Part shown: positions 1 through 64,000 of the stretch, piece by piece
How the letters are laid out: every line of letters begins with the position of its first letter
How positions within the stretch are numbered: position 1 is the stretch's first letter
Origin: an uncultured Clostridia bacterium
Lineage (GTDB): Bacteria; Bacillota; Clostridia; TANB77; CAG-465
Assembly: GCA_934162655.1 (NCBI GenBank)
Contig: CAKPJL010000003.1
Location: 1,714 to 65,713, forward strand
Length of the DNA stretch: 64,000 nucleotides
Direction of reading: 5' to 3'
Program-made: the position numbers and the translations under genes
Notes under the pieces: generated by a model
What the model saw: only the letters and a program-made list of their open reading frames with translations
What the model was told of the DNA's origin: nothing
The model's database searches: none

Positions 1-508
1 CATAAGTATTTATATTTTGTTTTTCTAATCTTCCCACATATCGTTTTGATTTTATATCAAATGTAGCATTTTCTTTTATATCTTTATCGATTTTTGATTT
101 TACTTTCAAAATAAAAGTAATATAAGAACCATTAAAATAACATTTTTCAACCTCTTTTATCTCTTTATTATATTCATAAATCATATACTTTCCATTTATT
201 TGATCATCTAATCTTTTTTTATATACCATTATCAGATATTCTTTTCTTAGATCAGAAAAATAATTTGAAAGTTCACTGCTCATATTATCTACATAACTAT
301 TATACTTTTCATGGTCAACTTGAGCATCAAGTATTCTATCTTTTGGCTCAAGTACAGAATACTTATTATATAATTCAAAATATTTTTTAGTAAATTCTAA
401 AGCTAATAATTTATCTTTCTCTTTTTGTTTATCTAAAACTATTAGATGTACACTAACACCTACCAAACATATAATTATTAAAATTATTCCTAAATTAATT
501 TTCTTCAT
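1..508 (-). CDS. Hypothetical membrane-anchored protein, C-terminus runs off the window; tandem paralog of 540..1154
   Basis: Manual minus-strand translation from ATG at 508 gives MKKINLGIILIIICLVGVSVHLIVLDKQKEKDKLLALEFTKKYFELYNKYSVLEPKDR..., open to position 1. It shares the N-terminal TM helix and the YFE.YNKYSVLE and KRLD.QINGKYM.YEY blocks with the next gene. Confidence 0.6.
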   Translation of the reverse strand, partial: MKKINLGIILIIICLVGVSVHLIVLDKQKEKDKLLALEFTKKYFELYNKYSVLEPKDRILDAQVDHEKYNSYVDNMSSELSNYFSDLRKEYLIMVYKKRLDDQINGKYMIYEYNKEIKEVEKCYFNGSYITFILKVKSKIDKDIKENATFDIKSKRYVGRLEKQNINTY

Positions 509-539
509 GTAAAAAACTCCTACTAAATACTATAAATTA

Positions 540-1154
540 TTATATTTTTTCATCTTCAAAAGAGTAAAAATTATAATCCATAATTGTATGATACACAACT
601 TTATATTCATTTTTAGATACCCTTTTTATTAAAATTATTTCTTTACTTGAGTCAACACCTTTTTGTTTTTTTACTTTGCCTGTATATCTTTTTTCTTCAT
701 TATCATATATAGGGTTTTCTCTGTTATCTTTATCCACTGTAACTTTTATATTTAACCACATTAAAATGTATTCCCCATTTATTTGATAGCTATCAACACC
801 TATTATTTCTTTTATATATTCATACATCATATACTTTCCATTTATTTGATTATCTAGTCTTTTTCTATATTCTTGCAATATAAAATCTTTTCTTTGCTTA
901 TAAAGATAATTTGAAAGTTCATTATTCATTTTATTTATGTAGTTATTATACTTTACTAAATCAATTTTTTTATCAAGCACTCTATCTTCTTTTTCAAGAA
1001 CAGAATATTTATTATATACTTCAAAATACTCTTTTACAAATTCTAGTCCTTTTACTTTATCCTCTTCTTTTTGCTTTTCTACATATATTAGGTTTATTAC
1101 TATCCCAATTAAAAATAAAACTATAAGCACTATGCCTATATTAATTTTTTTCAT
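540..1154 (-). CDS. Hypothetical membrane-anchored protein (tandem paralog)
   Basis: ORF 540..1163. The GTG at 1163 lies inside the GGGTGGA Shine-Dalgarno, so the ATG at 1154 (MKKINIGIVLIVLFLIG...) is the likely start. One N-terminal TM helix; no recognisable domain. Confidence 0.6.
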   Translation of the reverse strand: MKKINIGIVLIVLFLIGIVINLIYVEKQKEEDKVKGLEFVKEYFEVYNKYSVLEKEDRVLDKKIDLVKYNNYINKMNNELSNYLYKQRKDFILQEYRKRLDNQINGKYMMYEYIKEIIGVDSYQINGEYILMWLNIKVTVDKDNRENPIYDNEEKRYTGKVKKQKGVDSSKEIILIKRVSKNEYKVVYHTIMDYNFYSFEDEKI

Positions 1155-1282
1155 ATATTCCACCCTACGCTATAAAAATATTATCACAACAAATATTAAT
1201 ATTCAACATTTAAATTTAAACTTTACTAATATATTTTAATATTAGACATATTTCTACAAAACTAGTTATTTTTAGACATAAA

Positions 1283-1314
1283 AAGTGATATAACAGTAAC
1301 TTGCTATATCACTT
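1283..1314 (-). terminator. Rho-independent terminator after the DUF402 gene
   Basis: 10-bp stem AAGTGATATA/TATATCACTT with a 12-nt loop, followed on the minus strand by TTTTTAT. It overlaps the TGA stop at 1309..1311. Confidence 0.6.
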
Positions 1315-1863
1315 CTCTAAATTATTTTTTAGTATTTTAAAATATTTAAAACAAAACTGGTTTAATCTATATTCATTTTGCCTAATACTATTTAGTATTT
1401 TTTTTGCCTCATTACTTGCTAGCTCAAACTGCTTTTTTGTTATCTTTTTGGAGTTTAATGCATCGTTTAGCTCATCTTCATCTAACAAAAAAACTCTACC
1501 ATTTTTTAATAAAACTATATCTAAAAATAAATCATAAAAGAAAGCCTCTTTTTTACTTGCAATAACATTTTTATAAGTTATATCAATATAATATTGTATC
1601 AAACTTCCTTTACTATCATACATAGATGTAATCCAATAGTTAACATCTTTTAGTCCTATTTGCAACCAATAATAGCCATCATCTACTACTTTAATATCTT
1701 TACCATTTTCATATTTTTTTGATAGTGGTTTTGTTACTTTTATTATATGAATTAATTTAGCAACCCCAATAACTTCATTATTTTTTATGATATCACATGA
1801 CATATCACATCTTTTTAAAATACGTTTCCAATCATATTTATTAATATCTTTTTTCTCTAACAT
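1309..1863 (-). CDS. DUF402 family protein (FomD/Ntdp-like nucleoside di/triphosphatase fold)
   Basis: 184 aa with the typical DUF402 core: DDGYYWLQIG...YIDITYKN...FFYDLFLDIVLLKNGRVFLLDEDELNDAL. The start lies 10 nt downstream of the IleRS-like stop. Confidence 0.6.
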   Translation of the reverse strand: MLEKKDINKYDWKRILKRCDMSCDIIKNNEVIGVAKLIHIIKVTKPLSKKYENGKDIKVVDDGYYWLQIGLKDVNYWITSMYDSKGSLIQYYIDITYKNVIASKKEAFFYDLFLDIVLLKNGRVFLLDEDELNDALNSKKITKKQFELASNEAKKILNSIRQNEYRLNQFCFKYFKILKNNLEK

Positions 1864-1872
1864 AGACTTTAC

Positions 1873-4728
1873 CTAATTTTCATGTTCTAGAATTTTAACA
1901 CAATTTTGACATATATGAACATATCGTACATCTCTTCCGACATCAGGAGTAATATTTCTGCACCTTGCACATTTTTGTCCAACAGCTTTTTTAATTATTA
2001 TTCCTCTTTTTGAATTATCATCTACAACATTTATTTCAACTTTTGAGACATTTAATGTCTTTTCTAAATTATCTATATTCTCTTCTAAAAACGCTTTTTT
2101 ATCTTCCAAGACATTTAACACAAGTAAAACTTCAAGTGAGTTTTTGATCTCTTTTTTAGAAATTGCCTTATTTATTAGTTTATTTGTACTCCTTGCAAAT
2201 TTAAATATTTTTGACCACTTTTTTTTGTAATCATCCTTTTCAAGCTTAGATAGTGTTATACTTTCTCTATGCATAAGTATATTTTTTTCTTCTTCTTTTG
2301 AACTATGCCATGCATATTGCCATGCTTCTTCTAGTGTAAATGGTATTATTGGCTCTAAATACATTACAAGTTGCATAAATATATCAAATAGGGTAGACAG
2401 TGTCATCAAATGTATTTTATCTTTCTTATCAAGTACATAAAGCCTATATTTAATTGAATTAAAATAATCTATACACAAATCTTCTCTTACAAAGCTGCAA
2501 AGTGTTTTACATGCAACATCAAAATTACACTTTTCATATTCTTCTCTAACATAACTTGACATATCGTAAAGTTTTATATACATATATTTATCTAAGTCTG
2601 TTCTCTTTTCAATTTCTATATAGTCTACACTCGGATTGAAATCTTGTAAATTCGAAAGCAAAAATTTAATTGCTCTCCTCAAATTTTTATATATTTTATT
2701 TGACTTTATAATAGATTGTTCATTAAGTATGATGTTTTTATTTCTAGCAGACAATACTCCCCAAAGTCTTAATATATCTGTACCATATTTTTTTGACACA
2801 TCTGATATACCAATTTCTGTTTTTATTGCATTTGCAATGTCTTCTTTACTATTCTTATCAAAAAATATTGGCTTTGCTATTATTTTCGTATCCTCTAAAA
2901 CATCCGAATGTAAAATATACTTTTCAATATTATTTAACTCTTCTATTCCGTTTTCATCATACATTAAAATTTTTAGCCTATCAACAAAGTCATTTCTACT
3001 TTGTATTAAAACATGAACTTTTTGTTTTGGAGTATCTATTTCTTGAAGAATTTCAATACATAACTTCCTAAAAAATATATTAAACACAATATCGCACTTA
3101 GACATCATATCTTTTCCACACTTTGCACATATATTTTTTGACTTCAAAATATCTTGTGTATCTGCAACATTTACATAAGTGATGCCCTTGTTTTTAATAA
3201 ATTCTTTTGTCAAAGCTACGGTATCATCATTTATATAATATGAATTGCACCCTAGACACTTATATATAGGTATTGGAGTACCAAGCATAGAATAATCAGA
3301 TATTATAATATCTTGACTCGTATCTAGCTTTAAAATCTTTCTTTTTACATATTCTTTAAAATTTTTCTTAGTAAATGTAGATTTTTCTAAAAGTTCTATT
3401 GCTTTTTTCTTTATTTCTTCTGCCTCTTTTGCATTACTTTTTATATAAAATGCCGGTTTACTAATATATATTGTATCTACATTACATTTTTCACATACAG
3501 GTATTGAAAGAGCAATATAATCTTCTAAGAAAATAAATTCACCTTTTCTTAGATATGATATAATAAATTCATTTACATCATTAATATTCTTTCCTACTAC
3601 CCTTACATTTCCCCTTAAAATCACTCCACCTTCATTTACCACTGCACCTTTTAGTTCTTTTTTTTGTCTTTTATATATTAAGTAATCTAAATATGAATAT
3701 TCAGGTACAATAATTCTTATTCCCGTGGAATTTTTCTTATCTGGGCTAACATATATCTCATCTTCTGATATAATCTTTATACTTTGAGTATAATCCATAG
3801 GGTTAGTTAATACAAATTGCTCTAACTCTTTTGAAGATATTTCATCCTTTATTATATATTTAGTAAAAAAAGCATTTTGCATAACTTGTGCAACATTTTC
3901 TTTTTTTATGATGTAATGATGCGTACTAGATATTTGTTCAACTTCAACAATCAAATATGTCGTGTTTTTCTCTATTACAAGCTCATCACTTACTGATACC
4001 ATCCATGGATTTATTGTTGTTGCAATTACATAGGTATTTCTTAGATTATTATATTTTGACAAAACTCCCCTGTCATCTTTTACTCTATACATAGTGTATA
4101 AATTTATATGTTTTTTCTTAATATATTTTACTCCTGTTTTATCATAATACTTGCCACAATTAGAACAGTAATGCATAGGTTTCTCATCAAAGTATATTTT
4201 ACCATTGCTATACATTTTATAGAATTTATCTATAACCTTATTTGAAAATTCATTGCTTATAGTGCTGTAATTGTCTTTTGAATAATCTACAACAGTACCG
4301 AGAGTCCTTATTTTATAAATTTTATCAGAAACTGTATCAAATAGCTTTTTTTGAAATGCAATTCTATTTTTTACATCACCATTTCTTGAAATTTCTTCTT
4401 CGTCTTGCAAAGTGTTTTCATAAATAAAACCTATTTTATGAGATGTAGAATTTCCTTGCATACATTCATATCTGATAAGTACATCCTTAAATATTTCATT
4501 TACAATATCCTTTGGACTAATTCTTTGTTTAATATCAAGTGGAATTTGTGAAATATTATATAAATATCTAGAATTAGCATTTTTTTGTTGTGCATCTTTA
4601 TACTTTTTAGGATCCTGCAAACTCTCTAAAAAATATCCCTGCTTTTTTACAAGTTTAGCATCACTTGGTATAGTTTTTTTAGGTAAATTTAATGTATCAT
4701 CAAAATTTTCTTGTCTATTTATTTTCAC
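1873..4728 (-). CDS. Isoleucyl-tRNA synthetase-like protein with degenerate catalytic motifs (probable pseudo-synthetase)
   Basis: 951 aa, GTG start behind GAGAGGTGA. IleRS landmarks present: DTLNLPKK, TTINPWM (cf. TTTPWT), KYGTDILRLW...YKNLRRAIKFLLSNL, and a C-terminal CARC...CQNC zinc knuckle. The HIGH, GWDTHG, SRQR and KMSKS positions are all substituted (see finding). Confidence 0.7.
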   Translation of the reverse strand: MKINRQENFDDTLNLPKKTIPSDAKLVKKQGYFLESLQDPKKYKDAQQKNANSRYLYNISQIPLDIKQRISPKDIVNEIFKDVLIRYECMQGNSTSHKIGFIYENTLQDEEEISRNGDVKNRIAFQKKLFDTVSDKIYKIRTLGTVVDYSKDNYSTISNEFSNKVIDKFYKMYSNGKIYFDEKPMHYCSNCGKYYDKTGVKYIKKKHINLYTMYRVKDDRGVLSKYNNLRNTYVIATTINPWMVSVSDELVIEKNTTYLIVEVEQISSTHHYIIKKENVAQVMQNAFFTKYIIKDEISSKELEQFVLTNPMDYTQSIKIISEDEIYVSPDKKNSTGIRIIVPEYSYLDYLIYKRQKKELKGAVVNEGGVILRGNVRVVGKNINDVNEFIISYLRKGEFIFLEDYIALSIPVCEKCNVDTIYISKPAFYIKSNAKEAEEIKKKAIELLEKSTFTKKNFKEYVKRKILKLDTSQDIIISDYSMLGTPIPIYKCLGCNSYYINDDTVALTKEFIKNKGITYVNVADTQDILKSKNICAKCGKDMMSKCDIVFNIFFRKLCIEILQEIDTPKQKVHVLIQSRNDFVDRLKILMYDENGIEELNNIEKYILHSDVLEDTKIIAKPIFFDKNSKEDIANAIKTEIGISDVSKKYGTDILRLWGVLSARNKNIILNEQSIIKSNKIYKNLRRAIKFLLSNLQDFNPSVDYIEIEKRTDLDKYMYIKLYDMSSYVREEYEKCNFDVACKTLCSFVREDLCIDYFNSIKYRLYVLDKKDKIHLMTLSTLFDIFMQLVMYLEPIIPFTLEEAWQYAWHSSKEEEKNILMHRESITLSKLEKDDYKKKWSKIFKFARSTNKLINKAISKKEIKNSLEVLLVLNVLEDKKAFLEENIDNLEKTLNVSKVEINVVDDNSKRGIIIKKAVGQKCARCRNITPDVGRDVRYVHICQNCVKILEHEN

Positions 4729-4820
4729 AAATACTCACCTCTCTTTTGTATAAATCTCTTATATTACTATAATGTTATCACATAAATATTATAAATTCAA
4801 TGTAACTTACATAATTAAAC

Positions 4821-4869
4821 ATAAAAAATATGAAACTCTAATAGATATATTATCTATTTTGTTTCATAT
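4821..4869 (-). terminator. recR terminator
   Basis: ATATGAAAC / GTTTCATAT 9-bp stem enclosing a second small hairpin (AATAGATA..TATCTATT). TTTTTAT follows on the minus strand. Confidence 0.6.
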
Positions 4870-4885
4870 TTTTTATTTATAATTT

Positions 4886-5479
4886 TTACATTTTTATTCT
4901 GCCTTCCATGGCTTTTATCAATGTTATTTCATCAGTATATTCAAGGTCTCCTCCAACAGGAATACCATGTGCAATTCTTGTAACATTAATTCCAAGTGGT
5001 TTTATAAGTCTTGAAATATACATAGCAGTTGCTTCTCCTTCAATAGTTGGATTAGTAGCAAGTATTACTTCTTTTATAGTATCATCTTTTAATCTCTCTA
5101 AGAGTTCTTTTATTTTTATATCTCCTGCTGTTATATTATTCATAGGTGATATAGCTCCATGAAGTACATGATACATTCCCCTAAACTCATGCGTTCTTTC
5201 CATAGCAATTACATCTTTTACATTTTCTACTACACAAAGAGTAGATTTATCACGCATATTATCTTGACAAATTTCACATGGGTCCTGCTCTGTTAAGTTA
5301 TAACATATAGAGCAAAACTTTACTTTATTTTTTGCCTCGACAATTGCTTCTGCCATTTCCTCTGCTACTTTTTTATCTGACTCTAATACAAAAAATGCAA
5401 GTCTAATAGCTGTTTTATGTCCTATTCCTGGTAATCTTTCAAATTGATTTATAAGTTTTTGTACTGAACTTGAATACAT
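4886..5479 (-). CDS. recR: Recombination protein RecR
   Basis: 197 aa. N-terminal helix-hairpin-helix [18 protein letters not shown]4 zinc finger [16 protein letters not shown], Toprim-like C-terminal part. Conserved dnaX-ybaB-recR synteny. Confidence 0.95.
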
Positions 5480-5490
5480 ACATGTGTCCC

Positions 5491-5835
5491 CTACATTAAT
5501 CCAGGAATATTATATTGTCCTAGCTCTTGTGTCATAAGTTCATCTGCTTTGTTTAGTGCTTCATTTACAGCTGTTAAAACTAAGTCTTGTAACATCTCTA
5601 CATCATCTTTGTCAACAACTTCTTTTTTTATTATTATTTCTTTTATTACCTTTCCACCTGTTGCCTTTACCACTACTGCTCCACCGCCTGCTGATGTCTC
5701 AATTTCTTTTGCTTGAACTGCTTCTTGCTTTTCAGTCATTTCTTTTTGCATCTTTTGTGCTTGACGCATTAGATTTTGCATATTTCCAAAACCTCCGCCG
5801 CCTGGAAATCCACCAAATTTACCCATATTACTCAT
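5491..5835 (-). CDS. ybaB: YbaB/EbfC family nucleoid-associated protein
   Basis: 114 aa with a Gly-rich N-terminus, then [16 protein letters not shown] and ...VLTAVNEAL. Lies between dnaX and recR as in most bacteria. Confidence 0.9.
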
Positions 5836-5878
5836 CCTTTCTTAATATTTTAAATTATAATATATAATGTTAATTTTT

Positions 5879-7414
5879 TCAATCTATTAATTTATAATCT
5901 ATTCCACTTTCTCTTAAAACTTTTTCTATTATCGTATCTTCTGTTTGATCCTCTTCTTTTAGTTCTATTTTTATAATGTACTCTTTTTGACCCATGCTAT
6001 TTACTACATTTGTTAGACACATCACATTTTCGCTATTTACTAAAATTTCATAAGCAAATTTATTTGAAACAATAAATAAAAGTATGTTATCCTTCTGATA
6101 TGCTTTTACACTAGATAGTGCAGAATATAGCTTAAGTTTTCCTCTCTTTGCACATTCTTTTTTTAATTCTTCAAGCATTTCAAAACTTTCACAAATCTTA
6201 GATGTATCTATATTTTTAACACTAGTATCTATTTTAGCACTAGATGAAGCATTAATTGCACCTATCTTTAACTTCGATAATTTTTCTACTTCCCCCTCAA
6301 GTTTATTTATTTTGCTTTCAAGTTTTATTATAGATGAGTTATCATTTACTGCTTGTTCTACGCTTTTACCCACACTTGAAGTATTACATACTTCTACTAT
6401 ACATGCTTTCATAAGAATTGAGGTAGAAACAGCAAACCTTAGATCATTATCTAGTTTTGATAGCCTATCTATTATATATATTATTCTACTATCTTCTAAA
6501 CCTTGATATTTGTTCCTCTCACCACTTCTATTAATAAGTATATTTAAAAATTCTTGTGTTAATTGCGAGTTCAACTGTCTTAAATCTTTTCCTTTATTTA
6601 TTATTTGATCAAGAATCTCAATAGATTCATTTATTTTACTTTCTATAATTGCAGATGCTAAATCACAAATTATTTTATTATCTATTCCTCCAACTATCTT
6701 TAACACTTTTTCATATGTAAGTTTTTCATCATCTTCGGTTTGACATCTATCAAGTATACTTAGAGCATCACGCAATGCACCATCTGCTAAGTATGCAATA
6801 TACTCTACTGCCTCTTTTTCATAAGATTTATTTTCTTGCTCTAGTACATACATAAGTCTTTTTGAAATATCTTCTTTTGAAAGTCTAGAAAATTCAAATT
6901 TTAGACATCTAGATAATATTGTTATTGGTATTTTATGTTGTTCTGTTGTTGCAAGTATAAATATAACATTTTCAGGCGGTTCTTCAAGAGTTTTAAGCAA
7001 AGCATTAAATGCACTAGTTGTAAGCATATGTGCCTCATCTATAATATAAACCCTATATTTGGTATCAACCGTTGAATAAACTACTTCTTGTCTTATTTGT
7101 CTAATATTTTCTACACTATTGTTTGAAGCAGCATCCATTTCTACAACATCTGTTGTAGAATTATCAAGAATTTTTTTACACACTTCACACTCATTACAAG
7201 GCTCACCATCAATAGGATTTAGACAATTTACAGCTCTTGCAAATATTTTTGCAGCACTTGTTTTTCCAGTTCCTCTGCACCCACTAAAAATATATGCATG
7301 TGAAACTTTTCCAAGACGTATTTGATTTTTGAGTATTTTCGTAACACCTTCTTGTCCTACAATATCTTCAAATTTTAACGGTCTATATTTTCTATATAAA
7401 GCCACATAAGCCAC
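5879..7414 (-). CDS. dnaX: DNA polymerase III subunit gamma/tau
   Basis: Clamp-loader motifs YRKYRP, GCRGTGKTSAAKIFARAVNC (Walker A), zinc module CNECEVC, IIDEAHMLT, SRC. The likely start is the GTG at ~7414 behind AAAGGGGGGA. The ORF-track extension to 7453 overlaps the SRP RNA 3' half. Confidence 0.9.
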   Translation of the reverse strand: MAYVALYRKYRPLKFEDIVGQEGVTKILKNQIRLGKVSHAYIFSGCRGTGKTSAAKIFARAVNCLNPIDGEPCNECEVCKKILDNSTTDVVEMDAASNNSVENIRQIRQEVVYSTVDTKYRVYIIDEAHMLTTSAFNALLKTLEEPPENVIFILATTEQHKIPITILSRCLKFEFSRLSKEDISKRLMYVLEQENKSYEKEAVEYIAYLADGALRDALSILDRCQTEDDEKLTYEKVLKIVGGIDNKIICDLASAIIESKINESIEILDQIINKGKDLRQLNSQLTQEFLNILINRSGERNKYQGLEDSRIIYIIDRLSKLDNDLRFAVSTSILMKACIVEVCNTSSVGKSVEQAVNDNSSIIKLESKINKLEGEVEKLSKLKIGAINASSSAKIDTSVKNIDTSKICESFEMLEELKKECAKRGKLKLYSALSSVKAYQKDNILLFIVSNKFAYEILVNSENVMCLTNVVNSMGQKEYIIKIELKEEDQTEDTIIEKVLRESGIDYKLID

Positions 7415-7437
7415 TCTAATCCCCCCTTTAATACAAA

Positions 7438-7522
7438 AAGTCACCAAACACATAAAGTTTAGTGCTTATTGCTGCTTCCTTCCGGACCTGACAAGGTTCA
7501 CACTTCTTTATCGTTTGGTGGT
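7438..7522 (-). ncRNA. ffs: Signal recognition particle RNA, small (4.5S-like) type
   Basis: The minus strand reads ...CACCAAACGAUAAAGAAGUGUGAACCUUGUCAGGUCCGGAAGGAAGCAGCAAUAAGCACUAAACUUUAUGUGUUUGGUGAC. It contains the universal domain IV motif GUCAGGUCCGGAAGGAAGCAGC. The closing helix is CACCAAAC/GUUUGGUG, with inner pairings AUAAAG/CUUUAU and AGUG/CACU. A U-run follows. Position immediately upstream of dnaX is classical. Confidence 0.8.
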
Positions 7523-7528
7523 AAGCAT

Positions 7529-7557
7529 ATTATACACTATTTTACTCACTTTTTCAA
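7529..7557 (-). promoter_or_regulatory. Sigma-A type promoter for ffs
   Basis: TTGAAA, 17 nt, TATAAT on the minus strand, placing the transcription start near the 5' arm of the SRP RNA closing helix. Confidence 0.55.
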
Positions 7558-7563
7558 TACATA

Positions 7564-8250
7564 TTAGTTATTTATTTTAAAATTAAATTTTGATAAATCA
7601 AGTCTTTCTACAATTGCCCCATTTACTGCTATTCTTTCATCTGGAATGCTAAATTTCATTTTACATGTACTAATATTTCCAGTTTCATCTTTTATATTTA
7701 AGTTAAAAGAAACTGTAAATACCATATCTTTTGCAGGTATTTTATAATAATTTAATATAGTTCCGTCAAATTTAAACTCAGATACATTTTCTGGCACTTT
7801 TGCATTTTCCAAAAAATACTCATTATTTATATTTAATTCAATGTAATACTCATTTTCACCAGTAATAGGTTCTATTTTTAAACTATCTATCTCTTCTATT
7901 TTTTTCTTACCTTCCACATTTGATTGTGAAAAATAAATTTGTCCCAATTTATTTGGATAGTAAGTCTTAATATTGTCTACATATATCTCAGGTGTACTCT
8001 CTGATTTATTAATGTAAAATGATATTTTATTATTTTGATTTAGACTTATATCTATGTCAGAAACAGATGAAAGTTTAAGGTCAAAATTATCTTTTACTTC
8101 AACGGTTGATGAAATTACCATATCTGTTATTCTATAATTTCCTTCATTTACATTAACATATTTCTTTAAAACAAATTTAATAACTAAATATGCAAGAGCG
8201 ATGGATAAAACTATAACAACCAGTGTCAATATTTTATTTGCTTTCTTCAT
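7564..8250 (-). CDS. Hypothetical membrane-anchored extracytoplasmic protein
   Basis: ORF 7564..8277; ATG at 8250 is preceded by AGAGGTG. MKKANKILTLVVIVLSIALAYLVIKFV is a single TM/signal anchor. No recognisable domain. Confidence 0.55.
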   Translation of the reverse strand: MKKANKILTLVVIVLSIALAYLVIKFVLKKYVNVNEGNYRITDMVISSTVEVKDNFDLKLSSVSDIDISLNQNNKISFYINKSESTPEIYVDNIKTYYPNKLGQIYFSQSNVEGKKKIEEIDSLKIEPITGENEYYIELNINNEYFLENAKVPENVSEFKFDGTILNYYKIPAKDMVFTVSFNLNIKDETGNISTCKMKFSIPDERIAVNGAIVERLDLSKFNFKINN

Positions 8251-8342
8251 ATATACACCTCTAAAAATCAATTTCATTATACTACAACTGTAATAAAATT
8301 ACAAGATTTATAATATCATTTTATAGAAGAGGTTTAAATATT

Positions 8343-8516
8343 ATGAATAATTTGTTTAATAATTGTGATTTCTTAAATAATTGCAATTTAGGTAATTTAG
8401 ATATAAATAAATTACTAGTAATACTTTTAATATTAACAGATAGACTTGACATAGAAGCTATCCACGTTTATAAGAATAATTTTATTGTTTCACTTGGAAC
8501 ATTTCTTGATAATTAA
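8343..8516 (+). CDS. Small hypothetical protein (57 aa), below the ORF-track cutoff
   Basis: ATG at 8343 about 10 nt after GAAGAGG. Translation MNNLFNNCDFLNNCNLGNLDINKLLVILLILTDRLDIEAIHVYKNNFIVSLGTFLDN. TAA at 8514..8516 is followed immediately by a terminator hairpin. Confidence 0.35.
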   Translation: MNNLFNNCDFLNNCNLGNLDINKLLVILLILTDRLDIEAIHVYKNNFIVSLGTFLDN

Positions 8517-8542
8517 AAGGTATGCTATTTCTAACATACCTT
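8517..8542. terminator. Bidirectional terminator between convergent genes
   Basis: AAGGTATG / CATACCTT stem with a 10-nt loop, followed by GTTTTAT on the plus strand. Sits between 8343..8516(+) and 8581..9795(-). Confidence 0.55.
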
Positions 8543-8580
8543 GTTTTATAAATTGTTATTTTTGTAATCTGTTATAAGAA

Positions 8581-9795
8581 TTATATTGAAACTTGATCAG
8601 AATCGTCATGATTATGTATTTTTGATTTAGTATCATTAATTCCTTTATCCATTCTTTCACTAATTTGTATTGCTTTATTTTTAATTGATTTTTGTATTTC
8701 AACTTTTACATCACGGCCAAAATCTACTGCTAAATCGAATTTACTTTTAACGCCTTCTTTTATGTTATTTGTGCCTTCTTTTAATTTACCTACAAAAGAA
8801 TCTTTTAATTCTCCTGCCTTTTCCTTTGTTTTTTCTCCAAATATTATAGCTCTTTTTTTAGAATCGCAGATAAATTGTTTTGATTTATCAACTATTTTAT
8901 CTTTACTACTCTCATACTGTTTTGTCATTGTTTCAACATAAGTTGGTAATTTTTCTTTTACAAATTGTTCTACTTTCTTGCTAAATGGCTTTAATACATT
9001 TTGGCTTACTTTTTTACATTTACCTTTGGCACCAAGTAACTTAGAGCTAAAAAAGCCTTTTACTCTATTCATAAATGAAGTATCTTCATTTATTATACTT
9101 AAACTATTATTTTTATAAATGCGTGCATCATTTAATTCACTTCTTAAAAACTCTTTTAAGCTTTTATCCATATCCTCAAATCTTTTAATACGCATGTCAA
9201 GATCTTCAATTTCTTCTTTATTTTTTGAAAGTTTTTCGTCAACTTCATGTGATTTTTCTCTGTCAGAACACAAACTCTTTCTTTGCTCAACAAGTGGTTT
9301 AACTTCTTCAACATATTTTAAAATTGAATCTATATCGTCTGAGTTCGTGTTTAAATTCATTTCACTTATTTTTTCATCTAGTCTTTTTATCTCTTCGCCT
9401 ACTTCAGGATCTTCCTTACTTAGGCTAACTTTTTCTTGTTGTAATTCCTTTCTCTTTTTTAGTTTTTCAGCCTTGCTAACATTACAACTCAATATTTCAA
9501 GTCTACAATCACTACGCAATTTTTCATTTTCACTATATATTTTAGAAATTTGCTCTCTATATTCATCAATAACTCTTTTTCTTTCTTCTCTTACTTCCTC
9601 ATATTTTTTTGCATTTTCATCAATACCTAGCTTCAAAGAAGATATAGAATCATCTATAAAAATTTTTGCTTTTCCTACATTTTCATCTAACATTTCTTTT
9701 GATTCCATCTTAGCTAGCTGTATTTTTAACTTAGCTAAATCACTTGAAGACTTAACTATTTTTCCTAATATTTCACTTAATTTTTTATCTTCCAT
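8581..9795 (-). CDS. Hypothetical Lys/Glu-rich coiled-coil protein
   Basis: 404 aa, no TM segment, heptad-like K/E/L-rich composition throughout. RBS GAGGTAGGG precedes the ATG. Confidence 0.55.
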   Translation of the reverse strand: MEDKKLSEILGKIVKSSSDLAKLKIQLAKMESKEMLDENVGKAKIFIDDSISSLKLGIDENAKKYEEVREERKRVIDEYREQISKIYSENEKLRSDCRLEILSCNVSKAEKLKKRKELQQEKVSLSKEDPEVGEEIKRLDEKISEMNLNTNSDDIDSILKYVEEVKPLVEQRKSLCSDREKSHEVDEKLSKNKEEIEDLDMRIKRFEDMDKSLKEFLRSELNDARIYKNNSLSIINEDTSFMNRVKGFFSSKLLGAKGKCKKVSQNVLKPFSKKVEQFVKEKLPTYVETMTKQYESSKDKIVDKSKQFICDSKKRAIIFGEKTKEKAGELKDSFVGKLKEGTNNIKEGVKSKFDLAVDFGRDVKVEIQKSIKNKAIQISERMDKGINDTKSKIHNHDDSDQVSI

Positions 9796-9817
9796 ATACC
9801 CTACCTCAAATTCTTAA

Positions 9818-9961
9818 TTAAAATTCACAATATGTTTTTGCTATTTGTTCATATGTTTCCTTATTTCTTTCAACTTTTTTTATTAATTCCATTAATTCTT
9901 CTTTTGATAGTAGTTCAATATTATAAATTTTACCATCAACTTCAATCATATTATCTTCCAT
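9818..9961 (-). CDS. Small hypothetical protein (47 aa), below the ORF-track cutoff
   Basis: ATG at 9961 preceded by GGGAGGTATGT. Translation MEDNMIEVDGKIYNIELLSKEELMELIKKVERNKETYEQIAKTYCEF. Packed between the coupling-protein gene and the coiled-coil gene. Confidence 0.5.
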   Translation of the reverse strand: MEDNMIEVDGKIYNIELLSKEELMELIKKVERNKETYEQIAKTYCEF

Positions 9962-9973
9962 ACATACCTCCCA

Positions 9974-11869
9974 CTATTCTTCACTACCATTTCCAAATAA
10001 TTCATCGAATTTCTTTTCAAGTTCTTTTTGCAAATCAAAATCTATATTCCTATTCTCTCCACCACTAGAATTAGAACTGCTTACATCATCGCTATATTTT
10101 TTTACTCTTTGCTCTCTTTTTTCCAAATGGCCCAAAACATCCATCGTATGTATTGGTGTGCCCTGTCTTTTGGGCATCTCATATATATTATGGATTTCAT
10201 ATTTTTTTACAACATCTTTTAGTGGGTGATATTTAAAGTAAAATGCTTTATCAGCAAGTATTGGTTTGCATCCCCTTACAAGTAGTATTTCTTTATTTGG
10301 ATTTAGCCTTTTAATCTCATCAACTGTCATAAGGTCTCTTCCCTGGCGTTGTTCACTAAACGAAACTCCCTGTTTTGTCATCTCATCTTTATCTTTGCTT
10401 ACGGATCTATTTTGAACCTTAATAGTTTTTTGTCCTAAACTTTTATTAATATACTCACAAGTTTTTATTGCCTGGCTTCCCAAAAATATTTGAGTATCAC
10501 AGTTACCAATAATGTTTTCATATGTATCTTTATATAATCCTTCCAACTGGTCCAAACTTTGTACAACTATTGACATACTCATACCTAAACTACGAGTTGT
10601 GCTTAATTTTTTATTGAAGTCAGGAATTTGTCCTATATTTGCAAATTCATCTAGTAAAAAGTATACTTGGTTTTTTAGCATTCCTCCATTTTTATTTGCT
10701 TGTGAATATAAAACTTGTAACATCTGACTAAAAAATATTGTTAAAATATAATCATATGTACTATGGTCAGCTGGTGTAATAACATATAGAGCTGTCTTTT
10801 TATTTCCAAGTTCTTCAAAATCTATACTATTAGTTGTAGTTAATTTTTGCATATTTGGAGTATCAAAATGTGTTAATTTTGATACAAGTGATATTGCAAT
10901 AGATTGTTTTGTTTTATCTGCACCTACCCTAATACCCTCATATTCTTTTCTACCTGGATGTTCAGGTTTTAGTTCATCAACAAAGAGCTTATCAAATATA
11001 GATTCATCTGCTCCACCTTGCCTTACTATATTTAAACAACTTGATAAATTTTGTTCCTCTTCTGGAAGTACAGATATAACATAATATATACAAGCTTTAA
11101 GTAACATTTTAGCCGTATTATCCCAGAAAGGGTCTGCAGAACCACCTTTATTTTCCCCACTGTTCACAATAGTATGTGCTATTATATCAACATCTGCATG
11201 ATCCCTTATATGTGCTAGTGGATTGTATCTATCACTAAATTCAGGATCATCAACTAAGTCTAACACTTTTACATTATATCCATTTGCCTCTAAAAATTTA
11301 GAAGTTTCACGGTAAAGTTCACCTTTTGGATCAGTTATTACATAAGACCCCAACATTTGCATAATATTTGGTTTTATGTAACATGCGGATTTACCTGTAC
11401 CAGATCCACCAATAACCAAAATATTCTTATTTATTTTTACTTTTCTTAAATCAGTTCCAAGATAGTGCTTTTTACTAAGTATAAAACCACCATGTTTATT
11501 TAAATTCTCACTACCATCTGAATTTTTTCTAAATTCCTCACCATTTTTACTCCATTCACTTGAACCACTTTCTTTCCCGTCATACTCTGAATTTTTACTA
11601 TTTGTAAATCTCCAATAAAAGAAAGCTATATACATAACTACCATTGTTCCAAGTGACCATTTTAAAAACATAGAAAAGTTAGCAAATACACAATTTGCAA
11701 CAATAGAAAATGGATGCGAGTATACATTTCCTAAATTTCCAATTTTATCAATTACTCCACCCTCACCTACTGTTAGTGTCGTAAAAAATGGTGCTATAAT
11801 TATAATATCAAATACTAAAAACAAAATAAACATTGCAAGCATTTGTCTTTTAAAATCTAAATCTCTCAT
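9974..11869 (-). CDS. Type IV coupling protein, VirD4/TraG family
   Basis: 631 aa. Two N-terminal TM helices, Walker A VIGGSGTGKSACYIKPN, ITDPKGELY, PFWDNTAK, Walker B YFLLDEFANIG, and a C-terminal acidic tail. Confidence 0.85.
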   Translation of the reverse strand: MRDLDFKRQMLAMFILFLVFDIIIIAPFFTTLTVGEGGVIDKIGNLGNVYSHPFSIVANCVFANFSMFLKWSLGTMVVMYIAFFYWRFTNSKNSEYDGKESGSSEWSKNGEEFRKNSDGSENLNKHGGFILSKKHYLGTDLRKVKINKNILVIGGSGTGKSACYIKPNIMQMLGSYVITDPKGELYRETSKFLEANGYNVKVLDLVDDPEFSDRYNPLAHIRDHADVDIIAHTIVNSGENKGGSADPFWDNTAKMLLKACIYYVISVLPEEEQNLSSCLNIVRQGGADESIFDKLFVDELKPEHPGRKEYEGIRVGADKTKQSIAISLVSKLTHFDTPNMQKLTTTNSIDFEELGNKKTALYVITPADHSTYDYILTIFFSQMLQVLYSQANKNGGMLKNQVYFLLDEFANIGQIPDFNKKLSTTRSLGMSMSIVVQSLDQLEGLYKDTYENIIGNCDTQIFLGSQAIKTCEYINKSLGQKTIKVQNRSVSKDKDEMTKQGVSFSEQRQGRDLMTVDEIKRLNPNKEILLVRGCKPILADKAFYFKYHPLKDVVKKYEIHNIYEMPKRQGTPIHTMDVLGHLEKREQRVKKYSDDVSSSNSSGGENRNIDFDLQKELEKKFDELFGNGSEE

Positions 11870-11897
11870 ATATCAAAACCTCTTATAAAAATATAAA

Positions 11898-12227
11898 TTA
11901 AATTAACATGTCATCTCCACTATTTAAAATATCATCTATACTTTTTTCCTCTTTTACTTGTTGTTTTTCTTCTTCAGTTACTTCTTTTTCTTCATCGTCA
12001 TTTATTTTTTTAATTTCTTTCTCATCAACAGACACTGGTATTTTTTTATCGCCTTCTATTACTTCTATTTTCTTTGCTATAATTTCTTTTTCTTTGTCTT
12101 TTTCTTTTTTTCCTTTAATATCTATACTTCCTATTTGTGCTGATGCTTTAGAATTTACTTTTAGTTCATATTGTCCGTCTTTACTTAGTACATCTAAACT
12201 AATAGCATTAACTGTTACTTCACTCAT
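11898..12227 (-). CDS. Hypothetical acidic K/E-rich protein
   Basis: ORF 11898..12242. The second ATG (12227, MSEVTVNAISLD...) is preceded by GGAGGAAATTAAT. Confidence 0.45.
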   Translation of the reverse strand: MSEVTVNAISLDVLSKDGQYELKVNSKASAQIGSIDIKGKKEKDKEKEIIAKKIEVIEGDKKIPVSVDEKEIKKINDDEEKEVTEEEKQQVKEEKSIDDILNSGDDMLI

Positions 12228-12252
12228 ATTAATTTCCTCCATAATTTTATAT

Positions 12253-12771
12253 CTAATTTAGTTTTAACTCAAGTACCACATAAGGTTTATTTGGCATAAT
12301 CTTACATCTTCCTTTAACATTGCCTGTTTTTTCATCCATATAAAGCGTTGGTTTTACTTCATTTCCACTTTCAGTATCAATTATTGCAAAATTTCTTTTC
12401 AAGTTTGGCGTATATTCTACCTCTTTATACTCAATTCCTTCTTGATTTAAAATTGAACCGTATTTTAGAGGTATATTACTTTCTTTAATATTAAATCCAC
12501 TAGATGTAAGTTCGCCTGTACTAAGTATTGCTTTTGAAGGTGTAAGTGTTAAAAGTACCATTAAATCTTTATTAGTGCCATTCTCATTTATAACATTAAA
12601 TAATTTCTTACTTTGACCATTTACATCAACTGTGACAGGATCAACTTTTTGTAGTGATAACATAGTGCCTCCATTATTTAGTGCGTCTTCATCTTTATTT
12701 ACTACAAAAGCAATAGTATTCATTCCAGGCATATCCATTATTTCAAATTTATTTGATTTTAAAAAATCCAT
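12253..12771 (-). CDS. Hypothetical protein (172 aa)
   Basis: Intact ORF with RBS AAGAGGAAG. No signal peptide and no recognisable motif. Confidence 0.5.
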   Translation of the reverse strand: MDFLKSNKFEIMDMPGMNTIAFVVNKDEDALNNGGTMLSLQKVDPVTVDVNGQSKKLFNVINENGTNKDLMVLLTLTPSKAILSTGELTSSGFNIKESNIPLKYGSILNQEGIEYKEVEYTPNLKRNFAIIDTESGNEVKPTLYMDEKTGNVKGRCKIMPNKPYVVLELKLN

Positions 12772-12791
12772 AGATCTTCCTCTTTTCTATA

Positions 12792-14630
12792 TTAACTTTG
12801 TCCACTAACTGCTGGTGCTACCTTTGCTACTCCAACTCTTACTGTTTTAGTTTGAGCATTATAGACATCTTTTGAAAGATATCTTGTTTCAATTACTTGA
12901 CCATTTAATTTTTTTATAAAATACGCTTCTGATGCATATCCATTTACACCATTATATACAACTTGTTGTTGTCCTTCTGGCATAGAAGCATCTTGAATAT
13001 ACTCAGTTTTATAATTTACAGTATATAAGTAATTAGACTTAAGTTCTATATCATATTCTACTTCTTCACGAGTTCCATAAAAGCTTATATTCATTTCTCC
13101 AGAACTACTAAATGATGTAACTATCTTTAATGGATAATTTCTAGTATTTTTAAATTTAAAATCAAGTACATCACCATAAACTGTGGCATCTAGACTTGGT
13201 CTAACATATCCAACTGGCAAACCATGTGCATGTCTTTCAACTATTTCAAGATTTGCAAGTAATGCTACATTGTATAGTGTTGAACTTGTTTGACAAATTC
13301 CTCCACCCATTTCATTTACTACTCTTCCACCTTTAAATATTGCAGCTGACATATATCCTTTAGCAGCAGTTGTATCTCCTATAATAGCATTATAAGAAAA
13401 TACTTCACCTGGCATTATAATTTTGTCATTTAAGTATCCAAGTGCAACTTTTAAATTATTAGCCCTCGCATATTGACTAGCATCAAAGTATGTAGTAAGT
13501 CCTGCTATCTTTTCTAGACATAAATCATAAGATAAATCTCTTAATTTAACCTCTGGAGCTATAAAATTTAACTCAAATTCAATTTCTTTTCCTTCTACTT
13601 TATTTTCTTCTTTATCTAGTAGACTTTGAAGTGCATTTACATCAAAATCTATTCCATATATTTCGTTAGTTATTTCAATAGGTTTTTTTGAAGTATCTAC
13701 ACTAGCATCTCTTGGCTCTCTTTTTACACCCTCATATATTTTTGAAGCACTTAATCTGTCAGGTATTTTATCATAGACTTGAAGTATTATTTCAGTGCTT
13801 TCACCAATTTTTATCTTATCTAATATCTCTTTTTTAGTATTTTCATAATCAAGAGATTTTCCAGTAGTTCCTCTTTTTATAATAAGTTTTTTATTTACCT
13901 CATCCACATTATAAGAGTCTTCTACAAATCTGCCATCAATTTCAACATCTAAATTTTTTAAAAATTCATCTAATACTTCCTCTTTGTACTTATAAATAGG
14001 GTCTATATTAACTTTATTAAATAGAGCTTTTAGTATGTTAAAATTATTAACAAATATATTTTTTTCTCTACCAAAAGAGAAAATTTCTTTTATCACGGCA
14101 TCCTTATCTATTTGTAAACCAATCTCCTTAGAATTTAGAGATCTTAATTTTTTATCTTCTTGATAAAAATCAATATTAATTTCCTTTGAAAGCTTATCAT
14201 TTTCAGCATCAATTACTTTTGATACTTCATCTGATGAAAAAGAAGACAAATCATGACCTAGTAAAAATACGTTCTTGTATACATTATTATTTACTTTGTT
14301 TACACAAACTATAACTCCAAAAGATATAATAAGAATTAATAATACACAAATAGATATTATCAATGCTATCATTTTTTTTGACATTTTTTTAGTGCTTCTT
14401 ACAGTTGTGGAAATTTTATTATTTTTTTCCTCTACTTTTTCCTCTTCTTGTTCTATTTTAGTATCTGTTTGCTCAACTGTTTTACTTTCCTCTGCTACCG
14501 CTTCTTTTATATCTTCTTTCTCTTCTTTTTTTATTTCATTTAATTTTTCTTCAGATATAGTTTCAACTTGAATAGTTTCCCCGGCTTCTACGCTATTATT
14601 TTTTACTTTTTCATCCTCACTATTTTCCAT
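12792..14630 (-). CDS. VanW family protein with C-terminal G5 domain
   Basis: 612 aa. Acidic N-terminal tail, one TM helix, VanW core GGGICQTSSTLYNVALLANLEIVERHAHGLPVGYV. G5-like end YIQDASMPEGQQQVVYNGVNGY...TKTVRVG. Confidence 0.8.
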   Translation of the reverse strand: MENSEDEKVKNNSVEAGETIQVETISEEKLNEIKKEEKEDIKEAVAEESKTVEQTDTKIEQEEEKVEEKNNKISTTVRSTKKMSKKMIALIISICVLLILIISFGVIVCVNKVNNNVYKNVFLLGHDLSSFSSDEVSKVIDAENDKLSKEINIDFYQEDKKLRSLNSKEIGLQIDKDAVIKEIFSFGREKNIFVNNFNILKALFNKVNIDPIYKYKEEVLDEFLKNLDVEIDGRFVEDSYNVDEVNKKLIIKRGTTGKSLDYENTKKEILDKIKIGESTEIILQVYDKIPDRLSASKIYEGVKREPRDASVDTSKKPIEITNEIYGIDFDVNALQSLLDKEENKVEGKEIEFELNFIAPEVKLRDLSYDLCLEKIAGLTTYFDASQYARANNLKVALGYLNDKIIMPGEVFSYNAIIGDTTAAKGYMSAAIFKGGRVVNEMGGGICQTSSTLYNVALLANLEIVERHAHGLPVGYVRPSLDATVYGDVLDFKFKNTRNYPLKIVTSFSSSGEMNISFYGTREEVEYDIELKSNYLYTVNYKTEYIQDASMPEGQQQVVYNGVNGYASEAYFIKKLNGQVIETRYLSKDVYNAQTKTVRVGVAKVAPAVSGQS

Positions 14631-14672
14631 AAAACACTCTCCTAATGGTTTACATATAAATATTCATATTTT

Positions 14673-14701
14673 AGTATATTACATATATTACAAATTGTCA
14701 A
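14673..14701 (-). promoter_or_regulatory. Sigma-A type promoter for the VanW-family gene
   Basis: TTGACA, 17 nt, TATACT on the minus strand, about 40 nt upstream of the start codon. Confidence 0.5.
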
Positions 14702-14721
14702 CCTAATTATAGTGAAATTAT

Positions 14722-14758
14722 ATAAAAATAAAGAGATAATTACAAAAATCATCTCTTT
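14722..14758 (-). terminator. Terminator after rnpB
   Basis: AAAGAGAT / ATCTCTTT stem (extendable with one mismatch), followed by ATTTTTAT on the minus strand. Confidence 0.55.
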
Positions 14759-14764
14759 ATTTTA

Positions 14765-15098
14765 TAGTAAATTTGTAAGCCGGATTCTGTTTCAAATAGT
14801 CATTTATCTAGAATGTATATCACTATACATTTCAAGCCACCAACCACGGAAGATGACGGGCCGTCTTAGCCTTCCTATCTTGGTGTTGCACCAGGTGGGG
14901 TTTACACTGCAAATATGTCACCATAAATGCCTGTGAGCTCTTACCTCACATTTTCACCCTTACTATTAAAAATAGCGGTTATTTTCTGTTGCACTTTCCT
15001 TAAAGTTTCCTTCACTAGACGTTATCTAGCACCCTTGCCCTATGGTGTCCGGACTTTCCTCTTAAAATCAAAGTTTCAAGCGACTATATCATCTACTA
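14765..15098 (-). ncRNA. rnpB: RNase P RNA
   Basis: The minus strand carries GAGGAAAGUCCGGAC (P4 5' strand), AAGGGUGAAAAUGUGAGGUAAGAGCUCACAG and ACAGAAUCCGGCUUAC (P4 3' strand). Ends are set by the P1 pairing UAGUAGAU/AUUUACUA. Plus-strand ORFs 14712..14936 and 14927..15127 are shadows of this RNA. Confidence 0.93.
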
Positions 15099-15141
15099 AT
15101 ATTAATTATAGCACAAAATACAAATAAAATAAAGCATTTTA

Positions 15142-15951
15142 TTAAAATATTACCTCTGTACCACCAGTTCTAATTGCTCTTACAAAAAATCTTGTTCCAT
15201 CACTTGGATTATCACTATCACAAGTATAAATTTGTAATTGTTCACCTCCATAATAAGTTATTAGATTTTTTTGGTTATCTATATCAAGCAAAGTTGTTCC
15301 ATGAACATTTAGCTTTGCCTTTTTGGCCTCAGTAACTGTATAATAAAAATTGCCGTAATTCGTGCTAATTGTTATAATACTACCCAACTTTATATTTTTT
15401 AATCTTCCAAGTGATTTATAGTTATGACCTCCCATTAATATAGGTCTACCAAAACCTGGTAGCATAGGATTTACATATACACTAGATATAGCATCTTGCA
15501 TTGCTATATCATAGCTATCGACCAAACTTTGAGTAAGACCAAATACCACCCTTGTGTATATTTGACAAGATGGTATGCTAATAGTAGCAAATAGATCACC
15601 AATATTTGGAATTTTTATTTGACTCGCATTTATTTTTGTTATACTATTAAGTTTATTAGTATTATATAAAGAACTACTATCAGCTTTTTTAGGTTCTTCA
15701 AGAAGTTTTTTATATACTTTTTCAACATAAAGTTCTTTGCTTTCTTGAGGTGTATCACTTGTTTCAAGTTCTACTTCATAATACTTAGAAACCTGTGATA
15801 TTCTAAGCCTTCTAATATTATCACTAACTTTTGGAATTATTGTTATTCTTGTCCCCTTGCAAGCACTATCAAGGTATTTACTTATAAGTATTACAATAAA
15901 TATATAAATTATTCCACATACTATTTTTTTAATATCTCTTTTTTCTTGCAA
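15142..15951 (-). CDS. Sortase-family transpeptidase-like protein
   Basis: 269 aa, TTG start behind GAGGTGA, N-terminal TM anchor. Sortase-like layout: ILMGGHNY (His), GSIITISTNYGNFYYTVTE, LQIYTCD (TLxTC-like Cys), TRFFVRA (Arg). No LPXTG-type substrate was seen in the window. Confidence 0.5.
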   Translation of the reverse strand: MQEKRDIKKIVCGIIYIFIVILISKYLDSACKGTRITIIPKVSDNIRRLRISQVSKYYEVELETSDTPQESKELYVEKVYKKLLEEPKKADSSSLYNTNKLNSITKINASQIKIPNIGDLFATISIPSCQIYTRVVFGLTQSLVDSYDIAMQDAISSVYVNPMLPGFGRPILMGGHNYKSLGRLKNIKLGSIITISTNYGNFYYTVTEAKKAKLNVHGTTLLDIDNQKNLITYYGGEQLQIYTCDSDNPSDGTRFFVRAIRTGGTEVIF

Positions 15952-16002
15952 TACATTGTCACCTCACGCTAAATTCATTATATATTTAATAAATAAAAAA
16001 AT

Positions 16003-16038
16003 CAATAAAAAAGCACTTAATTTTAAATCAAGTGCTTT
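16003..16038 (-). terminator. Terminator after 16052..16372
   Basis: AAAGCACTT / AAGTGCTTT 9-bp stem, followed by TTTTATTG on the minus strand. Confidence 0.65.
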
Positions 16039-16051
16039 ATGTTAAAATTAA

Positions 16052-16372
16052 TTAGTATCTAAGATAAATATTAGGACCTGCAAATTCAGCTGTTATACCA
16101 TACTTTTCTTTTATATTTTTTATAAACCTAAGTTTATAGATTGCAATTGCTCCCTCCTTAATTGTAAGATTATCAAAATTTACATTATGGTCTGAAAACA
16201 TTGCATTCATTTTTGAAAATTCACAACACTTAAGTTCTTCGTCTGGTTTGCTATATGCATCTACGGCACCTAAGAATTTAATCTCTTTTTGTGCTAAAAA
16301 TACATACCATCTTCCTTTAGGGCATTGTTCCTTTACCATTTTTTCAATTCTTAGGGTAGCAGTATTTTTCAT
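16052..16372 (-). CDS. Hypothetical protein (106 aa)
   Basis: Intact ORF with RBS TAGGAGGAT, its own promoter and its own terminator. No recognisable motif. Confidence 0.5.
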   Translation of the reverse strand: MKNTATLRIEKMVKEQCPKGRWYVFLAQKEIKFLGAVDAYSKPDEELKCCEFSKMNAMFSDHNVNFDNLTIKEGAIAIYKLRFIKNIKEKYGITAEFAGPNIYLRY

Positions 16373-16424
16373 ATTATCCTCCTAAAATAGTTATTTTGGA
16401 ATTTGCTTTATCATAGCAATTTAT

Positions 16425-16453
16425 AGTATAGCATTATAAAGCTCTATTGTCAA
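16425..16453 (-). promoter_or_regulatory. Sigma-A type promoter for 16052..16372
   Basis: TTGACA, 17 nt, TATACT on the minus strand, directly downstream of the gyrA terminator. Confidence 0.5.
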
Positions 16454-16470
16454 CATAATTTTAATAAAAA

Positions 16471-16497
16471 TAGGATTTAGTAAAAAACTAAACCCTA
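16471..16497 (-). terminator. gyrA terminator
   Basis: TAGGGTTTAGT / ACTAAATCCTA stem, followed by TTTTTATT on the minus strand. Confidence 0.65.
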
Positions 16498-16502
16498 CTG
16501 CT

Positions 16503-18944
16503 TTATTCTTCATCTTCTTTTGGAAGTTTTGCTATATTTATTACTTTTGAACCATCAGAAGTTCTCATTAATGTTACGCCTTGTGTATTTCTTCCAAGTA
16601 CACTAATATCTTTTACATTAATTCTTATTATAACTCCACTGTCTGTAATCATCATAACATCATCTGTATCATTTACGATTTTTATACCAATAATGTGACC
16701 AGTCTTAGAAGTTGTTTTATAAGTTAGTACACCTTTACCAGCACGAGCTTGTGTCCTATATTCTTCAACTTCTGTACGTTTACCAAATCCATTCTCAGTT
16801 ATTGCTAAAATATATGCGTTATCTGAAACTACTGGTTCCATTCCGACAACCTTGTCATCTTTTGAAAGTGTTATTCCCTTAACCCCCATAGATGTTCTTC
16901 CCATTGGTCTTACATCTGTCTCATCAAAACGTATAGAAAGACCACTACGAGTAACCATTACTACATCACTTTTACCATCAGTAAGTCTTACATCGATTAG
17001 TTCATCGCCGTCTTTAAGTGTAATTGACTGAATTCCTGATTTTCTTATATTACTGTACTCTTCAAGTTTAGTCTTTTTAATAATACCATCACGTGTAGCC
17101 ATAAGCACATAAACATCTGCTGTATAATCCTCAACTGGCATTACTGCTGCAATCTTTTCACCTTGTGATAATTGTAATAAATTTACTATTGCAGTTCCTT
17201 TTGCTGTTCTTGAGGCTTCTGGAAGTTCATAAGCTTTAAGCCTAAATACCCTACCAAGATTTGTAAAAAACATTATATAATTGTGAGTTGAAGTTATAAA
17301 TAAATGCTCTACAAAGTCTTCCTCACGTGTACTCATAGCAGTAAGACCTTTACCGCCACGTTTTTGGCTTCTGTACACATCTGCTGCTATACGTTTTATA
17401 TATCCTGCATGAGTTAGTGTAACTACATTAGTCTCTTCTTTTATTAAACTCTCAACATCTATTTCACCTGCTGCATGAGTTATTTCTGTTCTTCTTTCAT
17501 CGCCATATTTTTCTTTTAACTCTAGCAACTCATCTTTTATTATTTGTTTTACTAATGCTTCACTGCCAAGAATTTCTTTTAATTTTTTTATAAGCTCAAT
17601 TAAGTTCTTATATTCTTCTTCTATTTTTTCCCTTTGTAATCCTTGCAAAGTTCTTAATTTCATTTCAAGAATTGCTGTAGCTTGAATTTCAGAAAGGCCA
17701 AAAGCTTTCATAAGTCTTTGACAAGCATCATCATACGCTGCCCTTATAATTTTTATTATTTCATCTATATTATCAATTGCTATTCTTAGCCCTTCTAAAA
17801 TATGAAGTCTAGCTTCGGCTTTTTTTAAATCAAACTTTGTTCTACGAATAACAATCTCTTCTCTATGCTTTATGTAGCAAGCAAGTATTTCATTTAATTT
17901 TAAAACCTTAGGTTGTCCATCAACAAGTGCAAGCATAAGCATAGATTGTGAGCTTTGAAGTTGGGTATGTTTATATAATTGATTTAACACCACATTTGGA
18001 TTAGCATCACGTTTTAGATCAATTACGACTCTTATTCCTTCTCTATCTGACTCATCTCTTAAATCAGATATTCCCTCAATAACCTTATCAGAAACAAGCT
18101 TTGCAATATTTTCTACCATTGCAGCTTTATTTACTTGATATGGTATCTCTGTCACTACAATCTTATATCTTCCTTTAGCATCTTCTTCTATTTCTGCTCT
18201 TGCTCTTATACATACTTTTCCTCTACCAGTTGTATAAGCATCTCTTATACCATCTTTTCCAAGAATTAAAGCACCTGTTGGAAAATCTGGCCCTTTAATA
18301 TAATTCATTAGCTCTTCATTTGTTATATCTTTATTATCAAGTTGTGCTATTGTACCGTTAACTACTTCTGTCAAATTATGAGGTGGTATATTACATGCCA
18401 TACCAACTGCTATACCATATGCACCATTTATAAGTAAAAATGGAAGTTTTGCAGGTAATACAGATGGTTCCTTAAGTCTATCATCATAGTTTGGAACCAT
18501 ATCAACAGTTTCTTTATCTAAATCTTGAAGCATTTCTAGAGAAATCTTCTTTAATTTAGCCTCTGTATACCTCATGGCAGCTGGTGGATCGTTGTCAACA
18601 GAACCAAAATTACCATGTCCATCTACTACCGGATATCTTAGTGAAAAATCTTGTGATAATCTAACAAGTGCATCATATATTGCAGCATCACCATGTGGAT
18701 GGTAATTACCCATAACATCTCCTACGATACTTGCTGATTTTCTATATGGTTTTTCTGGCCACAAGCATAATTCATTCATAACATATAAAATTCTTCTATG
18801 TACTGGTTTTAGTCCATCTCTTACATCTGGAAGTGCACGAGATACTATAACACTCATAGCGTAATCTATATATGATCTTTTCATTTCTTCTTCTAGCACT
18901 ACTGGAACTATTTTTCCTTCGTTTTTTACCTCATTTTCGTTCAT
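16503..18944 (-). CDS. gyrA: DNA gyrase subunit A
   Basis: 813 aa. [31 protein letters not shown], active-site region [10 protein letters not shown], GyrA-box-like QKRGGKG, and C-terminal beta-pinwheel repeats. Confidence 0.93.
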
Positions 18945-19012
18945 TATATTACCCCCATATAAAGTCTAGCTTAATTATACAGGAATTTTTTTAAAAAAGC
19001 AAGTTAAAATTA

Positions 19013-19040
19013 TTGAAAAAATAATAATTTATGGTATAAT
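19013..19040 (+). promoter_or_regulatory. Sigma-A promoter with extended -10 for the DnaJ-like gene
   Basis: TTGAAA, 16 nt, TGgTATAAT, about 35 nt upstream of ATG 19076 (RBS AAAGGAG). Confidence 0.55.
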
Positions 19041-19075
19041 TGAAAATACAATAAGAGGCATAAAAGGAGTAATAT

Positions 19076-27687: not shown

Positions 27688-28101
27688 CTATTTTTCCTTT
27701 ATTTCTATACCTACATCATTCATAATTTTAATAGTATCCTCACTTCTATCTTCGCCATTATAAGTTAGCTTGCCATTTTCAATTATTATTATTTTGTCAT
27801 AATCTTTTACCATACTTGGTATAAATTCTTTTACTTTATCCCAGTCTTCCACACTTTGTAAATCTTCATCACTTTGTGGATCATAATACATACCAAGAGA
27901 AATTGATTCAAATTGCTTATTATTTACATACGCATCAAAATCTGTTTTAAATGTCAACATATCATCTCTTAATACTACCTTTTTAGATTTATTTATAGTA
28001 TCTTGATCTTTCATGGTAAGTATTGCAGCACCAGAAAGTATTATTATAACAATAATTGTTATAACTAATATTATAAGTGATACACCATTTTTTTTAATCA
28101 T
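27688..28101 (-). CDS. Pilin-like protein with degenerate prepilin-type N-terminus
   Basis: 137 aa. MIKKNG|VSLIILVITIIVIIILSGAAIL mirrors the K-K-x-G|F-T-L-I-E-hydrophobic class III leader, but position +5 is Ile rather than Glu. A small globular C-terminal part follows. Confidence 0.5.
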   Translation of the reverse strand: MIKKNGVSLIILVITIIVIIILSGAAILTMKDQDTINKSKKVVLRDDMLTFKTDFDAYVNNKQFESISLGMYYDPQSDEDLQSVEDWDKVKEFIPSMVKDYDKIIIIENGKLTYNGEDRSEDTIKIMNDVGIEIKEK

Positions 28102-28110
28102 AAGTTCCTC

Positions 28111-28530
28111 CTATTTATGTATGCTTGATAGATAACCCTCCAATATATAAGTTGCAGCTAGCTTATCAGCATATTCGTTTTTCTTCTTTTGTGATATATT
28201 TAATTCACGCATAGCTTTATATGCAGACACTGTCGTAAGCCTTTCGTCCCACAAAATTACCTGCAAGCCTATTTTATCTTCAATTAATTTTGATAGTTCC
28301 TTAACCTTTTGGCTCTTTTCTGATAGTGTACCATTCATATTTTTTGGATTACCAATTACAATTTTACCCACATCATATTTTTTCACAAGTTCTAAAATAT
28401 GAGATATAAGTTTTTTATCATTACCGTTTATTACATAAGTATCAAGACCTTGTGCAGTAATCAAAAGAGGATCAGAGAGTGCTAGTCCCACTCTTACATC
28501 CCCATAATCAATTGCTAAAATTCTTGCCAT
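28111..28530 (-). CDS. ruvX: Holliday junction resolvase-like protein RuvX (YqgF)
   Basis: 139 aa. ILAIDYGDVRVGLALSD, KIVIGNPKNMNGT, WDERLTT. Confidence 0.9.
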   Translation of the reverse strand: MARILAIDYGDVRVGLALSDPLLITAQGLDTYVINGNDKKLISHILELVKKYDVGKIVIGNPKNMNGTLSEKSQKVKELSKLIEDKIGLQVILWDERLTTVSAYKAMRELNISQKKKNEYADKLAATYILEGYLSSIHK

Positions 28531-28537
28531 ATTTCAC

Positions 28538-28783
28538 CTATAAATTTAAATATGATTTAATCATTTCTTGTAACAAGTCATCTCTTTCTATTTTACATAC
28601 AAGTGCTCTTGCATTATTGTGAGAAGTTATATAAGTTGGATCTCCTGATAAAATATATCCAACAATTTGACTTACTGGCTCATAGCCTTTTTCTTTTAAT
28701 GCAGCAACTACTTGTTCCATTATTTCTTTTACTTTGCTTACTTCCTCTTTTTGAGGAACAAAAACTGTTGTATTTTGATCCAT
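28538..28783 (-). CDS. ireB: IreB family regulatory phosphoprotein (UPF0297)
   Basis: ORF 28538..28792; ATG 28783 follows AAAGGAG. Motif GYEPVSQIVGYILSGDPTYITSHNNAR. Confidence 0.8.
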   Translation of the reverse strand: MDQNTTVFVPQKEEVSKVKEIMEQVVAALKEKGYEPVSQIVGYILSGDPTYITSHNNARALVCKIERDDLLQEMIKSYLNL

Positions 28784-28800
28784 AAAAATCACTCCTTTAA

Positions 28801-29874
28801 TTACATTATCTTCATGGTATTTACATCAATCATACCATCAAGTGCTCTAATCATTTTTTGAATTTCTTTTTCTATATTATTTTGCTTTCTAAAAACATGC
28901 ATTACAAGTTTTATATCAGGTCTTACTTCTTCATCTTCTACTTTTATAAAGATTGTTTTTAGTCTTGCAAGCATTCTTTCTATAACTTGTTGTGTGGTTT
29001 CAATTTCAGTATCTGGTATAGCAATTATAAGTTTAATTCCACTATATCTAATTAGTATCTGATTTTTAATAGCAAATTCTTTTATTGTGTCAGTAACACT
29101 AACTAAAAGCTGATTTCCTATATTTCTATTATATTTTTCATTTATTTCAGGAATATTACTAATAGATAAGACTACTAATACATTTGTATCATATTTAGAA
29201 AGTACATTTCTAACATTAGAATATAAATAGATATTATTATAAAACCCAGTTTGTTTATCCTTTGATTCAGCAAGCTCAATGGTATCTTGAAATTGAACCG
29301 TATCTAAAAATATTCCAAGGTTACTTTTTATTTTTGCAAGTTCATCTTTTGATATAGAATCAAAAGCATTAGGTGCCTCATCTTCCATTATCCAAAATCC
29401 TAAATAAGTATTATTATAATATATAGGTGAAAACATTGCAGACCTTATTTTTCTTTCAGTTGCACTCTGATATGATAGTGTCTTTTCAACTGTTGTTGTT
29501 AGATATTTTGAAATATTTTTATTTACATTAACCTTAAAATCATTGTCATCTGCAACATTTACTACACACTCTAAATATTCACCCTCAACATTAGTAGCCT
29601 TTGCCTCATATACATTTCCATCAAAAAGTGATATTGTAGAATATCTAGGTTTATATGTATCTAAAATTACTTTATTTAATTCTTCAACTTTTTTATTTGC
29701 AAGTATGTTAGTTCCTAAAATATCAAACATCTTTTGTATTACAGACACAGTAGAAATATTAGAAGATACCATCTTATAATAGTCTAGTTTCTTATTTAGA
29801 GATGACCTTTGAATTAAAAAATATGCAAGTGCTATTACTAATAATACTATTACTATTATTAAAAAAATATTCAT
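28801..29874 (-). CDS. Membrane-anchored sensor-like protein with degenerate GGDEF domain
   Basis: 357 aa. N-terminal TM, central GAF/PAS-sized region, C-terminal GGDEF-fold block DKQTGFYNNIYL...VLVVLSISNIPEINEKYNRNIGNQLL...LIRYSGIKLIIAIP. The GG[DE]EF site reads YSGIK. Confidence 0.55.
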   Translation of the reverse strand: MNIFLIIVIVLLVIALAYFLIQRSSLNKKLDYYKMVSSNISTVSVIQKMFDILGTNILANKKVEELNKVILDTYKPRYSTISLFDGNVYEAKATNVEGEYLECVVNVADDNDFKVNVNKNISKYLTTTVEKTLSYQSATERKIRSAMFSPIYYNNTYLGFWIMEDEAPNAFDSISKDELAKIKSNLGIFLDTVQFQDTIELAESKDKQTGFYNNIYLYSNVRNVLSKYDTNVLVVLSISNIPEINEKYNRNIGNQLLVSVTDTIKEFAIKNQILIRYSGIKLIIAIPDTEIETTQQVIERMLARLKTIFIKVEDEEVRPDIKLVMHVFRKQNNIEKEIQKMIRALDGMIDVNTMKIM

Positions 29875-29911
29875 ACTCTACTCCTTTTTCATAAGTTATA
29901 TAGATTAACAA

Positions 29912-31657
29912 CTACTGAACTTCTTTTTCAAATCCTGAATTTTGTTGTTGGCTTTCTTGTCTTTTAAACATAGATTTAAATCCACTACTAGATTTTGGCT
30001 TATTTAAAGTAGGTTTTGATGTAGTTTTCTGATTTACACTTCCAATAGGATATATAGAGTTAATAAGTGCATATAATGATTGTCTAAAATCATCTGTAAA
30101 TGATGCAAATTTATTGGAATATTTATAAACCATATCTATATATTTCTTATAGTTTTCCACATCAAAAGGTAAAATAAACGGATTTTTACTTGAAGCATCA
30201 AATAAAGTTTCAATTGTTTTAAAATCAAAGCTTGTATAAGTTGCAATTCCTTCTATTATTGCTTTTGATGTTAGTGAACATCTAACATGTTTATTTATAA
30301 CTATTTTTACTTTGTTCATAGGTATACCACGTGATTTTAGTTCTCTTAAAAATAGCGTTAATTGAGGAATATTTAAAACATCCATGTCTTGAACTACATA
30401 TATATCTTGACAAAGTCTAAAATAATCTATTGGTGTAGTAAAGTCTGCATCTATTAAAATAACATTATTTCTTTGGCTTACTGTCTCTATTACTTTACTT
30501 GCATTGTATATTTTCCTATCTTCACCTGGAAGTGCAGTATAAATACTTAATTTATCATAGTTTAGTGGCTCATTCATACCGTTAGAAGCATATTTTAAGC
30601 TTTCTGCTGCTATATTTCTTTTTCCCTCATTATCATAAGTATATATAGTATAAGAATCTCTTTTTCTTGTCACATCAACTATTGCTGTTTTTACTTTACT
30701 ACGAGCAAGTGTTGTTCCTATTGCATTAACACAAAATGAAGTACCACATTTTGGAGCACCCACAAATACAGAAATCTTTCTGTAATCTTTTGGAACTTCA
30801 TAGATATTTCTTACTACTTCTTTTTCGACTACTTGTGTAACTACTTGTGTTTCTCCCGGTGTTTCCTTTACAACAATTCTTTCTACCACTTGTGGCTCTT
30901 TTTTAGTTTCAGTTCTAGCTTGAGTTTGCTTTTGATCATTTTGCAAAGTATTTGCAGAAACTGCTGCTGAATTTACATTCTCTGCTGGAAGTGAAGCAAT
31001 AAGTGATTTATATTTTTCATTATTAAAACTTAAATATTGCTTAACATCTGGTGGTAAAAACTTGATTATAACAGCAAGTTGTCCGTCTGTATATTGGCTT
31101 GCTATTCTATCAAATATCTCATTATATTTATCTGCAATACCATTTTGATTCTTATAATATGATATTATCCTTTGAAGCTCAATTTCTGGGACTTCATCAG
31201 TATTGTATACATTTTGTCCTACGACTTTATCATAGTATTTTTTTACATCCTTCTTTTGATAAGGTCTATTTATTCCCTCACTTACTTTGCCTTTTGTTCT
31301 ATCTTGTCCTGTAAGAACTGTATATATACTTAAATTGAATAATTTTGATAAAAACTCGTCACCCAATTTTCTTCTATCAGACGCAACATAAACTATCTTT
31401 TTAGCATCAAATACATCTGTCATAGCATCTAAATTCTCAAATAAATACTCATCTATTTGTGCATAGTTATTTGTTGGAAACTTTTCTAATTCTTCTAAAA
31501 GAACTGCCCTATCATATTCGCCTGTTGATAGTTCTTGAATAAATTGTTTAAAATAATAAACATTTTTATATTCTATTTTTTCCTTATATTTTGCCTCATA
31601 AAACTCTACAATGCCTTTTACTGTATCATCGTTGTTAATACCAAATATTACTTTCAT
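29912..31657 (-). CDS. TadZ/CpaE-like protein: receiver-like N-domain plus ParA/MinD-like domain with deviant P-loop
   Basis: 581 aa. N-terminal MKVIFGINNDD.. receiver-like fold, Q/T/V-rich linker, then ISVFVGAPKCGTSFCVNAIGTTLA (deviant Walker A) and NVILIDADF (Walker B-like). Confidence 0.5.
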   Translation of the reverse strand: MKVIFGINNDDTVKGIVEFYEAKYKEKIEYKNVYYFKQFIQELSTGEYDRAVLLEELEKFPTNNYAQIDEYLFENLDAMTDVFDAKKIVYVASDRRKLGDEFLSKLFNLSIYTVLTGQDRTKGKVSEGINRPYQKKDVKKYYDKVVGQNVYNTDEVPEIELQRIISYYKNQNGIADKYNEIFDRIASQYTDGQLAVIIKFLPPDVKQYLSFNNEKYKSLIASLPAENVNSAAVSANTLQNDQKQTQARTETKKEPQVVERIVVKETPGETQVVTQVVEKEVVRNIYEVPKDYRKISVFVGAPKCGTSFCVNAIGTTLARSKVKTAIVDVTRKRDSYTIYTYDNEGKRNIAAESLKYASNGMNEPLNYDKLSIYTALPGEDRKIYNASKVIETVSQRNNVILIDADFTTPIDYFRLCQDIYVVQDMDVLNIPQLTLFLRELKSRGIPMNKVKIVINKHVRCSLTSKAIIEGIATYTSFDFKTIETLFDASSKNPFILPFDVENYKKYIDMVYKYSNKFASFTDDFRQSLYALINSIYPIGSVNQKTTSKPTLNKPKSSSGFKSMFKRQESQQQNSGFEKEVQ

Positions 31658-31705
31658 ATTTTATCCTTCTTTCTAAAAAACTACAACTAATAATTATTAA
31701 TTAAT

Positions 31706-32035
31706 CTATATTTGAGTTGTCATTATAAAAGCATAACAAAGTGGCAATGCTTGTACTAGTGCTGTAAATATGGCAACTCCTACTATCAATCTTTGTCCTA
31801 ATACTTTTTTTTCTAAATTTTCAGAACCTACTACATAAAATTGATATAGTGCATAAATTAATATAAGTATAACAACTGGCCAACTGTATTTTTGAATAAA
31901 TATCATAACCTTTAGTCCTGTATCATATATCTTATCATTTGATGTAATATCGCCACTAGCAAAAACTACACCAGAAACAATTCCTAAAATTATCGCTATT
32001 ATAATTGAAATTATTGCTACTTTTTTATAAACCAT
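31706..32035 (-). CDS. TrbC/VirB2-like small membrane protein (second copy of this architecture)
   Basis: ORF 31706..32098; ATG 32035 follows AAAGGA. MVYKKVAIISIIIAIILGIVSGVVFA|SGD signal-like leader, then two hydrophobic helices (WPVVILILIYALYQFYVV; LIVGVAIFTALVQALPLCYAFI). Confidence 0.4.
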   Translation of the reverse strand: MVYKKVAIISIIIAIILGIVSGVVFASGDITSNDKIYDTGLKVMIFIQKYSWPVVILILIYALYQFYVVGSENLEKKVLGQRLIVGVAIFTALVQALPLCYAFIMTTQI

Positions 32036-32126
32036 AAAAACCATCCTTTTTAAAACTTTTAACAATATAATTTTACAATAAAAAGTTAAAAATAGCAAGT
32101 AATATTTGTTTTTTTTTTATTTAATG

Positions 32127-32163
32127 AAAAAAAAGATTATCTACAAAACAATGTAGATAATCT
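32127..32163 (-). terminator. Terminator after the 45-aa gene
   Basis: AGATTATCTACA / TGTAGATAATCT perfect 12-bp stem, followed by TTTTTTT on the minus strand. Confidence 0.8.
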
Positions 32164-32168
32164 ACTAC

Positions 32169-32306
32169 TTAAAAGCCGTATGATTTTACCATCTTTTTTA
32201 CTGCATTTTTGCTCTTTTTAGCCATTGATTTTATGTAATTACTATTCATAACGCCTACAATTGTACCTGCCATCATTCCAAGCATTGCACCTTTTACAAA
32301 ATTCAT
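32169..32306 (-). CDS. Small Gly/Met-rich basic protein (45 aa), below the ORF-track cutoff
   Basis: ATG 32306 follows GAGAGGAG. Translation MNFVKGAMLGMMAGTIVGVMNSNYIKSMAKKSKNAVKKMVKSYGF. A strong terminator follows. Confidence 0.55.
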   Translation of the reverse strand: MNFVKGAMLGMMAGTIVGVMNSNYIKSMAKKSKNAVKKMVKSYGF

Positions 32307-32311
32307 AAAGT

Positions 32312-32707
32312 TCAACTCCTCTCATCACTTTTATTTTTTGCATTAAAAAATTGTTTTAAACTAGAAATAATTTCATAAATTCCCATAAGTGCCATAAATA
32401 CTAAAAATATTTTTTGTGAAATTTTTATATCAACAATTTTATTTAAAAAAACGCCAGCTATACTACCAATTATTATAAAAAAAATCAATTTTTTAAATAT
32501 TTCAAAATCAATTTTTTTATTTTTTATGCTGTATATAGAAGAAGAAATACCAACTGCAATAAACATTATTAAATTATAAATTTGTGCTTGTTTAAAATCA
32601 CAAATATTTATTATAGAAGATGCAAGTAAAAATATACTTCCTCCGCCAATTCCCATTCCTGCTATAAAGCTACATACTATGATAAATACGTAAAATAAAA
32701 TCTCCAT
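32312..32707 (-). CDS. TauE/SafE-family anion exporter, C-terminal half-size protein
   Basis: 131 aa, 4 TM helices, Gly-rich first helix FIAGMGIGGGSIF typical of TauE repeat units. Own RBS AAAGGAAAAAA. Confidence 0.55.
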   Translation of the reverse strand: MEILFYVFIIVCSFIAGMGIGGGSIFLLASSIINICDFKQAQIYNLIMFIAVGISSSIYSIKNKKIDFEIFKKLIFFIIIGSIAGVFLNKIVDIKISQKIFLVFMALMGIYEIISSLKQFFNAKNKSDERS

Positions 32708-32719
32708 TTTTTTCCTTTC

Positions 32720-33061
32720 TTAAAAAAATAATTTATAAACAGAAAGCACTAAAAGTAGAATTCCAGAAATTAAATTTAACAGCTTTGAATCTATTTTATT
32801 CATAAATTTAGTACCAAGTATTCCTAAAATAAGTGAAATAATAAAAACAATTATTGATTTTATTATACTTATTTTATTAAATATTAGCATCCCAATAAGT
32901 GAGATTATACTAGATATTGAAAGTAGTATTATGCTAAGATTTCTTGACATATGTGTATCATACTTCTTTATAAATACTAGATAAAATATTAAAATTTGAC
33001 CTGCACCAGAAGTCAAAAATCCATTTACAAAACCCGAAAAAATTCCTAAAAAATAAATCAT
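32720..33061 (-). CDS. TauE/SafE-family anion exporter, N-terminal half-size protein
   Basis: 113 aa, 4 TM helices, GIFSGFVNGFLTSGAGQILIF. Ends with TAA 12 nt before the next half-gene. Confidence 0.5.
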   Translation of the reverse strand: MIYFLGIFSGFVNGFLTSGAGQILIFYLVFIKKYDTHMSRNLSIILLSISSIISLIGMLIFNKISIIKSIIVFIISLILGILGTKFMNKIDSKLLNLISGILLLVLSVYKLFF

Positions 33062-33089
33062 AGTAATATTATTTGTTTATTACTATGAT
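33057..33089 (-). terminator. mreB terminator hairpin overlapping the next start codon
   Basis: ATCATAGTAATA / TATTACTATGAT perfect 12-bp stem, followed by TTATTTTTT on the minus strand. The ATG of 32720..33061 is part of the 3' arm. Confidence 0.65.
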
Positions 33090-33122
33090 TTATAATATTT
33101 TTAAAAATTTTTCAAATATTTT

Positions 33123-34136
33123 TTAAAATTTTTTAATTTTTACAGCATTTCCACTTTCTAATAAATCCACATGATTTAGGGCTTTGCCAGTTCCTATTGC
33201 AACACAAGACTGTGCATCTTCTGCAATCATAACTGGGATATTTAGTGTTTCTTGCAAAAGCCTATCTAGACCATATATTAGTCCGCCTCCGCCTGTTATG
33301 TAAATTCCCCTCTCTGAAATATCTGCCGAAAGTTCTGGTGGTGTTTCTTCTAAAACTGCATGTACTCCTTCTATTATAGAATACGAACATTCTTTAAGTG
33401 CTTCAAGCATTTCAGAAGATTTAATCTCTATTTCTATTGGTAAACCAGTAGTAAGATCTCTACCTTTTACTAACATTTTATCATCTGTTGGTCTTGGATA
33501 CATACAACCTATATTAATTTTTATATCTTCTGCTGTCCTTTCACCTATTATAACATTTTTATTTTTCTTTATATACTTAATAATTGCTTCATCAAATTTA
33601 TCCCCTGCAACTTTTAAAGATTTACTTTTTACTGCACCGCCAAGTGATATAACAGCTATATCTGCTGTTCCACCTCCGATGTCAACTATCATACTACCAT
33701 ATGGTTTTGTTATATCTATACCAGCTCCAATAGCTGCTGCTATTGGTTCCTCAATTAAATATACTTTTTTTGCTCCAGCATGAGTTGCAGCATCTATTAC
33801 AGCTTTTTTCTCAACTTCTGTAACACATGAAGGAACACATACCATTATTTTAGGAGAAAAAATAAAATGTCCACATGCTTTTGATATAAAATATTTAAGT
33901 AATTTTTCAGTTATTGTATAATCTGATATTACCCCATCTTTTAGTGGTCTAATAGCAACAATATTTCCAGGTGTTCTTCCAAGCATCTTTCTTGCTTCTT
34001 GTCCAACGGCTAAAACCTCATTTGTGTCTTTATCTATTGCAACAACTGATGGCTCTCTTAACACTATTCCTTTACCTTTAACATATACAATAATTGTAGC
34101 AGTACCAAGGTCAATACCTATATCCATGTTAAACAT
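33123..34136 (-). CDS. mreB: Rod shape-determining protein MreB/Mbl
   Basis: 337 aa. DIGIDLGTATIIVYVKGKGIVLREPSVVAI, DIGGGTADIAVISLGG, ITGGGGLIYGLD. Confidence 0.93.
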   Translation of the reverse strand: MFNMDIGIDLGTATIIVYVKGKGIVLREPSVVAIDKDTNEVLAVGQEARKMLGRTPGNIVAIRPLKDGVISDYTITEKLLKYFISKACGHFIFSPKIMVCVPSCVTEVEKKAVIDAATHAGAKKVYLIEEPIAAAIGAGIDITKPYGSMIVDIGGGTADIAVISLGGAVKSKSLKVAGDKFDEAIIKYIKKNKNVIIGERTAEDIKINIGCMYPRPTDDKMLVKGRDLTTGLPIEIEIKSSEMLEALKECSYSIIEGVHAVLEETPPELSADISERGIYITGGGGLIYGLDRLLQETLNIPVMIAEDAQSCVAIGTGKALNHVDLLESGNAVKIKKF

Positions 34137-34157
34137 ATAACTCCTCCTTGCATTGCA

Positions 34158-34186
34158 ATTATATTACATTTTTGTTTCATTTGCAA
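34158..34186 (-). promoter_or_regulatory. Sigma-A type promoter for mreB
   Basis: TTGCAA, 17 nt, TATAAT on the minus strand, upstream of RBS AAGGAGGAG. Confidence 0.5.
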
Positions 34187-34221
34187 TACATTAGATGAAA
34201 GTTATTATTTTTATTTTATTA

Positions 34222-34476
34222 TTAATTTGCTTTCTTTAATTCGTATTTTATTTTTGTCGCCATTCCTCCTCTTATATGTCTTTCTTCTTTATTATGTTCT
34301 AATACTTTTCTTGCTTCTCTTGCAAGGGAAGGATTAATTTTTTCTAACCTTTCTGCTATATCTTTATGCACAGTGGATTTACTTATATTAAATTTTTGTG
34401 CAGTTTGTCTTACTGTACTTTTAGTTTCTATTATATATACTGCTAATACCTTAGCTCTTTCTTCAATATCTATCAT
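34222..34476 (-). CDS. spoIIID: Stage III sporulation protein D (mother-cell transcription factor)
   Basis: ORF 34222..34494; ATG 34476 follows GGAGGTAAAGGT. MIDIEERAKVLAVYIIETKSTVRQTAQKFNISKSTVHKDI..HIRGG. Confidence 0.88.
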   Translation of the reverse strand: MIDIEERAKVLAVYIIETKSTVRQTAQKFNISKSTVHKDIAERLEKINPSLAREARKVLEHNKEERHIRGGMATKIKYELKKAN

Positions 34477-34517
34477 ACCTTTACCTCCACTCATATTATT
34501 ATTTTATTCTACTTTTC

Positions 34518-35528
34518 CTAAAATATGCTTGAAGGGTCTATTAGCTGGTTATCTTTATACATCATAAAATGTATATGTGGCCCATCTTTTATTTCTCCTA
34601 TTGCAGTTTCCCCAACCTCTCCTATTTTTTGTGATTTTTTTATACTGTCTCCAACATTTACATATAATTTATCACTTAAATTACAGTAGCAACTTATATA
34701 ACCATTTATATGTTCTATAACTACTGTTTTTCCAAAAAATGAATCATCATATATCTTTGATACTTTTCCTTCTTCTATTGCACTTACTACTTGTCCAATA
34801 GATGCAGATATATCAACTCCATTATGTATTTTCCACATATCAAGTGTTTTTGAATATATAACACTATCTATCGAATATATTTTTTGAATTTTTCCACCAA
34901 CTATTGGGGACACAAATTCTAACTTTTTTTCTTCTTTTTTAGGCGTTATGATATTTTTAACACTATTTATTTTCTCTTCTACTTTATCTACACTTTCTTC
35001 CTTTTTCTCTTCATTTATAAACTCCTGTCTTTGCTTTACTATACTTACTATTTCTTGCTCTGTTTGTTCGTTAGTGTTATTTATGTTACTATTTTCATCT
35101 ATATTATCTTTATTATCATTTGATATATTACTAAAAGCACTCAAGCTAACATAACTCTCATCTATTGAATCTTTATATGTTTTACCTGTAAGATATATAC
35201 TTCCTCCACACAGCAGCATCATAAAAAATAGTAGTGCATAATAATTTAATCTAATTCTTTTTTTGTTTAAGAATATATTATTTAAAAACTCTGATAAAGT
35301 AATTTTACTTCCCTTTCTTCTCCATTTTTTATTTTCATGTGGTTCTACTACTTCATTGCTGCTATTTGCATCCTTTATACTTTTTTGTCTTCTTCTTACC
35401 TTTGTTTCAAACTCTAAATTATCTAATTTATCCTCTTCTACTTCATTTTTTCTCTCATCTTGCACCTTACCTTTTTTAGACAACCTAATAAATTTTTTTA
35501 AAAACTCACTTTTAAACTTTACCCTCAT
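34518..35528 (-). CDS. spoIIQ: SpoIIQ-like membrane-anchored M23/LytM peptidase
   Basis: 336 aa. One TM helix, then a C-terminal LytM domain with HNGVDISA (HxxxD) and GPHIHFMMY (HxH). Position between spoIID and spoIIID matches Clostridial synteny. Confidence 0.65.
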   Translation of the reverse strand: MRVKFKSEFLKKFIRLSKKGKVQDERKNEVEEDKLDNLEFETKVRRRQKSIKDANSSNEVVEPHENKKWRRKGSKITLSEFLNNIFLNKKRIRLNYYALLFFMMLLCGGSIYLTGKTYKDSIDESYVSLSAFSNISNDNKDNIDENSNINNTNEQTEQEIVSIVKQRQEFINEEKKEESVDKVEEKINSVKNIITPKKEEKKLEFVSPIVGGKIQKIYSIDSVIYSKTLDMWKIHNGVDISASIGQVVSAIEEGKVSKIYDDSFFGKTVVIEHINGYISCYCNLSDKLYVNVGDSIKKSQKIGEVGETAIGEIKDGPHIHFMMYKDNQLIDPSSIF

Positions 35529-35571
35529 ATTAATTTCTCCTTTGTTTAGCAGCTTGTCTTATATTTTAATA

Positions 35572-35612
35572 TAAAAAAAGCTGTGACTTATTATATATAT
35601 ATTCACAACTTT
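35572..35612 (-). terminator. spoIID terminator
   Basis: AAAGCTGTGA / TCACAACTTT stem (one mismatch), followed by TTTTTTT on the minus strand. Confidence 0.6.
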
Positions 35613-35637
35613 TAAAATTTATTACTATTTTTTTAGA

Positions 35638-36672
35638 TTAATCAATTTTTATTACATCTACACCTGTATAATAATGTTTTATTATATCTATATAACTCAT
35701 ACCACTACTACCATAATAATCTGCTCCAACCTGACTTAAACCAAGTCCGTGTCCATTTCCAATAACATTAAAAATCACTTTTTCATCCCTACACTCTACA
35801 TTAAACAGCGTTGAACGCAAAGAAAATATAGTTCTTAATTTTTCAGCAGATATTAAATTCCCACAAACAGATATATTTTTAACTCTCCCACTAGATGTAT
35901 ATTCATTTATTTTTACATCTTCATTATCTGAAATATTTTGTATATTTAGACTTAATTTCTCATTTAATCTTTTAATAAAATCTTCATAACTTATCTCAAC
36001 TGTACTTTGTCTATTTGCATACTCCTCGCTTTCATTGTTTTCAACTGACACTAAATATGGTATTTGTTCTTTTCCCCATATTTCCGTTGAGCTTTCTGTT
36101 CTCACAGGACTGCTAGCATGAAAATATGCTCTTATATACTGTCCATTATATACGATAACTTCATTTTGAGTGCTAACAACTGCCTCATTTACATTATTAA
36201 AATATTCCCTCCTTAAATTTTCATCATACCCTTTTCTTGCCCATATATTAAATATTTGAGTTTTGTTATAAAAAGCTTGGCAATGTGCATAATTATCACA
36301 TATATCTGCTCCATCACCTTCTCCACCGTATTGCATTTTTCTATAAAGATATGTCCTTGCAACAACTGCTTGTGCTCTTAAAGCTTCAATATTATAATAT
36401 GGTGGCATTTCAGAGGGCAAAACGCCCCTTAAATAATCGTTTACATCCATTGCAATAATTTCTCCTGTTGAACATATTTTAACTCTTATTGTCTGATTTG
36501 CCTTATATTCAATAATATCTTTTTGTTCTTGTAAAATTTCATTTTCTTTTTGCTCTTGTTCTTTTCTTTTATTTTCTTGTCCTATATTTTTTAATACATT
36601 TATTATAATTAATGCTGATAACAAAATTATTAAAAAACAGCTAACAAAAAATATTCTTTTTTCTAAATTCAA
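35638..36672 (-). CDS. spoIID: Stage II sporulation protein D (lytic transglycosylase)
   Basis: 344 aa, TTG start behind GGTGGA, signal anchor. SpoIID/LytB block YLRGVLPSEMPPYYNIEALRAQAVVARTYLY, ..GNGHGLGLSQVGA. Confidence 0.88.
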   Translation of the reverse strand: MNLEKRIFFVSCFLIILLSALIIINVLKNIGQENKRKEQEQKENEILQEQKDIIEYKANQTIRVKICSTGEIIAMDVNDYLRGVLPSEMPPYYNIEALRAQAVVARTYLYRKMQYGGEGDGADICDNYAHCQAFYNKTQIFNIWARKGYDENLRREYFNNVNEAVVSTQNEVIVYNGQYIRAYFHASSPVRTESSTEIWGKEQIPYLVSVENNESEEYANRQSTVEISYEDFIKRLNEKLSLNIQNISDNEDVKINEYTSSGRVKNISVCGNLISAEKLRTIFSLRSTLFNVECRDEKVIFNVIGNGHGLGLSQVGADYYGSSGMSYIDIIKHYYTGVDVIKID

Positions 36673-36788
36673 AACTTATCCACCTAATGATATTATATTT
36701 ATTAATAACTTTATTATTATACTTTTTATTAATAAAAACAAAAGTCGAAATAAATTTAATTATTTCAACTTTTTTATGCTATTATAAC

Positions 36789-36836
36789 AAAAAATGCAAC
36801 ACTACATAATAATTTTTATAATTTTGTAGTGTTACA
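36789..36836 (-). terminator. Terminator after the 944-aa gene
   Basis: TGTAGTGTT / AACACTACA stem, followed by TTTTTTG on the minus strand. Shares a ~30-nt identical block with the terminator at 39726..39781. Confidence 0.65.
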
Positions 36837-36857
36837 TCTATCTTTGATGATTAATTA

Positions 36858-39692
36858 TCAGTTATGTAAATATATACTATTAACCTCAACTGTAATAGTA
36901 CCCTTAACACTTGCATGAGAAGCAGAAAATAAATAAATATAATACTTCCCGTTAACCCCACTAATACTAAAAGTTTCTTTTCCCTCAAACACTTCACCAG
37001 TATCAAAAATTCTAGCTCGAATACCTCCTGGAGTATTATCAATTATTGATGCATTATAATCAACCGGCTTTTCATCTAATAGTTTAATCCAAAAAGCAGT
37101 ACCATAATCGTCGTTAGTAACATTATAAATTTTGTAATCTATATCCATGTATTTATAAAGTGATAAGTCAACTTTATTAGTAGTATAAAAATTACCATTT
37201 CCATATTTAGTAGTAGAATTATCACCAAATTGTAAACAGTTAGAAAGATAGTTATAAAAATGTCCGCCATAACTTGACCAAGAGTTATATATTTTCTCAG
37301 ATTTATCTGTATATATATGAGTACTCCATCCACCAGTTACATTTTTACATAAATCTCCCTTATTATATAAGTATATATCACTAACTTTCCAAATTGCATA
37401 TAAGGTTATAGTAGATCCATTAACATTTGTTAGATTTGAAACGCTTTGACTATTAGAATATGTCGTCCCCGTACCATCAGCATTTGTATTCCAACCGGTA
37501 AATGTATAACCTGTTTTTGAGTATCCATTCGCTGTTAGATTTTTTGCTACACCATATGTATGGATGCTACTTGCTGTACTTCCTGATGTTGCTCCATTTC
37601 CATTATACGATATCGTATATGTTATAGCTGATGCATTTGCAGTGTTTACTATATTGTAATTTGGCATTGTAAAGCTATATGTTTTTGTAGCATTTGGGAT
37701 AGTTCCTGTCCATGAACTCCATGTATATCCTGCATTTACTTGAGCGTCTATTACTACTGTACTTCCATATTCATATGTACCTGCTCCACTTACACTACTT
37801 ATTCCTGTGCCTTTATTTAGTGTAACTGTGTAAGAATTTCTTGTATAATACATATTTATTACAAGTGATCCATCACCTGATACTACTGCTTGACTTACTT
37901 GGATATTTGCTACTTGTGAACTAATATATGTAAAGCCTGGTATTTGTTTTACAAAGCTTGATACTTGTAGTATTTGGCCTGTTGTTCCTGTCTTATCTTC
38001 TGTGTTATAAAGCGAATATGTATTTGCTCCAACATTTTTTATATAATGATTTACTTTGTATTTCGTATTTGTACTTGCAATTGTATTTGCAGTATTTTCT
38101 ACATTGTAATCTGGCATTGCAAAACTATATGTTTTTGTAGCATTTGGGATAGTTCCTGTCCATGAACTCCATGTATATCCTGCATTTACTTGAGCGTCTA
38201 TTACTACTGTACTTCCATATTCATATGTACCTGCTCCACTTACACTACTTATTCCTGTACCTTTATTTAGCGTAACTGTGTAAGAGTTTCTTGTATAATA
38301 CATATTTATCACAAGTGAACCATCTGCTGATACTACTGCTTCTGCAACTTCAATTGTTGCTACTTTTGAGTTACTATATGTAAAGCCTGGTATCTGTTTT
38401 ACAAAACTTGATACTTGTAGTTTTTCTCCTGTTGTTCCTGTCTTATCTTCGGTGTTATAAAGCGAATATGTATTTGCTCCAATATTTTTTGTGTAATGAT
38501 TTACCCTATATTTTGTGTTTGTACTTGCAGACCATATAGCATATAGTGTTATACTTTCATCTTTGCTATATGTACTGCCTGGTATGTAACTTACTATATT
38601 TGATGTACTAGATGTTGACCAACCAACAAAGTCATATCCTATTTTTGTTGGTACATCAGATGTTAAAACTAAACTTTGTGCTTCATACTTTATCTGACTT
38701 TGTGGTGCATTATTTCCTCCATTTGCATCATATCTTACTTCAAATGGTCTTGGTAATGTTTTTACATTTAAAACAGTATTTTGCTCTGATTCATTTCCAA
38801 CATAATCAACTGCTTTTGCATAAATTACATATAAATCATTTGATTTTAAATTCTCTATTTTTCCTTCTTCTGCTTCATTATATATTTTTGTATAATTTAT
38901 TCCATCTGCACTATATTTATATCCTGCAAGTCCACATTCAAGGTCATTACTTCCACTTGCCTTTACACTGATTTTATTTATATCTACTACTATATCGCTT
39001 TGGTCTAAATTTGGTTTTGTTGGTGGTGTTTTATCAATTGTTGTTATATCTTTTGAATTTGAAGCTGCCTCGTCATCGTCTTGTTTATTATACAGTCTTG
39101 TAATTATAGAAGAGTTATTTTCAATTTCTATTTCTTGTGTGTAATCTACAAATTCCTCGTCGCCTATTTTATATTGCAAAATATATCCTTCTGGTATTTC
39201 TCCTAGATAACTTAGACTGGCTCCTATATTATATCTTGTCCATTCTATATTTCCTACTTTTACTGTTGGTCCTTTTGGTGTTAACAAAATATTTACAATA
39301 CCTTCTACTTCAACTGTATCATCTATCTTTATTTTTGCCTCTGTCGCCCATTTTCTTTCCTTGCTAGTTAGCATTTTTCCTCTTAAAGTAAGCATTCCTT
39401 CTGTTATGTATGAGTATTTTATATATTTACTTTTAACTAAATTGTAGCTATATTTTTTTATTTCATTAACATCAGTAATTTTTTTACTTATTATACTTTG
39501 ATCTTTTATAAAATCTTTCTGTATTGCTACCCTTATTTCTTCATCAAAGTTTTTTAAGTCGTTCTTGTATTTTGCCTCTCTTGAGCTTTCCACTACATCA
39601 CTATTGGTTAGACTTAAAATTACTATGCCTGAAAGTATTATTATTACTACTATTGTTACTATAAGTGTTATTAAACTTACACCTTTTTTCAT
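36858..39692 (-). CDS. Giant pilin-like surface protein with Listeria-Bacteroides (Flg_new-type) repeats
   Basis: 944 aa. N-terminus MKKG|VSLITLIVTIVVIIILSGIVIL (prepilin-like, Thr at +5). Repeats of the type RYDANGG..GYDFVGWSTS..ITLYAIW, YTVTLNKGTGISSVSGAGTYEYGS..AGYTWSSWTG and YNGNGATSG..GYTFTGWNTNADGTGT..TLYAIW. Confidence 0.7.
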   Translation of the reverse strand: MKKGVSLITLIVTIVVIIILSGIVILSLTNSDVVESSREAKYKNDLKNFDEEIRVAIQKDFIKDQSIISKKITDVNEIKKYSYNLVKSKYIKYSYITEGMLTLRGKMLTSKERKWATEAKIKIDDTVEVEGIVNILLTPKGPTVKVGNIEWTRYNIGASLSYLGEIPEGYILQYKIGDEEFVDYTQEIEIENNSSIITRLYNKQDDDEAASNSKDITTIDKTPPTKPNLDQSDIVVDINKISVKASGSNDLECGLAGYKYSADGINYTKIYNEAEEGKIENLKSNDLYVIYAKAVDYVGNESEQNTVLNVKTLPRPFEVRYDANGGNNAPQSQIKYEAQSLVLTSDVPTKIGYDFVGWSTSSTSNIVSYIPGSTYSKDESITLYAIWSASTNTKYRVNHYTKNIGANTYSLYNTEDKTGTTGEKLQVSSFVKQIPGFTYSNSKVATIEVAEAVVSADGSLVINMYYTRNSYTVTLNKGTGISSVSGAGTYEYGSTVVIDAQVNAGYTWSSWTGTIPNATKTYSFAMPDYNVENTANTIASTNTKYKVNHYIKNVGANTYSLYNTEDKTGTTGQILQVSSFVKQIPGFTYISSQVANIQVSQAVVSGDGSLVINMYYTRNSYTVTLNKGTGISSVSGAGTYEYGSTVVIDAQVNAGYTWSSWTGTIPNATKTYSFTMPNYNIVNTANASAITYTISYNGNGATSGSTASSIHTYGVAKNLTANGYSKTGYTFTGWNTNADGTGTTYSNSQSVSNLTNVNGSTITLYAIWKVSDIYLYNKGDLCKNVTGGWSTHIYTDKSEKIYNSWSSYGGHFYNYLSNCLQFGDNSTTKYGNGNFYTTNKVDLSLYKYMDIDYKIYNVTNDDYGTAFWIKLLDEKPVDYNASIIDNTPGGIRARIFDTGEVFEGKETFSISGVNGKYYIYLFSASHASVKGTITVEVNSIYLHN
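37626..38525 (-). repeat. Two tandem 450-bp (150-aa) near-identical coding repeats
   Basis: Residues 390-539 and 540-689 of the 944-aa protein align without gaps. DNA stretches of more than 100 nt are almost identical at an offset of exactly 450 nt (for example 37711.. versus 38161..). Confidence 0.9.
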
Positions 39693-39725
39693 ATGTTTCC
39701 TCCAAGTTCACCACCAGTATACACT

Positions 39726-39781
39726 AAAAAAAAAAAAATGCAACACTACATAATAATTTTTAAATTATTTTTAGTATTGCA
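39726..39781 (-). terminator. Second terminator after the 1751-aa gene, overlapping a candidate promoter of the 944-aa gene
   Basis: TGCAATACTA / TAGTGTTGCA stem followed by 13 T on the minus strand. TTGCAT, 16 nt, TATACT can be read across the T-run. Confidence 0.65.
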
Positions 39782-39832
39782 TTCTAAAATTACTATTCCC
39801 TAAAATACACTTTATATACTTTCTTATTATAT

Positions 39833-39883
39833 AAAAATAAAGACTGTTTAGCAAAGTATTTTTATGCTTTGCCAAAAGTCTTT
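39833..39883 (-). terminator. First terminator after the 1751-aa gene
   Basis: Long imperfect stem AAAGACTTTTGGCAAAGC / GCTTTGCTAAACAGTCTTT, followed by ATTTTTAT on the minus strand. Confidence 0.6.
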
Positions 39884-39910
39884 ATATAAATTATATTTCT
39901 ATAATTTTTA

Positions 39911-42900
39911 TTAATCAAAATCACTAGCTGCCCTGTTATCTAAATCAAATAAAGCTACTGTTCCTTTAATTTTTTGATATATATCATTATTTATACTCCA
40001 TTTGCCTTTTGCAAGTTGAATAGATAAATTTCCATTAAGCTCAGATCCAGGAGTAGAAAATCCTAAATAGCCTTCATAATCCCATTGAGTTGTATTAGTT
40101 TGATTTTCCACATTTTTATCTGATGTATTATAAGAAATTACTATATCTCTTCCACTTGCTCTTTCTACAACTCCTATATAAAATATTACGCCAACATATC
40201 CATCTTGTAATTTATTATTTAAGTTTGTTTCACCTGATTTTACAAGAATTGTAGAATTTGGTAGCTTATATTCTCCATACCAAGATTGAACAAATCCATC
40301 ATAGTTTGTACACATCATGTCATGTGTAAGCACTATACTAGAAGTATTTAAATTTCTCTTTTCTTTTGTAAAGAAATCTTCAACAGAAGTTATACCTAAA
40401 TTTAAAACATTTCTATATCCATCATTTGGAGTAAATGATATTTGATATCCATTCAAGATATTTCCACCATTTGCAATATCTTTATATGTTTTTGATAAAT
40501 CAACTTGACTTTGTGTTGCTTCTTGAAGTTTAACATACTTACCAGCTGCATTTTTATAATATGCATCAACATCTTCTATAAAGTTTTTACCATCTTTTGA
40601 TATATAATATAGTCTAGGTAATATAACTATTTTTCTTGATTGATTTGAATCTGATAGATATCCTCTATAATATCCACTAGTTTTTAAATCAAAACTTATT
40701 CTATAACCAATTTTCGGAGCCTCAACATATGTACTGTTAGTATGCTTATATGGTCCAATTGGCAATGTATTTTTTTGGTTAGATACAGAACTATAAGAAT
40801 TAGTAAATACATCTAATATTTTAAATCCTGAATAATAAACTACTCCCGTATTTTCATTAACTCCATTAGTGTTTTTTCTAAATACATTTTTATAATTAAC
40901 ATCTGTACAATCTGTAATTCTAAATCCATATACTCTACTTATATTAGTTGTAGTAAGTCCCCTACTAAGCTCAACCTCTGAAATGTAATTTGCATCATAT
41001 CTAATTTTTGCTCCTAAATTTAGTAATATGCTGAATTGTTCATTATTTGTTGTAAGCCTTGTCTTATCACTACATACTAATTTTGATATTGTAAAGTATT
41101 CATTTTTATTATTTATTACTACTCGTAAAACATAGTTTAAAGCTTCTTCTATTGTAGGAACATTTTTAGTTACAGCTATAACTCTTATTCTATCTGTATC
41201 TATATTTACTTGTGATGTATTATAATTTGTGCCATTTTTATTTATGTTTGTACCAGTCGGAGTAAATTTTAAAGCACCTGCCTTGTCATATAAGCTTTCA
41301 TCATCTGAATTTCTATTATTCACTTGTACTTTTTTTATGTACCATCCATTAGATTCACTATCATAAGCTTCAATAGGGAAATTAAATAAATATATATAAT
41401 ATTTTATATATGACTTTCTTTCCTTATTAGTAAGTTCATTTCCATATACATTGTCACTTTGTGCAAGTTTAGGCGTAACTTCTGATGCCACACCTACTTG
41501 TAAGTTATATATTTTCTCTCCACCAATTGTGTGTGATACTAATTCTTCTGTACTTTTTAAATCTGGTGTATCCATGGTAGCAGGATTTAGTATATTAACA
41601 CCTGCAGTATTAGTTTGAGATTCTACTGACTTTGTTTCTTGTTCTATTTCACTACCAGCGTAGTTTTCTCTAATATAGTCATCTAGTTCAGACTTTGCAT
41701 TTATTATACTTTCTATTTTATTTTTTACACCTTCTGCACATTGTATTGCGTCTGGTCCGGCAGAAGAACATCTTTGCCTTAAGATTTTACTTTCATATAA
41801 GTTTCTATCTTGAATTAATCCTTCAATATCGGAGTCTGAAAAATCTGAATTTGAAACAGCATTATTATATGCGTCTTCTTTTTCCGTGTCTGCTGCATTT
41901 AATCTCAAATGTCCATAATAATTGCTTGGTTTTTCACCTTTTTCGTTAAATACTAAAAAGTAGTTTTTATATAAAACTTTGGCTATTGATAATCTTTCAC
42001 CATTATATTTATCGCCATCTGCTCTTAATTCCCCTGACTTGATTGGATCATACTCTCTTGAATTAAAATCATCTACCCACTCTTCACCGATCGAACGATT
42101 ACCATTTCCAGAAGGTTGATCATAAAGTTTATTCAAAAATGAAGTTAACTCGCCTGAACTTGTGCTATAATAACCACCATTATCAACATAGTCTGGTCCA
42201 TCTTCATCATATATTACTCCTTCATATTCAAATCTTGTTCTAATTTCATTTAACAATTTATCTGGTGAAATACCACTACTAGAAACTGATATTTCTTTTA
42301 TAACATTCTCTTTATTACTACCTATAAGTTGAGTTGATTCTCCATCATAATTATTAATTGTTGCTCCACTTAGATAAAATCCTTTAAATCCTACAACTTT
42401 TATCTTTGCACACAAAAACTTAAATACTTGATATTTAACAGTCTTGTCAGCTGTTTTCATATTACATGGTGAACCATAACTCTTTTTTTCTGTTTCTATT
42501 TTCTCACCAACATGAACAATTATTGCATTTCCAAATAACTCTGGATTTCTACTTATAGCATCATAATATTTTTTTACCTTTTTTTCAGCCTTCTCCTTTT
42601 CTTCATCAGACATTACTGTATATCCATCTAAACTTGTAGTATATCCGCCATCATACGGTACTTCCTTACCATTTTCTACACATGTTCCTGCAGAATGATA
42701 TCCTCCTTGTAATATATTTGGTGTACTTGAGTCAATAGCAATCTTTATTTCCTTATAATAAAATTCTATAGATTGGTATATCCCATATTTATCACTTATA
42801 TAATAATGTGGAGCTTTTATTTGTGCTCTAAATGTCATATCAGTTGGTACAACAAGTGTTTTATTTACATATTCATAATCAGTACACTCTTCTGGATAAT

Positions 42901-45019
42901 ATCCAACATTTTCACCATCACATTCATTAGTTATAGTTGAATTATCAGATGTATATTCAAGTCTTGTACATACTTTAAAATCATCATCTTGTGATGGTGG
43001 TGGAGTAGTAGAATAATAATATGTCATTTTAATTTTTTTAACTCCATCTATCCTGCCTGTTGATATTCCAGTAAGTATTCCATCATATCTACCAGAAAAT
43101 GTTTTTGGTTTATAAAGCAACTCACCATCTGCCCCATAAAATTCTATCTTATACTTACCATTATAATTGAAGTTTTCATTTGTACTCTCATCTTGATAAG
43201 AAAAAGTAAGTAGGCTGATTTTCAACTGTGTTTTTATTGTTATTCCTTTTGCTTGATATTTAGCAAGTATATCTGTTGTTCCTTCTTCATCTTTTACTAC
43301 TACTCCATCTCCACCGTCCATTATTTCTACATTATTTCCTTCTCTTGCTATTGGAAGTGGTCTTTTAGTTTTTTCAACAACATGTTCTACTTCAATATTA
43401 ACTTTTTCTTTTGCCTCTGCACTTTCATAAATAAAAGAAACTAACACTGGTTTTTTATTATCTGAATTAATGATTGCGGAAGTTTTTTCTATATCCTCTT
43501 GATCTTTAATTTTAGCACTTAGCTCATCATAAGTTTGGTCTTCTTCACCTTTGTAATACCTTAAACTTAAGTATTTATATATATATCCTTCCTTGTCTAC
43601 TTTCTTTTTAGCATTTACTTCAGATGTATTCATATAAGTAGCCTTAAATTTTTTCCCTTTTAAGAGATTTAATTTATATTCTTCATACTTTTTCTCATTA
43701 TCTGTATTTAAAGAATAATTAGTTGCATCTTCTTTATAATTGTTATCTTTTTTTAATACTGATAATGTTATATACCCATTACCATAATTTATTGCATGTT
43801 CTGGTTGATATATTTTTGGTTTTTCTTGCTTTGGTGCTACTTCTAAGTTTGTTAAGTTTCCATCTTTTAATTCTAGATAATCTACATAGACATGTTTTTT
43901 AACATCATCTTCGAATATTTCATAAGGTATATACAAAAAGTTATCATAATCATTAAGTACTGAATTTCCTCTTTGATAATTAAAGGTATCAGAACTAATC
44001 CCCTTAAGTCCAGCTAGCCAAGTTAAGTTTTTCAATTTACTTTCATAGTCCCCTATTGAATCAATTATCGTCTCTCTAGCTTTTGATAATACACTGTCAG
44101 GTATGTTTTCCTGTTCATAATACCCCTCTAATATGTTTATATTAGAATTTATTTGATTTACAATACTATTAGTATCGTCTTTGAATTTTCCTCCGTATAC
44201 TTTTTCAACAAACTCCGATGCTGTTTTCATCTCTACTCCACCGGTATAAGCAGTTTTAGTTACAAACGAGAACCATATTTTTTTATATTTTTTTCCATCT
44301 ATTTCGACATCTTCTACCCAATTGACCCATCCGTCTTCTGTACTATCATCAAATAATACAATTCTTAAATATCCTTTTGTTATACTATATTTATATATAA
44401 CATTTCCATTCTCACACTTAAAACTACATCTAAAGTCTCCAAAAGAACTTGAATTTGAGACATCTGCCTTATATGATATTACTCCAGAATTTTCACTTTT
44501 AACGATTCTATATTTATCATACTCTTTATGTTTAAAATAATCATATGTAATGTTTTCGCCGTTAATTTCTTTATCGTATACATCTGCATACAAGACATTA
44601 TAATTTCTTTCATTCGTGTATATTTTTAAATTTTTCTCATCATATACATATTGGTTTCCAATTCGATTTGGTATATATATACGTAGATATTCTCCTGGAA
44701 GAACTTCATAAGCATCATTATATAGTGACGTTTTATCTGACTGAAAAACTATTCCAGCGATATCATAAGAACCTGTAAGGCTACCTACTTCATGTGAAAT
44801 TGGAATATATTCACCACGTTTTCCACCATTAGCTATAAATTGTTCATATTCAGCAAGTGAATTTGGACTAGCTTTTACAGATGTATAAAAAATAATGTCT
44901 CTTTCTCCATTATCTTCACTTTGACTTAAATCTGCAACATAATTTAATTTATATGCATATGTATTAGTAAAAAAAATATAGCAAAAACAGAGCATAAGTA
45001 TAATTTTAATTTTTTTCAT
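39911..45019 (-). CDS. Giant secreted protein of unknown function (~1700 aa)
   Basis: ORF 39911..45166. ATG 45019 follows AAAGGTGAT and gives a classical signal peptide MKKIKIILMLCFCYIFFTNTYA|YK. The upstream extension overlaps the preceding gene and its terminator. No domain recognised by eye. Confidence 0.7.
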   Translation of the reverse strand: MKKIKIILMLCFCYIFFTNTYAYKLNYVADLSQSEDNGERDIIFYTSVKASPNSLAEYEQFIANGGKRGEYIPISHEVGSLTGSYDIAGIVFQSDKTSLYNDAYEVLPGEYLRIYIPNRIGNQYVYDEKNLKIYTNERNYNVLYADVYDKEINGENITYDYFKHKEYDKYRIVKSENSGVISYKADVSNSSSFGDFRCSFKCENGNVIYKYSITKGYLRIVLFDDSTEDGWVNWVEDVEIDGKKYKKIWFSFVTKTAYTGGVEMKTASEFVEKVYGGKFKDDTNSIVNQINSNINILEGYYEQENIPDSVLSKARETIIDSIGDYESKLKNLTWLAGLKGISSDTFNYQRGNSVLNDYDNFLYIPYEIFEDDVKKHVYVDYLELKDGNLTNLEVAPKQEKPKIYQPEHAINYGNGYITLSVLKKDNNYKEDATNYSLNTDNEKKYEEYKLNLLKGKKFKATYMNTSEVNAKKKVDKEGYIYKYLSLRYYKGEEDQTYDELSAKIKDQEDIEKTSAIINSDNKKPVLVSFIYESAEAKEKVNIEVEHVVEKTKRPLPIAREGNNVEIMDGGDGVVVKDEEGTTDILAKYQAKGITIKTQLKISLLTFSYQDESTNENFNYNGKYKIEFYGADGELLYKPKTFSGRYDGILTGISTGRIDGVKKIKMTYYYSTTPPPSQDDDFKVCTRLEYTSDNSTITNECDGENVGYYPEECTDYEYVNKTLVVPTDMTFRAQIKAPHYYISDKYGIYQSIEFYYKEIKIAIDSSTPNILQGGYHSAGTCVENGKEVPYDGGYTTSLDGYTVMSDEEKEKAEKKVKKYYDAISRNPELFGNAIIVHVGEKIETEKKSYGSPCNMKTADKTVKYQVFKFLCAKIKVVGFKGFYLSGATINNYDGESTQLIGSNKENVIKEISVSSSGISPDKLLNEIRTRFEYEGVIYDEDGPDYVDNGGYYSTSSGELTSFLNKLYDQPSGNGNRSIGEEWVDDFNSREYDPIKSGELRADGDKYNGERLSIAKVLYKNYFLVFNEKGEKPSNYYGHLRLNAADTEKEDAYNNAVSNSDFSDSDIEGLIQDRNLYESKILRQRCSSAGPDAIQCAEGVKNKIESIINAKSELDDYIRENYAGSEIEQETKSVESQTNTAGVNILNPATMDTPDLKSTEELVSHTIGGEKIYNLQVGVASEVTPKLAQSDNVYGNELTNKERKSYIKYYIYLFNFPIEAYDSESNGWYIKKVQVNNRNSDDESLYDKAGALKFTPTGTNINKNGTNYNTSQVNIDTDRIRVIAVTKNVPTIEEALNYVLRVVINNKNEYFTISKLVCSDKTRLTTNNEQFSILLNLGAKIRYDANYISEVELSRGLTTTNISRVYGFRITDCTDVNYKNVFRKNTNGVNENTGVVYYSGFKILDVFTNSYSSVSNQKNTLPIGPYKHTNSTYVEAPKIGYRISFDLKTSGYYRGYLSDSNQSRKIVILPRLYYISKDGKNFIEDVDAYYKNAAGKYVKLQEATQSQVDLSKTYKDIANGGNILNGYQISFTPNDGYRNVLNLGITSVEDFFTKEKRNLNTSSIVLTHDMMCTNYDGFVQSWYGEYKLPNSTILVKSGETNLNNKLQDGYVGVIFYIGVVERASGRDIVISYNTSDKNVENQTNTTQWDYEGYLGFSTPGSELNGNLSIQLAKGKWSINNDIYQKIKGTVALFDLDNRAASDFD

Positions 45020-45044
45020 TATATCACCTTTTATCACAAATATA

Positions 45045-45073
45045 AGTATATATAAAATCTCAAATAAAATCAA
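45045..45073 (-). promoter_or_regulatory. Sigma-A type promoter for the giant secreted protein gene
   Basis: TTGATT, 17 nt, TATACT on the minus strand, between the upstream terminator and the RBS. Confidence 0.5.
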
Positions 45074-45075
45074 GT

Positions 45076-45110
45076 AAAAAAGACTGAAATATAAAATTTC
45101 AGTCTTTTTT
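45076..45110. terminator. Terminator after the Fn3/C39-like gene
   Basis: Perfect 15-bp stem AAAAAAGACTGAAAT / ATTTCAGTCTTTTTT with a 5-nt loop. Confidence 0.8.
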
Positions 45111-45114
45111 ACTA

Positions 45115-46446
45115 TTAATAGCCAAAAAGTTCTCTTCTTGTGGCTAAAAATTCCTCCATATACCATATCGGTACAAAGCCTGCAAATAAATCATTATCTG
45201 CTTTATATTTTTTAAATGTGTCATCACTTGGATCATAGAATATATATTCTGTATTTGTATATCCACAAAGAAGCATATACTTTGTAGAAGAAGAAAAATA
45301 AGTTTCTGAAGAATAACCTGATATTTTTGAAGTTGAGTCTTTATACATAACTTCAATTGTTTTTGGTTTATGATTTTCTTCAATAGCACATACTATAACA
45401 TTACCTTTCCTTATATGTTGCTTTACTCCTTCAAAATTATCATAATAGCCTAGAAAAGGATCTCCAACAACATTATTTATTTTATTAACCTCGCAATAAT
45501 CTACAAAAGTAGAAATTATTGTGTTATAAATACAGGGACTACCTAATATAAATTCCTTATGTGTCGGATCACCTATATACACCCCATTAATATAGGCATC
45601 TACATACCACTTTCCTTCCTTCCTATATGGTTCTCTTATAAATACATGCTCGAAGAGATCCTTTGGCATTACATCAATGCCATAATTTCTCATCATCATA
45701 GCAAGGCATACCATTGGTGTACCAGTAGGATATCCTACTTCCTCATTAGTGATCTTTTCGAAATCCACAATAAATTCACCATTTTTACCGTTCGTTTTAG
45801 CAGATTTAACAGTAGAATAATCGCTTTTGTATACCTTACCATTTATGACCTTTGCAGACTTTATCTTAAAATAGTATGTGGTAAAACCTTCAAGCTTTGA
45901 AACAGTGTAACTTTTCTTTGTTACATATCCAAGACTTTTATAGGTTCCATTCTTTGATGTAGACATATAAATATAGTATCTATCTGCACCATCAACTGCA
46001 TTCCAAGATAAATTAATCTTAGAGTCACTTACGGTTTTGGCTGTTACCTTTGGTGCTTTTAAATTTACCACAGTTTTTGTAACCATGGATGAATAAGCAG
46101 AACGCTTGGTAACTTTGCCCTTTTGGTTTATGGACACAGCCTTTACTTTGTAGTAGTATTTTCCATACTCTTTAACTTCTGTATCTTTATAATACAGCTT
46201 TTCAGTCTTTGCATAGAGCTTTAAACTTCCTTTTGAAGTATCACGCCGATACACATAGTACATATCTGCACCGTCAACTTCACTCCATGAAAGCTTTATC
46301 GCCGGAGTGGTAAGAAGACTTATTGATACTTTAGGAGTGCCAAGCTCATCGTTTGTCTTTGCCGCTGCTGTATCAATAGCAAAGAGCGACATCATGGTAA
46401 CTATTACCATGACAAGGGATAAATACCGTAAAAATCTTTTTTTCAT
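45115..46446 (-). CDS. Secreted protein: two fibronectin type III-like domains plus C-terminal C39-like (papain-fold) peptidase-like domain
   Basis: 443 aa. Signal peptide ..AIDTAAA|KT. Two repeats (IKLSWSEVDGADMYYVYRR..YYYKVKAV and INLSWNAVDGADRYYIYMS..YYFKIKSA). C-terminal GYPTGTPMVCLAMMMRNYGI ... YMLLCGYTNTEYIFYDPSD. Confidence 0.55.
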   Translation of the reverse strand: MKKRFLRYLSLVMVIVTMMSLFAIDTAAAKTNDELGTPKVSISLLTTPAIKLSWSEVDGADMYYVYRRDTSKGSLKLYAKTEKLYYKDTEVKEYGKYYYKVKAVSINQKGKVTKRSAYSSMVTKTVVNLKAPKVTAKTVSDSKINLSWNAVDGADRYYIYMSTSKNGTYKSLGYVTKKSYTVSKLEGFTTYYFKIKSAKVINGKVYKSDYSTVKSAKTNGKNGEFIVDFEKITNEEVGYPTGTPMVCLAMMMRNYGIDVMPKDLFEHVFIREPYRKEGKWYVDAYINGVYIGDPTHKEFILGSPCIYNTIISTFVDYCEVNKINNVVGDPFLGYYDNFEGVKQHIRKGNVIVCAIEENHKPKTIEVMYKDSTSKISGYSSETYFSSSTKYMLLCGYTNTEYIFYDPSDDTFKKYKADNDLFAGFVPIWYMEEFLATRRELFGY

Positions 46447-46520
46447 GTTTATTCCTCCTTATGAAATAAATCATTAAGTGAATTATTAATTCCACTTTTT
46501 TCCAATTACTTACATGGTAT

Positions 46521-46549
46521 ATTATATCATATTTTGTATAAAAAGTCAA
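46521..46549 (-). promoter_or_regulatory. Consensus sigma-A promoter for 45115..46446
   Basis: TTGACT, 17 nt, TATAAT on the minus strand. Confidence 0.6.
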
Positions 46550-46573
46550 TATTTTATGTAAACATAATATAAA

Positions 46574-46609
46574 GTAAAATAAAAGATAGAAATTTTAACT
46601 TCTATCTTT
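46574..46609 (-). terminator. Terminator closing the Tad-like operon
   Basis: AAAGATAGAA / TTCTATCTTT stem overlapping the stop of 46609..48012, followed by TTTATTTT on the minus strand. Confidence 0.65.
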
Positions 46610-48012
46610 TATTCAATTATAAGTTCTTCATCATTTTTTTGATTTAATGTTATTCCATCTATTTTTTCGTCTATCTTTTGTAAATAGATATTTCCTTCCC
46701 AAACATACATAATAACACTTGATACATTTGGCTTATCAATTACAGTATCTATATAAAACTCATACTTATTTTTGTCATATACAATTACATTCTCATTATT
46801 TTCACTGTCTAAATACAATATATTTTCTTTTGTATCTGAACTTATAATTTCAAATGATAATTTTGTTCTAATTCTATAATTTTCTCCATCATAATACATT
46901 ATTGGTAATTGTGAAACTCCGCTTCCTTTTATTTTTATTTTATTGTCTTTTACATGCTTTACATATTTATCCAAAATTGTAGATTGTGTTGAAAATAGGC
47001 CATATTCTTCTAGTTCTTCTTGCATTTTGGCTTTGTCTATTGTTTCATAATCTATGTTCAAAATTATACTATAATATCTATCAACGATATTAGAAATAGT
47101 AGAATATACACTTCTTTCTTTTACAAATAAGTCAATTGGGGAAATAAATTCTTTTTCATCTTTTACTATTAAGTCTTTTTCGTATGCCTCTTTTGCTACA
47201 TCAAACAAAATATAAGAATACTTATCACTATTAGAAGGTATTTTATCTTCACTTATATTGAATTTTTTTCCTTTTGGTATTAATAGATTATATTGTTTAA
47301 TAATATCACAAGTAAGCTTATTTATTTCTCCTTTATGCATTTTTTTATTTGGATTTATTTTCCCGTTACTATTTTCCAATACTTTTGTTGCAACAAGATC
47401 TGACAATGCATATAATTGCTCAGGAGTAATTTGTGAAATATCACTATAATTTGGATAGACACTGGTATCTAAATTTGCACCTACAAGTTTTACTCTAGCT
47501 TTTGAAAAATACTCTATAAATTCAATAAATGTAATCTTATTTCCTTCATTTTTTTTATTTATTTGTTCTTCTGATATAATGCCATTTTCTACTGCATATT
47601 CAACCCATAATTGATTATCATATTCTTTTTCTATACTGATGAAATTATCTAAATCTACAAGATTTGTAATAGAAGATACAATAATTTTTATTGCTTCTGA
47701 CTTGGTAACACTTTCAAAACTAGTCGATTTAGAATTATTATACATCTGTGATAAGCCATATTTATCCATTTGTTTTGCATAATCATTATATTTAGAATAT
47801 TTTATTACTTTTGCCAAAAATATTATACCTATTATTAGAGCTATGGCAATAATTGCTGATAATACAATTAGTATTAATCTCTTATTTAATAATTTTTTAT
47901 TTTTACCCTCTTTTTTTGGGTTATTTTCTTTTTTATCTTTATTTTCTTTTTTTGCTACACTTTCCTGCTTAACCTTCATATATGCAGGAACTATTTTTTC
48001 ACTATCTGCCAT
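46609..48012 (-). CDS. Hypothetical bitopic membrane protein, last gene of the Tad-like operon
   Basis: 467 aa. Lys-rich cytoplasmic N-tail, TM LILIVLSAIIAIALIIGIIFLA, large extracytoplasmic part. RBS TAGGAGGT overlaps the previous stop. Confidence 0.55.
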   Translation of the reverse strand: MADSEKIVPAYMKVKQESVAKKENKDKKENNPKKEGKNKKLLNKRLILIVLSAIIAIALIIGIIFLAKVIKYSKYNDYAKQMDKYGLSQMYNNSKSTSFESVTKSEAIKIIVSSITNLVDLDNFISIEKEYDNQLWVEYAVENGIISEEQINKKNEGNKITFIEFIEYFSKARVKLVGANLDTSVYPNYSDISQITPEQLYALSDLVATKVLENSNGKINPNKKMHKGEINKLTCDIIKQYNLLIPKGKKFNISEDKIPSNSDKYSYILFDVAKEAYEKDLIVKDEKEFISPIDLFVKERSVYSTISNIVDRYYSIILNIDYETIDKAKMQEELEEYGLFSTQSTILDKYVKHVKDNKIKIKGSGVSQLPIMYYDGENYRIRTKLSFEIISSDTKENILYLDSENNENVIVYDKNKYEFYIDTVIDKPNVSSVIMYVWEGNIYLQKIDEKIDGITLNQKNDEELIIE

Positions 48013-48021
48013 ACGTACCTC

Positions 48022-49299
48022 CTAAGGCATACACACCGGACATGGATAAAATCCTATTACATTTCTTTGTTCACCACTTTTTGGTTTATATACACCTACA
48101 ACTGATGTAGCTTGCTGCTTTGTAGTAACATATATTGGTGTTACATCTTCATGTATAGAGTTAATATACTCTGGACATTTTACATTAGAGTGATATAAAT
48201 TTTTGGAAAATTTAGATCCAACTAAATTTCCTTTTGCATCTTTTTTAGGAATACTTAAATAATATCTATTAACAAGTTCTAGTCTTGAAACACTATATGC
48301 TTGTGTATCTAAGTATTTATTACCAACAGAAATACCTTGAACAAAAGCAAATATTCCTACTTCATCTATATAGTCTCCCATTTTTGCTTCTTCAATTTGT
48401 GGAAAAACAAAATCATAAGTTATACCAGAATTTGATGCATAAAAATTATTGGAATTTACGGAATAAGCTAGTTCATCAGTAATTGTTTTTATAATTACTT
48501 GGTCTTTTACAGCTTTTAGGTGGTTTACTATTTTTTCTAACATCTTTAAGTTTTCGCTATCTTCTTCACTACTGCCTTTATATAAATCTTTATTATTTAT
48601 TATATCATTTGCAGTGCTTACATTTCCTTCTACTAATGTTCCTTTTCTTGTATCAGCTAAATAAAAAGACCATTTTTTTAGTTCACTACTTCCTCTTTTT
48701 CCCACTACATATCCCCTATGAGTAACATAGTCATCCATAGTAAATTCTATTGTGTGGCATGATAATATCTTATCTTTATTTCCACTATATTCTTCTGCAT
48801 TTACTATCTTATAAAGTTTATCTTCATCTTTTTCATTTATAATGTAATAGGTATAAGTATAATATTTTTTAGGTTTTATAGCATGTTCAATGACAGTTGT
48901 ATTATCCCTGCTATACTCTTCTACCGATGAAATATATACACCATTGTAATCTATAATAGCAAGTGCTGGAACAAATAATTGAAGATAACTCTGAGCACTA
49001 ACATTTCCTTTTACACCAAAATTATTATATAATGCTTCAAAAAATGTACTTGCAGCAACATTAGCATTAACACTAATTTTTTTGTCTTCTTCTCCAGAAT
49101 ACCCATAGTCTATATCTTTATCTTCATTTTCAACTTCTTTCATCATGGCTGTTGCATCTTCTATTGCTGAGTTTATAAGCTGTTCATAATACATTTCTTG
49201 TTCTTCTGCCTTTATCGTATATGAGACATTTATATATACAACTATAATTATAGGCAAAGTTATTGCTATAAATATCATAGCAAAGTCTGTTATTTTCAA
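48022..49299 (-). CDS. Hypothetical N-terminally anchored protein (425 aa), Tad-like operon
   Basis: TTG start behind GAGGTGGA. MKITDFAMIFIAITLPIIIVVYINV hydrophobic N-terminus. C-terminal Cys motifs VKCPEY...CPVCMP. Confidence 0.55.
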   Translation of the reverse strand: MKITDFAMIFIAITLPIIIVVYINVSYTIKAEEQEMYYEQLINSAIEDATAMMKEVENEDKDIDYGYSGEEDKKISVNANVAASTFFEALYNNFGVKGNVSAQSYLQLFVPALAIIDYNGVYISSVEEYSRDNTTVIEHAIKPKKYYTYTYYIINEKDEDKLYKIVNAEEYSGNKDKILSCHTIEFTMDDYVTHRGYVVGKRGSSELKKWSFYLADTRKGTLVEGNVSTANDIINNKDLYKGSSEEDSENLKMLEKIVNHLKAVKDQVIIKTITDELAYSVNSNNFYASNSGITYDFVFPQIEEAKMGDYIDEVGIFAFVQGISVGNKYLDTQAYSVSRLELVNRYYLSIPKKDAKGNLVGSKFSKNLYHSNVKCPEYINSIHEDVTPIYVTTKQQATSVVGVYKPKSGEQRNVIGFYPCPVCMP

Positions 49300-49336
49300 T
49301 TATTCCACCTCACTTTCTTTACTCTAAACACATATA

Positions 49337-49906
49337 CTAAATAGCATAATATCTAGCATCAATTACCTTCCATGCTTCATTTTTAACAAATCCTCCATAA
49401 TTTACAACAATTCTATCTTTTGTAGAAGTTGAAATTATTGAATTAAATAATGCCCCTGCAAGAGTTGTATTAGAATTTTTTAACTTTACATAGAATTGGT
49501 CTCCTTGGTTTAATGTGTACATACCATTTTTTACTTTTTTTACATCAAGCGTTGCGGATTTTGTATCTTGCCCAATAATATCAAAAATATCATCTGTATA
49601 ATCAATTCTATATTGAGTAATATGAAGCGAACTGTTCTCTGGGTCTGGTGTTATTACTTGTCTATGAGCTTCTATTTGAATATCATACAAATTATTTGTA
49701 TTAGAAAGAGCTTGTACAAAATCGTTGTACATTTCTTCATCTAAATATCCATTATTTAAAACCTTTTCCACAAATGTTGTTGTCTTTCGAAGTGCAAGAT
49801 TATATGACATATCATCTTGTCTTTCAAAAAAATTATATACAGGAAACAATACTACAAGTGTAACAAATACTATCATTAATATTATAATACTTAAATTATC
49901 TTTCAT
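49337..49906 (-). CDS. Hypothetical N-terminally anchored protein, paralog of 50825..51592
   Basis: 189 aa. IIILMIVFVTLVVLFPVYNFFERQDDMSYNLALRKTTTFVEKVLNNGYLDEEMYNDFV aligns residue-for-residue with the 255-aa paralog. Shared C-terminal GD.F.V.L.N.N.T.A..LF......S....R...NYGG..KNE. Confidence 0.6.
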   Translation of the reverse strand: MKDNLSIIILMIVFVTLVVLFPVYNFFERQDDMSYNLALRKTTTFVEKVLNNGYLDEEMYNDFVQALSNTNNLYDIQIEAHRQVITPDPENSSLHITQYRIDYTDDIFDIIGQDTKSATLDVKKVKNGMYTLNQGDQFYVKLKNSNTTLAGALFNSIISTSTKDRIVVNYGGFVKNEAWKVIDARYYAI

Positions 49907-49930
49907 TTATAGAAATTGCCTCCTTTTTTA

Positions 49931-50395
49931 TTACACATTTATTTTTGCAAGTTCATCTTTGTTTGCTTTTTTTATTAGAATATCTATTTGATACTTTCCA
50001 CTTCCAGAACTAGTAACTTTTTGGTACTTCAAATAATACTTTGAAGCTGGATCTACCAAATTTACAAGTTCATAATATGTAGTTGTATTTGGTATATTAA
50101 ATGATTTTCCATTTTCATCTTGTAAATTTATATTATAGTTATAAACTAAATTTGAATCTTTATCTAAAATATAATTATAATAATATGATATAAGTTGATT
50201 GCCTGTAACTACTCTATATGATGTAGTTGGCACATTCTCAATCAAAGCTTTATCTTCTATTTTCTTTCCGTAATTATATGATGTTTCAGCATAGCTATTA
50301 ACCATATAAAACATTGTTATTGTAGTACTTAGTGCTATTATAAATACAAATATATATGCTGCCATATACATTGCTTCATTAGCATTTTCGCTCAT
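49931..50395 (-). CDS. Pilin-like protein 4 (minor), Tad-like operon
   Basis: 154 aa with RBS GGAGAGGA. MSENANEAMYMAAYIFVFIIALSTTITMFYMV: a short polar leader directly followed by a ~22-aa hydrophobic helix. Confidence 0.5.
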   Translation of the reverse strand: MSENANEAMYMAAYIFVFIIALSTTITMFYMVNSYAETSYNYGKKIEDKALIENVPTTSYRVVTGNQLISYYYNYILDKDSNLVYNYNINLQDENGKSFNIPNTTTYYELVNLVDPASKYYLKYQKVTSSGSGKYQIDILIKKANKDELAKINV

Positions 50396-50410
50396 AACTA
50401 TCCTCTCCTA

Positions 50411-50803
50411 TTATTTTATATCTGTAAAAAATATATTTGCACCATCATCTATTCTTTGACAAGTAACACTAAACTTTCTTTTATAAAAATCAAATTTAGT
50501 CTTGTCGTCTTTTTCCTTTGATAAAATAAACTCTTCTTTTATGATGTTATTATTATAATATACATTTACAATTGCATCATTTTTATATTTATTGTAAGTA
50601 TTAATAAGCTCAAGTCCTGTCATTTCAGTATTATCATACATATCAAAACTAGTAAGTCCTTGCCTTATTGATATATCTGTCTTATCAACCGTTTTGTATA
50701 TATCTCTAAAATAACCAATGACCATAATTATAGAGGAAGTTATAGCAATTGTTACAAGTAAAGATACTGATATCATTATAGCTTTATTTGAAATTTCTGA
50801 CAT
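50411..50803 (-). CDS. Pilin-like protein 3 (minor), Tad-like operon
   Basis: 130 aa with RBS AAAGGAGGA. MSEISNKAIMISVSLLVTIAITSSIIMVIGYF. Confidence 0.5.
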   Translation of the reverse strand: MSEISNKAIMISVSLLVTIAITSSIIMVIGYFRDIYKTVDKTDISIRQGLTSFDMYDNTEMTGLELINTYNKYKNDAIVNVYYNNNIIKEEFILSKEKDDKTKFDFYKRKFSVTCQRIDDGANIFFTDIK

Positions 50804-50824
50804 ATATTTCCTCCTTTAATTATA

Positions 50825-51592
50825 CTAAAAAGCCTTATATTCTTCGTTTTTAATTGTTGCACCATAATTTATATAAACGCGTGGGACCTGAGAAGTTGAA
50901 CTAGAAAAAGTTAGTGCATCAAATAATATTGAAGCAAATGTAATATTTGTGTTTCTTATTATAACTCCAAATTCATCCCCAACAGTCATCGTATATATTG
51001 GTTTTCCATCTTTATCTTTATAATTTAATGGTTTATATGGCATATCTTTTTTATTTATAGCCATATATTCTTTTTCAGTCATTTCGAAATAACTCTTTTG
51101 ATTTACCTGTGCTAAGTAATTTAAAATTTGTTCTTGACCATATATTATATTTGATAATTTATATGTAAGCTCAAATGAATAATTTTTTGTGTCGTATGTA
51201 ATAGTCTTACCATCAAATGTTTTAGCAATTATTCCATTTTTCTCTAAATCTTTGCTTGTGTATTGTGACTCATATATGCTATATTCTAATGTATCAACTA
51301 ATACATTTTTATTATCATACACATTTATAACCGGATTATATGTTTTTGAAATATGCTGAAGCTCAATATCATATGAGTTATTAGTCGCGGCAAGTTCTGA
51401 CACAAATTCATCATACATTTCTTGTGTTAAATAACCCTTTGATTTAACTTGATTAACAAAAGTAGAAGTTATTTTAAGTGCAAGTGTATATGATACATCA
51501 TCTCTTTTTTCAAATGTCATATAAATCGGTAGTATAAAAAATACTAGTGTTGCAAAGATAATAGCAAATATTCTTTGAACAACCTCTTCCAT
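50825..51592 (-). CDS. Hypothetical N-terminally anchored protein, paralog of 49337..49906
   Basis: 255 aa with RBS TAGGAGGA. IFAIIFATLVFFILPIYMTFEKRDDVSYTLALKITSTFVNQVKSKGYLTQEMYDEFV. Confidence 0.6.
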   Translation of the reverse strand: MEEVVQRIFAIIFATLVFFILPIYMTFEKRDDVSYTLALKITSTFVNQVKSKGYLTQEMYDEFVSELAATNNSYDIELQHISKTYNPVINVYDNKNVLVDTLEYSIYESQYTSKDLEKNGIIAKTFDGKTITYDTKNYSFELTYKLSNIIYGQEQILNYLAQVNQKSYFEMTEKEYMAINKKDMPYKPLNYKDKDGKPIYTMTVGDEFGVIIRNTNITFASILFDALTFSSSTSQVPRVYINYGATIKNEEYKAF

Positions 51593-51607
51593 AAATTCCT
51601 CCTAATT

Positions 51608-51976
51608 TTAATCAATTGCTGTAATTTTTATATCTGTTACTGAATCATCTACAACTATTTTAAATTTTTCATTTGGTTTTACAATACTTTTAAATTCATA
51701 AGGTGTATAAGTAGTCTTTCCAACATTTATAGTAATTTTTACTGCACTATTTTGTTCAAAATAGTTTATTAAGTTTATAACATCTGTACCATAAGCATTT
51801 TCTTTTAAAAATATATCTCTTATATAAGAATCATAATTTTCATATAGCTTACTTTGTGAGTTGAGTGAACTTACTCCCTCTTTTGCGGTATTATAATATG
51901 TTAAAACAAGGGAAATAGTAACAATTGCTACTAAAACACTAACTCCAATTGTAATTGCTCTTATAGCATTATCCAT
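51608..51976 (-). CDS. Pilin-like protein 2 (minor), Tad-like operon
   Basis: ORF 51608..51988. The GTG at 51988 lies in the AGGTGGA RBS. ATG 51976 gives MDNAIRAITIGVSVLVAIVTISLVL, parallel to the MDNAQKAIMIGVGLF.. start of the major candidate. Confidence 0.55.
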   Translation of the reverse strand: MDNAIRAITIGVSVLVAIVTISLVLTYYNTAKEGVSSLNSQSKLYENYDSYIRDIFLKENAYGTDVINLINYFEQNSAVKITINVGKTTYTPYEFKSIVKPNEKFKIVVDDSVTDIKITAID

Positions 51977-52012
51977 AAATGTTTCCACCTACCTTTATTT
52001 TGTATATACTTA

Positions 52013-52119
52013 AAAAGAAGTATTTTTTATAAATACTCTATTTTAAATACATACTTCTTTTGTACTTATTTTTTAGTACAAAAGGTATATAACTATATTT
52101 TAGTATAATTATATACCTT
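52013..52119 (-). terminator. Cluster of three hairpins downstream of the major pilin-like gene (attenuator/terminator)
   Basis: 11-bp stem AAGGTATATAA/TTATATACCTT (52082..52119), GTACT..AGTAC (52062..52079), and 9-bp stem AAGAAGTAT/ATACTTCTT (52013..52060) followed by TTT. This is the only gap over 60 nt inside the operon. Confidence 0.5.
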
Positions 52120-52128
52120 AAAAATTAA

Positions 52129-52593
52129 TTATTTAATTCCTTGCTTTTTGAATGAAATACCTACTACTGCATCATTTATTTTTATTAAACTTGCATCATA
52201 CTTTGCAGTTGTAACTATATAATAGCTCATGTCAGAAGTAGATGTTAATTTTCCAACTGCTGGCACATCACTATTAACACTAGTAGATTTTCCGTCAGAA
52301 ATTAATCCACCAAGATTTACTGTTTTACCATTTACATTTGTTAGTTCAATCGCCATTTTAGAGTCACCATGATACTTTTTAACTGAAGCAAGCACTTGTG
52401 AGCCAGTCATAACAGTACCATCATATTCTTGTGTTAATTGCTTTTGTAATTGTGCTGACATAGCAGAAAGTTCACCTGTTGCATTATTTGCAAGTTCTTG
52501 TCCCATACCAGTAACAACCATTACAATTGCTATAATTATGATTGTTATGAAAAGTCCAACACCAATCATAATCGCTTTTTGTGCATTATCCAT
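52129..52593 (-). CDS. Major pilin-like protein candidate, Tad-like operon
   Basis: 154 aa with strong RBS AAGGAGGAAAAAATA. MDNAQKAIMIGVGLFITIIIIAIVMVVTG, then a Ser/Thr/Gly-rich globular part. First structural gene after the platform gene, flanked by hairpins, and visibly less AT-rich than its neighbours. Confidence 0.55.
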   Translation of the reverse strand: MDNAQKAIMIGVGLFITIIIIAIVMVVTGMGQELANNATGELSAMSAQLQKQLTQEYDGTVMTGSQVLASVKKYHGDSKMAIELTNVNGKTVNLGGLISDGKSTSVNSDVPAVGKLTSTSDMSYYIVTTAKYDASLIKINDAVVGISFKKQGIK

Positions 52594-52653
52594 TATTTTT
52601 TCCTCCTTATTTTTTATATATTAAACACAAATATATTGTGTCTAAAACTTTTA

Positions 52654-54705
52654 TTATAGTGACATAGCACTAAAATATGAAATCATTTGCATTACACTTA
52701 CTATTAGAAGTGGAGCTACAAGATATCCACCAATCAATAATATTAATGGCATAAAGCCTAAAACTTTACCATATGTAACCTTTTTTTGAATAAGTCTTTG
52801 ATTTCCTTCTTTTCTTCTTTCATAGTAAAATCCTCTCTCTGTTTCTAGTTCATCAAACGCATCACGAACTGGAATACGCTCAACTGCTGATTGAAGTTGT
52901 TCTACTATTCTTTGGAAATCTTTATATGGTACAGATTCTTTTAATTCTTCTAGTGCTTCATATGCTCCAGCCTCATAATTATTTAGAGCTGTTGCAATAG
53001 GTTCTTTAAATGCATATGAAAATCTACATAACCATTCAAGTATTGTTTGAACATCAATTCTATCAATATACATAAGCATAAGTATTATTGACTGGAATTG
53101 CATAATTTCATTTTCTTTTTCCATCTCTCTAATCTTATTTCTTATAACAAGAACAATAGATGGAATATAATATGCTATTACGCCAATTACTATTGAAATT
53201 AATACTTGCCAATATTTAACGTAAGAATTTTTAACCTTTTGTATTTTATTATACACTCTATCTACTTCATCTTGATCAACTTGTCCAGTTGCAGAGTCAG
53301 TAAATCTAAGCTCCAAATCTTCACGTGTTACATTTTTATTTTTATATTCATCGATATATGTTTTATCTCTTTCATTTAAAGCTTTAGCAGCCCTTTCTTG
53401 TTCTGCTGACAGCTTACCAAACGATAAGAATTCATCGCTTATTGCTGTATAGACAGAATTAAAATCAATGTATTGTATATTAAACATAAGTATCATAGAA
53501 AGTACAAAACCAAGGAACGCTGCCACAAGCTTATTTACATATAACCATTCAATTGTAAGATATGCATTTGTATTTTTAATAAGTTCTGTATCTTTTCTAT
53601 ATTTTCTTGTATGCTCTTTTGGTTTAAATGCATCTACTAGCATCTTACCAAATTGAGTTCTATAAACTTTATCTTGCCATCTCACACTTGATACTCTATC
53701 AAATTTTATTTCTTCCGAATCTTCTTTAATTATACGAAGCATTAAATAAGAAACAAATATTGATATAATTATTAAGGATTGCATTACAAATCCTATACTA
53801 CTATTGTAAAAATTAGCAAGAGACGGGAAATTTGACTCTGCCCATGATTGCAATGGCTTAATTGCTACAAGTGGCACAACTGCTATTATTGTCAAACTTC
53901 TAAACATGTAATTTATCTTATCACGCTTTAATATTTCAAGATATATATCACTTAAAATATTATTTAAGTTTCTAAGGTATACGGATGTACCATCAACTTT
54001 TCTATCCCCTAGTTCTAGTGTTAAGTATGATACACCTGCAAATAATTTTAGAAATCTATTTGGGGCTGTATCATAATATTTTTCAAGTTCAGCCTCTGGA
54101 TTTTCAGACATCATTGCTTCTTTTATTCTTTTTAATTGAGGAACAATTTCTTTTTCGCCTAAATCATCCATTGCCGCATCAAAAGCTTCTTCAATCATAC
54201 CATGTTCATGGAATGCATGTCTTATGGAAGTGAATGCTTCTGGTAGCTGTCTTAATATCTTTAAAGATACTGAATTTATATTTAAATCTATAATTTTTTC
54301 TGCTACAACCAAAATACCAACTAAACATATAAGTGACATATATAGATCATTAACTAAGTTAACAAGTGTAAATGAAGCTACAAATATGAAAAATAGCATA
54401 ATCATCATAAGTTTTCCTGTATTTTTTCTTATTTCATATTCTGTATAATCATTTGCCATTTCCATTTTTAGTCTAGTTTTTTTAGTATAGTATTTTATTA
54501 TTGGCATTTTAACAAATACCAAATAAGCCGATTGATAAATTCTATCTAGAGTATCTTTTGATAGTTTTTTATCTTTTACTTTTAATTGATCCTTCTCATA
54601 TAGTGTTTTATTTTTAGAATAGTTTTTCTTAGTTCTAAAATAAAATATAAGTGTTGCTGAAAGGATCAAAGCAGCAAATACTACTAATATTATTATAAAT
54701 ACCAT
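52654..54705 (-). CDS. Fused TadB-TadC-like platform protein (two T2SS-F-type modules)
   Basis: 683 aa polytopic protein with two cytoplasmic helical modules. These are LRQLPEAFTSIRHAFHEHGMIEEAFDAAMDDLGEKEIVPQLKRI.. and MQFQSIILMLMYIDRIDVQTILEWLCRFSYAFKEPIATALNNYEAGAYEALEELK.. Each is followed by TM helices. Position directly after the ATPase gene. Confidence 0.6.
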   Translation of the reverse strand: MVFIIILVVFAALILSATLIFYFRTKKNYSKNKTLYEKDQLKVKDKKLSKDTLDRIYQSAYLVFVKMPIIKYYTKKTRLKMEMANDYTEYEIRKNTGKLMMIMLFFIFVASFTLVNLVNDLYMSLICLVGILVVAEKIIDLNINSVSLKILRQLPEAFTSIRHAFHEHGMIEEAFDAAMDDLGEKEIVPQLKRIKEAMMSENPEAELEKYYDTAPNRFLKLFAGVSYLTLELGDRKVDGTSVYLRNLNNILSDIYLEILKRDKINYMFRSLTIIAVVPLVAIKPLQSWAESNFPSLANFYNSSIGFVMQSLIIISIFVSYLMLRIIKEDSEEIKFDRVSSVRWQDKVYRTQFGKMLVDAFKPKEHTRKYRKDTELIKNTNAYLTIEWLYVNKLVAAFLGFVLSMILMFNIQYIDFNSVYTAISDEFLSFGKLSAEQERAAKALNERDKTYIDEYKNKNVTREDLELRFTDSATGQVDQDEVDRVYNKIQKVKNSYVKYWQVLISIVIGVIAYYIPSIVLVIRNKIREMEKENEIMQFQSIILMLMYIDRIDVQTILEWLCRFSYAFKEPIATALNNYEAGAYEALEELKESVPYKDFQRIVEQLQSAVERIPVRDAFDELETERGFYYERRKEGNQRLIQKKVTYGKVLGFMPLILLIGGYLVAPLLIVSVMQMISYFSAMSL

Positions 54706-54714
54706 AAAACACTA

Positions 54715-56607
54715 TCACCCCCAAGCTGTATCAACAAAGTTATCAAATGCTCTCATGTCTTCTGGTGACATATTCTCACGCATTGCTTTAATATTTGCCT
54801 CAGATATTGGATGTGTGAATACATATTCACCATCACGCCATTCAATTATGTTATGATAAGTATAATTGTTATTTTGTGTCATATGTTTAAAGTATTCAAC
54901 AGAATTGTCCATAAATTTATCTAACTTTTGCTCTATTGTTTTTTGTTCTCTATAATCATTGTTATATTCAAATTTCTGTTCTATTGGAACACATTCAGTT
55001 ATTCTTTCAATGTAACGGGTACCATCAACACCTCTTTTTAGATGTATATCGAAGTTTATAACTTGTACAACCTGTACTTCTGCAACATTTTCAGAATTAA
55101 ACATTCCAATTTTTAATAGTGAGTTTCTAAGTGCAGTTATAAGGTTAGGGAAAGTTTTAGCATGGTGTGTAAAAAGTGTGAATTTAGACGCAACCTGTGC
55201 CATCTGAATCATCCAAGCAGCAACCGGATCAGTTGCAACCTCTCCTAGGATATTTACACCACCATCTGTCTTTTTTTGTACATCTAGACCCATTTGTCCA
55301 GTTATTGTTTCAGTTTCACGAAGTGATAGTATATTGTGATTTGGATATATTTTTCTTAAATGTAATTCAAATGCTGTTTCTTGCACACGAATTGTAATTG
55401 TTGGATATAAGTATTTCATTATAGCCATAAGAAGTGTTGTCTTACCACATCCCTGTTCACCAGTAATTGCTGTAACACGAGCACCAGTTATTAAATATTT
55501 TAATAATTCTATTACTTTTTCTTTTCCTTTATGTACTAATAATTGTTCGGCAGATATTAATGTTGGTGGAGCAAACTTTCTTACAAAGAATGCCCAAGAT
55601 TCTGCAAAGTTTGGTCTTAATACAACTACACGCGAACCATCTTTCATCTCATTGATTTTAAAACCAACAGACTCAGAAAGTTGTCCTGGATTATTATATT
55701 TATAAATATTTTGACAGACTCTTTTAAGCTCTGCTTCGCTACCAAATGATAAGAAAGATAAGTATGTAGCTTTACCCTTGTAAAATATCCATACAGAGTC
55801 GTATGACATAGGCATCTTTTTACCATTCATCTGTTCTAAATAATCTTCCATTCCTGTTACTTGATCCAAGAATGAAGGAGGAATACCAGATACACCACCA
55901 GATACTCCATCAATATTCATATCACGAATATCATCTACAACACTATAACCTTTATACCCTTGATATACACGTTGAACAATAATTTCTAGTTTATCATCAA
56001 ATGTTAACATATCAGGTGATATTTCTTTATCAAATATATCATTAATTTCCTCTGCTGTTATTACATAAGAAGAAACCTCCGGATCAAATTCATATTTTGG
56101 AACATCAAGATTATATTTAGTTATAAGTTGTGTAAGTGCTTCAGCCTTATATTCTTTTTTGTAAAAATGAAGTAATATTTCAAACTTATCTTGTGGGGTT
56201 AGTGCCTCTGTATCATCAAAAGGTATTGCATAATTTGCATTAATCCCATTTACTCCATAATTATTTTTAAGTAAGTCAAACATCAAAGTTTTAACATACT
56301 TTTTATCGCTCTTATCTGCATAACCAGCACCTTTTAATGCTTTTTTTAATGCATATTTTACATTTCTTCTTCTTTCAAATTCTTCTTCTGAAAGTGCTAA
56401 ATCGTACAAATTCATACGAGTAATTTCATCAAATTGTTTCTTTATAAATTCTTGCATTTTTTGTATGCTATACTTATCTCTTTCACGAGCCACAATCACA
56501 TTATCTGTTTCTTTTACTGTTGAGCCTTTAATTCTATAAAAGAAGTATCCAACAACAAAAGCAAGTAAAACAACAATAAGCACAATGTTAAGAACAAATG
56601 CAACCAT
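54715..56607 (-). CDS. CpaF/TadA-like secretion ATPase with N-terminal transmembrane anchor
   Basis: 630 aa. MVAFVLNIVLIVVLLAFVVGYFFY TM helix. DIRDMNIDGVSG, KDGSRVVVLRPNFAESWAFFVRKF, Walker A ITGEQGCGKTTLLMAI, IRVQETAFEL, ILGEVATDPVA, THHAKT. Confidence 0.75.
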   Translation of the reverse strand: MVAFVLNIVLIVVLLAFVVGYFFYRIKGSTVKETDNVIVARERDKYSIQKMQEFIKKQFDEITRMNLYDLALSEEEFERRRNVKYALKKALKGAGYADKSDKKYVKTLMFDLLKNNYGVNGINANYAIPFDDTEALTPQDKFEILLHFYKKEYKAEALTQLITKYNLDVPKYEFDPEVSSYVITAEEINDIFDKEISPDMLTFDDKLEIIVQRVYQGYKGYSVVDDIRDMNIDGVSGGVSGIPPSFLDQVTGMEDYLEQMNGKKMPMSYDSVWIFYKGKATYLSFLSFGSEAELKRVCQNIYKYNNPGQLSESVGFKINEMKDGSRVVVLRPNFAESWAFFVRKFAPPTLISAEQLLVHKGKEKVIELLKYLITGARVTAITGEQGCGKTTLLMAIMKYLYPTITIRVQETAFELHLRKIYPNHNILSLRETETITGQMGLDVQKKTDGGVNILGEVATDPVAAWMIQMAQVASKFTLFTHHAKTFPNLITALRNSLLKIGMFNSENVAEVQVVQVINFDIHLKRGVDGTRYIERITECVPIEQKFEYNNDYREQKTIEQKLDKFMDNSVEYFKHMTQNNNYTYHNIIEWRDGEYVFTHPISEANIKAMRENMSPEDMRAFDNFVDTAWG

Positions 56608-56633
56608 TTTTTCACCCTCTTTTTTTTAAAATT

Positions 56634-57446
56634 CTAACTTTCTTTAATCTTAGTAATATCTAGTATCCTTTGCACAATTTCACTTGTAGCAACTATAAGT
56701 TTTCCATTGTAATCATTTTTATCAGCATTTAAGTTCTTATAGAAGAAGTCTATAATATCTCCGTCATTGCATGCATCTGAAAAAATTGCATTATGTGGAA
56801 TAGTATATATTGGCTCTTTTATCTTAAATCTTGATGCAATATTAAATGCAGTGTATTTAGATTTATCATCATAGTCTCCAAGTACATAAATTTTTTGTTT
56901 ATCTTTTAGTGTTTCATCACTGTCTATTTTCTTAAAGAAATCTGTTAGTTTTACTATATCTTGATTTAAAACACAAACTACAACATCTGAGTCGGCTAAA
57001 ACATTATCAATGTCATCTTTTTTACCTTTTGGCAAATCGAGTAAAACCAAATCATATAACTCATCTGCTTTTCTAATTAAATATGTTAAACTCTGCATTA
57101 TTTGATTATACATTTCTATATCATTTGAATTAATTCCATAAAGTATATCAAGTCTATTTTTTAATACAGGTTTTGCATAGTTTTGTATAAAATCAGGTGT
57201 TAACTTATTTGAAGTTATAAGTCTTGAAAGTGCTGATATTCCTATATTAGAGCTTTCAAAAGTTCCACTTGTAACAAGTTCATCATAAGGTGTATATGCA
57301 GATTCCACTTTTCTTGAATTAAAGTTTGTTTGAAGTAAAATGCTTGTTACTTTATGTGTTATTCCCATAAGAGTGGATACGGCTAAAATGGCGTGTGTAT
57401 TTCCTGCCATTGCTTTATCCATACTCCAAAATGTTACTTTTGCCAT
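56634..57446 (-). CDS. ParA/MinD-fold TadZ-like protein lacking a P-loop (copy 2)
   Basis: 270 aa. The Walker A position reads FWSMDKAMAGNTHAILAVSTL. Walker B-like YDLVLLDLPKG is retained. Confidence 0.45.
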   Translation of the reverse strand: MAKVTFWSMDKAMAGNTHAILAVSTLMGITHKVTSILLQTNFNSRKVESAYTPYDELVTSGTFESSNIGISALSRLITSNKLTPDFIQNYAKPVLKNRLDILYGINSNDIEMYNQIMQSLTYLIRKADELYDLVLLDLPKGKKDDIDNVLADSDVVVCVLNQDIVKLTDFFKKIDSDETLKDKQKIYVLGDYDDKSKYTAFNIASRFKIKEPIYTIPHNAIFSDACNDGDIIDFFYKNLNADKNDYNGKLIVATSEIVQRILDITKIKES

Positions 57447-57447
57447 C

Positions 57448-58161
57448 TTAGTCCCTCCTTCTTTTTATTTCGTTTATTACTTGTTTTGCCTTTACATCTT
57501 CTAATATTTCTGCAACCATATCAGCAATTGCTGATATAAAGTACTTAGTATGTTTTTTTACATCTATTATTCCGCTTAATTGAGAATCCATATTTACCAT
57601 TTTATCTTGATCATCATTTGGAATTTCATATTCATTTTCATTCCATTCAATTCCATATGCTGTAAGGCTATCAACAAAGTATTTTTCAGATGCACGTGAC
57701 ATATAATTTTTATAAATGACTCTTGTCATTTTTATTTTTTCTTCACTTGCATTATTAAATATTTTAAATCCATTTGCAATCTCTTTATTTTTTTGAACTG
57801 ATAACACTGTTGATTCTATAAAGAAATATAGTTTATCAAATCCTCTGGCCCTAAAGAATTCGTATGCTTTTGGACTGTCGATATCAATTATTGCAAAATC
57901 ATATAGTCCCATATTAATTCCACGTTCATTCATATAATTATCTATTTCATGGATACTTCCAAATCCTACTGCAAAGTCTATGCCGTTATATTGTGTAACA
58001 TATGACTTTTCAATGCTCATTGATGGTATTACATATTTTAACTTTCTATCAAGCGTTGCATCTATTACTAAAACGGATTTACCCATTATATTTAATGTCT
58101 TTGCTAAATTTATTGCAAAATCATATTTTTCGGTATATCCCATTAACCCTATTACTTTCAT
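57448..58161 (-). CDS. ParA/MinD-fold TadZ-like protein lacking a P-loop (copy 1)
   Basis: 237 aa. The Walker A position reads IGLMGYTEKYDFAINLAKTL. SVLVIDATLD and YDFAIIDIDSP are retained. Confidence 0.45.
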   Translation of the reverse strand: MKVIGLMGYTEKYDFAINLAKTLNIMGKSVLVIDATLDRKLKYVIPSMSIEKSYVTQYNGIDFAVGFGSIHEIDNYMNERGINMGLYDFAIIDIDSPKAYEFFRARGFDKLYFFIESTVLSVQKNKEIANGFKIFNNASEEKIKMTRVIYKNYMSRASEKYFVDSLTAYGIEWNENEYEIPNDDQDKMVNMDSQLSGIIDVKKHTKYFISAIADMVAEILEDVKAKQVINEIKRRRD

Positions 58162-58193
58162 TTTTTCCTCCTAATAACTTAAATACTATTTTG

Positions 58194-59291
58194 TTACTCA
58201 CCTAGTAAGCTATTTCTTTCTTCCTTTTGTGTTTGTATTGAATTTGTAACACCTTCGATTACATTTTCATATGCATCGCCTTGTGTTGATTTATATGAAG
58301 AAATTCCACTTTCAATATTTCTTCTAACTTCTGAGCTTAATTTATTTTTAGCATCTTGTAGCACATTTGCATTTGATTTCATCATTGTTATAATTTGTTC
58401 ATTTGGTTGGTAATTTTCAGTTGTTCTAGATAATGTAGCAGCATAATTCTTATATTTTACTATTAAATCAAATATAGAGTTAACTGTTGCATTATTTGCA
58501 GTAATAGTTGTTGATGCAGTTGTATCTGATGTAGTAGTTTGTTCACCACCAACAGTAGTTTCAGTTGGTGTTGTTGTATTTGCACTTTCTAAATTAAACG
58601 CTTTTGCAATAGCATCAAGCATATATCCTCTTAAAGTATCATTTGTTTCATCAGCTATTTTAACTTGTGCTTCTGGATCTGTGTATTTAGTAGCATAAAG
58701 TTTAGTACCATCATTTAGGTATGAATCAACGATAGCACCATTTAGAATCAATCTTTCATCTTCTGTTAAAGTAAGCCAAAAAGTAGAGCCAGATATTGTT
58801 CCAATTTGTTTTTGTGCAAGCACTATGTAATCTGTACCATTAGGATACATGATACGCACATCAACATAGTCACCTGTTACTAAATCACTTGGCATTAAAA
58901 CAGTATTTATTTCTTGTGACCTTACATCAGCTGAAACTATTTCACTAGTTACCATTGATTTAGTTATAGGAATAGTTGCTGGTATATTGAATTTAGCAAC
59001 ATTTCCAACAATCTCGCTTGTAGAAAGTGCACCAGTAGGTACAGTTCTTTTATGAATATTGACTGTTGTAACCATATCAGAAGTTATTACTTCTCCTTGT
59101 ATAACATCTCTATTTAAAACAGCTACATCTTGAGTATATAGCCTATTATATTTTTTATTTGTTCCAGCTTCATAGCTCTTTATTGTTGAAAGTGACCACC
59201 ATAGAGTAACACCTACTGCTACAAGGCCCACTCCAAAACCAATTCCCATACCTGTGAATAATTTTTTCTTGATTTGATTCATTCCTATCAT
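58194..59291 (-). CDS. CpaB/RcpC-like pilus assembly protein (SAF domain) with Thr/Ser-rich C-terminal extension
   Basis: 365 aa. N-terminal TM, SAF-like DVAVLNRDVIQGEVITSDMV...EIVGNVAKFNIPATIPITKSMV, then GDYVDVRIMYPNGTDYIVLAQKQI. The linker is NTTTPTETTVGGEQTTTSDTTASTT. Confidence 0.7.
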   Translation of the reverse strand: MIGMNQIKKKLFTGMGIGFGVGLVAVGVTLWWSLSTIKSYEAGTNKKYNRLYTQDVAVLNRDVIQGEVITSDMVTTVNIHKRTVPTGALSTSEIVGNVAKFNIPATIPITKSMVTSEIVSADVRSQEINTVLMPSDLVTGDYVDVRIMYPNGTDYIVLAQKQIGTISGSTFWLTLTEDERLILNGAIVDSYLNDGTKLYATKYTDPEAQVKIADETNDTLRGYMLDAIAKAFNLESANTTTPTETTVGGEQTTTSDTTASTTITANNATVNSIFDLIVKYKNYAATLSRTTENYQPNEQIITMMKSNANVLQDAKNKLSSEVRRNIESGISSYKSTQGDAYENVIEGVTNSIQTQKEERNSLLGE

Positions 59292-59307
59292 AATTTAACC
59301 TCCATGA

Positions 59308-59325
59308 GCATTAAGTAATTAATGC
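59308..59325 (-). promoter_or_regulatory. Palindrome in the 5' leader of the Tad-like operon
   Basis: GCATTAA TTAC TTAATGC (7-bp arms), immediately upstream of the GGAGG RBS of the CpaB-like gene. Confidence 0.3.
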
Positions 59326-59340
59326 CTTTTAACTTCAAAA

Positions 59341-59369
59341 AGTATATATTATTTTTAATCTTTTTTCAA
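59341..59369 (-). promoter_or_regulatory. Sigma-A type promoter of the Tad-like operon
   Basis: TTGAAA, 17 nt, TATACT on the minus strand, about 45 nt upstream of the first start codon and just downstream of the corA terminator. Confidence 0.5.
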
Positions 59370-59410
59370 TATTATTTATTTTAGTTTTTTTGTACATATT
59401 CAAATGTTAT

Positions 59411-59454
59411 AAATAAGAAATACCATTGTAACATTTTTGTAACAATGGTATTTC
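59411..59454 (-). terminator. corA terminator
   Basis: 17-position stem GAAATACCATTGTAACA / TGTAACAATGGTATTTC (13 perfect bp, one mismatch, 3 bp), followed by TTATTT on the minus strand. Confidence 0.7.
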
Positions 59455-59475
59455 GATTCCAAATATTTATATATT

Positions 59476-60420
59476 TTATAACAAATTTCTTTTTCTTAGA
59501 ATCAACGCACATATAAGTGTAGCCAAGCACGAAACAATAATAACACCGTAAAATCCTAAAAGATTTGTTGGAAAAGGAAAATCTACATTCATTCCTAGAA
59601 AACTTGCTATCATAGTAGGAATTGCAATTATTATAGTTACAGATGTTAAAATTTTCATAACATTATTTAAATTATTAGATACCATTGTACCAAATATTTC
59701 TATTATTCCATTAAGTATCTCACTATATGTTCCAATCATTTCCATTGCCTGTCTATTTTCGATAATAGTATCTTCTAGTATTTCTTCATCCTCTTCATAT
59801 AGCTTAATTGCTTTTCCTCTATTAAGCCTTTCAAGTACCACTTGATTTGCTTTTGCAGAAGCATTAAAATATATCATAGTTTTTTGGAAATTTAGTAGTT
59901 TTAATAACTCTATATTGCTCATTGTCCTTTGCATTTTAGTTTCAAAAGTTTCCAAATCTTTATTTATGTATGTCAAATATTTAATATAATCTTGTGCTAT
60001 TTTAAATAAAATTTGAAAGACCATTTTTGACTTCTTATGTGTTTCTATATCATTTATCATATTAGGTTTTAATAATTCTTCTACCGCCCCTATTTTATAC
60101 TGAGATATTGTAACAAATATGTCATCTCTTACAAGTATCATACCTATTGGCATTGTAGTATAAATCTTAGATTTTTTATTCATTTCACATACTGGAGAAT
60201 CTACTACAATTAATACATTTTCATCTGATGTATCAATATGTGCTTTTTCTGCTATATCTAGTGGATATCTAAGTAATTGTTCATCAATTCCTATCATTTC
60301 TGATACCCACTTTATTTCTTTTTCAGTTGGATGGGTAATATTAACCCAGCATCCTTTTTGGGGCTTACCTATTTTTTCAACCTTTTTATTATTTATTTGA
60401 GTTGCATAAATATCTACCAT
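59476..60420 (-). CDS. corA: CorA family magnesium/cobalt transporter
   Basis: 314 aa. Cytoplasmic N-domain and two C-terminal TM helices with the signature FLGMNVDFP (GMN). Confidence 0.9.
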   Translation of the reverse strand: MVDIYATQINNKKVEKIGKPQKGCWVNITHPTEKEIKWVSEMIGIDEQLLRYPLDIAEKAHIDTSDENVLIVVDSPVCEMNKKSKIYTTMPIGMILVRDDIFVTISQYKIGAVEELLKPNMINDIETHKKSKMVFQILFKIAQDYIKYLTYINKDLETFETKMQRTMSNIELLKLLNFQKTMIYFNASAKANQVVLERLNRGKAIKLYEEDEEILEDTIIENRQAMEMIGTYSEILNGIIEIFGTMVSNNLNNVMKILTSVTIIIAIPTMIASFLGMNVDFPFPTNLLGFYGVIIVSCLATLICALILRKRNLL

Positions 60421-60435
60421 AAATTCCTCCTACAT

Positions 60436-60469
60436 TTAAAAAATGATATGACATTTACTGCATATCATT
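60436..60469 (-). terminator. Terminator-like hairpin between 60465..61553 and corA
   Basis: AATGATATG / CATATCATT 9-bp stem overlapping the TGA stop, followed by TTTTTT. It sits only about 15 nt before the corA RBS. Confidence 0.55.
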
Positions 60470-61553
60470 TCTTATTATTTTTCTTATTCTTTTTTTCTTC
60501 ATCTTTTAAAATATACCTATATAAAGTATCGTTATGTATTAAAGTAAACCAACCCTCAGATTTTTTTGGTATTTCATGAAATAAAATTGGTGCTCTAAGT
60601 TCTGCTTCCAAATCAAGCATTGCATCAAAGTTTTTTACATCTATTACCGTGGTTATCTTTGTATTTACAGGTTTTACAATTTCTACAACAACATCTCCGT
60701 ATTTTTTTAATATTTTAGACACTGTTGTTCTGTATTCATCTTTTTTTTCAAAATTAAATATTTTATTAAAATACATAAAAAATATGATAATATCTAGTAA
60801 TAAAGCACTAATACCTAAAACTATAAAAGTATAATTTACTGTTACATAAGTATCTTTTAAAATAGTATCAGAAGATACCTTATCATACTTTTCTTCTATT
60901 TCAAATGCTCGTTCATTTAATGGAATTATTATTGATACCTCTGATTCATCAACTATTTTTTCATCTCCGTCTATATTGCATAATGTTTGAACATGAAGCT
61001 TAACATTTAGCTTAGCACTAATAGAGAGTTTTAATTTTTTCTTGAATTCTTCAACTTCATTATTATAATAGTTGTAATCAATCACTACACTAGGGTTAAT
61101 ATTTATGTTTGAAACATTTTGTTCATCTACTTTTGTTTCTTTAACAAGTGTATATTCTTTACTCCATATATTGTTTTTATTTTGGCTAGATGATGTTTGG
61201 TAGGTACCATCAATATTTGCTATAATACTATACTTATAACTATAATTAGCTTTTTTTGAAGAACTAAGGCTGTATTTAAAATTCACCTCTATATCTTTTG
61301 TAAGTTCAGAAATATATGTGTTTCCTTTATCCAAAACTTTTTTGTCTATAAAATTATTGTCATATAAATTAACCTTATACTCTACATTTCTTGTGATATT
61401 ATATGAATACAATATTGAATCATTAATATTTCTATTTTTAGCTAAAATACCTATCATAAAAAACATTATAGAGAGTATCACTAAAAAGGCAGTAACTGTT
61501 ACAAAAATTATTTTTTCTTTTCTTTTATTTTCCCCTTTAACTTGTTTTTCCAT
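60465..61553 (-). CDS. Hypothetical two-TM protein (architecture reminiscent of DUF5305 proteins that accompany SipW-type peptidases; from memory)
   Basis: 362 aa. N-terminal TM, ~220-aa extracytoplasmic beta-rich part, second TM, cytoplasmic tail ..YGDVVVEIVKPV...DAMLDLEAELRAPILFHE. Confidence 0.4.
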   Translation of the reverse strand: MEKQVKGENKRKEKIIFVTVTAFLVILSIMFFMIGILAKNRNINDSILYSYNITRNVEYKVNLYDNNFIDKKVLDKGNTYISELTKDIEVNFKYSLSSSKKANYSYKYSIIANIDGTYQTSSSQNKNNIWSKEYTLVKETKVDEQNVSNININPSVVIDYNYYNNEVEEFKKKLKLSISAKLNVKLHVQTLCNIDGDEKIVDESEVSIIIPLNERAFEIEEKYDKVSSDTILKDTYVTVNYTFIVLGISALLLDIIIFFMYFNKIFNFEKKDEYRTTVSKILKKYGDVVVEIVKPVNTKITTVIDVKNFDAMLDLEAELRAPILFHEIPKKSEGWFTLIHNDTLYRYILKDEEKKNKKNNKK

Positions 61554-61568
61554 ATAATATCACCTCAC

Positions 61569-64000: not shown

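Follow-up and report, generated by a model that had tools for sequence, protein, structure and literature searches.

The 951-residue IleRS-like protein encoded in the window, which is the whole 64-kb stretch of DNA analysed here (64,000 nucleotides from an uncultured Clostridia bacterium), is very likely a pseudoenzyme, judging from its sequence and those of its relatives. It would descend from bacterial type-1 IleRS (IleRS1) but be catalytically dead, neither activating isoleucine nor charging tRNA, and yet strong purifying selection has maintained it in full length across a low-GC, spore-forming lineage of gut Firmicutes. We lean, with slightly better than even confidence, towards a non-catalytic protein maintained by selection as a stoichiometric binder of tRNA or tRNA-like RNA. 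A preliminary description of this DNA had proposed that the protein is not the housekeeping enzyme but a pseudo-synthetase, and the proposal is well supported by motif loss in all members examined, by an omega of 0.07 and by a complete predicted IleRS1 fold. A literature search found no published description of an IleRS-like pseudo-synthetase family; the family probably falls in the known class of aaRS-like pseudoenzymes, as an IleRS variant that is apparently undescribed.

Gene organization, homology and predicted fold

The IleRS-like gene and the DUF402-domain gene are both on the minus strand (Table 1). The ORF list confirms the 951-residue reading frame described earlier, and the gap upstream of it is exactly 157 nt (4729-4885), as had been stated, while the spacing from its stop to the DUF402 start, given as 10 nt, was measured as 9 nt. 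The Shine-Dalgarno sequence is rated strong. The AT-rich hairpin after recR resembles a terminator, and the consensus terminator scan is silent there because the hairpin has fewer than three G-C pairs; the hairpin after the DUF402 gene is the likely end of the IleRS-like/DUF402 transcription unit.

Profile searches confirm homology to IleRS far above chance (TIGR00392, E=3.6e-67; PDB IleRS1 entries 8c9f, E=8.6e-51, and 1ffy, E=3.1e-46), with a TIGR00392 score of 227.3 bits that lies below the curated equivalog cutoff of 621.4. The Pfam domains tRNA-synt_1, Anticodon_1 and zf-FPG_IleRS were recognized, and Pfam, AF2 and Foldseek together recover the complete type-1 IleRS architecture and fold, Zn sites and C-terminal zinc-binding domain included. 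The best Foldseek matches of the AF2 model (pLDDT 87.2, pTM 0.81) are IleRS1 structures, namely 8c9f and 1qu2 (tRNA complex), with a TM of ~0.7 over ~955 columns, a similarity that is partly built in because the AF2 alignment took in canonical IleRS sequences. Structure prediction, which the preliminary description had suggested, returned a complete IleRS1 fold in which the former KMSKS loop is the sole disordered stretch. All the landmarks listed as retained are present, that is DTLNLPKK (residues 10-18), TTINPWM (237-243), KYGTDILRLW (647-656) and YKNLRRAIKFLLSNL (680-694), as are the quoted cysteine pairs CSNC, CEKC, CLGC, CAKC, CARC (920-923) and CQNC (940-943).

Table 1. Features of the IleRS-like locus in window coordinates
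Feature	Position	Strand	Basis or remark
IleRS-like pseudo-synthetase gene (very likely)	1873..4728	-	ORF list; 951 aa, GTG start
Shine-Dalgarno GAGAGGTGA	4735..4743	-	read directly; 6 nt upstream of GTG
AT-rich hairpin ATATGAAAC...GTTTCATAT and T-run after recR	4821..4869	-	read directly
DUF402-domain gene	1309..1863	-	184 aa; PF04167 43.5 bits, cutoff 23.9
Hairpin AGTGATATA...TATATCACT and TTTT after DUF402	1278..1313	-	read directly
Approximate recombination breakpoint	1840..1880		sliding identity, window against L009
Ex-HIGH region, residues 60-76, SQIPLDIKQRISPKDIV	4501..4551	-	aligned opposite HDGPPYANGxIHxGHALN
Ex-GWDxHGLP amino-acid-binding motif, residues 99-107, IGFIYENTL	4408..4434	-	alignment
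Ex-WCISRQRxWG motif, residues 474-483, IIISDYSMLG	3280..3309	-	alignment
Ex-KMSKS loop, residues 614-639	2812..2889	-	alignment; AF2 pLDDT <50 at 614-624 and 627-639
CP1 Thr-rich editing remnant, residues 237-247, TTINPWMVSVS	3988..4020	-	E. coli numbering
CP1 GTGxVHxAPGHGxxD remnant, residues 334-348, STGIRIIVPEYSYLD	3685..3729	-	alignment
Four internal CxxC pairs, two structural Zn sites	3118..4167	-	family-invariant, common to canonical IleRS1
C188/C191 (CSNC 188-191)	4156-4167	-	internal CxxC pair
C412/C415 (CEKC 412-415)	3484-3495	-	internal CxxC pair
C491/C494 (CLGC 491-494)	3247-3258	-	internal CxxC pair
C534/C537 (CAKC 534-537)	3118-3129	-	internal CxxC pair
Helical anticodon-binding domain, residues 646-810	2299..2793	-	PF08264, 76 bits
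C-terminal treble-clef zinc-binding domain (C920, C923, C940, C943)	1900..1980	-	PF06827; cysteines invariant

Loss of the catalytic motifs

The motif survey covered 23 family members, comprising 21 full-length proteins and two fragments without the N-terminal motifs. In the alignments, PLDIKQRISPKD stands opposite PPYANGxIHxGH (ISPKD opposite IHxGH), IGFIYENT opposite PGWDxHGLP, LIQSRNDF opposite YLEGxDQxRGWF and NSKEDIANAIK opposite GxGKKMSKSLGN (KEDIANA opposite KKMSKS), and the replacements quoted earlier at HIGH, GWDxHGLP, W.ISRQR.WG and the editing site are likewise placed opposite the canonical motifs. A shifted HIGH or KMSKS motif was sought in both profile and pairwise alignments, the check that had been recommended, and no intact one was found. 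The HIGH signature is missing from all 21 full-length members, as are all the other motifs, and the two fragments lack the three motifs that they cover. The sequences replacing GWDxHGLP, WCISRQRxWG and EGxDQxRGWF vary across the family, and the former KMSKS loop, the only low-confidence stretch of the AF2 model, is represented in other members by low-complexity inserts of variable length. Canonical IleRS has 260 columns with a conservation of at least 90 %, of which only 68 are retained. Because no class I catalytic motif survives, we infer that isoleucine activation and tRNA charging would have been lost.

The earlier statement that every catalytic signature is gone holds for HIGH, GWDxHGLP, WCISRQR, EGxDQxRGWF and KMSKS, but goes too far for the CP1 editing site, where the equivalents of T241, P244, W245 and D342 are kept. 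The Thr-rich remnant has lost T242, T243, T246 and N250; in the second remnant, where STGIRIIVPEYS stands opposite GTGxVHxAPGHG, Ile takes the place of H333 and D342 persists as D348. Of the residues of an intact post-transfer editing site (T241-T243, T246, N250, H333, D342), only T241 and D342 are therefore kept. Across the family, no member has T242, T243, N250 or H333, in place of which mostly hydrophobic residues stand (Ile, Val or Thr at H333). Of 19 aligned members, 17 have the universal editing Asp (E. coli D342) and the other two have Glu.

Selection and conservation across the family

The family is monophyletic and, at 50 % identity, comprises at least 14 clusters, with profile scores of 563-1516 bits; more than 20 further contigs carry it, many of them human-gut assemblies, and the family loci all have a GC content of 21-31 %. 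Full-length orthologues persist down to ~31-34 % identity. In comparison with a 92 % relative (L009), dN/dS is 0.07 over 951 codons, which is regarded as the same as the omega of 0.054 of the neighbouring recR. The IleRS-like gene is under strong purifying selection, along the whole protein.

Conservation of segments was expressed as mean pairwise identity within the family and within canonical IleRS. At the sequence level the pattern is inverted, with the ex-catalytic segments lowest and the anticodon-binding and C-terminal zinc domains highest. The HIGH segment has an identity of 0.30 in the family versus 0.78 in canonical IleRS, the GWDxHGLP segment 0.23 versus 0.69 and the KMSKS segment 0.16 versus 0.70, and the ex-catalytic segments overall span 0.16-0.37 (family mean 0.35) versus 0.69-0.82. 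Segments of the anticodon-binding and zinc-binding domains, in contrast, reach 0.51-0.75 in the family versus 0.38-0.69 in canonical IleRS, the helical anticodon-binding domain ranking highest within the family (0.53-0.75). CP1 segments (0.42-0.43) are slightly above the family mean and below the anticodon-binding end. The family has a pI of 7.4-9.0 versus 5.1-6.0 in the nearest canonical group, a difference confounded by AT-rich composition, because a basic pI also occurs in some canonical IleRS that are AT-rich.

Two members (P0068 and P0071) have long disordered C-terminal tails that share a terminal KLGMFEDSFRD peptide with the look of a docking motif.

Anticodon contacts and the proposed function

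Selection keeps the scaffold and the RNA-recognition end: all three zinc sites are preserved, as are the helical anticodon-binding domain and the zinc-binding domain at the C-terminus. Their preservation points to stoichiometric binding of tRNA or tRNA-like RNA as the likeliest function, with sequestration, chaperoning or hand-off, and not catalysis, as candidate roles. The conservation peaks in the two domains and the basic character of the protein indirectly suggest such tRNA or RNA binding.

In bacterial IleRS the zinc-binding domain has been described as essential to N34 recognition, and IleRS truncated at the C-terminus retains Ile activation but cannot transfer the Ile to tRNA (PMC11685878). 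G34/L34 is read by an Arg/Trp pair of the zinc domain, R888 and W890 in S. aureus (PMC11685878, PMC3575796). The pair as a whole is not preserved in the family: the R888 equivalent is invariant, whereas the W890 position, Arg924 here, is Trp in 0 of 23 members versus 127 of 135 canonical sequences (K in 8, R in 7, L, G and H in 2 each, Q and N in 1 each). Similarly, the Asn of the 'RNT' motif in the anticodon-binding domain is Arg here (R685) and Arg or Lys in 22 of 23 members. Since the wobble-stacking Trp has given way to Lys/Arg and this Asn to Arg/Lys, RNA specificity has probably moved away from G34/lysidine-34 tRNAIle, possibly to a pyrimidine-34 species; the W890 replacement varies within the family, so a single precise anticodon read-out is not obviously conserved.

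Arg865 of Mycoplasma mobile IleRS and the W905R/K substitutions of E. coli IleRS allow recognition of pyrimidine-34 tRNAIle2 (UAU, CAU) (PMC3575796), and AUA is the majority Ile codon in these genomes, with a share of 59.5 % in the window and of 50-61 % at each locus that carries a family member. A narrower proposal, that the family handles the AUA-decoding isoleucine tRNA non-catalytically through the Lys/Arg at the wobble-stacking Trp, is in our estimate unlikely. The dead IleRS would then recognise pyrimidine-34 tRNAIle2, i.e. UAU or the unmodified CAU precursor, and would chaperone or sequester it, for example by shielding the CAU precursor from MetRS before lysidine formation or, alternatively, by buffering a pool of the AUA decoder. 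If true, a retired synthetase would have given rise to a new layer of AUA/AUG decoding fidelity, one that is based on a protein.

Genomic context

The preliminary description had placed the gene in an operon with the DUF402 gene and had recommended a check of their co-occurrence in related genomes. A DUF402 gene 3' of the IleRS-like gene was found only in the window and in the 92 % relative, and is absent in all other lineages examined, where the downstream genes are PBP5 (opposite strand), rnc, desulfoferrodoxin or surface proteins. Moreover, identity to this relative jumps from ~89 % upstream to 96-100 % in DUF402 and everything downstream, exactly at the IleRS-like/DUF402 junction, which indicates a recombination breakpoint; dS is 0.075 for DUF402 and 0.57 for the IleRS-like gene. 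DUF402 is co-transcribed with the IleRS-like gene here and is not a conserved partner; with linkage in the closest relative only and a breakpoint at its start, the association is incidental. The family genes lie beside genes for housekeeping or sporulation (dnaX-ybaB-recR or yqfD-ybeY-dgkA-cdd), and at the examined loci no conserved partner was found next to them, whether a gene for a tRNA, one for tRNA modification or any other.

The T-box reported as absent from the 157-nt gap is indeed so, with no Rfam match at the gathering threshold nor at E<=1, but this absence is not diagnostic, as one canonical ileS control from another low-GC organism is likewise without a T-box. No second ileS occurs within the window or in any fetched flank. 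On biochemical grounds we infer a separate active ileS elsewhere in the same genome, which the term paralogue presumes.

Alternative explanations

The failure to see a second ileS in the window or fetched flanks would suit a sole, still active IleRS with cryptic or shifted motifs; this is highly improbable, however, as the profile and pairwise alignments leave no space for a shifted HIGH or KMSKS, the amino-acid- and adenylate-binding motifs are gone too with replacements unconserved in the family, and near-absolute conservation of HIGH is reported for IleRS1 (bioRxiv 10.64898/2026.02.03.703510). There is somewhat more, though still little, to be said for a new enzyme, either an SbzA-like aminoacyl-tRNA-dependent transferase or another catalyst with a remodelled pocket. 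A precedent is SbzA, a full-length homologue of IleRS by which Ile is transferred from Ile-tRNAIle onto a small molecule (PMC6331615, PMC12945691, PMC9437257), and the strong purifying selection along the whole protein also speaks for this reading. SbzA nevertheless has an aminoacylation site, weak charging and a biosynthetic cluster (PMC12945691), whereas in the family the pocket motifs have been lost, with variable replacements, and the ex-active-site segments are the least conserved and differ in length and sequence between members. The examined loci, with their housekeeping or sporulation neighbours, have no natural-product cluster and no conserved neighbour. A decaying pseudogene or annotation artefact without function deserves practically no credence: in its favour every catalytic motif is gone, but the frame of 951 codons is uninterrupted and has a strong ribosome-binding site, omega is low and full-length orthologues persist at great divergence. 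That reading is refuted by the selection and conservation data.

The retained editing residues bring in a trans-acting proofreading or aminoacyl-tRNA-binding factor based on CP1, the editing pocket of which would bind the aminoacylated 3' end and either hydrolyse mischarged tRNA or hold Ile-tRNAIle without hydrolysis. In class Ia editing sites the Asp, kept or Glu in all aligned members, holds the alpha-amino group of the aminoacyl moiety in place, and His333, which helps to exclude cognate Ile, is Ile, Val or Thr here; the retained T241, P244 and W245 and the CP1 identity above the family mean are also in keeping with such a factor. On the other hand, no member keeps T242, T243, N250 or H333, residues that have been linked to hydrolysis and specificity, and the anticodon-binding end is better conserved than CP1, so that we hold this explanation to be improbable, if worth bearing in mind. 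Comparably doubtful is a protein-binding scaffold or regulator without an RNA role, such as a partner of the active IleRS or of another machine, for which it speaks that dead paralogues often regulate their active counterparts, e.g. prozyme (PMC5201418). The docking-motif look of the peptide shared by two C-terminal tails would fit as well; the RNA-recognition domains are, however, the best-conserved regions, and no neighbour gene is conserved. IleRS is, moreover, monomeric.

Comparison with known systems

IleRS1 (S. aureus 1FFY/1QU2, P. megaterium 8C9E) has the same domain order and predicted fold (TM ~0.7), with two internal Zn sites, a helical anticodon-binding domain, a junction domain and a C-terminal treble-clef zinc domain, and has the motifs LNLP, NKxLKD, GxDxLRLW and FLLxNL in common with the family. 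The family differs in having ~20 % sequence identity to it, in the replacement of the catalytic motifs and most editing residues, and in that of the wobble-stacking Trp and the Asn of the anticodon-binding domain, mostly by basic residues. M. mobile IleRS and E. coli W905R/K similarly have a basic residue at the wobble-contact position of the zinc domain; these are active synthetases, however, whereas here the scaffold appears to be dead and the substitution is non-uniform.

SbzA, from the SB-203208/altemicidin cluster, is alike in being a full-length, non-housekeeping IleRS homologue that exploits a tRNAIle-binding architecture (PMC6331615, PMC12945691). It differs in that its aminoacylation site is kept and used, with weak charging, in a Streptomyces biosynthetic cluster (PMC12945691); the family, which occurs in low-GC gut Firmicutes and outside any such cluster, has an ablated site that is not conserved.

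Two further synthetase paralogues are compared here after the summary given in one source (PMC9437257). SLIMP, the seryl-tRNA synthetase-like insect mitochondrial protein, is also a synthetase paralogue that lost aminoacylation, as the family presumably did, and it kept binding of its cognate tRNA and took on a new role; it is, however, a class II, eukaryotic, mitochondrial protein that forms a heterodimer with SerRS, works with LON and is unrelated to the family. LeuRS-I of Sulfolobaceae is a class Ia duplicate that binds tRNA, does not aminoacylate and matters for growth, and the family would resemble it in tRNA binding and loss of activity. LeuRS-I still forms Leu-AMP in an intact active site, with a disrupted CP1 and a divergent C-terminus, whereas the family appears to be its reverse, having lost the active site and best conserved the C-terminal RNA-recognition end.

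Identity of the protein and loss of its catalytic apparatus

Judged by its sequence, the large protein encoded beside the DUF402 (PF04167) gene is unmistakably derived from isoleucyl-tRNA synthetase (IleRS). It matches the Pfam families tRNA-synt_1, Anticodon_1 and zf-FPG_IleRS, and its best solved structures by sequence are the type-1 IleRS of P. megaterium and S. aureus (E=1e-50 to 1e-46). NCBIfam TIGR00392 also recognises it at E=3.6e-67, yet the score of 227 bits falls far short of the curated cutoff (621). The landmarks and motif replacements quoted in a preliminary description of this DNA are all present, HMMER and MAFFT set each of them opposite the corresponding canonical motif, and neither a shifted HIGH nor a shifted KMSKS was found in these alignments. 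The five canonical motifs (HIGH, GWDxHGLP, WCISRQR, EGxDQxRGWF and KMSKS) are missing, wherever the region is present, from all 23 examined members of the family formed by its orthologues, that is, 21 full-length sequences and two fragments without the N-terminal region. The description had regarded every catalytic signature as ablated, which holds for the synthetase motifs but not for the editing site in the CP1 domain, where the equivalents of T241, P244, W245 and D342 (E. coli numbering) are kept. The universal Asp, D342, corresponds to D348, while T242, T243, N250 and H333 are replaced. Amongst 260 columns conserved at 90 % or more in eleven canonical IleRS, only 68 are kept, among them each cysteine in the C-terminal zinc knuckle and in both internal zinc sites.

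The full-length AlphaFold2 model (pLDDT 87.2, pTM 0.81), for which the input alignment included canonical IleRS sequences, is disordered only at residues 614-639, the former KMSKS loop. In Foldseek the model aligns with IleRS1 structures, one of them the S. aureus tRNA complex, with a TM of ~0.7 over ~955 columns, and by its predicted fold the protein is an IleRS1. Considering class I enzymology, it is near-certain that a protein of this sequence would have no synthetase activity, and there is very little doubt that it is a pseudoenzyme. The earlier proposal of a pseudo-synthetase instead of a housekeeping enzyme is well supported, since the catalytic apparatus is gone in all members and the gene is nevertheless strongly constrained. 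As every defining catalytic feature of IleRS is lost and the curated cutoff is failed, the protein ought not to be classified as an isoleucine-tRNA ligase.

A conserved family

The gene belongs to a conserved family and is no decaying remnant. Among 5.8 billion proteins, a word-indexed search returned ten clusters (34-92 % identity, 951-978 aa), all from metagenome assemblies, after which the next matches were true IleRS at ~22 % identity. When 1.84 billion representatives were searched exhaustively with a profile, the number of clusters (at 50 % identity) rose to at least 14, each match being a single full-length one that scored 563-1516 bits, and a metagenome scan added ~20 further member-bearing contigs of up to 286 kb, many labelled human gut. 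Member-bearing contigs as a whole reach 348 kb, one cluster holds 150 member sequences, and in a distance tree all 21 full-length members group together as one clade. Relative to L009, the locus of the 92 % identical relative, the Nei-Gojobori dN/dS is 0.07 for the whole gene and 0.02-0.15 across 150-codon windows, indistinguishable from that of recR next door (0.054).

Two family members, P0068 (1306 aa) and P0071 (1323 aa), carry Lys/Glu/Asn-rich C-terminal tails of ~330 aa past the zinc domain, which differ in sequence and end in the same peptide, KLGMFEDSFRD; to judge from the sequence, this peptide looks like a tethered docking motif for a partner. Another member, 68 % identical to P0064, lies on contig QRFC01000014.1 (199,592 bp; locus L029). 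Judging by its accession, this contig may belong to the WGS record of a genome rather than to a metagenome; were a cultured isolate its source, genetics would become possible.

Shift of constraint towards the anticodon-recognition end

Conservation in canonical IleRS peaks at the catalytic motifs (mean pairwise identity 0.69-0.82 against 0.42 overall), whereas the same segments in the family score 0.16-0.37 against a family mean of 0.35, vary in length and contain low-complexity inserts. The family has its own peaks at YGTDILRLW, the post-KMSKS helix (0.75), the anticodon-binding helices (0.53-0.62) and the zinc-binding domain (0.51), with values that match or exceed those of real IleRS. Constraint is now concentrated at the anticodon-recognition end, with the complete IleRS1 body and the zinc sites kept.

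Two positions that touch the anticodon in real IleRS have been altered systematically. One normally holds a Trp stacked on the wobble base (S. aureus W890, E. coli W905; PMC11685878, PMC3575796); this Trp is present in 127 of 135 canonical sequences and in none of 23 family members, which have K (8), R (7), L, G or H (2 each), Q or N (1 each). Similarly, the Asn of the 'RNT' helix (132/135 canonical) is Arg or Lys in 22 of 23 members, while no member departs from the Arg that adjoins the zinc ligand (S. aureus R888). The family pI of 7.4-9.0, compared with 5.1-6.0 in the nearest canonical group, is confounded by AT-rich composition. The equivalent of E. coli R734 was dropped as a test of anticodon recognition, being variable even among canonical IleRS.

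Amongst the top 150 profile matches, degenerate HIGH and/or KMSKS motifs also occur outside the family, in P0076, P0082, P0092/P0173, P0148, P0171, P0172, P0177, P0185 and P0189. In P0076 the active site is largely retained, but the protein reads TLGH and has KIVLD instead of KMSKS. Arg occupies the wobble-stacking Trp position in five of ten of these proteins. They are apparently independent lineages, and the retirement of IleRS may be recurrent.

Genomic context

The features surrounding the gene are listed in the table; G+C is ~27 % throughout the window.

Features at and around the IleRS-like gene (window coordinates)
Feature	Position	Strand	Remark
IleRS-like ORF, 951 aa	1873..4728	minus	GTG start
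GAGAGGTGA	4735-4743	minus	ahead of the GTG start of the IleRS-like ORF; read from sequence
DUF402 ORF, 184 aa	1309..1863	minus	same orientation, 9 nt downstream of the IleRS-like ORF
Second hairpin + T-run	1278-1313	minus	after the DUF402 ORF
AT-rich hairpin + T-run	4821-4869	minus	within the 157-nt recR/IleRS-like gap
recR	4886..5479	minus	upstream of the IleRS-like gene, same strand
ybaB	5491..5835	minus
dnaX	5879..7453	minus
SRP RNA	7436-7523	minus
TraG/VirD4-like type IV secretion coupling-protein gene, first of two	9974-11869
RNase P RNA (class A)	14760-15099	minus
TraG/VirD4-like type IV secretion coupling-protein gene, second of two	24621-26453
tRNA-Lys(UUU)/Glu(UUC)/Thr(UGU) cluster	26639-26877	plus

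The operon with DUF402 named in the preliminary description carries no meaning for the family at large, as DUF402 lies downstream only in the window and in the 92 % relative, and the neighbours of other members differ. Nucleotide identity to L009 stays at 84-93 % over the stretch that runs from dnaX to the end of the IleRS-like gene, then rises abruptly at the DUF402 start to 96-100 % and keeps that level as far as the window extends, and dS is 0.075 for DUF402 against 0.57 for the IleRS-like gene upstream; L009 also has an extra ~670 bp segment (148-aa ORF) after DUF402. The step in identity and the low DUF402 dS argue that the DUF402 segment was recently exchanged and is not a co-evolving partner, and indicate a recent tract of recombination or transfer with one end at the IleRS-like/DUF402 junction (~1860).

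The dnaX-ybaB-recR synteny is common to the 58-92 % clade. In the ~60 % clade (Clostridium sp. CAG:1219, where a search of genome contigs placed the 60 % orthologue on scaffold HF996743.1, and relatives) this side is syntenic, and downstream lies either an opposite-strand PBP5-type carboxypeptidase, or small ORFs followed by rnc. In the ~35 % clade the gene follows yqfD-ybeY-dgkA-cdd-DUF3298 or is found elsewhere. An all-against-all flank comparison of 12 non-redundant loci revealed lineage-specific synteny only and no partner gene common to the whole family, and no linked tRNA genes were found at family loci. The sporulation genes YqfD, YabP and SpoIID in the flanks point to spore-forming Firmicutes as hosts. 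A defence-system origin was rejected for lack of PADLOC matches, and a phage origin because the two viral-contig matches are only 21-23 % identical and fall outside the family.

As the preliminary description had it, no T-box lies upstream of the IleRS-like gene, and no other Rfam element lies there. However, no T-box was detectable either at one canonical ileS control from another low-GC organism (P0014; L015, 9375-10000 upstream), so the absence says little and was dropped as evidence. Ahead of this canonical ileS lie a gene for a MazE antitoxin and a MazF-like reading frame that had not been called. No IleRS was found among the large ORFs of the fetched family-locus flanks, a 576-aa ORF at locus L001 being ThrRS, and the nearest canonical matches come from unrelated organisms (P0011 locus, GC 40 %; P0014 locus, GC 29.6 %, ATA 35 % of Ile codons). 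Since cells must charge tRNAIle, we infer a separate active ileS in the same genome.

Some further features of the window were noted. As mechanically called, the dnaX ORF runs 18 nt into the SRP RNA gene at its 3' end, and the true start is probably an internal codon near VAYVALYRKYRP. The first coupling-protein gene sits between a VanW/G5 gene and dnaX, as it does in the 60 % relative (L016), which marks it as a conserved part of the chromosome rather than a recent insertion. A ~76 %-identical direct repeat (147-511 and 793-1157) coincides with paralogous genes in tandem, whose small membrane-anchored products have no Pfam match; one copy is 540..1163. The tRNA cluster is among the few plus-strand features of a window that is otherwise almost wholly minus-strand coding.

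Possible function

The retained function would be the stoichiometric binding of tRNA or tRNA-like RNA, and we consider an RNA- or tRNA-binding role somewhat more probable than not. Codon usage suggests a refinement. ATA is the majority Ile codon in the window (1003/1685, 59.5 %, in 40 ORFs; ~5.9 % of all codons) and makes up 50-61 % of Ile codons at the family-bearing loci (L001-L032), all of which have a GC content of 21-31 %, so that more Ile decoding must fall to the AUA-decoding tRNA, nominally a minor one, than to any other. In E. coli IleRS, W905R and W905K permit acceptance of the pyrimidine-34 tRNAIle2 (UAU, CAU) (PMC3575796). Taken together, these observations raise the attractive but unproven idea of a protein that deals with tRNAIle2, the AUA decoder, or with its C34 precursor, to be treated with caution because the wobble-stacking residue is variable within the family. 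The family may also bear on the separation of AUA from AUG in extremely AUA-rich genomes.

Among rival explanations, the retained T241 and D342 equivalents would suit a CP1-based factor that edits in trans or holds aminoacyl-tRNA. The protein could also be a new enzyme, SbzA-like or other, although SbzA, an aminoacyl-tRNA-dependent transferase, keeps its active site and is encoded in a biosynthetic cluster (PMC9437257, PMC12945691), or else a regulator that binds proteins. A mupirocin-type antibiotic decoy was considered as well and rejected, for the inhibitor pocket, which we take to be the adenylate site, is ablated here. Stoichiometric RNA binding remains the reading that we favour, and the identity of the ligand would reveal how a synthetase body can be reused in bacteria.

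Significance and comparison with known systems

The family is common in human-gut Clostridia-like bacteria, and automatic annotation will label its members isoleucine-tRNA ligase or generic class I ligase, with the risk that marker or paralogue counts come out too high and that metabolic reconstructions are misled. It also provides a natural experiment, in which a tRNA-shaped, multi-domain scaffold of 950 residues and three zincs is held at an omega of 0.07 after its chemistry was deleted, and the wobble-reading residues are rewired while selection centres on the anticodon-recognition end.

Synthetase-like proteins without catalysis are known, such as HisZ, SLIMP and LeuRS-I. Full-text literature searches returned no description of a full-length, catalytically dead IleRS kept as a family, and in a large 2026 IleRS survey HIGH is reported to be near-absolutely conserved in type-1 enzymes (10.64898/2026.02.03.703510). 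Known relatives of IleRS include the active, mupirocin-resistant IleRS2 and SbzA (PMC9437257, PMC12945691). In function, the closest precedents are duplicated synthetases that no longer charge tRNA but still bind it, as the present protein may do. According to the summary in PMC9437257, one of them, LeuRS-I of Sulfolobaceae, still makes Leu-AMP, and the other, SLIMP, is a mitochondrial protein of class II.

Follow-up and report, generated by a model that had tools for sequence, protein, structure and literature searches.

A probable modular type IV pilin-type adhesin without Glu5 from an uncultured Clostridia bacterium, and the restriction of its family to genomes with a type IV pilus machine

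Modular pilins are considered the explanation for the many functions gained by simple pili. Flp pilins, which are encoded in the tad locus, are small (about 50-80 aa) and carry a Gly followed by the motif xxxxEY. Archaeal pilins and GspK-type tip subunits often lack the glutamate at position +5 (Glu5). GspK, which lacks Glu5, as well as TcpB and CofB are large minor subunits with extra domains, and are thought to be located at the filament tip (see also PMC8179133). In bacterial pilins Glu5 is almost invariable and is required for homopolymer assembly (PMC4471445). Modular type IV pilins have been established experimentally in Streptococcus sanguinis, in which PilB harbors a vWA module and PilC a lectin module (Raynaud et al. 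2021, PMC8179133; PMC9934059), and the published census of modular pilins required a match to IPR012902 and was based on the canonical GFxxxE signature (PMC8179133). The Sulfolobus bindosome has as its substrates sugar-binding proteins that carry class III signal peptides (PMC3047682).

Here we describe a gene of an uncultured Clostridia bacterium, which probably encodes a modular type IV pilin-type adhesin without Glu5. The window, i.e. the whole stretch of 64,000 nt that was analysed, contains at positions 36858..39692 an intact ORF with an ATG start. A first-pass annotation of this DNA had given the coordinates and the length of 944 aa correctly, while the strand had to be corrected to minus. 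The features of the locus, in the direction of transcription, are:

39837..39885 (-), terminator hairpin of the upstream gene encoding 1751 aa, -19.2 kcal/mol, z -6.0
39722..39785 (-), upstream hairpin with a run of 13 T (terminator-like), -17.2 kcal/mol, z -4.1
39699..39703 (-), ribosome-binding site GGAGG, 7 nt 5' of the ATG, read from the sequence
39681..39692 (-), leader MKKG, residues 1-4, ending in Gly -1 (putative prepilin-peptidase site), read from the sequence
39318..39680 (-), pilin-like module, residues 5-125, AF2 pLDDT 85-90
38769..39296 (-), two fn3/Ig-like beta-sandwiches (putative stalk), residues 133-308, AF2 pLDDT above 90 and Foldseek
38538..38744 (-), Flg_new (Listeria-Bacteroides repeat) copy 1, residues 317-385, PF09479 and TIGR02543
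37629..38528 (-), tandem duplication of a 150-aa unit, residues 389-538 and 539-688, repeat in the DNA
37395..37619 (-), Flg_new copy 2, residues ~692-766, Pfam scan of the fragment
36861..37382 (-), orphan C-terminal domain, residues 771-944 (174 aa), rich in Tyr, Ser, Asn and Gly
36787..36838 (-), downstream hairpin with a T-run, the terminator of the gene, -18.6 kcal/mol, z -4.4

This architecture, a pilin module followed by two fn3, two Flg_new and two Flg_new_2 domains, is that of a modular pilin as defined by Raynaud et al. (2021). As in PilB and PilC of S. sanguinis, a small N-terminal pilin module is combined with bulky adhesin modules that are not pilus-specific; in both cases the organism is a monoderm with a PilB/PilT/PilC-type machine, and exposure at the tip is presumed. 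However, the class III signal of the S. sanguinis pilins is canonical, includes Glu5 and is recognised by IPR012902, whereas the protein described here has Thr5, is missed by PF07963 and the NCBIfam pilin models and does not match IPR012902. It contains about nine serial domains instead of one grafted module, its gene lies outside the pilus locus, and a genome contains about 20 to more than 40 members of its family, compared to two in S. sanguinis. The family escapes the canonical GFxxxE signature of the census entirely. In the systems with GspK, TcpB or CofB, Glu5 is missing from the tip subunit only and is present in the major subunit. Here it is missing from the candidate major pilin as well and from almost the whole family, and the sequences show no similarity to GspK, TcpB or CofB. 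Like our protein, the bindosome substrates are large functional proteins other than classical pilins, and their prepilin-type signal lacks Glu5; they depend for display at the surface on a type IV filament-like assembly system, as we propose here. According to its description the bindosome differs in being archaeal, in its Bas machinery, and in displaying solute-binding proteins rather than adhesin repeats, and homology between the two would not be expected.

The first 125 residues of the protein are a compact pilin-like module, which defines a large family. The N-terminus MKKG|VSLITLIVTIVVIIILSGIVILSL is exactly as quoted in the first-pass annotation, which had described it as a class III-like leader with Thr at +5. 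As in type IV pilins, the leader is short and hydrophilic and ends in Gly -1, and the N-terminal half of the helix, which in type IV pilins comprises about 21 mainly hydrophobic residues out of roughly 50, is hydrophobic, but the Glu +5 of bacterial type IV pilins is replaced by Thr. The 24 uncharged hydrophobic residues behind the leader (alpha1N) are the start of a helix of about 55 residues. In the AF2 model this helix is continuous from residue 7 to 61 and is accompanied by a small head with short helices and a three-stranded sheet. The module is also known as stand-alone proteins of 121-135 aa. The leaders of 91 family N-termini from the database are 4-23 aa long and every one ends in Gly; this Gly -1 is invariant in the alignments A2 and A3 (31 and 17 sequences, respectively) as well. 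Ser/Thr +2, Leu +3 and Leu +6 are conserved in both alignments and among the 91 N-termini, and the family pattern can be written as a basic leader ending in Gly followed by [IV]-S-L-I-x-L, with Glu5 absent: position +5 of the 91 N-termini is occupied by V in 49, A in 17, T in 11, I in 10 and E in one.

At least 19 genes in this 1.14-Mb genome start with the family N-terminus. The motif was detected in 14 ORFs by a strict regular expression and in about 19-20 by a looser reading, always after Met and a basic leader. Since the expression had zero matches in eight congeneric genomes of the same composition, this recurrence is not due to chance. While about 20 copies are present here, some relatives with genomes of 1.1-1.7 Mb harbor at least 41, a number reached in genomes of about 1.3 Mb, and the family as a whole comprises more than 1,400 representative clusters. 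Cluster members, where looked up, bear "hypothetical protein" names only. Most members are large, multidomain proteins, and the paralogues carry other distal modules such as BspA-type LRR, ConA-like lectin, GLUG and Flg_new. Comparison of the N-terminal 131 aa to genome contigs revealed only one distant locus, in a "Clostridia bacterium" MAG from buffalo colon.

Curated models of pilins were not matched above their cut-offs. The Pfam scan, including N_methyl (PF07963), gave no pilin match for the protein or for 17 family members, and a six-frame N_methyl scan of the genome gave only sub-threshold matches (11.8-18.2 bits, cut-off 21.2), four of five falling on family members. Among the NCBIfam pilin models, the matches of the module to ComGF, GspG and GspH were far below the cut-offs; all its weak matches in this collection, which include the prepilin-peptidase-dependent pilin model, are to pilins or pseudopilins. 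Our first profile for the comparison to PDB sequences (A2) was dominated by BspA-type LRR columns from the longer members, and the search was therefore repeated with an alignment of the module only (A3). This profile matched 9egp (E 3.1e-4), 6xxd (E 2.1e-3) and 8pfb (E 2.9e-3), and 13 of the best 20 rows were pilins or pseudopilins. The three top matches are solved type IV pilins and are in register with the cleavage site; in 9egp, the Gly of the family is aligned to the Gly of KKG|FTLIEL. The similarity is of marginal strength and covers alpha1 only. FliL and DPP6 were also among the weak profile matches, which illustrates that hydrophobic helices yield spurious ones. At the level of structure, Foldseek with a 310-aa model was swamped by fn3 tandems, and hence a separate model of residues 1-135 was used, for which no match at E<=1e-3 was obtained. 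VIA-align of the module gave scores of Z 3.6-5.1 overall and of Z 3.6-4.4 for full-length pilins (TcpA, Z 4.4 over 116 aa; CofA, Z 4.4 over 112 aa; PilA4, Z 4.1 over 99 aa), which is within the noise range for long helices. The "lollipop" fold of type IV pilins has alpha1 packed on a globular head with a beta-meander; the prediction for the N-terminal helix and first domain, suggested as a check in the first-pass annotation, revealed a long helix with a small head that has a three-stranded sheet only, and no significant pilin match in the fold searches.

Downstream of the module, the previously noted Ig-like segment corresponds to the two fn3-like beta-sandwiches at residues 133-308 (AF2 pLDDT ~90, Foldseek ~1e-7). 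Foldseek matched this part to fn3 tandems with E 3.5e-7 and weaker, and the fn3 pair recurs in many unrelated architectures. The proposed Flg_new-type and InlB-B-type repeats were recovered by the domain HMM scan, in which Flg_new and Flg_new_2 each exceeded the Pfam cut-off in two places (PF09479, E 6e-22 for the protein and 78 bits, cut-off 27; PF18998, E 3.9e-17 and 62.4 bits, cut-off 23.6, at residues ~471-536 and 621-686); the NCBIfam model TIGR02543 reached 48.3 bits (cut-off 20.95). Each 150-aa unit of the tandem consists of a "KYxVNHY...YYTRNSYTV" beta domain and one Flg_new_2 (InlB B-repeat). The duplication is evident at the DNA level, with a period of 450 nt and 90% identity over 300 nt, and a 794-aa allele exists which is shorter by exactly one 150-aa unit. 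Flg_new homologues comprise hundreds of repeat proteins in gut Firmicutes. They share the repeats with our protein, but most of them start with an ordinary Sec signal peptide, and only a minority (P0028, P0081, P0073, P0031-33) begins with the pilin-like module. In another homologue, P0080, the pilin signal is canonical (GFTLVE).

Neither a Pfam match nor a paralogue in the genome was found for the C-terminal 174 aa, and the only homologue at word-index sensitivity is the protein's own allele. By ESM Atlas features the best matches of this part are CBM27 and galactose-binding-like clusters (0.87-0.91), which we regard as leads only, and the domain is a putative distal ligand-binding module. 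The 944-aa protein ends with ...TVEVNSIYLHN, which contains neither LPXTG nor a hydrophobic tail. Four to five sortase genes are found in the genome, which is why we abandoned the idea of a pilin anchor as a substitute for sortase anchoring in this reduced genome.

The connection of the family to a type IV pilus comes from a locus on another contig (C7). There, a family member of 160 aa occupies the major-pilin position of a PilMN/PilB/PilT/PilC locus, between PilMN/PilO-like genes and an A24_N gene and upstream of PilB-PilT-PilC. The same arrangement was found in four other species. In the genome described here, a 728-aa member also follows pilC. Besides the retraction ATPase PilT and PilM/N/O-like proteins, the pilus loci encode one or two copies of small pilins (147-212 aa). 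A frameshift splits pilC in this assembly, and the PilD of the locus is reduced to its N-terminal domain, to which the sole Glu5-bearing pilin-like segment of the locus is fused. The genome contains a single A24 prepilin peptidase gene, which is located on contig C5 (C5:7533-8285) and encodes a GFGDVK motif. The genetic tie to the type IV filament machine exists at the family level only; the gene described here lies outside the pilus locus.

The family is restricted to genomes with a type IV pilus machine. Among 31 relatives it is present in 19, which are exactly the 19 with orthologous PilB, and in none of the other 12; eight congeners with only a PilB stub of ~190 aa have zero copies. In a sample of 101 genomes from the order, a PilB orthologue accompanies the family in each of the 82 genomes that carry it, and is missing from 17 of the 19 others. 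In other words, the family occurs in 82 of 84 PilB-bearing and in 0 of 17 PilB-less genomes, the two with PilB but no detected family member being G058 and G087 (88% complete). The absences span at least three to five separate lineages. As these genomes are related and hence not independent of each other, the co-occurrence is based on a small number of loss events.

The first-pass annotation had proposed a pilin-type N-terminus combined with adhesin modules and had linked it to a Tad-like operon. The interpretation as a giant or modular pilin is supported by the synteny of the family with the pilus locus, the co-occurrence with PilB, and the in-register profile matches, while the link to the Tad-like operon could not be maintained (see below). 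Against the modular pilin stand the family-wide absence of Glu5 and of curated pilin signatures above cut-off, the fold searches of the module without a significant match, the two PilB-bearing genomes in which no family member was detected, the location of the gene outside the pilus locus, the frameshift in pilC, and the truncated PilD. If our reading is correct, the precursor would be inserted into the membrane and cut after Gly4 by the single A24 prepilin peptidase encoded on C5. Anchored through its alpha1 helix, the mature protein would then be handled by the pilus machinery encoded on C7, most likely as a low-abundance subunit which caps or primes a filament of the 160-aa Glu5-less pilin, or which is located at the base in the form of a short pseudopilus. 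The roughly 800 residues of serial beta-domains (two fn3, Flg_new/InlB-B repeats) could act as a stalk of tens of nanometres, holding the orphan C-terminal domain off the cell for binding of a ligand, possibly a glycan. The approximately 20 paralogues with different distal modules would then represent a repertoire of interchangeable pilus-borne adhesins.

It is tempting to speculate, although this is a tentative and rather doubtful generalization, that a whole order of small-genome gut Clostridia uses a type IV pilus in which the major pilin and dozens of modular subunits are all Glu5-less and have an archaeal-like class III signal that present pilin signatures do not see. The pilus would be a display platform for about 20 to more than 40 fast-turning-over adhesins and lectins per 1.1-1.7 Mb genome (about 3% of the genes), with the 944-aa protein as one species-specific cassette and the Glu5 segment fused to PilD perhaps as the single charge-bearing initiator. 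Should the family members indeed be cleaved and exposed by the type IV pilus machine, a bacterial type IV filament system could do without Glu5, a large part of the "hypothetical" surface proteins of uncultured gut Clostridia could be annotated as pilus-dependent adhesins, and the pilus would become a candidate for the main colonisation organelle of these reduced-genome organisms.

Part of these observations would also be expected if a true prepilin signal and the PilB/PilC machine served a display resembling the bindosome or type II secretion, with a short pseudopilus or raft and no long pilus. Such a structure would position dozens of large pilin-anchored proteins within or across the wall, as has been proposed for the sugar-binding proteins of Sulfolobus. 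We consider this unlikely. In its favour, the copy number of about 20 to at least 41 exceeds what classical minor pilins would lead one to expect, the majority of the members are large proteins with several domains, and Glu5, on which homopolymerisation depends in classical pili, is absent. Moreover, a chain of about nine beta-domains starting at a membrane anchor could reach through a Gram-positive wall, and the Sulfolobus bindosome is a precedent (PMC3047682, PMC4471445). However, PilT, PilM/N/O-like proteins and small pilins are the equipment of a real dynamic pilus. Alternatively, the N-terminus could be an uncleaved type II signal anchor inserted by Sec/YidC, without any tie to a type IV filament, and its likeness to pilins could be compositional. 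In line with this, Glu5 is absent, no curated pilin model is matched above cut-off, Foldseek gave no significant match, VIA-align remained within noise, and hydrophobic helices are prone to spurious profile matches (FliL, DPP6). Yet a plain anchor needs neither an invariant Gly after a short basic leader nor conserved Ser +2, Leu +3 and Leu +6, small members of the family lie within pilus operons, and in several lineages the loss of PilB coincides with the loss of all copies, 10 to 40 or more, although the Tad-like operon and the sporulation genes are retained. This makes the signal anchor quite improbable.

The Tad-like operon itself is located at 45115-59291 of the window, on the same strand as the 944-aa gene, which follows directly downstream: the distance of 7 kb given in the first-pass annotation is in fact a gap of 218 nt to the last gene of the operon. 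This proximity, together with the presence of the operon's ATPase in every family-bearing genome, would be in agreement with the protein being a substrate or tip adhesin of the operon, but the following data make such a role very improbable. The 630-aa Tad-like ATPase is present in 29 of the 31 relatives, including every family-less genome, and is conserved with 79-85% identity in all 18 congeners, eight of which are family-less. The six small membrane-anchored proteins of the operon have a different N-terminus (e.g. MDNAQKAIMIGVGLF) without the Gly -1 motif, and our protein differs from Flp/Tad pilins in its 944 aa, in the lack of EY at +5/+6, and in being encoded outside the transcription unit of the operon. 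The strong terminator hairpin of the 1751-aa gene lies between the 944-aa gene and the operon, and in five congeners the slot before spoIID is filled with unrelated genes or with nothing. Further, a 40-nt direct repeat (D3) brackets the 944-aa gene, as for an inserted unit. Its copies are at the hairpins 39722..39785 and 36787..36838, and an exact 24-mer within it occurs twice in the window, compared to 0 expected occurrences. For this gene, the candidate partner is the pilus locus on the other contig in place of the neighbouring operon.

The terminators at this locus are genuine AT-rich hairpins followed by T-runs, with z values of -4.1 to -6.0 upon folding; they were overlooked by a consensus terminator scan and detected by folding. 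Of the expression signals ascribed to the gene in the first-pass annotation, its own terminator was confirmed (z -4.4), while the promoter-like boxes are no commoner than in shuffled sequences, since the sigma-70 scan was at chance level with 22 boxes compared to 24.2 expected. A second CpaF-like ATPase is encoded on contig C5 beside a VirB4-like gene, and looks conjugative.

The gene under study (window 36858..39692, minus strand) is an intact ORF of 944 aa with an ATG start and the sequence GGAGG located 7 nt upstream of it, in a window of approximately 27% G+C in which the minus strand holds nearly all genes. It is followed by spoIID, an M23 peptidase gene, spoIIID and mbl, and thus the host is a spore-forming organism of the Clostridia type; its assembly comprises 1.14 Mb in 56 contigs with a completeness of 96.6%. 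The class III-like leader MKKG with Thr at position +5, which had been read from the sequence in the first-pass annotation, is present in this ORF, and the Flg_new-type and InlB-B-type repeats described there were recovered by domain searches, as two copies each of Flg_new and Flg_new_2 (Pfam) and a match to TIGR02543 (NCBIfam). AlphaFold2, run with family alignments on residues 1-310 (pLDDT 90) and 1-135 (pLDDT 85), predicted an N-terminal helix and a small head followed by fn3/Ig-like sandwiches. The protein is composed as follows:

Residues 1-4: leader MKKG, read from the sequence
Residues 5-28: uncharged tract VSLITLIVTIVVIIILSGIVILSL with Thr at +5, read from the sequence
Residues 7-61: alpha helix with a kink at residue 31, AlphaFold2 model
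Up to residue 124: small head with short helices, a hairpin (94-104), a helix (110-118) and a strand (122-124), AlphaFold2 model
Residues 133-308: two fn3/Ig-like sandwiches, Foldseek match to fn3 tandems with E ~1e-7
Residues 317-385 and ~692-766: Flg_new, Pfam
Residues ~471-536 and 621-686: Flg_new_2, Pfam
Residues 389-538 and 539-688: tandem duplication of a 150-aa unit, with a DNA period of 450 nt and 300 nt at 90% identity

The database protein P0001 (794 aa) corresponds to the focal protein minus exactly one 150-aa unit, a difference due either to allelic variation in copy number or to a collapse in the assembly. It is also the sole homologue found for residues 771-944, for which neither a Pfam match nor a paralogue in the own genome was found. 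CBM27 and galactose-binding-like clusters are among the language-model look-alikes of this part (scores 0.87-0.91), and are only leads. An LPXTG motif is absent from the sequence of the focal protein.

A whole-genome search with a motif consisting of Met and a short Lys/Asn-rich leader ending in Gly, followed by (I/V)-S-L-I-x-L-(I/V)-(I/V)-T-I-V-V, revealed the same N-terminus on 14 ORFs, or on approximately 19-20 if slightly looser forms are counted. The shortest of the encoded proteins has 129 aa and the longest more than 960 aa, and the paralogues bear BspA-type LRRs, a ConA-like lectin domain, GLUG or Flg_new as distal modules, or no module that could be recognised. When residues 1-310 were compared by HMMER with 1.84 billion representatives, 1,464 hits were obtained, in which residues ~2-125 were always N-terminal and occurred also as stand-alone proteins of 121-135 aa, while the fn3 pair (residues ~145-305) was found in many architectures. 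All 91 family N-termini inspected have Gly before the hydrophobic tract and Ser or Thr at +2; Ile or Val occupies +1 in 86 of them, and +5 is Val, Ala, Thr or Ile, with Glu in one only. A second member in the window (27688-28101, minus strand) encodes 137 aa starting with MIKKNG followed by VSLIILVITIIV, and is a solitary gene flanked by ruvX (yqgF-like) and a gene for a small acidic protein.

Is this N-terminus that of a pilin? A profile built from the module-only alignment of 17 sequences and searched against PDB sequences retrieved type IV pilins first, namely 9egp (Geobacter-type PilA-N, E 3.1e-4), Thermus PilA4 (E 2.1e-3) and PilE1 of S. sanguinis (E 2.9e-3), with pilins or pseudopilins in 13 of the first 20 rows; the family Gly-Ile-Ser-Leu-Ile was aligned with the pilin Gly-Phe-Thr-Leu-Ile. 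The NCBIfam matches of the focal module, all of them far below the cut-offs, were ComGF, GspG, GspH and prepilin-peptidase-dependent pilin, and no others. On the other hand, the focal protein lacks Glu5, which is almost invariable in bacterial pilins, dispensable for cleavage and needed for homopolymer assembly (reviewed in PMC4471445), and no family member reached the cut-off of Pfam N_methyl. Foldseek gave no significant fold match for the 135-aa model, and VIA-align produced alignments longer than 90 residues only with full-length pilins taken from cryo-EM filaments, with Z values of 3.6-4.4, which lie in the noise range for long helices. Since the features of the N-terminus, the profile and NCBIfam matches, and the synteny and co-occurrence described below speak for a pilin, but Glu5, N_methyl and the fold searches speak against it or are neutral, we treat the focal protein as a non-canonical, Glu5-less pilin-type protein and not as a proven pilin.

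The distribution of the family largely follows that of PilB. Nineteen of 31 genomes contain detected family members, and these are exactly the 19 with a full PilB orthologue (at least 47% identity); of 101 genomes sampled evenly across the order, 82 carry the family, all with a PilB orthologue, both being raw counts in which related genomes are not independent. In 17 of the 19 genomes without the family the PilB orthologue is missing: PilB stubs remain in five, four are devoid of any such gene, and the other eight possess only a PilB-like gene with 36-44% identity. The PilB-positive, family-negative exceptions are G058, in which PilB is split, and G087, in which PilB is intact and the genome is 88% complete. 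In the sample of 31, eight species of the same genus retain PilB solely as a stub of approximately 190 aa adjoining secA, and family members are absent from them. Because the absences are scattered over several lineages (a subclade within the own genus, a single species of genus g14, the genera g2 and g21, and all of family f3), they represent at least three to five separate events. Co-occurrence with the Tad-like operon, which is located directly upstream of the focal gene (window 45115-59291, minus strand) and had been considered a possible partner, was not borne out. Its 630-aa ATPase was detected in 29 of the 31 genomes and is 79-85% identical in 18 of 18 congeners, with or without the family, and its small proteins start differently, e.g. 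with MDNAQKAIMIGVGLF. Judged by gene content, the family is linked to the type IV pilus and not to the Tad-like operon.

The complete pilus locus lies on another contig (C7), in the order PilM/PilN fusion, PilO-like genes, a 160-aa family member starting with MKAKNG followed by ISLIVLVITIVV, an A24_N-domain gene, a further pilin-like gene, PilB, PilT, PilC and a 728-aa family member with a GLUG motif. This order is common to four other species, in which the pilin position is occupied by one or two small members of the family. In the own assembly pilC (L019 5695-7033, minus strand) is split by one frameshift outside homopolymers into ORFs of 285 and 171 aa, both well conserved, at 58-70% identity to the intact PilC of a congener; the split stems either from an error in the assembly or from inactivation in the very recent past. 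Of PilD, this locus retains only the N-terminal domain (A24_N_bact, four Cys), joined in frame to a pilin-like segment that bears Glu5:

L019 11271-12104, minus strand: fusion in the own genome
L040 5196-6020, L041 8834-9676 and L043 4624-5412: the same fusion

The fusion is devoid of a peptidase domain, and apart from its segment (KKG followed by VYIAELIVAF) no Glu5-type pilin signal was seen in the pilus locus. The fusion is conserved in four species of the genus, while two separate genes exist in L042, from another family. The sole Peptidase_A24 domain of the genome is encoded at C5:7533-8285, distant from both filament loci, in a protein of 250 aa with a GFGDVK motif and without the N-terminal domain. 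Its identity in congeners is 53-64% where the pilus is present and 30-39% where it was lost, in comparison to approximately 80% for the Tad-like ATPase in both groups.

Based on these observations, the focal protein would be cut after Gly4 by this single A24 peptidase and held in the membrane by alpha1. The PilB/PilC/PilMNO machine would then handle it as a low-abundance subunit at the tip or base of a filament, where the fn3 and Flg_new stalk could present the orphan C-terminal domain to a ligand. Alternatively, the pilus machine may serve for display only, in a bindosome-like manner (PMC3047682); the sequence data are compatible with this as well as with a filament subunit. Modular pilins as such are already known: S. 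sanguinis provides established examples that bear grafted adhesin modules, and judged by the canonical signature such pilins were reported to be widespread (PMC8179133). In contrast to these, the family has a class III-like signal without Glu5, which is missed by curated models, it attains 41 copies or more in genomes of 1.1-1.7 Mb, and its grafted modules here are Flg_new/InlB-B repeats.

The first-pass annotation had also described the gene as a unit with promoter-like boxes and a terminator of its own. The terminator was found, as a hairpin with a T-run downstream of the stop codon (window 36787-36838), but the boxes carry no weight, because such hexamers are as frequent in shuffled sequence. 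A near-identical hairpin with 13 T lies approximately 40 nt upstream of the start codon (window 39722-39785), and the preceding 1751-aa gene terminates in a strong hairpin (z -6.0). The two AT-rich hairpins bracketing the focal gene are copies of a 40-nt direct repeat, with an exact 24-mer present twice versus zero expected. Since the upstream copy is preceded by the best promoter-like box and followed by the start codon, it could act as an attenuator and not as a terminator only. A similar hairpin with a T-run precedes another family member in the own genome (contig C36, ~3493). In five congeneric species the region that separates the 1751-aa gene from spoIID contains unrelated small genes or is empty. 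The sampled relatives yielded no orthologue of the focal protein, the best foreign matches being ~35-40% identical over the first ~120 residues, and the closest sequences are paralogues in the own genome (64% on C29, 41% on C15). By these comparisons, the focal gene behaves as a species-specific cassette. It is one cassette among many, and the family-level pattern is the more interesting result.

Several further observations concern neighbouring systems. The Tad-like operon contains a SAF/CpaB-like gene, two ParA/MipZ-like genes, the ATPase with a weak T2SSE match only, a 683-aa membrane protein without Pfam hit and six small proteins with N-terminal anchors such as the one given above, followed by proteins of 425, 467, 443 (fn3) and 1751 aa. 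Four Flg_new repeat proteins of other organisms (P0052, P0076, P0088, P0101) start with MKLQ..IIFIIIIIPI.., like the 425-aa protein (window 48022-49299), and thus the Tad-like system may possess a separate class of large anchored repeat proteins. By eye, the translation also revealed two adjoining genes:

Window 61569-62774, minus strand: 401-aa protein with a polytopic membrane domain and a SipW-type signal peptidase motif
Window 62956-63501, minus strand: TasA/camelysin-like protein of 181 aa

Finally, a second CpaF/VirB11-like ATPase is encoded together with TadB-like, ParA-like and VirB4-like genes on the contig of the A24 peptidase (locus L026, C5:20001-36000, at ~5650-10700), with an integrase nearby; this cluster is probably a conjugative element.

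What the first reader, a model, noticed from the sequence alone, without database searches (positions are those of the whole stretch)
46574..59369. Thirteen-gene Tad-like type IV filament operon with non-canonical parts list in a spore-forming Firmicute
One promoter (59341..59369) and one closing terminator (46574..46609) frame 13 abutting genes. In order they are a CpaB/RcpC-like SAF protein, two ParA-fold TadZ-like proteins, a CpaF/TadA-like ATPase and a fused TadB-TadC platform. Then come a major pilin-like gene, three further pilin-like genes, two paralogous N-anchored proteins, and 425-aa and 467-aa anchored proteins. It departs from described Tad/Flp loci in several ways. There is no ~50-60-aa Flp pilin with the G/xxxxEY motif; all intergenic gaps are under 60 nt except one filled with hairpins. 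There are no TadE/TadF-type leaders. There is no prepilin (A24/TadV) peptidase gene anywhere in the 64 kb. The ATPase is membrane-anchored, and the platform is a single two-module polypeptide, as in archaeal ArlJ-type proteins. The set looks like a distinct, possibly archaeal-like branch of the type IV filament superfamily. It is followed by three genes for giant or secreted surface proteins.
Basis: partly seen in the sequence, partly recalled or inferred. Interest (0 to 1): 0.85.

Follow-up and report, generated by a model that had tools for sequence, protein, structure and literature searches.

The report
Published Tad-like pilus operon of TANB77
This is a real 12-13-gene operon for a very divergent Tad-type pilus in an uncultured gut Clostridium, but the same cluster was described in 2024 as the conserved TANB77 "pilus gene cluster", so it is a known system whose odd features remain unexplained.

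Summary
Thirteen abutting minus-strand genes (59291..46609) lie between a corA terminator and a 17-bp terminator hairpin.

My tests support a CpaB-like SAF protein, a TadZ/CpaE-like protein and a membrane-anchored secretion ATPase closest to CpaF. A 683-aa polytopic protein shows only weak TadB/TadC similarity. A major pilin has a 54-residue N-terminal helix. There is no Flp pilin and no A24 peptidase in the 64 kb.

The cluster is not new. Kim et al. 2024 (Nat Commun 15:10726) described it as the pilus gene cluster conserved in 122 of 129 TANB77 species, with the same parts list. They tested one pilin-like protein immunologically.

I add four points:
- The whole operon type also occurs in cultured Bacillota (Paenibacillus, Cohnella, Vallitalea, Anaerocolumna, Pseudoflavonifractor).
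- None of about 135 loci carries a prepilin peptidase motif within 10 kb.
- The ATPase family is monophyletic and as far from CpaF as from VirB11.
- The pilins share an invariant MDNAQKA|IMIGVGLF N-terminus.

The "archaeal-like" reading is unresolved. Verdict: already known as a cluster, interesting as a distinct, unstudied Tad-like family.

The parts
59341..59369 (-). Promoter-like site upstream of gene 1 (TTGAAA-17-TATACT)
   Evidence: Found with 10 of 12 matches. Such sites are at chance frequency in this A+T-rich DNA. The position is plausible: it lies after the corA terminator hairpin and 50 nt before the first ATG.
58194..59291 (-). [quoted passage not shown]
   Evidence: Pfam SAF 2.8e-6 and ChapFlgA 3.1e-7, both above cut-off. 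TIGR03177 CpaB 5.2e-9, below cut-off. The family profile against canonical CpaB gives hhalign E 3.3e-6, probability 88%, over 132 columns; negative control 0.75.
57448..58161 (-). Gene 2, 237 aa: degenerate ParA/MinD-fold protein (TadZ-like by position only)
   Evidence: Only faint hits: CbiA 0.012, profile against PDB MinD 0.002, hhalign against TadZ 0.07. Conserved G8 and K12 suggest an atypical P-loop. Kim et al. report structural similarity to TadZ.
56634..57446 (-). Gene 3, 270 aa: TadZ/CpaE-like ParA-fold protein without a Walker A lysine
   Evidence: hhalign against canonical TadZ/CpaE gives E 2.5e-8, probability 95%. Faint MipZ, BcsQ and MinD hits. Invariant residues are listed.
54715..56607 (-). 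Gene 4, 630 aa: membrane-anchored secretion ATPase, a divergent relative of CpaF/TadA
   Evidence: Walker A is GEQGCGKTT. PDB phmmer best hit is CpaF at 1e-7; the family profile hits CpaF at 5.7e-23, FlaI at 1e-12 and VirB11 at 8e-8. Pfam T2SSE is only 0.0028. The N-terminal membrane helix is conserved in all 15 family members tested.
52654..54705 (-). Gene 5, 683 aa: polytopic (about 8 membrane helices) putative platform protein with two modules
   Evidence: Eight hydrophobic segments. The AF2 model (pLDDT 65) shows the same pattern twice: long helix, four short helices, long helix. hhalign: N half against TadB 4e-4, C half against TadC 2e-3. No Pfam, PDB or Foldseek hit. Kim et al. report TadC- and TadB-like halves.
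52653..52681 (-). Promoter-like site just upstream of the major pilin gene (TTCATA-17-TATAAT)
   Evidence: Found. Inference only; it overlaps the 3' end of gene 5.
52129..52593 (-). Gene 6, 154 aa: major pilin candidate, N-terminus MDNAQKA|IMIGVGLFITIIIIA
   Evidence: It has the best ribosome-binding site and is followed by hairpins. AF2 pLDDT 78.9: helix 4-57 followed by a beta-rich head. M1, N3-A7 and G11-I19 are invariant in 121 homologues that share only 42% mean identity. No Pfam or Foldseek hit.
51990..52130 (-). Three hairpins after the major pilin gene (probable partial terminator or attenuator)
   Evidence: -42.7 kcal/mol, z = -8.7, and none of 200 shuffles folds as well.
51608..51976 (-). 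Gene 7, 122 aa from the ATG: pilin-like, MDNAIRA|ITIGVSVL
   Evidence: Homologues in 63 of 80 loci.
50825..51592 (-). Gene 8, 255 aa: N-anchored module, paralogue of gene 11; a carrier for add-on domains in other species
   Evidence: BLASTP against gene 11 gives 2e-25. Orthologues carry C-terminal Laminin_G_3 or ALK/LTK glycine-rich domains.
50411..50803 (-). Gene 9, 130 aa: pilin-like, MSEISNKA|IMISVSLL
49931..50395 (-). Gene 10, 154 aa: pilin-like, MSENANEA|MYMAAYIF
49337..49906 (-). Gene 11, 189 aa: N-anchored core component; in other species it is extended to as much as 1273 aa by adhesin-type domains
   Evidence: Conserved in 74 of 80 loci and in Paenibacillus. Orthologues carry PKD, Big_13 and glycine-rich domains.
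48022..49299 (-). Gene 12, 425 aa: N-anchored core component with a C-terminal CPxC motif
   Evidence: Conserved in 65 of 80 TANB77-type loci and about 40 of 55 other Bacillota loci. No family hit.
46609..48012 (-). Gene 13, 467 aa: N-anchored accessory protein, not part of the core
   Evidence: Present in only 38 of 80 loci and duplicated in some.
46574..46609 (-). Terminator hairpin closing the operon
   Evidence: 17-bp stem followed by a U-rich tail, -16.2 kcal/mol, z = -6.2. The next gene has its own strong promoter-like site at 46549..46521.

Best explanation
The operon encodes a type IV filament machine of a very divergent Tad-like kind. It is orthologous to the 'pilus gene cluster' conserved across the uncultured gut order TANB77.

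Proposed mechanism:
- A hexameric CpaF-like ATPase (gene 4), tethered to the membrane by its own N-terminal helix, powers a polytopic two-module platform (gene 5).
- The platform extracts pilin subunits (gene 6 as the major pilin; genes 7, 9 and 10 as minor ones) from the membrane by their hydrophobic N-terminal helices and stacks them into a surface filament.
- A CpaB-like SAF protein (gene 1) and two degenerate ParA-fold proteins (genes 2 and 3; gene 3 is TadZ/CpaE-like) scaffold or position the machine.
- Genes 8, 11 and 12 are N-anchored pilus-associated proteins. In other species genes 8 and 11 carry lectin, PKD, Ig-like or glycine-rich domains, so they most likely display adhesive modules on or at the tip of the filament.
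- The pilins carry a short conserved leader ([KR]-A followed by I/L-x-I/M-G/A). It is probably cut by a prepilin peptidase encoded elsewhere in the genome.
- A promoter-like site and a triple hairpin around gene 6 would give excess major-pilin transcript.

Shown here: gene order and its conservation, homology of the ATPase, CpaB and TadZ proteins, pilin architecture, and add-on domains in orthologues.

Inferred: filament formation, adhesion as the function, leader cleavage, and the transcript structure.
For: - ATPase: family profile against the PDB gives CpaF 5.7e-23, FlaI 1e-12 and PilT 2e-9. TIGR03819 (TadA family) matches 35 of 38 members.
- CpaB: hhalign E 3.3e-6. TadZ/CpaE: E 2.5e-8. Negative controls 0.75.
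- Platform: 8 hydrophobic segments, a repeated helical pattern in the AF2 model, and weak in-register hhalign matches to TadB (4e-4, 191 columns) and TadC (2e-3).
- Major pilin: AF2 pLDDT 78.9 with a 54-residue N-terminal helix and a beta-rich head. The N-terminus is invariant while the head varies.
- Four proteins share the [KR]A[IL]x[IM][GA] motif 7-9 residues from Met1.
- Orthologues of genes 8 and 11 carry PKD, Big_13, Laminin_G_3 and ALK_LTK_GRD domains.
- Genes 1-12 are syntenic in 80 related loci whose flanks differ. The same core order occurs in Paenibacillus, Cohnella, Vallitalea, Anaerocolumna and Pseudoflavonifractor.
- Published: Kim et al. 2024 reached the same assignments with AF2 and Foldseek against AlphaFold DB, and found the cluster in 122 of 129 TANB77 species (PMC11680825).
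- Denise et al. 2019 note that all MSH loci also lack a peptidase gene (PMC6668835).
Against: - No filament has been seen, because TANB77 is uncultured.
- The platform has no Pfam T2SSF hit in any of 18 members, no PDB profile hit and no Foldseek hit against the PDB.
- The pilin model has no structural match in the PDB.
- No pilin-family, N_methyl, Flp or TadE model matches any small protein.
- No prepilin peptidase lies within 10 kb in about 135 loci, and I could not search whole genomes.
- The ATPase falls below every curated family cut-off.
- Gene 2 is only faintly ParA-like.
Confidence: 0.8

Rival explanations
1. The same machine works mainly as a partner of contact-dependent antagonism or secretion rather than as a simple adhesin. 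The pilus would bring target cells close so that toxins can be delivered, as proposed for the Myxococcus Kil Tad-like system.
For: In Paenibacillus, Acetivibrio and Vallitalea the homologous operon sits next to type VII secretion variants. An EssC-like gene lies within 10 kb in 16 of 55 non-TANB77 loci (see also L081). Garrett et al. 2024 report that T7SSg and T7SSh are always adjacent to 'Tad pilus' genes (PMC11217815).
Against: No EssC or WXG100 gene lies near the operon in the window or in any of 80 TANB77-type loci. The flanks in TANB77 are not conserved. Garrett et al. themselves say the co-location may be coincidental.
Confidence: 0.1
2. It is a DNA-uptake or nutrient-uptake filament (competence-type pseudopilus) serving a reduced-genome, host-dependent bacterium.
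For: TANB77 genomes are small and the clade is uncultured (PMC11680825). Contigs carrying the operon reach about 1.3 Mb. The operon is kept in about 95% of species, and the ATPase is about 74-93% identical across 65 of the 80 related loci (about 61% in the remaining 15), which suggests a core physiological role.
Against: No ComEA, ComEC or DprA-like gene lies in or next to the operon. The variable lectin, PKD and Ig add-on domains and the fast-evolving pilin head fit surface recognition better than DNA uptake.
Confidence: 0.06
3. It is a conjugation-type or type IV secretion-related module of a mobile element, not a pilus of the core genome.
For: The ATPase also matches VirB11 and TrbB models (18 and 14 of 38 members), and TIGR03819 is named 'conjugal transfer-associated'. 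The window carries T4SS remnants elsewhere: coupling proteins at 9974-11869 and 24621-26453, and a T4SS pilin at 24224-24619.
Against: Kim et al. report a single copy in 95% of TANB77 species. In my loci the operon sits among housekeeping genes and carries no relaxase, VirB4 or coupling protein. The T4SS genes in the window lie 20-45 kb away and are not syntenic with it. G+C content does not differ from the surroundings.
Confidence: 0.03

Closest known systems
TANB77 conserved pilus gene cluster (Kim et al. 2024, Nat Commun 15:10726; genes 927-938 of HRGM_Genome_2725)
   Same: - Same gene order and near-identical lengths: 358/231/280/640/693 aa there against 365/237/270/630/683 here, followed by seven small N-anchored 'pilin-like' proteins.
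- Same assignments: CpaB, TadZ, CpaE, TadA/CpaF with one membrane helix, fused TadC/TadB with 8 membrane helices.
- Same nearest outside homologue of the ATPase (Paenibacillus).
- Same habitat and low G+C content.
   Different: - This window is a different species: its ATPase is 93% identical to that of Clostridium sp. CAG:1219.
- The order of the small genes differs.
- The window has short (255 and 189 aa) versions of the modular proteins, whereas protein 938 there has 621 aa.
- I could not obtain their sequences for a direct alignment, and I could not verify the GTDB placement of the window.
'Tad pilus' genes adjacent to T7SSg/T7SSh in Paenibacillus and Acetivibrio (Garrett et al. 2024, Microlife 5:uqae013)
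   Same: My loci from Paenibacillus (including sp. HW567 and P. anaericanus), Acetivibrio and Vallitalea carry the same core order: SAF, ParA, ParA, anchored ATPase, two-module platform, small pilins, gene 11-like, gene 12-like.
   Different: There is no T7SS next to the operon in TANB77 or in the window. ATPase identity is only 35-48%. The pilin leaders differ (MEGELGSGARIAIALIV, MENLQTYLKWVIGLLF).
Canonical Tad/Flp (type IVc) pilus, e.g. Caulobacter Cpa or Aggregatibacter Tad
   Same: It has CpaB, a TadZ/CpaE-type ParA protein, a CpaF-type ATPase followed directly by the platform, pilin genes in the same locus, and a single-locus organisation.
   Different: - No Flp pilin, TadV or TadE/F/G.
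- Pilins are 120-155 aa with a globular head rather than about 60 aa.
- The ATPase has an N-terminal membrane anchor and a roughly 250-aa extension. Its core is only 23% identical to CpaF, no closer than to VirB11/TrbB.
- The platform is one polypeptide that Pfam T2SSF does not detect.
- There are two ParA-fold genes.
Archaeal type IV pilus / archaellum systems (ArlI/ArlJ, Epd-like)
   Same: - Single-polypeptide two-module platform.
- Pilins with a [KR]-[GA] cleavage-type motif and no Glu at +5.
- The ATPase profile hits FlaI and archaeal GspE2 second after CpaF.
- Denise et al. derive Tad from an archaeal ancestor by platform fission.
   Different: - It has bacterial-type CpaB.
- There is no class III signal peptidase in the locus.
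- The ATPase core is only 22% identical to FlaI/GspE2.
- Grouping with archaea in neighbour-joining trees depends on the distance used (17-85% bootstrap).
MSH pili
   Same: Loci that systematically lack a prepilin peptidase and presumably borrow one encoded elsewhere (Denise et al. 2019).
   Different: MSH is a diderm T4a-derived system with a secretin and is unrelated in gene content.

Membership tests
Tad/Flp (type IVc) pilus system | CpaF/TadA-family assembly ATPase | tested here: inconclusive
   CpaF is the best PDB hit (1e-7 for the single sequence, 5.7e-23 for the family profile), and TIGR03819 matches 35 of 38 members. All scores are far below the curated cut-offs, and Pfam T2SSE is only 0.0028. 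In neighbour-joining trees the family never joins the CpaF clade with support (0-23 of 200).
Tad/Flp (type IVc) pilus system | TadB and TadC platform proteins, one T2SSF domain each | tested here: inconclusive
   The window has one 683-aa protein instead of two. No Pfam T2SSF hit in 18 members. hhalign gives only 4e-4 (N half against TadB) and 2e-3 (C half against TadC), whereas the TadB-against-TadC control gives 7e-16. Foldseek against the PDB found nothing. Kim et al. report AFDB Foldseek matches.
Tad/Flp (type IVc) pilus system | Flp-family pilin (about 50-80 aa, G/XXXXEY) | tested here: not met
   No small ORF with such a motif lies in or around the operon. The pilin candidates are 122-154 aa with the motif KA|IMIGV and no Glu-Tyr. 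No Pfam Flp hit.
Tad/Flp (type IVc) pilus system | TadV/CpaA prepilin peptidase (A24) in the locus | tested here: not met
   No A24 Pfam hit or GxGD[VAILF][KR] motif in the 64-kb window or within 10 kb in about 135 family loci. The motif did find TadV in control loci L084 and L085. The rest of the genome could not be searched.
Tad/Flp (type IVc) pilus system | TadZ/CpaE ParA-type localisation protein | tested here: met
   Gene 3 family against canonical TadZ/CpaE: hhalign E 2.5e-8, probability 95%. Gene 2 is only faintly similar (0.07; MinD 0.002).
Tad/Flp (type IVc) pilus system | CpaB/RcpC SAF-domain protein | tested here: met
   Pfam SAF above cut-off, TIGR03177 5e-9, and hhalign against canonical CpaB 3.3e-6 over 132 columns.
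Tad/Flp (type IVc) pilus system | TadE/TadF/TadG pseudopilins | tested here: not met
   No Pfam TadE hit. hhalign of the gene 6, 11 and 12 families against TadE/TadG gives E 0.18-0.86. Kim et al. report partial structural similarity of protein 938 to TadE/PilV.
TANB77 conserved pilus gene cluster (Kim et al. 2024) | 10-14 syntenic genes in the order CpaB, TadZ, CpaE, anchored TadA, fused TadC/B, pilin-like genes, with matching lengths | tested here: met
   Order and lengths match their Table 1. There are 271 species-level genomes of uncultured gut Clostridia with ATPase relatives, and the 80 loci fetched all show the same synteny.
TANB77 conserved pilus gene cluster (Kim et al. 2024) | Host genome belongs to the GTDB order TANB77 | not testable with these tools
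   No GTDB taxonomy is on hand. Relatives carry NCBI names such as Clostridium sp. CAG:1219 and CAG:465, 'Clostridia bacterium' and 'Christensenellales bacterium'. Literature searches for these names with TANB77 found nothing.
Archaeal type IV pilus / archaellum-type systems | ATPase within the archaeal ArlI/PilB-type clade | tested here: inconclusive
   Family plus FlaI or plus FlaI and GspE2: 170 of 200 bootstraps with BLOSUM62 distance, but 103, 80 and 33 of 200 with Kimura or gamma distances. Core identity is 22%. Only two archaeal sequences were sampled.
Archaeal type IV pilus / archaellum-type systems | Class III signal peptidase (PibD/FlaK/EppA) and class III signal peptides | tested here: inconclusive
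   A [KR]A-hydrophobic motif is present, but no peptidase lies in the locus. Cleavage was not tested.
Type IV secretion / conjugation (VirB11/TrbB) | Co-located VirB4, coupling protein, relaxase | tested here: not met
   None of these lies in the operon or its conserved neighbourhood. The T4SS genes elsewhere in the window are unlinked.

The most novel reading that the evidence does not exclude
This operon would represent a separate, Bacillota-wide family of type IV filament machines rather than a member of Tad sensu stricto. Its features would be:
- a self-anchored ATPase as distant from CpaF as CpaF is from VirB11;
- an unsplit two-module platform, which may reflect the state before the TadB/TadC fission that Denise et al. 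infer;
- globular-headed pilins with a T4a-like 'AQKA' leader instead of Flp;
- no dedicated peptidase.

Such a family would be either a deep sister of the archaeal-plus-Tad clade or an independent archaeal-to-bacterial transfer. Cultured, tractable carriers are available, for example in Paenibacillus and Pseudoflavonifractor.
Probability: 0.4. Interest if true: 0.6.

Novelty: already known. Interest (0 to 1): 0.35.

Why it matters
The cluster is the signature trait of TANB77, an uncultured gut order. TANB77 abundance predicts the response to checkpoint-blockade immunotherapy. One pilin-like product of the cluster activates dendritic cells through TLR4 and improves anti-PD-1 efficacy in mice (Kim et al. 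2024).

Its machinery has only been annotated by structure similarity. Three points found here make it experimentally approachable:
- Homologous operons exist in cultured Paenibacillus, Cohnella, Vallitalea, Anaerocolumna and Pseudoflavonifractor.
- The pilins have an invariant N-terminus and no peptidase gene is linked.
- The ATPase is an outlier within the secretion-ATPase superfamily.

These points also pose a clear evolutionary question about how Tad arose from archaeal systems.

Tried and rejected
- **Platform, sequence tests.** Pfam and NCBIfam on all 13 proteins and on 18 platform homologues gave no T2SSF hit. The platform profile against the PDB found nothing.
- **Platform, structure and repeat tests.** The AF2 model (pLDDT 65) searched by Foldseek against the PDB gave only spurious helical matches. 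The N half against the C half by hhalign was not significant (0.05 and 0.01). I therefore cannot confirm the internal duplication, or the TadC-then-TadB order that Kim et al. report. My best matches were the other way round, but weakly.
- **Pilin structure.** The pilin model searched by Foldseek against the PDB gave no match.
- **Other profile searches.** Profiles of genes 2, 3 and 1 against the PDB gave only faint MinD or FlgA hits.
- **TadE/TadG.** hhalign against genes 6, 11 and 12 found nothing.
- **ATPase phylogeny.** The neighbour-joining result depended on the distance correction, so I do not claim archaeal affinity.
- One local iteration script timed out.
- **Taxonomy.** Literature searches linking CAG:1219 or CAG-465 to TANB77 found nothing. 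No supplementary files of Kim et al. were held, so I could not align to protein 938.
- **Peptidase hidden in the platform.** I considered a peptidase hidden inside the platform and rejected it, because the platform has no GxGD motif.
- **Downstream genes.** I considered the downstream giant proteins as part of the system and rejected this, because they are not syntenic in any relative.

Full report
**Observation**

The region 46574..59369 holds 13 consecutive minus-strand ORFs of 365, 237, 270, 630, 683, 154, 126, 255, 130, 154, 189, 425 and 467 aa. The seventh most likely starts at the ATG at 51976, which has an AGGTGG ribosome-binding site.

Gaps between the genes are 1-60 nt. The exception is 140 nt after the 154-aa gene. 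That gap folds into three hairpins (-42.7 kcal/mol, z = -8.7).

The closing element at 46574..46609 is a 17-bp hairpin with a U-rich tail (-16.2 kcal/mol, z = -6.2). A separate hairpin terminates corA just upstream (z = -5.1).

The proposed promoter at 59369..59341 matches the consensus at 10 of 12 positions. Such matches are as common here as in shuffled sequence (121 against 119), so it is a plausible position only. A second promoter-like site lies directly upstream of the 154-aa gene (52681..52653).

The window is low in G+C (about 27%), and the operon's composition does not differ from its surroundings.

**What the proteins are, by my own tests**

- **Gene 1.** It has a SAF domain above the Pfam cut-off and a sub-threshold CpaB match (TIGR03177, 5e-9). 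A profile of its family aligns to canonical CpaB proteins taken from four annotated Tad loci with hhalign E 3.3e-6 over 132 columns (negative control 0.75).
- **Gene 3.** Its family aligns to canonical TadZ/CpaE with E 2.5e-8.
- **Gene 2.** It is only faintly ParA/MinD-like.
- **Gene 4.** It has Walker A, Walker B and His-box-like motifs, and its best PDB hit is Caulobacter CpaF (1e-7). A 38-member family profile gives CpaF 5.7e-23, FlaI 1e-12, archaeal GspE2 1e-10, PilT 2e-9, VirB11 8e-8, GspE 1e-7 and PilB 3.5e-6. It nevertheless falls far below every curated cut-off (Pfam T2SSE E 0.0028; NCBIfam). All 15 family members tested have a strongly hydrophobic N-terminal segment. CpaF, the pXO1 ATPase, TrbB and VirB11 lack it.
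- **Gene 5.** It has about eight hydrophobic segments. Its AF2 model (pLDDT 65, pTM 0.54) shows the same pattern twice: long helix, four short helices, long helix. Pfam finds no T2SSF domain in any of 18 homologues. The PDB profile search and Foldseek found nothing. With a broad 70-sequence profile, hhalign gives weak, in-register matches of the N half to TadB (E 4e-4, 191 columns) and the C half to TadC (2e-3). The platform assignment therefore rests on position, topology, these weak matches and the published AlphaFold DB comparison.
- **Gene 6.** It models as a 54-residue N-terminal helix followed by a beta-rich head (pLDDT 78.9), which is the pilin architecture. It has no structural match in the PDB.

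**Pilin leaders**

Among 121 homologues of gene 6 that share only 42% mean identity, M1, N3, A4, Q5, K6, A7, G11-I19 and four further residues (V24, G31, D58, G64, F148) are invariant. MDNAQKAIMIGV is identical in 64 ORFs from related loci.

Genes 7, 9 and 10 share the motif [KR/E]-A-[IL]-x-[IM]-[GA] at 7-9 residues from Met1. From my own knowledge, this resembles the T4a leader MKAQKG|FTLIE, with Ala at -1 and no Glu at +5. Archaeal class III signals also use [KR][GA] before the cut.

There is no Flp motif, no N_methyl or TadE match, and no small Flp-like ORF.

**Peptidase**

No A24 family hit or GxGD[VAILF][KR] motif occurs in the window or within 10 kb of the operon in about 135 family loci. 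The same scan found TadV/CpaA in control proteobacterial Tad loci.

Whole genomes could not be searched. Denise et al. note that all MSH loci also lack a peptidase gene and probably borrow one (PMC6668835).

**Conservation and boundaries**

The ATPase has relatives in 271 species-representative genomes of uncultured gut Clostridia. The closest named one is Clostridium sp. CAG:1219, at 93% identity.

In 80 fetched loci, genes 1-5, 6, 8, 11 and 12 are syntenic, including in a distant group with 61% ATPase identity that has a minimal 10-gene operon. Gene 13 occurs in only 38 loci. None of the window's flanking genes is conserved. The three downstream giant-protein genes therefore do not belong to the unit.

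Genes 8 and 11 are paralogues (2e-25). Their orthologues in other species are extended by PKD, Big_13, Laminin_G_3 or ALK/LTK glycine-rich domains, reaching up to 1273 aa. This is what one expects of modular, adhesin-bearing pilus subunits.

**It is already published**

Kim et al. 2024 (PMC11680825) describe a stretch of 10-14 genes conserved in 122 of 129 TANB77 species. Their assignments are:

| Protein | Length | Assignment |
|---|---|---|
| 927 | 358 aa | CpaB |
| 928 | 231 aa | TadZ |
| 929 | 280 aa | CpaE |
| 930 | 640 aa, one membrane helix | TadA/CpaF, nearest homologues in Roseburia or Paenibacillus |
| 931 | 693 aa, eight membrane helices | TadC-like first half, TadB-like second half |
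| 932-938 | 143-621 aa | seven pilin-like proteins |

They showed that recombinant protein 938 activates dendritic cells via TLR4 and improves anti-PD-1 therapy in mice. The order, lengths, topology and nearest outside homologue all match this window.

They do not discuss the missing Flp or peptidase, the leader motif or the phylogeny. I could not confirm the GTDB placement of the window.

**Beyond TANB77**

A search of 1.84 billion representative proteins found 336 clusters at 50% identity with E of 1e-30 or better. Among the best 150 listed, most are about 600-650 aa and align from near residue 5. The nearest outside relative is Paenibacillus anaericanus / P. guangzhouensis.

A genome scan with distant members returned 55 loci. 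They come from Cohnella, many Paenibacillus species, Vallitalea, Pseudoflavonifractor capillosus ATCC 29799, Anaerocolumna, Mobilisporobacter, Clostridium sp. KNHs205 and MAGs of Acetivibrio and Ruminiclostridium.

Iterated local HMMs find the SAF protein, the gene 3-like protein, the platform, gene 6-type pilins and the gene 12-like protein in about 40-53 of these 55 loci, depending on the gene. The four loci inspected show the same order.

In Paenibacillus and Vallitalea, an EssC-type T7SS gene lies next to the operon (16 loci). This fits the remark of Garrett et al. 2024 that T7SSg and T7SSh are always adjacent to 'Tad pilus' genes (PMC11217815). No such link exists in TANB77.

**Is it archaeal-like?**

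I built neighbour-joining trees on 178-179 core columns. The set comprised 15 family members, five CpaF sequences, the pXO1 ATPase, TrbB, VirB11, FlaI and A. fulgidus GspE2.
- The family is monophyletic (200 of 200 bootstraps).
- It never joins CpaF with support (0-23 of 200).
- It groups with the archaeal sequence(s) in 170 of 200 bootstraps under BLOSUM62 distance. Under Kimura or gamma distances the figures are only 103, 80 and 33 of 200.

Core identity of the family to CpaF, to the archaeal ATPases and to VirB11/TrbB is the same (22-23%). By contrast, CpaF is 40% identical to the archaeal ATPases and 42% to VirB11/TrbB.

The family is thus a long-branched outlier whose position is unresolved. 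CpaB and TadZ/CpaE homology tie the operon to Tad.

Denise et al. infer that TadB and TadC arose by fission of a two-domain archaeal platform, with TadC matching the N-terminal domain. Kim et al. report that same order for protein 931. That would fit an unsplit ancestral state, but my tests cannot confirm the order.

**Verdict**

The most likely function is a surface pilus that presents variable adhesive modules. The major pilin would be over-expressed from its own promoter and attenuator, and the leaders would be cut by a peptidase encoded elsewhere. These steps are inferred, not shown.

Noticed in passing
window 60465-63501 (minus strand): Just upstream of corA lie three genes: a DUF5305 protein (362 aa), a 401-aa protein with seven N-terminal membrane segments fused to an S26 signal-peptidase domain (SipW-like), and a 181-aa protein with no family hit. 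Together they look like a separate secreted-fibre (TasA/camelysin-type) module. None is conserved next to the pilus operon in relatives.
   Followed up: partly
window 9974-11869, 23388-26453: Type IV secretion remnants lie among housekeeping genes, suggesting integrated conjugative-element remains. There are two coupling proteins (TraG/VirD4-type, E 6e-78; a second weaker one) and a T4SS pilin (PF18895). An unassigned 277-aa protein with six membrane segments lies next to them.
   Followed up: no
L081, L124-L139 (Paenibacillus); L093, L098, L106 (Vallitalea): An EssC-type T7SS ATPase and WXG100-like genes lie directly beside the homologous pilus operon in 16 of 55 non-TANB77 loci, and never in TANB77. 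This matches the T7SSg/h/i neighbourhoods of Garrett et al. 2024.
   Followed up: partly
L005:16849-18639, L018:16830-18974, L037:15099-16634, L050:17977-21708, L053:17511-21329, L069:15094-16581: Orthologues of window genes 8 and 11 carry different C-terminal add-on domains in different species (PKD, Big_13, Laminin_G_3, ALK/LTK glycine-rich domain). Lengths range from about 160 to 1273 aa.
   Followed up: partly
window 52129-52593 compared with 54715-56607: The major pilin evolves much faster than the motor. Apart from one 97% hit, the listed pilin homologues are about 39-64% identical, while ATPases of the same set of genomes are 80-95% identical. The pilin's first 20 or so residues are nevertheless invariant.
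   Followed up: partly
window 32312-33061 (minus strand): Two adjacent small ORFs (131 and 113 aa) match the first and second halves of the TauE/SafE sulfite exporter model. This is either a split or frameshifted gene, or a two-piece arrangement.
   Followed up: no
window 33123-36672: MreB, an M23 peptidase and a SpoIID homologue lie close together. Relatives carry GerA-type germination genes near the operon (L005).
   Followed up: no
window 36858-46446 (minus strand): Downstream of the operon lie a 443-aa protein (fn3 plus a weak C39-like peptidase match), a 1751-aa protein with no family hit and a 944-aa protein with Listeria-Bacteroides repeats. They sit behind their own strong promoter-like site (46549..46521, 11 of 12 matches with an extended TG) and are not syntenic with the operon in any relative.
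   Followed up: partly
window 48022-49299; L081:15891-16898: The gene 12 family ends in conserved cysteines (GFYPCPVCMP in the window, YFVQECAP in Paenibacillus). This hints at a C-terminal disulfide or metal site in this core component.
   Followed up: no
L086 (Bacillus anthracis pXO1, 65635-84432): pXO1 carries a more ordinary Firmicute Tad-like set: cpaB, an AAA ATPase gene, a CpaF/VirB11 gene and a T2SSF-like gene, with a DUF4320 gene nearby. Its ATPase lacks the membrane anchor and is only 16-18% identical to the family core. The window's system is therefore not the usual Firmicute type.
   Followed up: partly

What the first reader, a model, noticed from the sequence alone, without database searches (positions are those of the whole stretch)
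49931..52593. A family of four pilin-like proteins sharing a novel leader/helix signature (MDNAxKAIxIGVG...)
The N-termini are as follows: MDNAQKAIMIGVGLFITIIIIAIVMVV (154 aa), MDNAIRAITIGVSVLVAIVTISLVL (122 aa after start correction), MSEISNKAIMISVSLLVTIAITSSIIMV (130 aa) and MSENANEAMYMAAYIFVFIIALSTTITM (154 aa). All four share a 5-8-residue polar leader ending in N-x-x-[KRE]-A. It is followed directly by a ~22-residue hydrophobic helix and a 100-130-aa globular part. This is the architecture of type IV pilins. It lacks the bacterial G|F-T-L-I-E signature, the Flp G|xxxxEY signature and the TadE/F signature. The A-[IM]-x-I-G-V-G-L-F-I pattern is more reminiscent of archaeal pilin and archaellin helices. 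It is open whether and where these are cleaved (after K/R, before A?).
Basis: partly seen in the sequence, partly recalled or inferred. Interest (0 to 1): 0.7.

Follow-up and report, generated by a model that had tools for sequence, protein, structure and literature searches.

The report
Novel pilins of divergent Tad-like machine
Four small related membrane-anchored proteins lie just downstream of a highly diverged Tad-type pilus motor in a gut Clostridia genome, and are most likely the subunits of an undescribed pilus that is widespread in Firmicutes and invisible to current annotation.

Summary
The four ORFs exist as described and form one paralogous family (profile-profile E from 5e-17 to 6e-5). 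It is not chance: the first, a 154-aa protein, has over 800 unnamed homologues. Its first 20 residues (MDNAQKAIMIGVGLFITIII) are almost invariant, while the globular part is hypervariable.

AlphaFold2 predicts a pilin-type lollipop: helix 3-57 plus an alpha/beta head. No pilin family in Pfam, NCBIfam or PDB matches.

The genes belong to a 13-gene operon conserved in 75 gut Clostridia species. It also occurs on Bacillales megaplasmids and a C. botulinum plasmid. The operon encodes:
- a CpaB-like SAF protein;
- a TadZ-like ParA-type protein;
- a membrane-anchored CpaF-like ATPase;
- a fused TadB-TadC-like platform, shown only by broadened profiles (E=5e-9 and 7e-5);
- three further proteins with N-terminal helices.

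Best reading: one major and three minor subunits of a divergent Tad-related type IV filament. The pilins are globular, not Flp-like. They carry an archaeal-style [KR]-A signal in place of G at -1.

No prepilin peptidase was found nearby, so cleavage remains untested. I found no description in the searchable literature. I rate it a new variant of a known kind, moderately to highly interesting.

The parts
58194..59291 (-). CpaB/RcpC-like protein: N-terminal TM helix plus SAF domain. First gene of the operon.
   Evidence: Pfam SAF E=2.8e-6 and ChapFlgA E=3e-7. Profile versus CpaB set E=9.8e-13. Present in 75 of 82 related loci.
57448..58161 (-). [not shown]
56634..57446 (-). [not shown]
   Evidence: Profile versus TadZ set E=5.1e-6 over 198 columns. 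Weak Pfam MipZ hit. PGAP names the Thermobacillus orthologue ParA.
54715..56607 (-). CpaF/TadA-like secretion ATPase (630 aa) with a conserved N-terminal TM helix and an N-terminal extension of about 270 aa.
   Evidence: Best and only PDB relatives are CpaF: E=1e-7 for the single sequence and 2e-6 for the profile, residues 274-544. Pfam T2SSE hit is only E=0.0028, below threshold. Identity is 74-93% across species. Plasmid orthologues are named TadA or CpaF by PGAP.
52654..54705 (-). Polytopic platform protein (683 aa, about 8 TM helices): a fused pair of TadB/TadC-like (T2SSF-like) modules.
   Evidence: No Pfam, NCBIfam or PDB hit. A broadened profile versus a TadB/TadC set gives E=5.2e-9 for the N-half (1-329) and E=7e-5 for the C-half (391-679). 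The TadB versus TadC control gives 2.1e-8.
52129..52593 (-). pil1: putative major subunit (154 aa), MDNAQKA|IMIGVGLFITIII...
   Evidence: Strong RBS. 802 homologues. Residues 1-20 have entropy about 0.07 bits, against 1.2-2.8 bits for the head. There are 2-3 tandem copies in 15 of 72 loci. AF2 gives helix 3-57 plus an alpha/beta head, pLDDT 77.7.
51990..52128 (-). Structured intergenic region after pil1: three AT-rich hairpins, two of them followed by U runs. Candidate partial terminator or mRNA stabiliser.
   Evidence: MFE -42.7 kcal/mol, z=-8.55 against shuffles. The sequence was read directly. The consensus terminator scan missed it because it has fewer than 3 GC pairs.
51608..51976 (-). 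pil2: paralogue (122 aa), MDNAIRA|ITIGVSVLV...
   Evidence: Family profile versus pil1 E=4e-13. Position -2 is R or K in 45/45 and -1 is A or S in 45/45.
50825..51592 (-). X255: protein with an N-terminal helix (255 aa), MEEVVQR-IFAIIF..FFILPIY..EKRDDVSYTLALK. A different family from pil1-4.
   Evidence: Paralogue of X189: BLASTP E=2e-25 and profiles E=1.3e-44. Present in 76 of 82 loci. No link to TadE or DUF4320.
50411..50803 (-). pil3: paralogue (130 aa), MSEISNKA|IMISVSLLV...
   Evidence: Family profile versus pil1 E=5.4e-17 over 124 columns. Position -1 is A in 45/45.
49931..50395 (-). pil4: most divergent paralogue (154 aa), MSENANEA|MYMAAYIFV...
   Evidence: Family profile versus pil2 E=5.3e-8, versus pil3 1.4e-6 and versus pil1 6e-5. 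Position -2 is acidic or polar (E, Q, D) rather than K/R.
49337..49906 (-). X189: protein with an N-terminal helix (189 aa), MKDNLS-IIILMIVF..FPVYNFFERQDDMSYNLAL. Present in all versions of the system, including the plasmid ones.
48022..49299 (-). X425: protein with an N-terminal helix (425 aa), MKITDFAMIFIAITLPIII... Present in the Clostridia loci and in the Bacillales plasmid versions.
   Evidence: Found in 70 of 82 loci. Orthologues on pTHECO01 and pBpOF4-01.
46609..48012 (-). X467: bitopic membrane protein with a Lys-rich cytoplasmic N-terminus and a large external domain. Last broadly conserved gene of the cluster.
   Evidence: Found in 60 of 82 loci. TM helix near residue 40.
39911..45016 (-). 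Giant Sec-signal surface protein. Accessory or cargo candidate. Its C-terminal region is related to the proteins PGAP names DUF5704 that follow the plasmid-borne loci.
   Evidence: Residues 1351-1599 match the pTHECO01 DUF5704 protein at 32% identity, E=2e-15. Homologues occur in 25 of 82 loci. DUF5704 follows the locus on pTHECO01 and pBpOF4-01.

Best explanation
The four proteins are the pilin-type subunits of a previously undescribed, strongly diverged relative of the Tad (type IVc) and archaeal-type type IV filament machines. The 154-aa protein is the major subunit. The 122-, 130- and 154-aa proteins are minor subunits.

Proposed mechanism, by analogy with type IV filaments (inferred, not shown):
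1. Each subunit inserts into the membrane N-in/C-out through its roughly 22-residue hydrophobic helix.
2. The short polar leader is probably removed at the cytoplasmic face after the conserved [KR]-A, an archaeal-style class III site. The peptidase is encoded elsewhere, or is unknown.
3. The membrane-anchored CpaF-like ATPase, acting through the fused TadB-TadC-like platform, extracts subunits from the membrane. It stacks them through their invariant N-terminal helices into a filament whose surface is the hypervariable head.
4. The minor paralogues and the three other helix-anchored proteins (255, 189 and 425 aa) prime or cap the fibre.
5. The CpaB-like and TadZ-like proteins build and position the machine.

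The likely role is adhesion or surface display.

Shown here: paralogy, conservation, the predicted lollipop fold, and homology of the ATPase, platform, CpaB-like and TadZ-like parts.

Inferred: filament formation, the cleavage site, the roles of the minor subunits, and function.
For: - Paralogy of the four proteins.
- Lollipop model: helix 3-57, head pLDDT 81-92.
- Filament-subunit evolutionary pattern. Entropy is 0.07 bits for residues 1-20 against 1.2-2.8 bits in the head. Tandem duplications occur in 15 of 72 loci. A strong RBS precedes pil1 and a very stable hairpin region follows it.
- The 13-gene synteny is conserved in 75 species-level genomes.
- The same core is on Bacillales megaplasmids and a C. 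botulinum plasmid. Their major subunits (MSTNASKA-LYFG.., MDSVTKA-IIFG.., MGENARKA-LYMA..) align full length to the family, E=4e-12 and 1.5e-15.
- Position -2 is K/R and -1 is A or S, both conserved. Archaeal pilins with predicted R-A| and D-A| sites are tabulated (PMC4371748).
Against: - No sequence or fold match to any known pilin. Pfam, NCBIfam and PDB sequence searches were negative. Foldseek's best hit was E=0.1, to NTF2-like proteins.
- The N-terminal helix of the model has low pLDDT (52-65).
- No A24 prepilin peptidase was found in the 64-kb window, in 17 kb of extra contig, within 10 kb either side of 80 loci, or on the whole 149-kb pTHECO01.
- The leader is invariant, which is unusual for a discarded leader.
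- G at -1 and E at +5 are absent.
- Only pil1 was modelled.
- There are no expression or proteomic data.
Confidence: 0.7

Rival explanations
1. Pseudopilus or secretion machine. The same proteins form only a short piston-like or cell-wall-spanning fibre. Its job is to export or display the large DUF5704, SLH or repeat surface proteins encoded downstream, as T2SS pseudopilins do, rather than to form a long adhesive pilus.
For: Giant Sec-signal surface proteins follow the locus consistently. DUF5704 plus an SLH protein follow it on pTHECO01 and pBpOF4-01. The window's 1751-aa protein is related to them. Flg_new-repeat proteins follow it in L001-L003. There are many minor subunits relative to one major subunit.
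Against: The hypervariable head and the tandem duplication of the major subunit suggest an exposed, abundant fibre. The downstream proteins have ordinary Sec signal peptides. The Big1751 homologue is present in only 25 of 82 loci.
Confidence: 0.15
2. Ordinary uncleaved bitopic membrane proteins. They would be structural or regulatory parts of a membrane complex driven by the ATPase and would not polymerise. The pilin likeness would be only a signal-anchor helix plus a small ectodomain.
For: No peptidase was found. The leader is invariant. No pilin family or fold match exists. There are weak recurrent sub-threshold hits to the MacB periplasmic domain in 38 of 107 homologues.
Against: The near-total invariance of the helix against a hypervariable ectodomain is what filament subunits show. 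So are the four paralogues plus duplications, and the position directly after a TadA-TadB/C pair. The other parts of the machine are homologous to pilus-assembly parts.
Confidence: 0.12
3. Nothing new: an ordinary Tad/Flp locus that the annotation tools merely score badly.
For: PGAP already names plasmid orthologues of the ATPase as TadA or CpaF. Homologies to CpaB, TadZ and TadB/C were recovered.
Against: - The subunits are 120-170 aa with a globular head and lack G|xxxxEY. No Flp or TadE signal appears in 107 homologues.
- Canonical Firmicute Tad pilins on C. botulinum pCLJ carry KKGG|LS leaders.
- The platform is one fused gene, whereas split tadB/tadC is described as a systematic trait of Tad and Epd systems (PMC6668835).
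- The ATPase is only 27% identical to true CpaF, over residues 268-543, and has a TM anchor.
- The Pfam T2SSE and T2SSF models fail.
Confidence: 0.05

Closest known systems
Tad / Flp (type IVc) pilus system: CpaB/RcpC, TadZ/CpaE, TadA/CpaF, TadB, TadC, Flp, TadE/F/G
   Different: - The major subunit is 150-170 aa with a globular head, not a 50-80-aa Flp.
- There is no G|xxxxEY motif and no TadE signature.
- The platform is one fused 683-aa gene instead of split tadB and tadC.
- The ATPase carries a TM anchor and an extension of about 270 aa.
- No TadV was found.
- Pfam models for T2SSE and T2SSF do not reach threshold.
Archaeal type IV pili (Epd, Aap, Ups, haloarchaeal PilA) with class III signal peptides cut by PibD, FlaK or EppA
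   Same: Both have a short polar leader ending in a charged residue plus a small residue, here [KR]-A. R-A| and D-A| sites are tabulated for archaeal pilins (PMC4371748). Neither has E at +5. Both have a globular head after the helix. Most archaeal T4P have a platform with two T2SSF modules in one gene (PMC6668835). TadZ-like partners link Tad to archaeal systems.
   Different: No sequence homology to archaeal pilins or archaellins was detected. G at +4 would break the FlaFind-style hydrophobic run (from memory of the rule; not tested). No PibD or FlaK homologue was seen. The host is bacterial (Firmicutes), and the ATPase is closer to CpaF than to the archaeal GspE-like ATPase (E=1e-7 against 0.1).
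Canonical Tad-like loci of Firmicutes (e.g. C. botulinum pCLJ, Thermoanaerobacterium pMU3262)
   Same: Same phylum, often plasmid-borne, with CpaB, ParA-like, ATPase and T2SSF genes followed by small helix-anchored proteins.
   Different: Their subunits start ...KKGG|LS and include DUF4320 proteins. Their ATPases share only about 25% identity with this one. The profiles show no link to pil1-4, X189, X255 or X425.

Membership tests
Bacterial type IV pilin (prepilin-type N-terminal cleavage/methylation domain; N_methyl PF07963 / TIGR02532) | Leader ending in G at -1, hydrophobic +1 to about +21 with E at +5, detectable by the N_methyl model. | tested here: not met
   Position -1 is A in 107/107 homologues and +5 is V. 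No N_methyl hit in Pfam or NCBIfam for any of the four, or for 107 homologues.
Bacterial type IV pilin | Lollipop fold: a long N-terminal alpha-helix of about 50 residues packed on a beta-sheet head. | tested here: met
   The AF2 model of pil1 has helix 3-57, a short helix, and a 6-7-stranded beta region with pLDDT 81-92. Foldseek found no significant pilin match, however. Only pil1 was modelled.
Flp/Fap pilin (PF04964) | Protein of about 50-80 aa with the G|xxxxEY processing motif and no globular domain. | tested here: not met
   The proteins are 122-154 aa, have no EY motif and give no Pfam hit.
TadE/TadF/TadG pseudopilins (PF07811) and DUF4320 | TadE-like N-terminal domain detectable by profile. 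| tested here: not met
   No Pfam hit. hhalign of pil1-4, X189, X255 and X425 against small TadE and DUF4320 sets gave E>0.01 throughout. The reference sets were small, so sensitivity is limited.
Archaeal class III signal-peptide pilins and archaellins | A [KRDE]-[GA] cleavage motif directly before the hydrophobic helix. | tested here: met
   pil1 has K-A, pil2 R/K-A(S), pil3 K/R-A and pil4 E/Q-A. Archaeal precedents are RA|, DA| and KG| (PMC4371748). This is a motif-level match only.
Archaeal class III signal-peptide pilins and archaellins | Processing by an A24-family peptidase (PibD, FlaK or EppA). | not testable with these tools
   No A24-like gene was found in the window, the contig flanks, 80 loci or pTHECO01. 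The rest of the genomes could not be searched. The canonical Tad loci fetched for comparison also lacked one nearby.
Archaeal class III signal-peptide pilins and archaellins | Sequence homology to Arch_flagellin or archaeal pilin families. | tested here: not met
   No hit in Pfam or PDB, even at E<=1 to 10.
Type IV filament machine (TFF superfamily) | PilB/TadA-family hexameric secretion ATPase. | tested here: met
   CpaF E=1e-7 for the single sequence and 2e-6 for the profile. The Walker A motif GEQGCGKTT is invariant.
Type IV filament machine (TFF superfamily) | PilC/TadB/TadC (T2SSF) platform protein. | tested here: met
   This is met only with broadened profiles: N-half E=5.2e-9, C-half E=7e-5, control 2.1e-8. 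Pfam, PDB and single-sequence comparisons were negative. The AF2 model was too poor to use.
Type IV filament machine (TFF superfamily) | Dedicated prepilin peptidase. | tested here: inconclusive
   None was found in or near the locus. It could be encoded elsewhere.
Tad (type IVc) system specifically | Two separate platform genes (tadB and tadC), each with one T2SSF domain, and a short Flp-type major pilin (PMC6668835). | tested here: not met
   There is a single fused 683-aa platform gene in all 81 loci that have it. The major subunit is 150-170 aa.
Tad (type IVc) system specifically | The accessory proteins TadZ/CpaE and CpaB/RcpC. | tested here: met
   [not shown]

The most novel reading that the evidence does not exclude
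The locus is a distinct, Firmicutes-wide lineage of the type IV filament superfamily that branches beside Tad, not within it. It has an unsplit platform, globular non-Flp pilins and a membrane-anchored motor. Its subunits are matured in a non-canonical way. Either an unrecognised peptidase cuts after [KR]-A, or the invariant 7-residue leader is never removed. The second case would be the first type IV-like filament assembled without an A24 prepilin peptidase.
Probability: 0.25. Interest if true: 0.85.

Novelty: new variant of a known kind. Interest (0 to 1): 0.62.

Why it matters
Type IV filaments are among the best-studied prokaryotic surface machines. Even so, this system is invisible to the standard models: every gene but the SAF protein lacks a significant Pfam hit, and nearly all homologues are unnamed.

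It is nevertheless common:
- It occurs in at least 75 species-level gut Clostridia genomes from humans, rabbits, ruminants and chickens.
- One platform variant was seen on 292 contigs.
- It is carried on megaplasmids of Paenibacillus, Thermobacillus, Alkalihalophilus, Sporosarcina and Cytobacillus, and on a C. botulinum plasmid.

If the subunits form a pilus, this gives a candidate colonisation or adhesion organelle for a large block of uncultured gut Firmicutes. It also gives a horizontally mobile adhesion module in Bacillales that is linked to GGDEF cyclases.

In evolutionary terms, it combines features that the current scenario separates. Its ATPase, TadZ and CpaB are Tad-type. Its unsplit platform and its globular pilins with an [KR]-A signal are archaeal-type. 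It could therefore inform how Tad arose from archaeal pili.

The unresolved maturation step makes a concrete question testable: is A24 cleavage truly universal for type IV filaments?

Tried and rejected
1. Direct family assignment of the four proteins. Pfam, NCBIfam, PDB sequence search (single sequence and profile) and a Pfam scan of all 107 homologues gave nothing significant. The recurrent sub-threshold His1_capsid hits (49 of 107, best E=0.0022) and MacB_PCD hits are treated as hydrophobic-helix noise.
2. Foldseek of the pil1 model against PDB gave no significant hit. The best was NTF2-like, E=0.1, TM about 0.2.
3. Platform identification by easy routes failed: Pfam on four divergent orthologues, the PDB profile, and hhalign against single TadB and TadC sequences (E about 0.3). 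The AF2 model had pLDDT 55.8, so its Foldseek hits were meaningless. The internal N/C repeat was only E=0.0099. Only broadened profiles on both sides worked.
4. The search for a prepilin peptidase found none. It used a GxGD-motif and multi-TM scan of 3180 ORFs in all loci, Pfam on window candidates, extra contig flanks and the full pTHECO01 annotation. Signal peptidase I genes lie near two versions (window 61569-62774; lepB on the C. botulinum plasmid). I rejected these as the maturase because the motif lies before the hydrophobic segment, not after it, and they are not conserved with the locus (1 of 82 loci).
5. The G(-1) prepilin-like proteins elsewhere in the window (36858-39692 and 27688-28101) were considered as extra subunits. 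I rejected this because no such protein occurs in any of the 80 related loci.
6. Linking X189, X255 and X425 to TadE or DUF4320 gave no significant signal.
7. Literature searches for the motif strings, DUF5704, pBpOF4-01 and novel Firmicute type IV filaments found no description.


Full report
OBSERVATION. The window is low-GC (about 27%) with nearly all genes on the minus strand.

The start correction of the second ORF is backed by independent gene calls on the same public contig (122 aa). It is also backed by an AGGTGG 9 nt before the ATG and by orthologue N-termini. The first gene has a strong AAGGAGG 9 nt before its ATG.

Two small corrections apply. The strict pattern N-x-x-[KRE]-A fits three of the four proteins. 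The interval also contains an unrelated 255-aa gene.

IS IT MORE THAN CHANCE? Yes. I collected orthologues of each of the four from about 75 related genomes and compared the family profiles. All pairs match: 1v2 E=4e-13, 1v3 5e-17, 1v4 6e-5, 2v3 3e-13, 2v4 5e-8 and 3v4 1.4e-6 (earlier single-sequence tests). The four are therefore one paralogous family.

The 154-aa protein has 802 homologues in the 90%-clustered protein collection. Nearly all are unnamed or 'hypothetical protein [Clostridia bacterium]'. A profile search finds 1024 clusters at 50% identity.

Across 107 homologues that are only 45-65% identical overall, residues 1-20 have a column entropy of about 0.07 bits. The globular part runs at 1.2-2.8 bits with many indels. 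Position -2 is K and -1 is A in 107/107. In paralogue groups 2 and 3, -2 is K or R (Q in 3 of 45 for group 3) and -1 is A or S. Group 4 has E/Q/D at -2. G at +4 is nearly invariant in all four.

FOLD. AlphaFold2 with the 107-sequence alignment gives mean pLDDT 77.7. The model has one helix spanning residues 3-57. This is followed by a strand, a short helix (64-74) and six further strands. The head is confident (81-92) and the N-terminal helix is not (52-65), as is usual for monomeric pilin models.

However, Foldseek against PDB found no significant match (best NTF2-like, E=0.1). Sequence and profile searches against PDB found nothing. Pfam and NCBIfam found no pilin family (N_methyl, Flp, TadE, archaellin), not even weakly, in any of 107 homologues. 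The head is therefore either a new fold variant or too diverged to recognise.

CONTEXT. The four genes are part of a conserved minus-strand operon. In order it encodes:
- a SAF-domain protein (59291-58194);
- a 630-aa ATPase;
- a 683-aa polytopic membrane protein;
- pil1, then a structured spacer, then pil2;
- X255, pil3, pil4, X189, X425 and X467.

A scan of one genome per GTDB species with the N-terminal signature returned 75 loci. All come from gut-derived Clostridia MAGs or 'Clostridium sp. CAG:921/1219/465'. BLAST of the window proteins against ORFs of all fetched loci shows the same 13 genes in the same order almost everywhere. Identity is 74-93% for the ATPase, 55-86% for the platform and 33-61% for the pilin-like proteins.

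X255 and X189 are paralogues of each other (E=2e-25; profiles 1.3e-44). Like X425, they begin with a short polar leader and a hydrophobic helix containing a conserved Pro (..FFILPIY....FPLYNYFERQDDMSYNLALK, MKITDFALIF..LPIII). The locus therefore has seven helix-anchored small or medium proteins, not four.

IDENTITY OF THE MACHINE. The ATPase's only significant PDB relatives are CpaF structures (E=1e-7 for residues 274-544; profile 2e-6). Pfam T2SSE reaches only E=0.0028. It carries a conserved N-terminal TM helix and an extension of about 270 aa.

The 683-aa protein resisted every simple test: Pfam, PDB, single-sequence hhalign and a poor AF2 model. I then broadened both profiles. The platform set had 32 sequences, including Bacillales and C. 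botulinum versions. The reference set had eight TadB/TadC proteins from Rhizobium, Arthrobacter, Thermoanaerobacterium and C. botulinum pCLJ. With these, the N-half (1-329) aligned end-to-end to TadB/C with E=5.2e-9 (probability 95.9%). The C-half (391-679) aligned with E=7e-5. The TadB-versus-TadC control gave 2.1e-8. It is therefore a fused double T2SSF-like platform.

WIDER DISTRIBUTION. tblastn of the ATPase against plasmids found full-length homologues at 37-59% identity on several replicons. These include megaplasmids of Thermobacillus composti (pTHECO01), Alkalihalophilus pseudofirmus OF4 (pBpOF4-01), Paenibacillus, Cohnella, Sporosarcina, Cytobacillus and Lysinibacillus. A C. botulinum plasmid also carries one. 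True Rhizobium CpaF is only 27% identical, over residues 268-543.

PGAP names these ATPases TadA, CpaF or 'T2SS/T4P/T4SS family', and names the neighbours 'SAF domain' or 'ParA'. Everything else is hypothetical.

The plasmid loci have a reduced subunit set: a pil1-like protein, one more small protein, an X189-like protein and (shown for the two Bacillales plasmids) an X425-like protein. On the two Bacillales plasmids these are followed by an SLH protein, a DUF5704 giant protein and a GGDEF cyclase. The C. botulinum version also has a GGDEF gene downstream.

Their major subunits start MSTNASKA-LYFGASLL, MDSVTKA-IIFGASLL and MGENARKA-LYMAVGVF. The two tested align full length to the gut family (E=4e-12 and 1.5e-15). 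The window's 1751-aa protein shares a C-terminal region with the pTHECO01 DUF5704 protein (E=2e-15).

MATURATION. No A24-type prepilin peptidase was found in any of the following:
- the window;
- a GxGD and multi-TM scan of all ORFs within 10 kb either side of 80 loci;
- 17 kb of additional contig flanks;
- the whole pTHECO01 annotation.

This is weak evidence. The four canonical Tad loci I fetched for comparison also show no peptidase within 6-8 kb, and Tad models allow tadV to be encoded apart (PMC6668835).

At motif level, [KR]-A followed by I/L resembles archaeal class III signal peptides. A review table lists predicted processing sites RA|QI (EpdA), RA|LS, RA|VS and DA|VS for in-vivo-characterised archaeal pilins (PMC4371748).

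By contrast, canonical Firmicute Tad subunits on C. botulinum pCLJ start ..KKGG|LS.

One observation remains unexplained. The whole 7-residue leader is as invariant as the helix. That fits either a very specific recognition step or a leader that is retained.

OTHER ANATOMY. The 146-nt pil1-pil2 spacer folds into three AT-rich hairpins (-42.7 kcal/mol, z=-8.55). Two are followed by U runs. This is consistent with a partial terminator or stabiliser that boosts expression of the major subunit relative to the downstream genes. That reading is an inference. In 15 of 72 loci, pil1 is present in 2-3 tandem copies.

INTERPRETATION. The most economical explanation (confidence about 0.7) is that pil1 is the major subunit and pil2-4 are minor subunits of a divergent Tad-related type IV filament.

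The main rivals are:
- a short pseudopilus that serves surface-protein export or display (0.15);
- non-polymerising bitopic proteins (0.12);
- an ordinary Tad locus (0.05).

The ordinary-Tad reading is contradicted on two counts. The subunits are not Flp-like. The platform is fused, whereas split tadB/tadC and short pilins are described as systematic traits of the Tad and Epd clade (PMC6668835).

The system works like a Tad or archaeal-type pilus. It fails the membership tests for bacterial type IV pilins, Flp, TadE and crown Tad. It meets those for the TFF superfamily on the ATPase and platform, with the peptidase unresolved.

NOVELTY. I found no description in the searchable literature. I searched for the motif strings, DUF5704, the plasmid names and several topic combinations. 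Absence from that library is not proof of absence. I rate the locus a new variant of a known kind.

The most novel reading still open has probability about 0.25. It holds that this is a sister lineage of Tad with an ancestral unsplit platform, whose pilins mature non-canonically or not at all.

Noticed in passing
window 36858-39692 (-) and 27688-28101 (-): A 944-aa protein with Listeria-Bacteroides (Flg_new) repeats starts MKKG|VSLITLIVTIVVIIILSG. A 137-aa protein starts MIKKNG|VSLIILVITIIVIIILSG. Both are canonical G(-1) prepilin-like N-termini without E at +5. This is a different pilin class in the same genome. It implies a G-specific prepilin peptidase somewhere, and possibly a giant pilin-anchored adhesin. 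No such protein occurs in any of the 80 related loci.
   Followed up: partly
window 23042-26453 (-) and 9974-11869 (-): Genes resembling a type IV secretion or conjugation system: a weak VirB6/TrbL-like protein with about 5 TM helices, a T4SS_pilin (PF18895, E=1e-6) and a VirD4/TraG-type coupling protein. A second coupling-protein gene lies at 9974-11869. They sit among housekeeping genes (dnaX, recR, ileS, gyrA).
   Followed up: partly
window 60465-63501 (-): An S26 signal-peptidase domain is fused behind about seven TM helices (61569-62774). It is followed by a DUF5305 protein (60465-61553) and preceded by a small secreted protein (62956-63501). This may be a SipW/TasA-like fibre module. It lies next to the pilus locus only in this genome (1 of 82 loci).
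   Followed up: no
window 54715-56607 (-): The CpaF-like ATPase has a conserved N-terminal TM helix and an N-terminal extension of about 270 aa that true CpaF lacks. It is unusually conserved (74-93% identity between species whose pilins are 33-61% identical). As far as I recall, a membrane-anchored secretion ATPase is unusual in this superfamily.
   Followed up: partly
window 52654-54705 (-), residues 162-170 of the product: An R-H-x-x-H-x-H-G-M motif (RHAFHEHGM) in the first cytoplasmic domain of the platform is invariant in the gut Clostridia set. It is conserved as RHQYHQHGM on the Thermobacillus plasmid. It could be a metal site. Its function is unknown.
   Followed up: no
L083 23998-25146, L084 22966-23970, L086 22367-23407; window 28801-29874: Each plasmid-borne version of the locus is followed within a few genes by a GGDEF diguanylate cyclase. 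Two also have an HD-domain phosphohydrolase nearby (downstream of the GGDEF gene on pTHECO01, upstream of the locus on the C. botulinum plasmid). This hints at c-di-GMP control. The window has a GGDEF gene about 10 kb further downstream, not adjacent.
   Followed up: partly
window 51990-52128 (-): The pil1-pil2 spacer forms an exceptionally stable AT-rich multi-hairpin structure (-42.7 kcal/mol, z=-8.55). The consensus terminator scan missed it.
   Followed up: yes
N-terminal 1-49 of pil1 homologues (A2): Sub-threshold Pfam hits to the His1 spindle-virus capsid protein family recur in 49 of 107 homologues (best E=0.0022). This is probably similarity between hydrophobic helices. It was not examined structurally.
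   Followed up: no
window 39911-45166 (-) and 45115-46446 (-): The 1751-aa ORF overlaps the upstream 443-aa gene (FN3 plus a weak Peptidase_C39-like region). It most likely starts at the internal Met (MKKIKIILML.., a Sec signal) at 45016. A long AT-rich hairpin at 45113-45073 lies between the two genes.
   Followed up: partly
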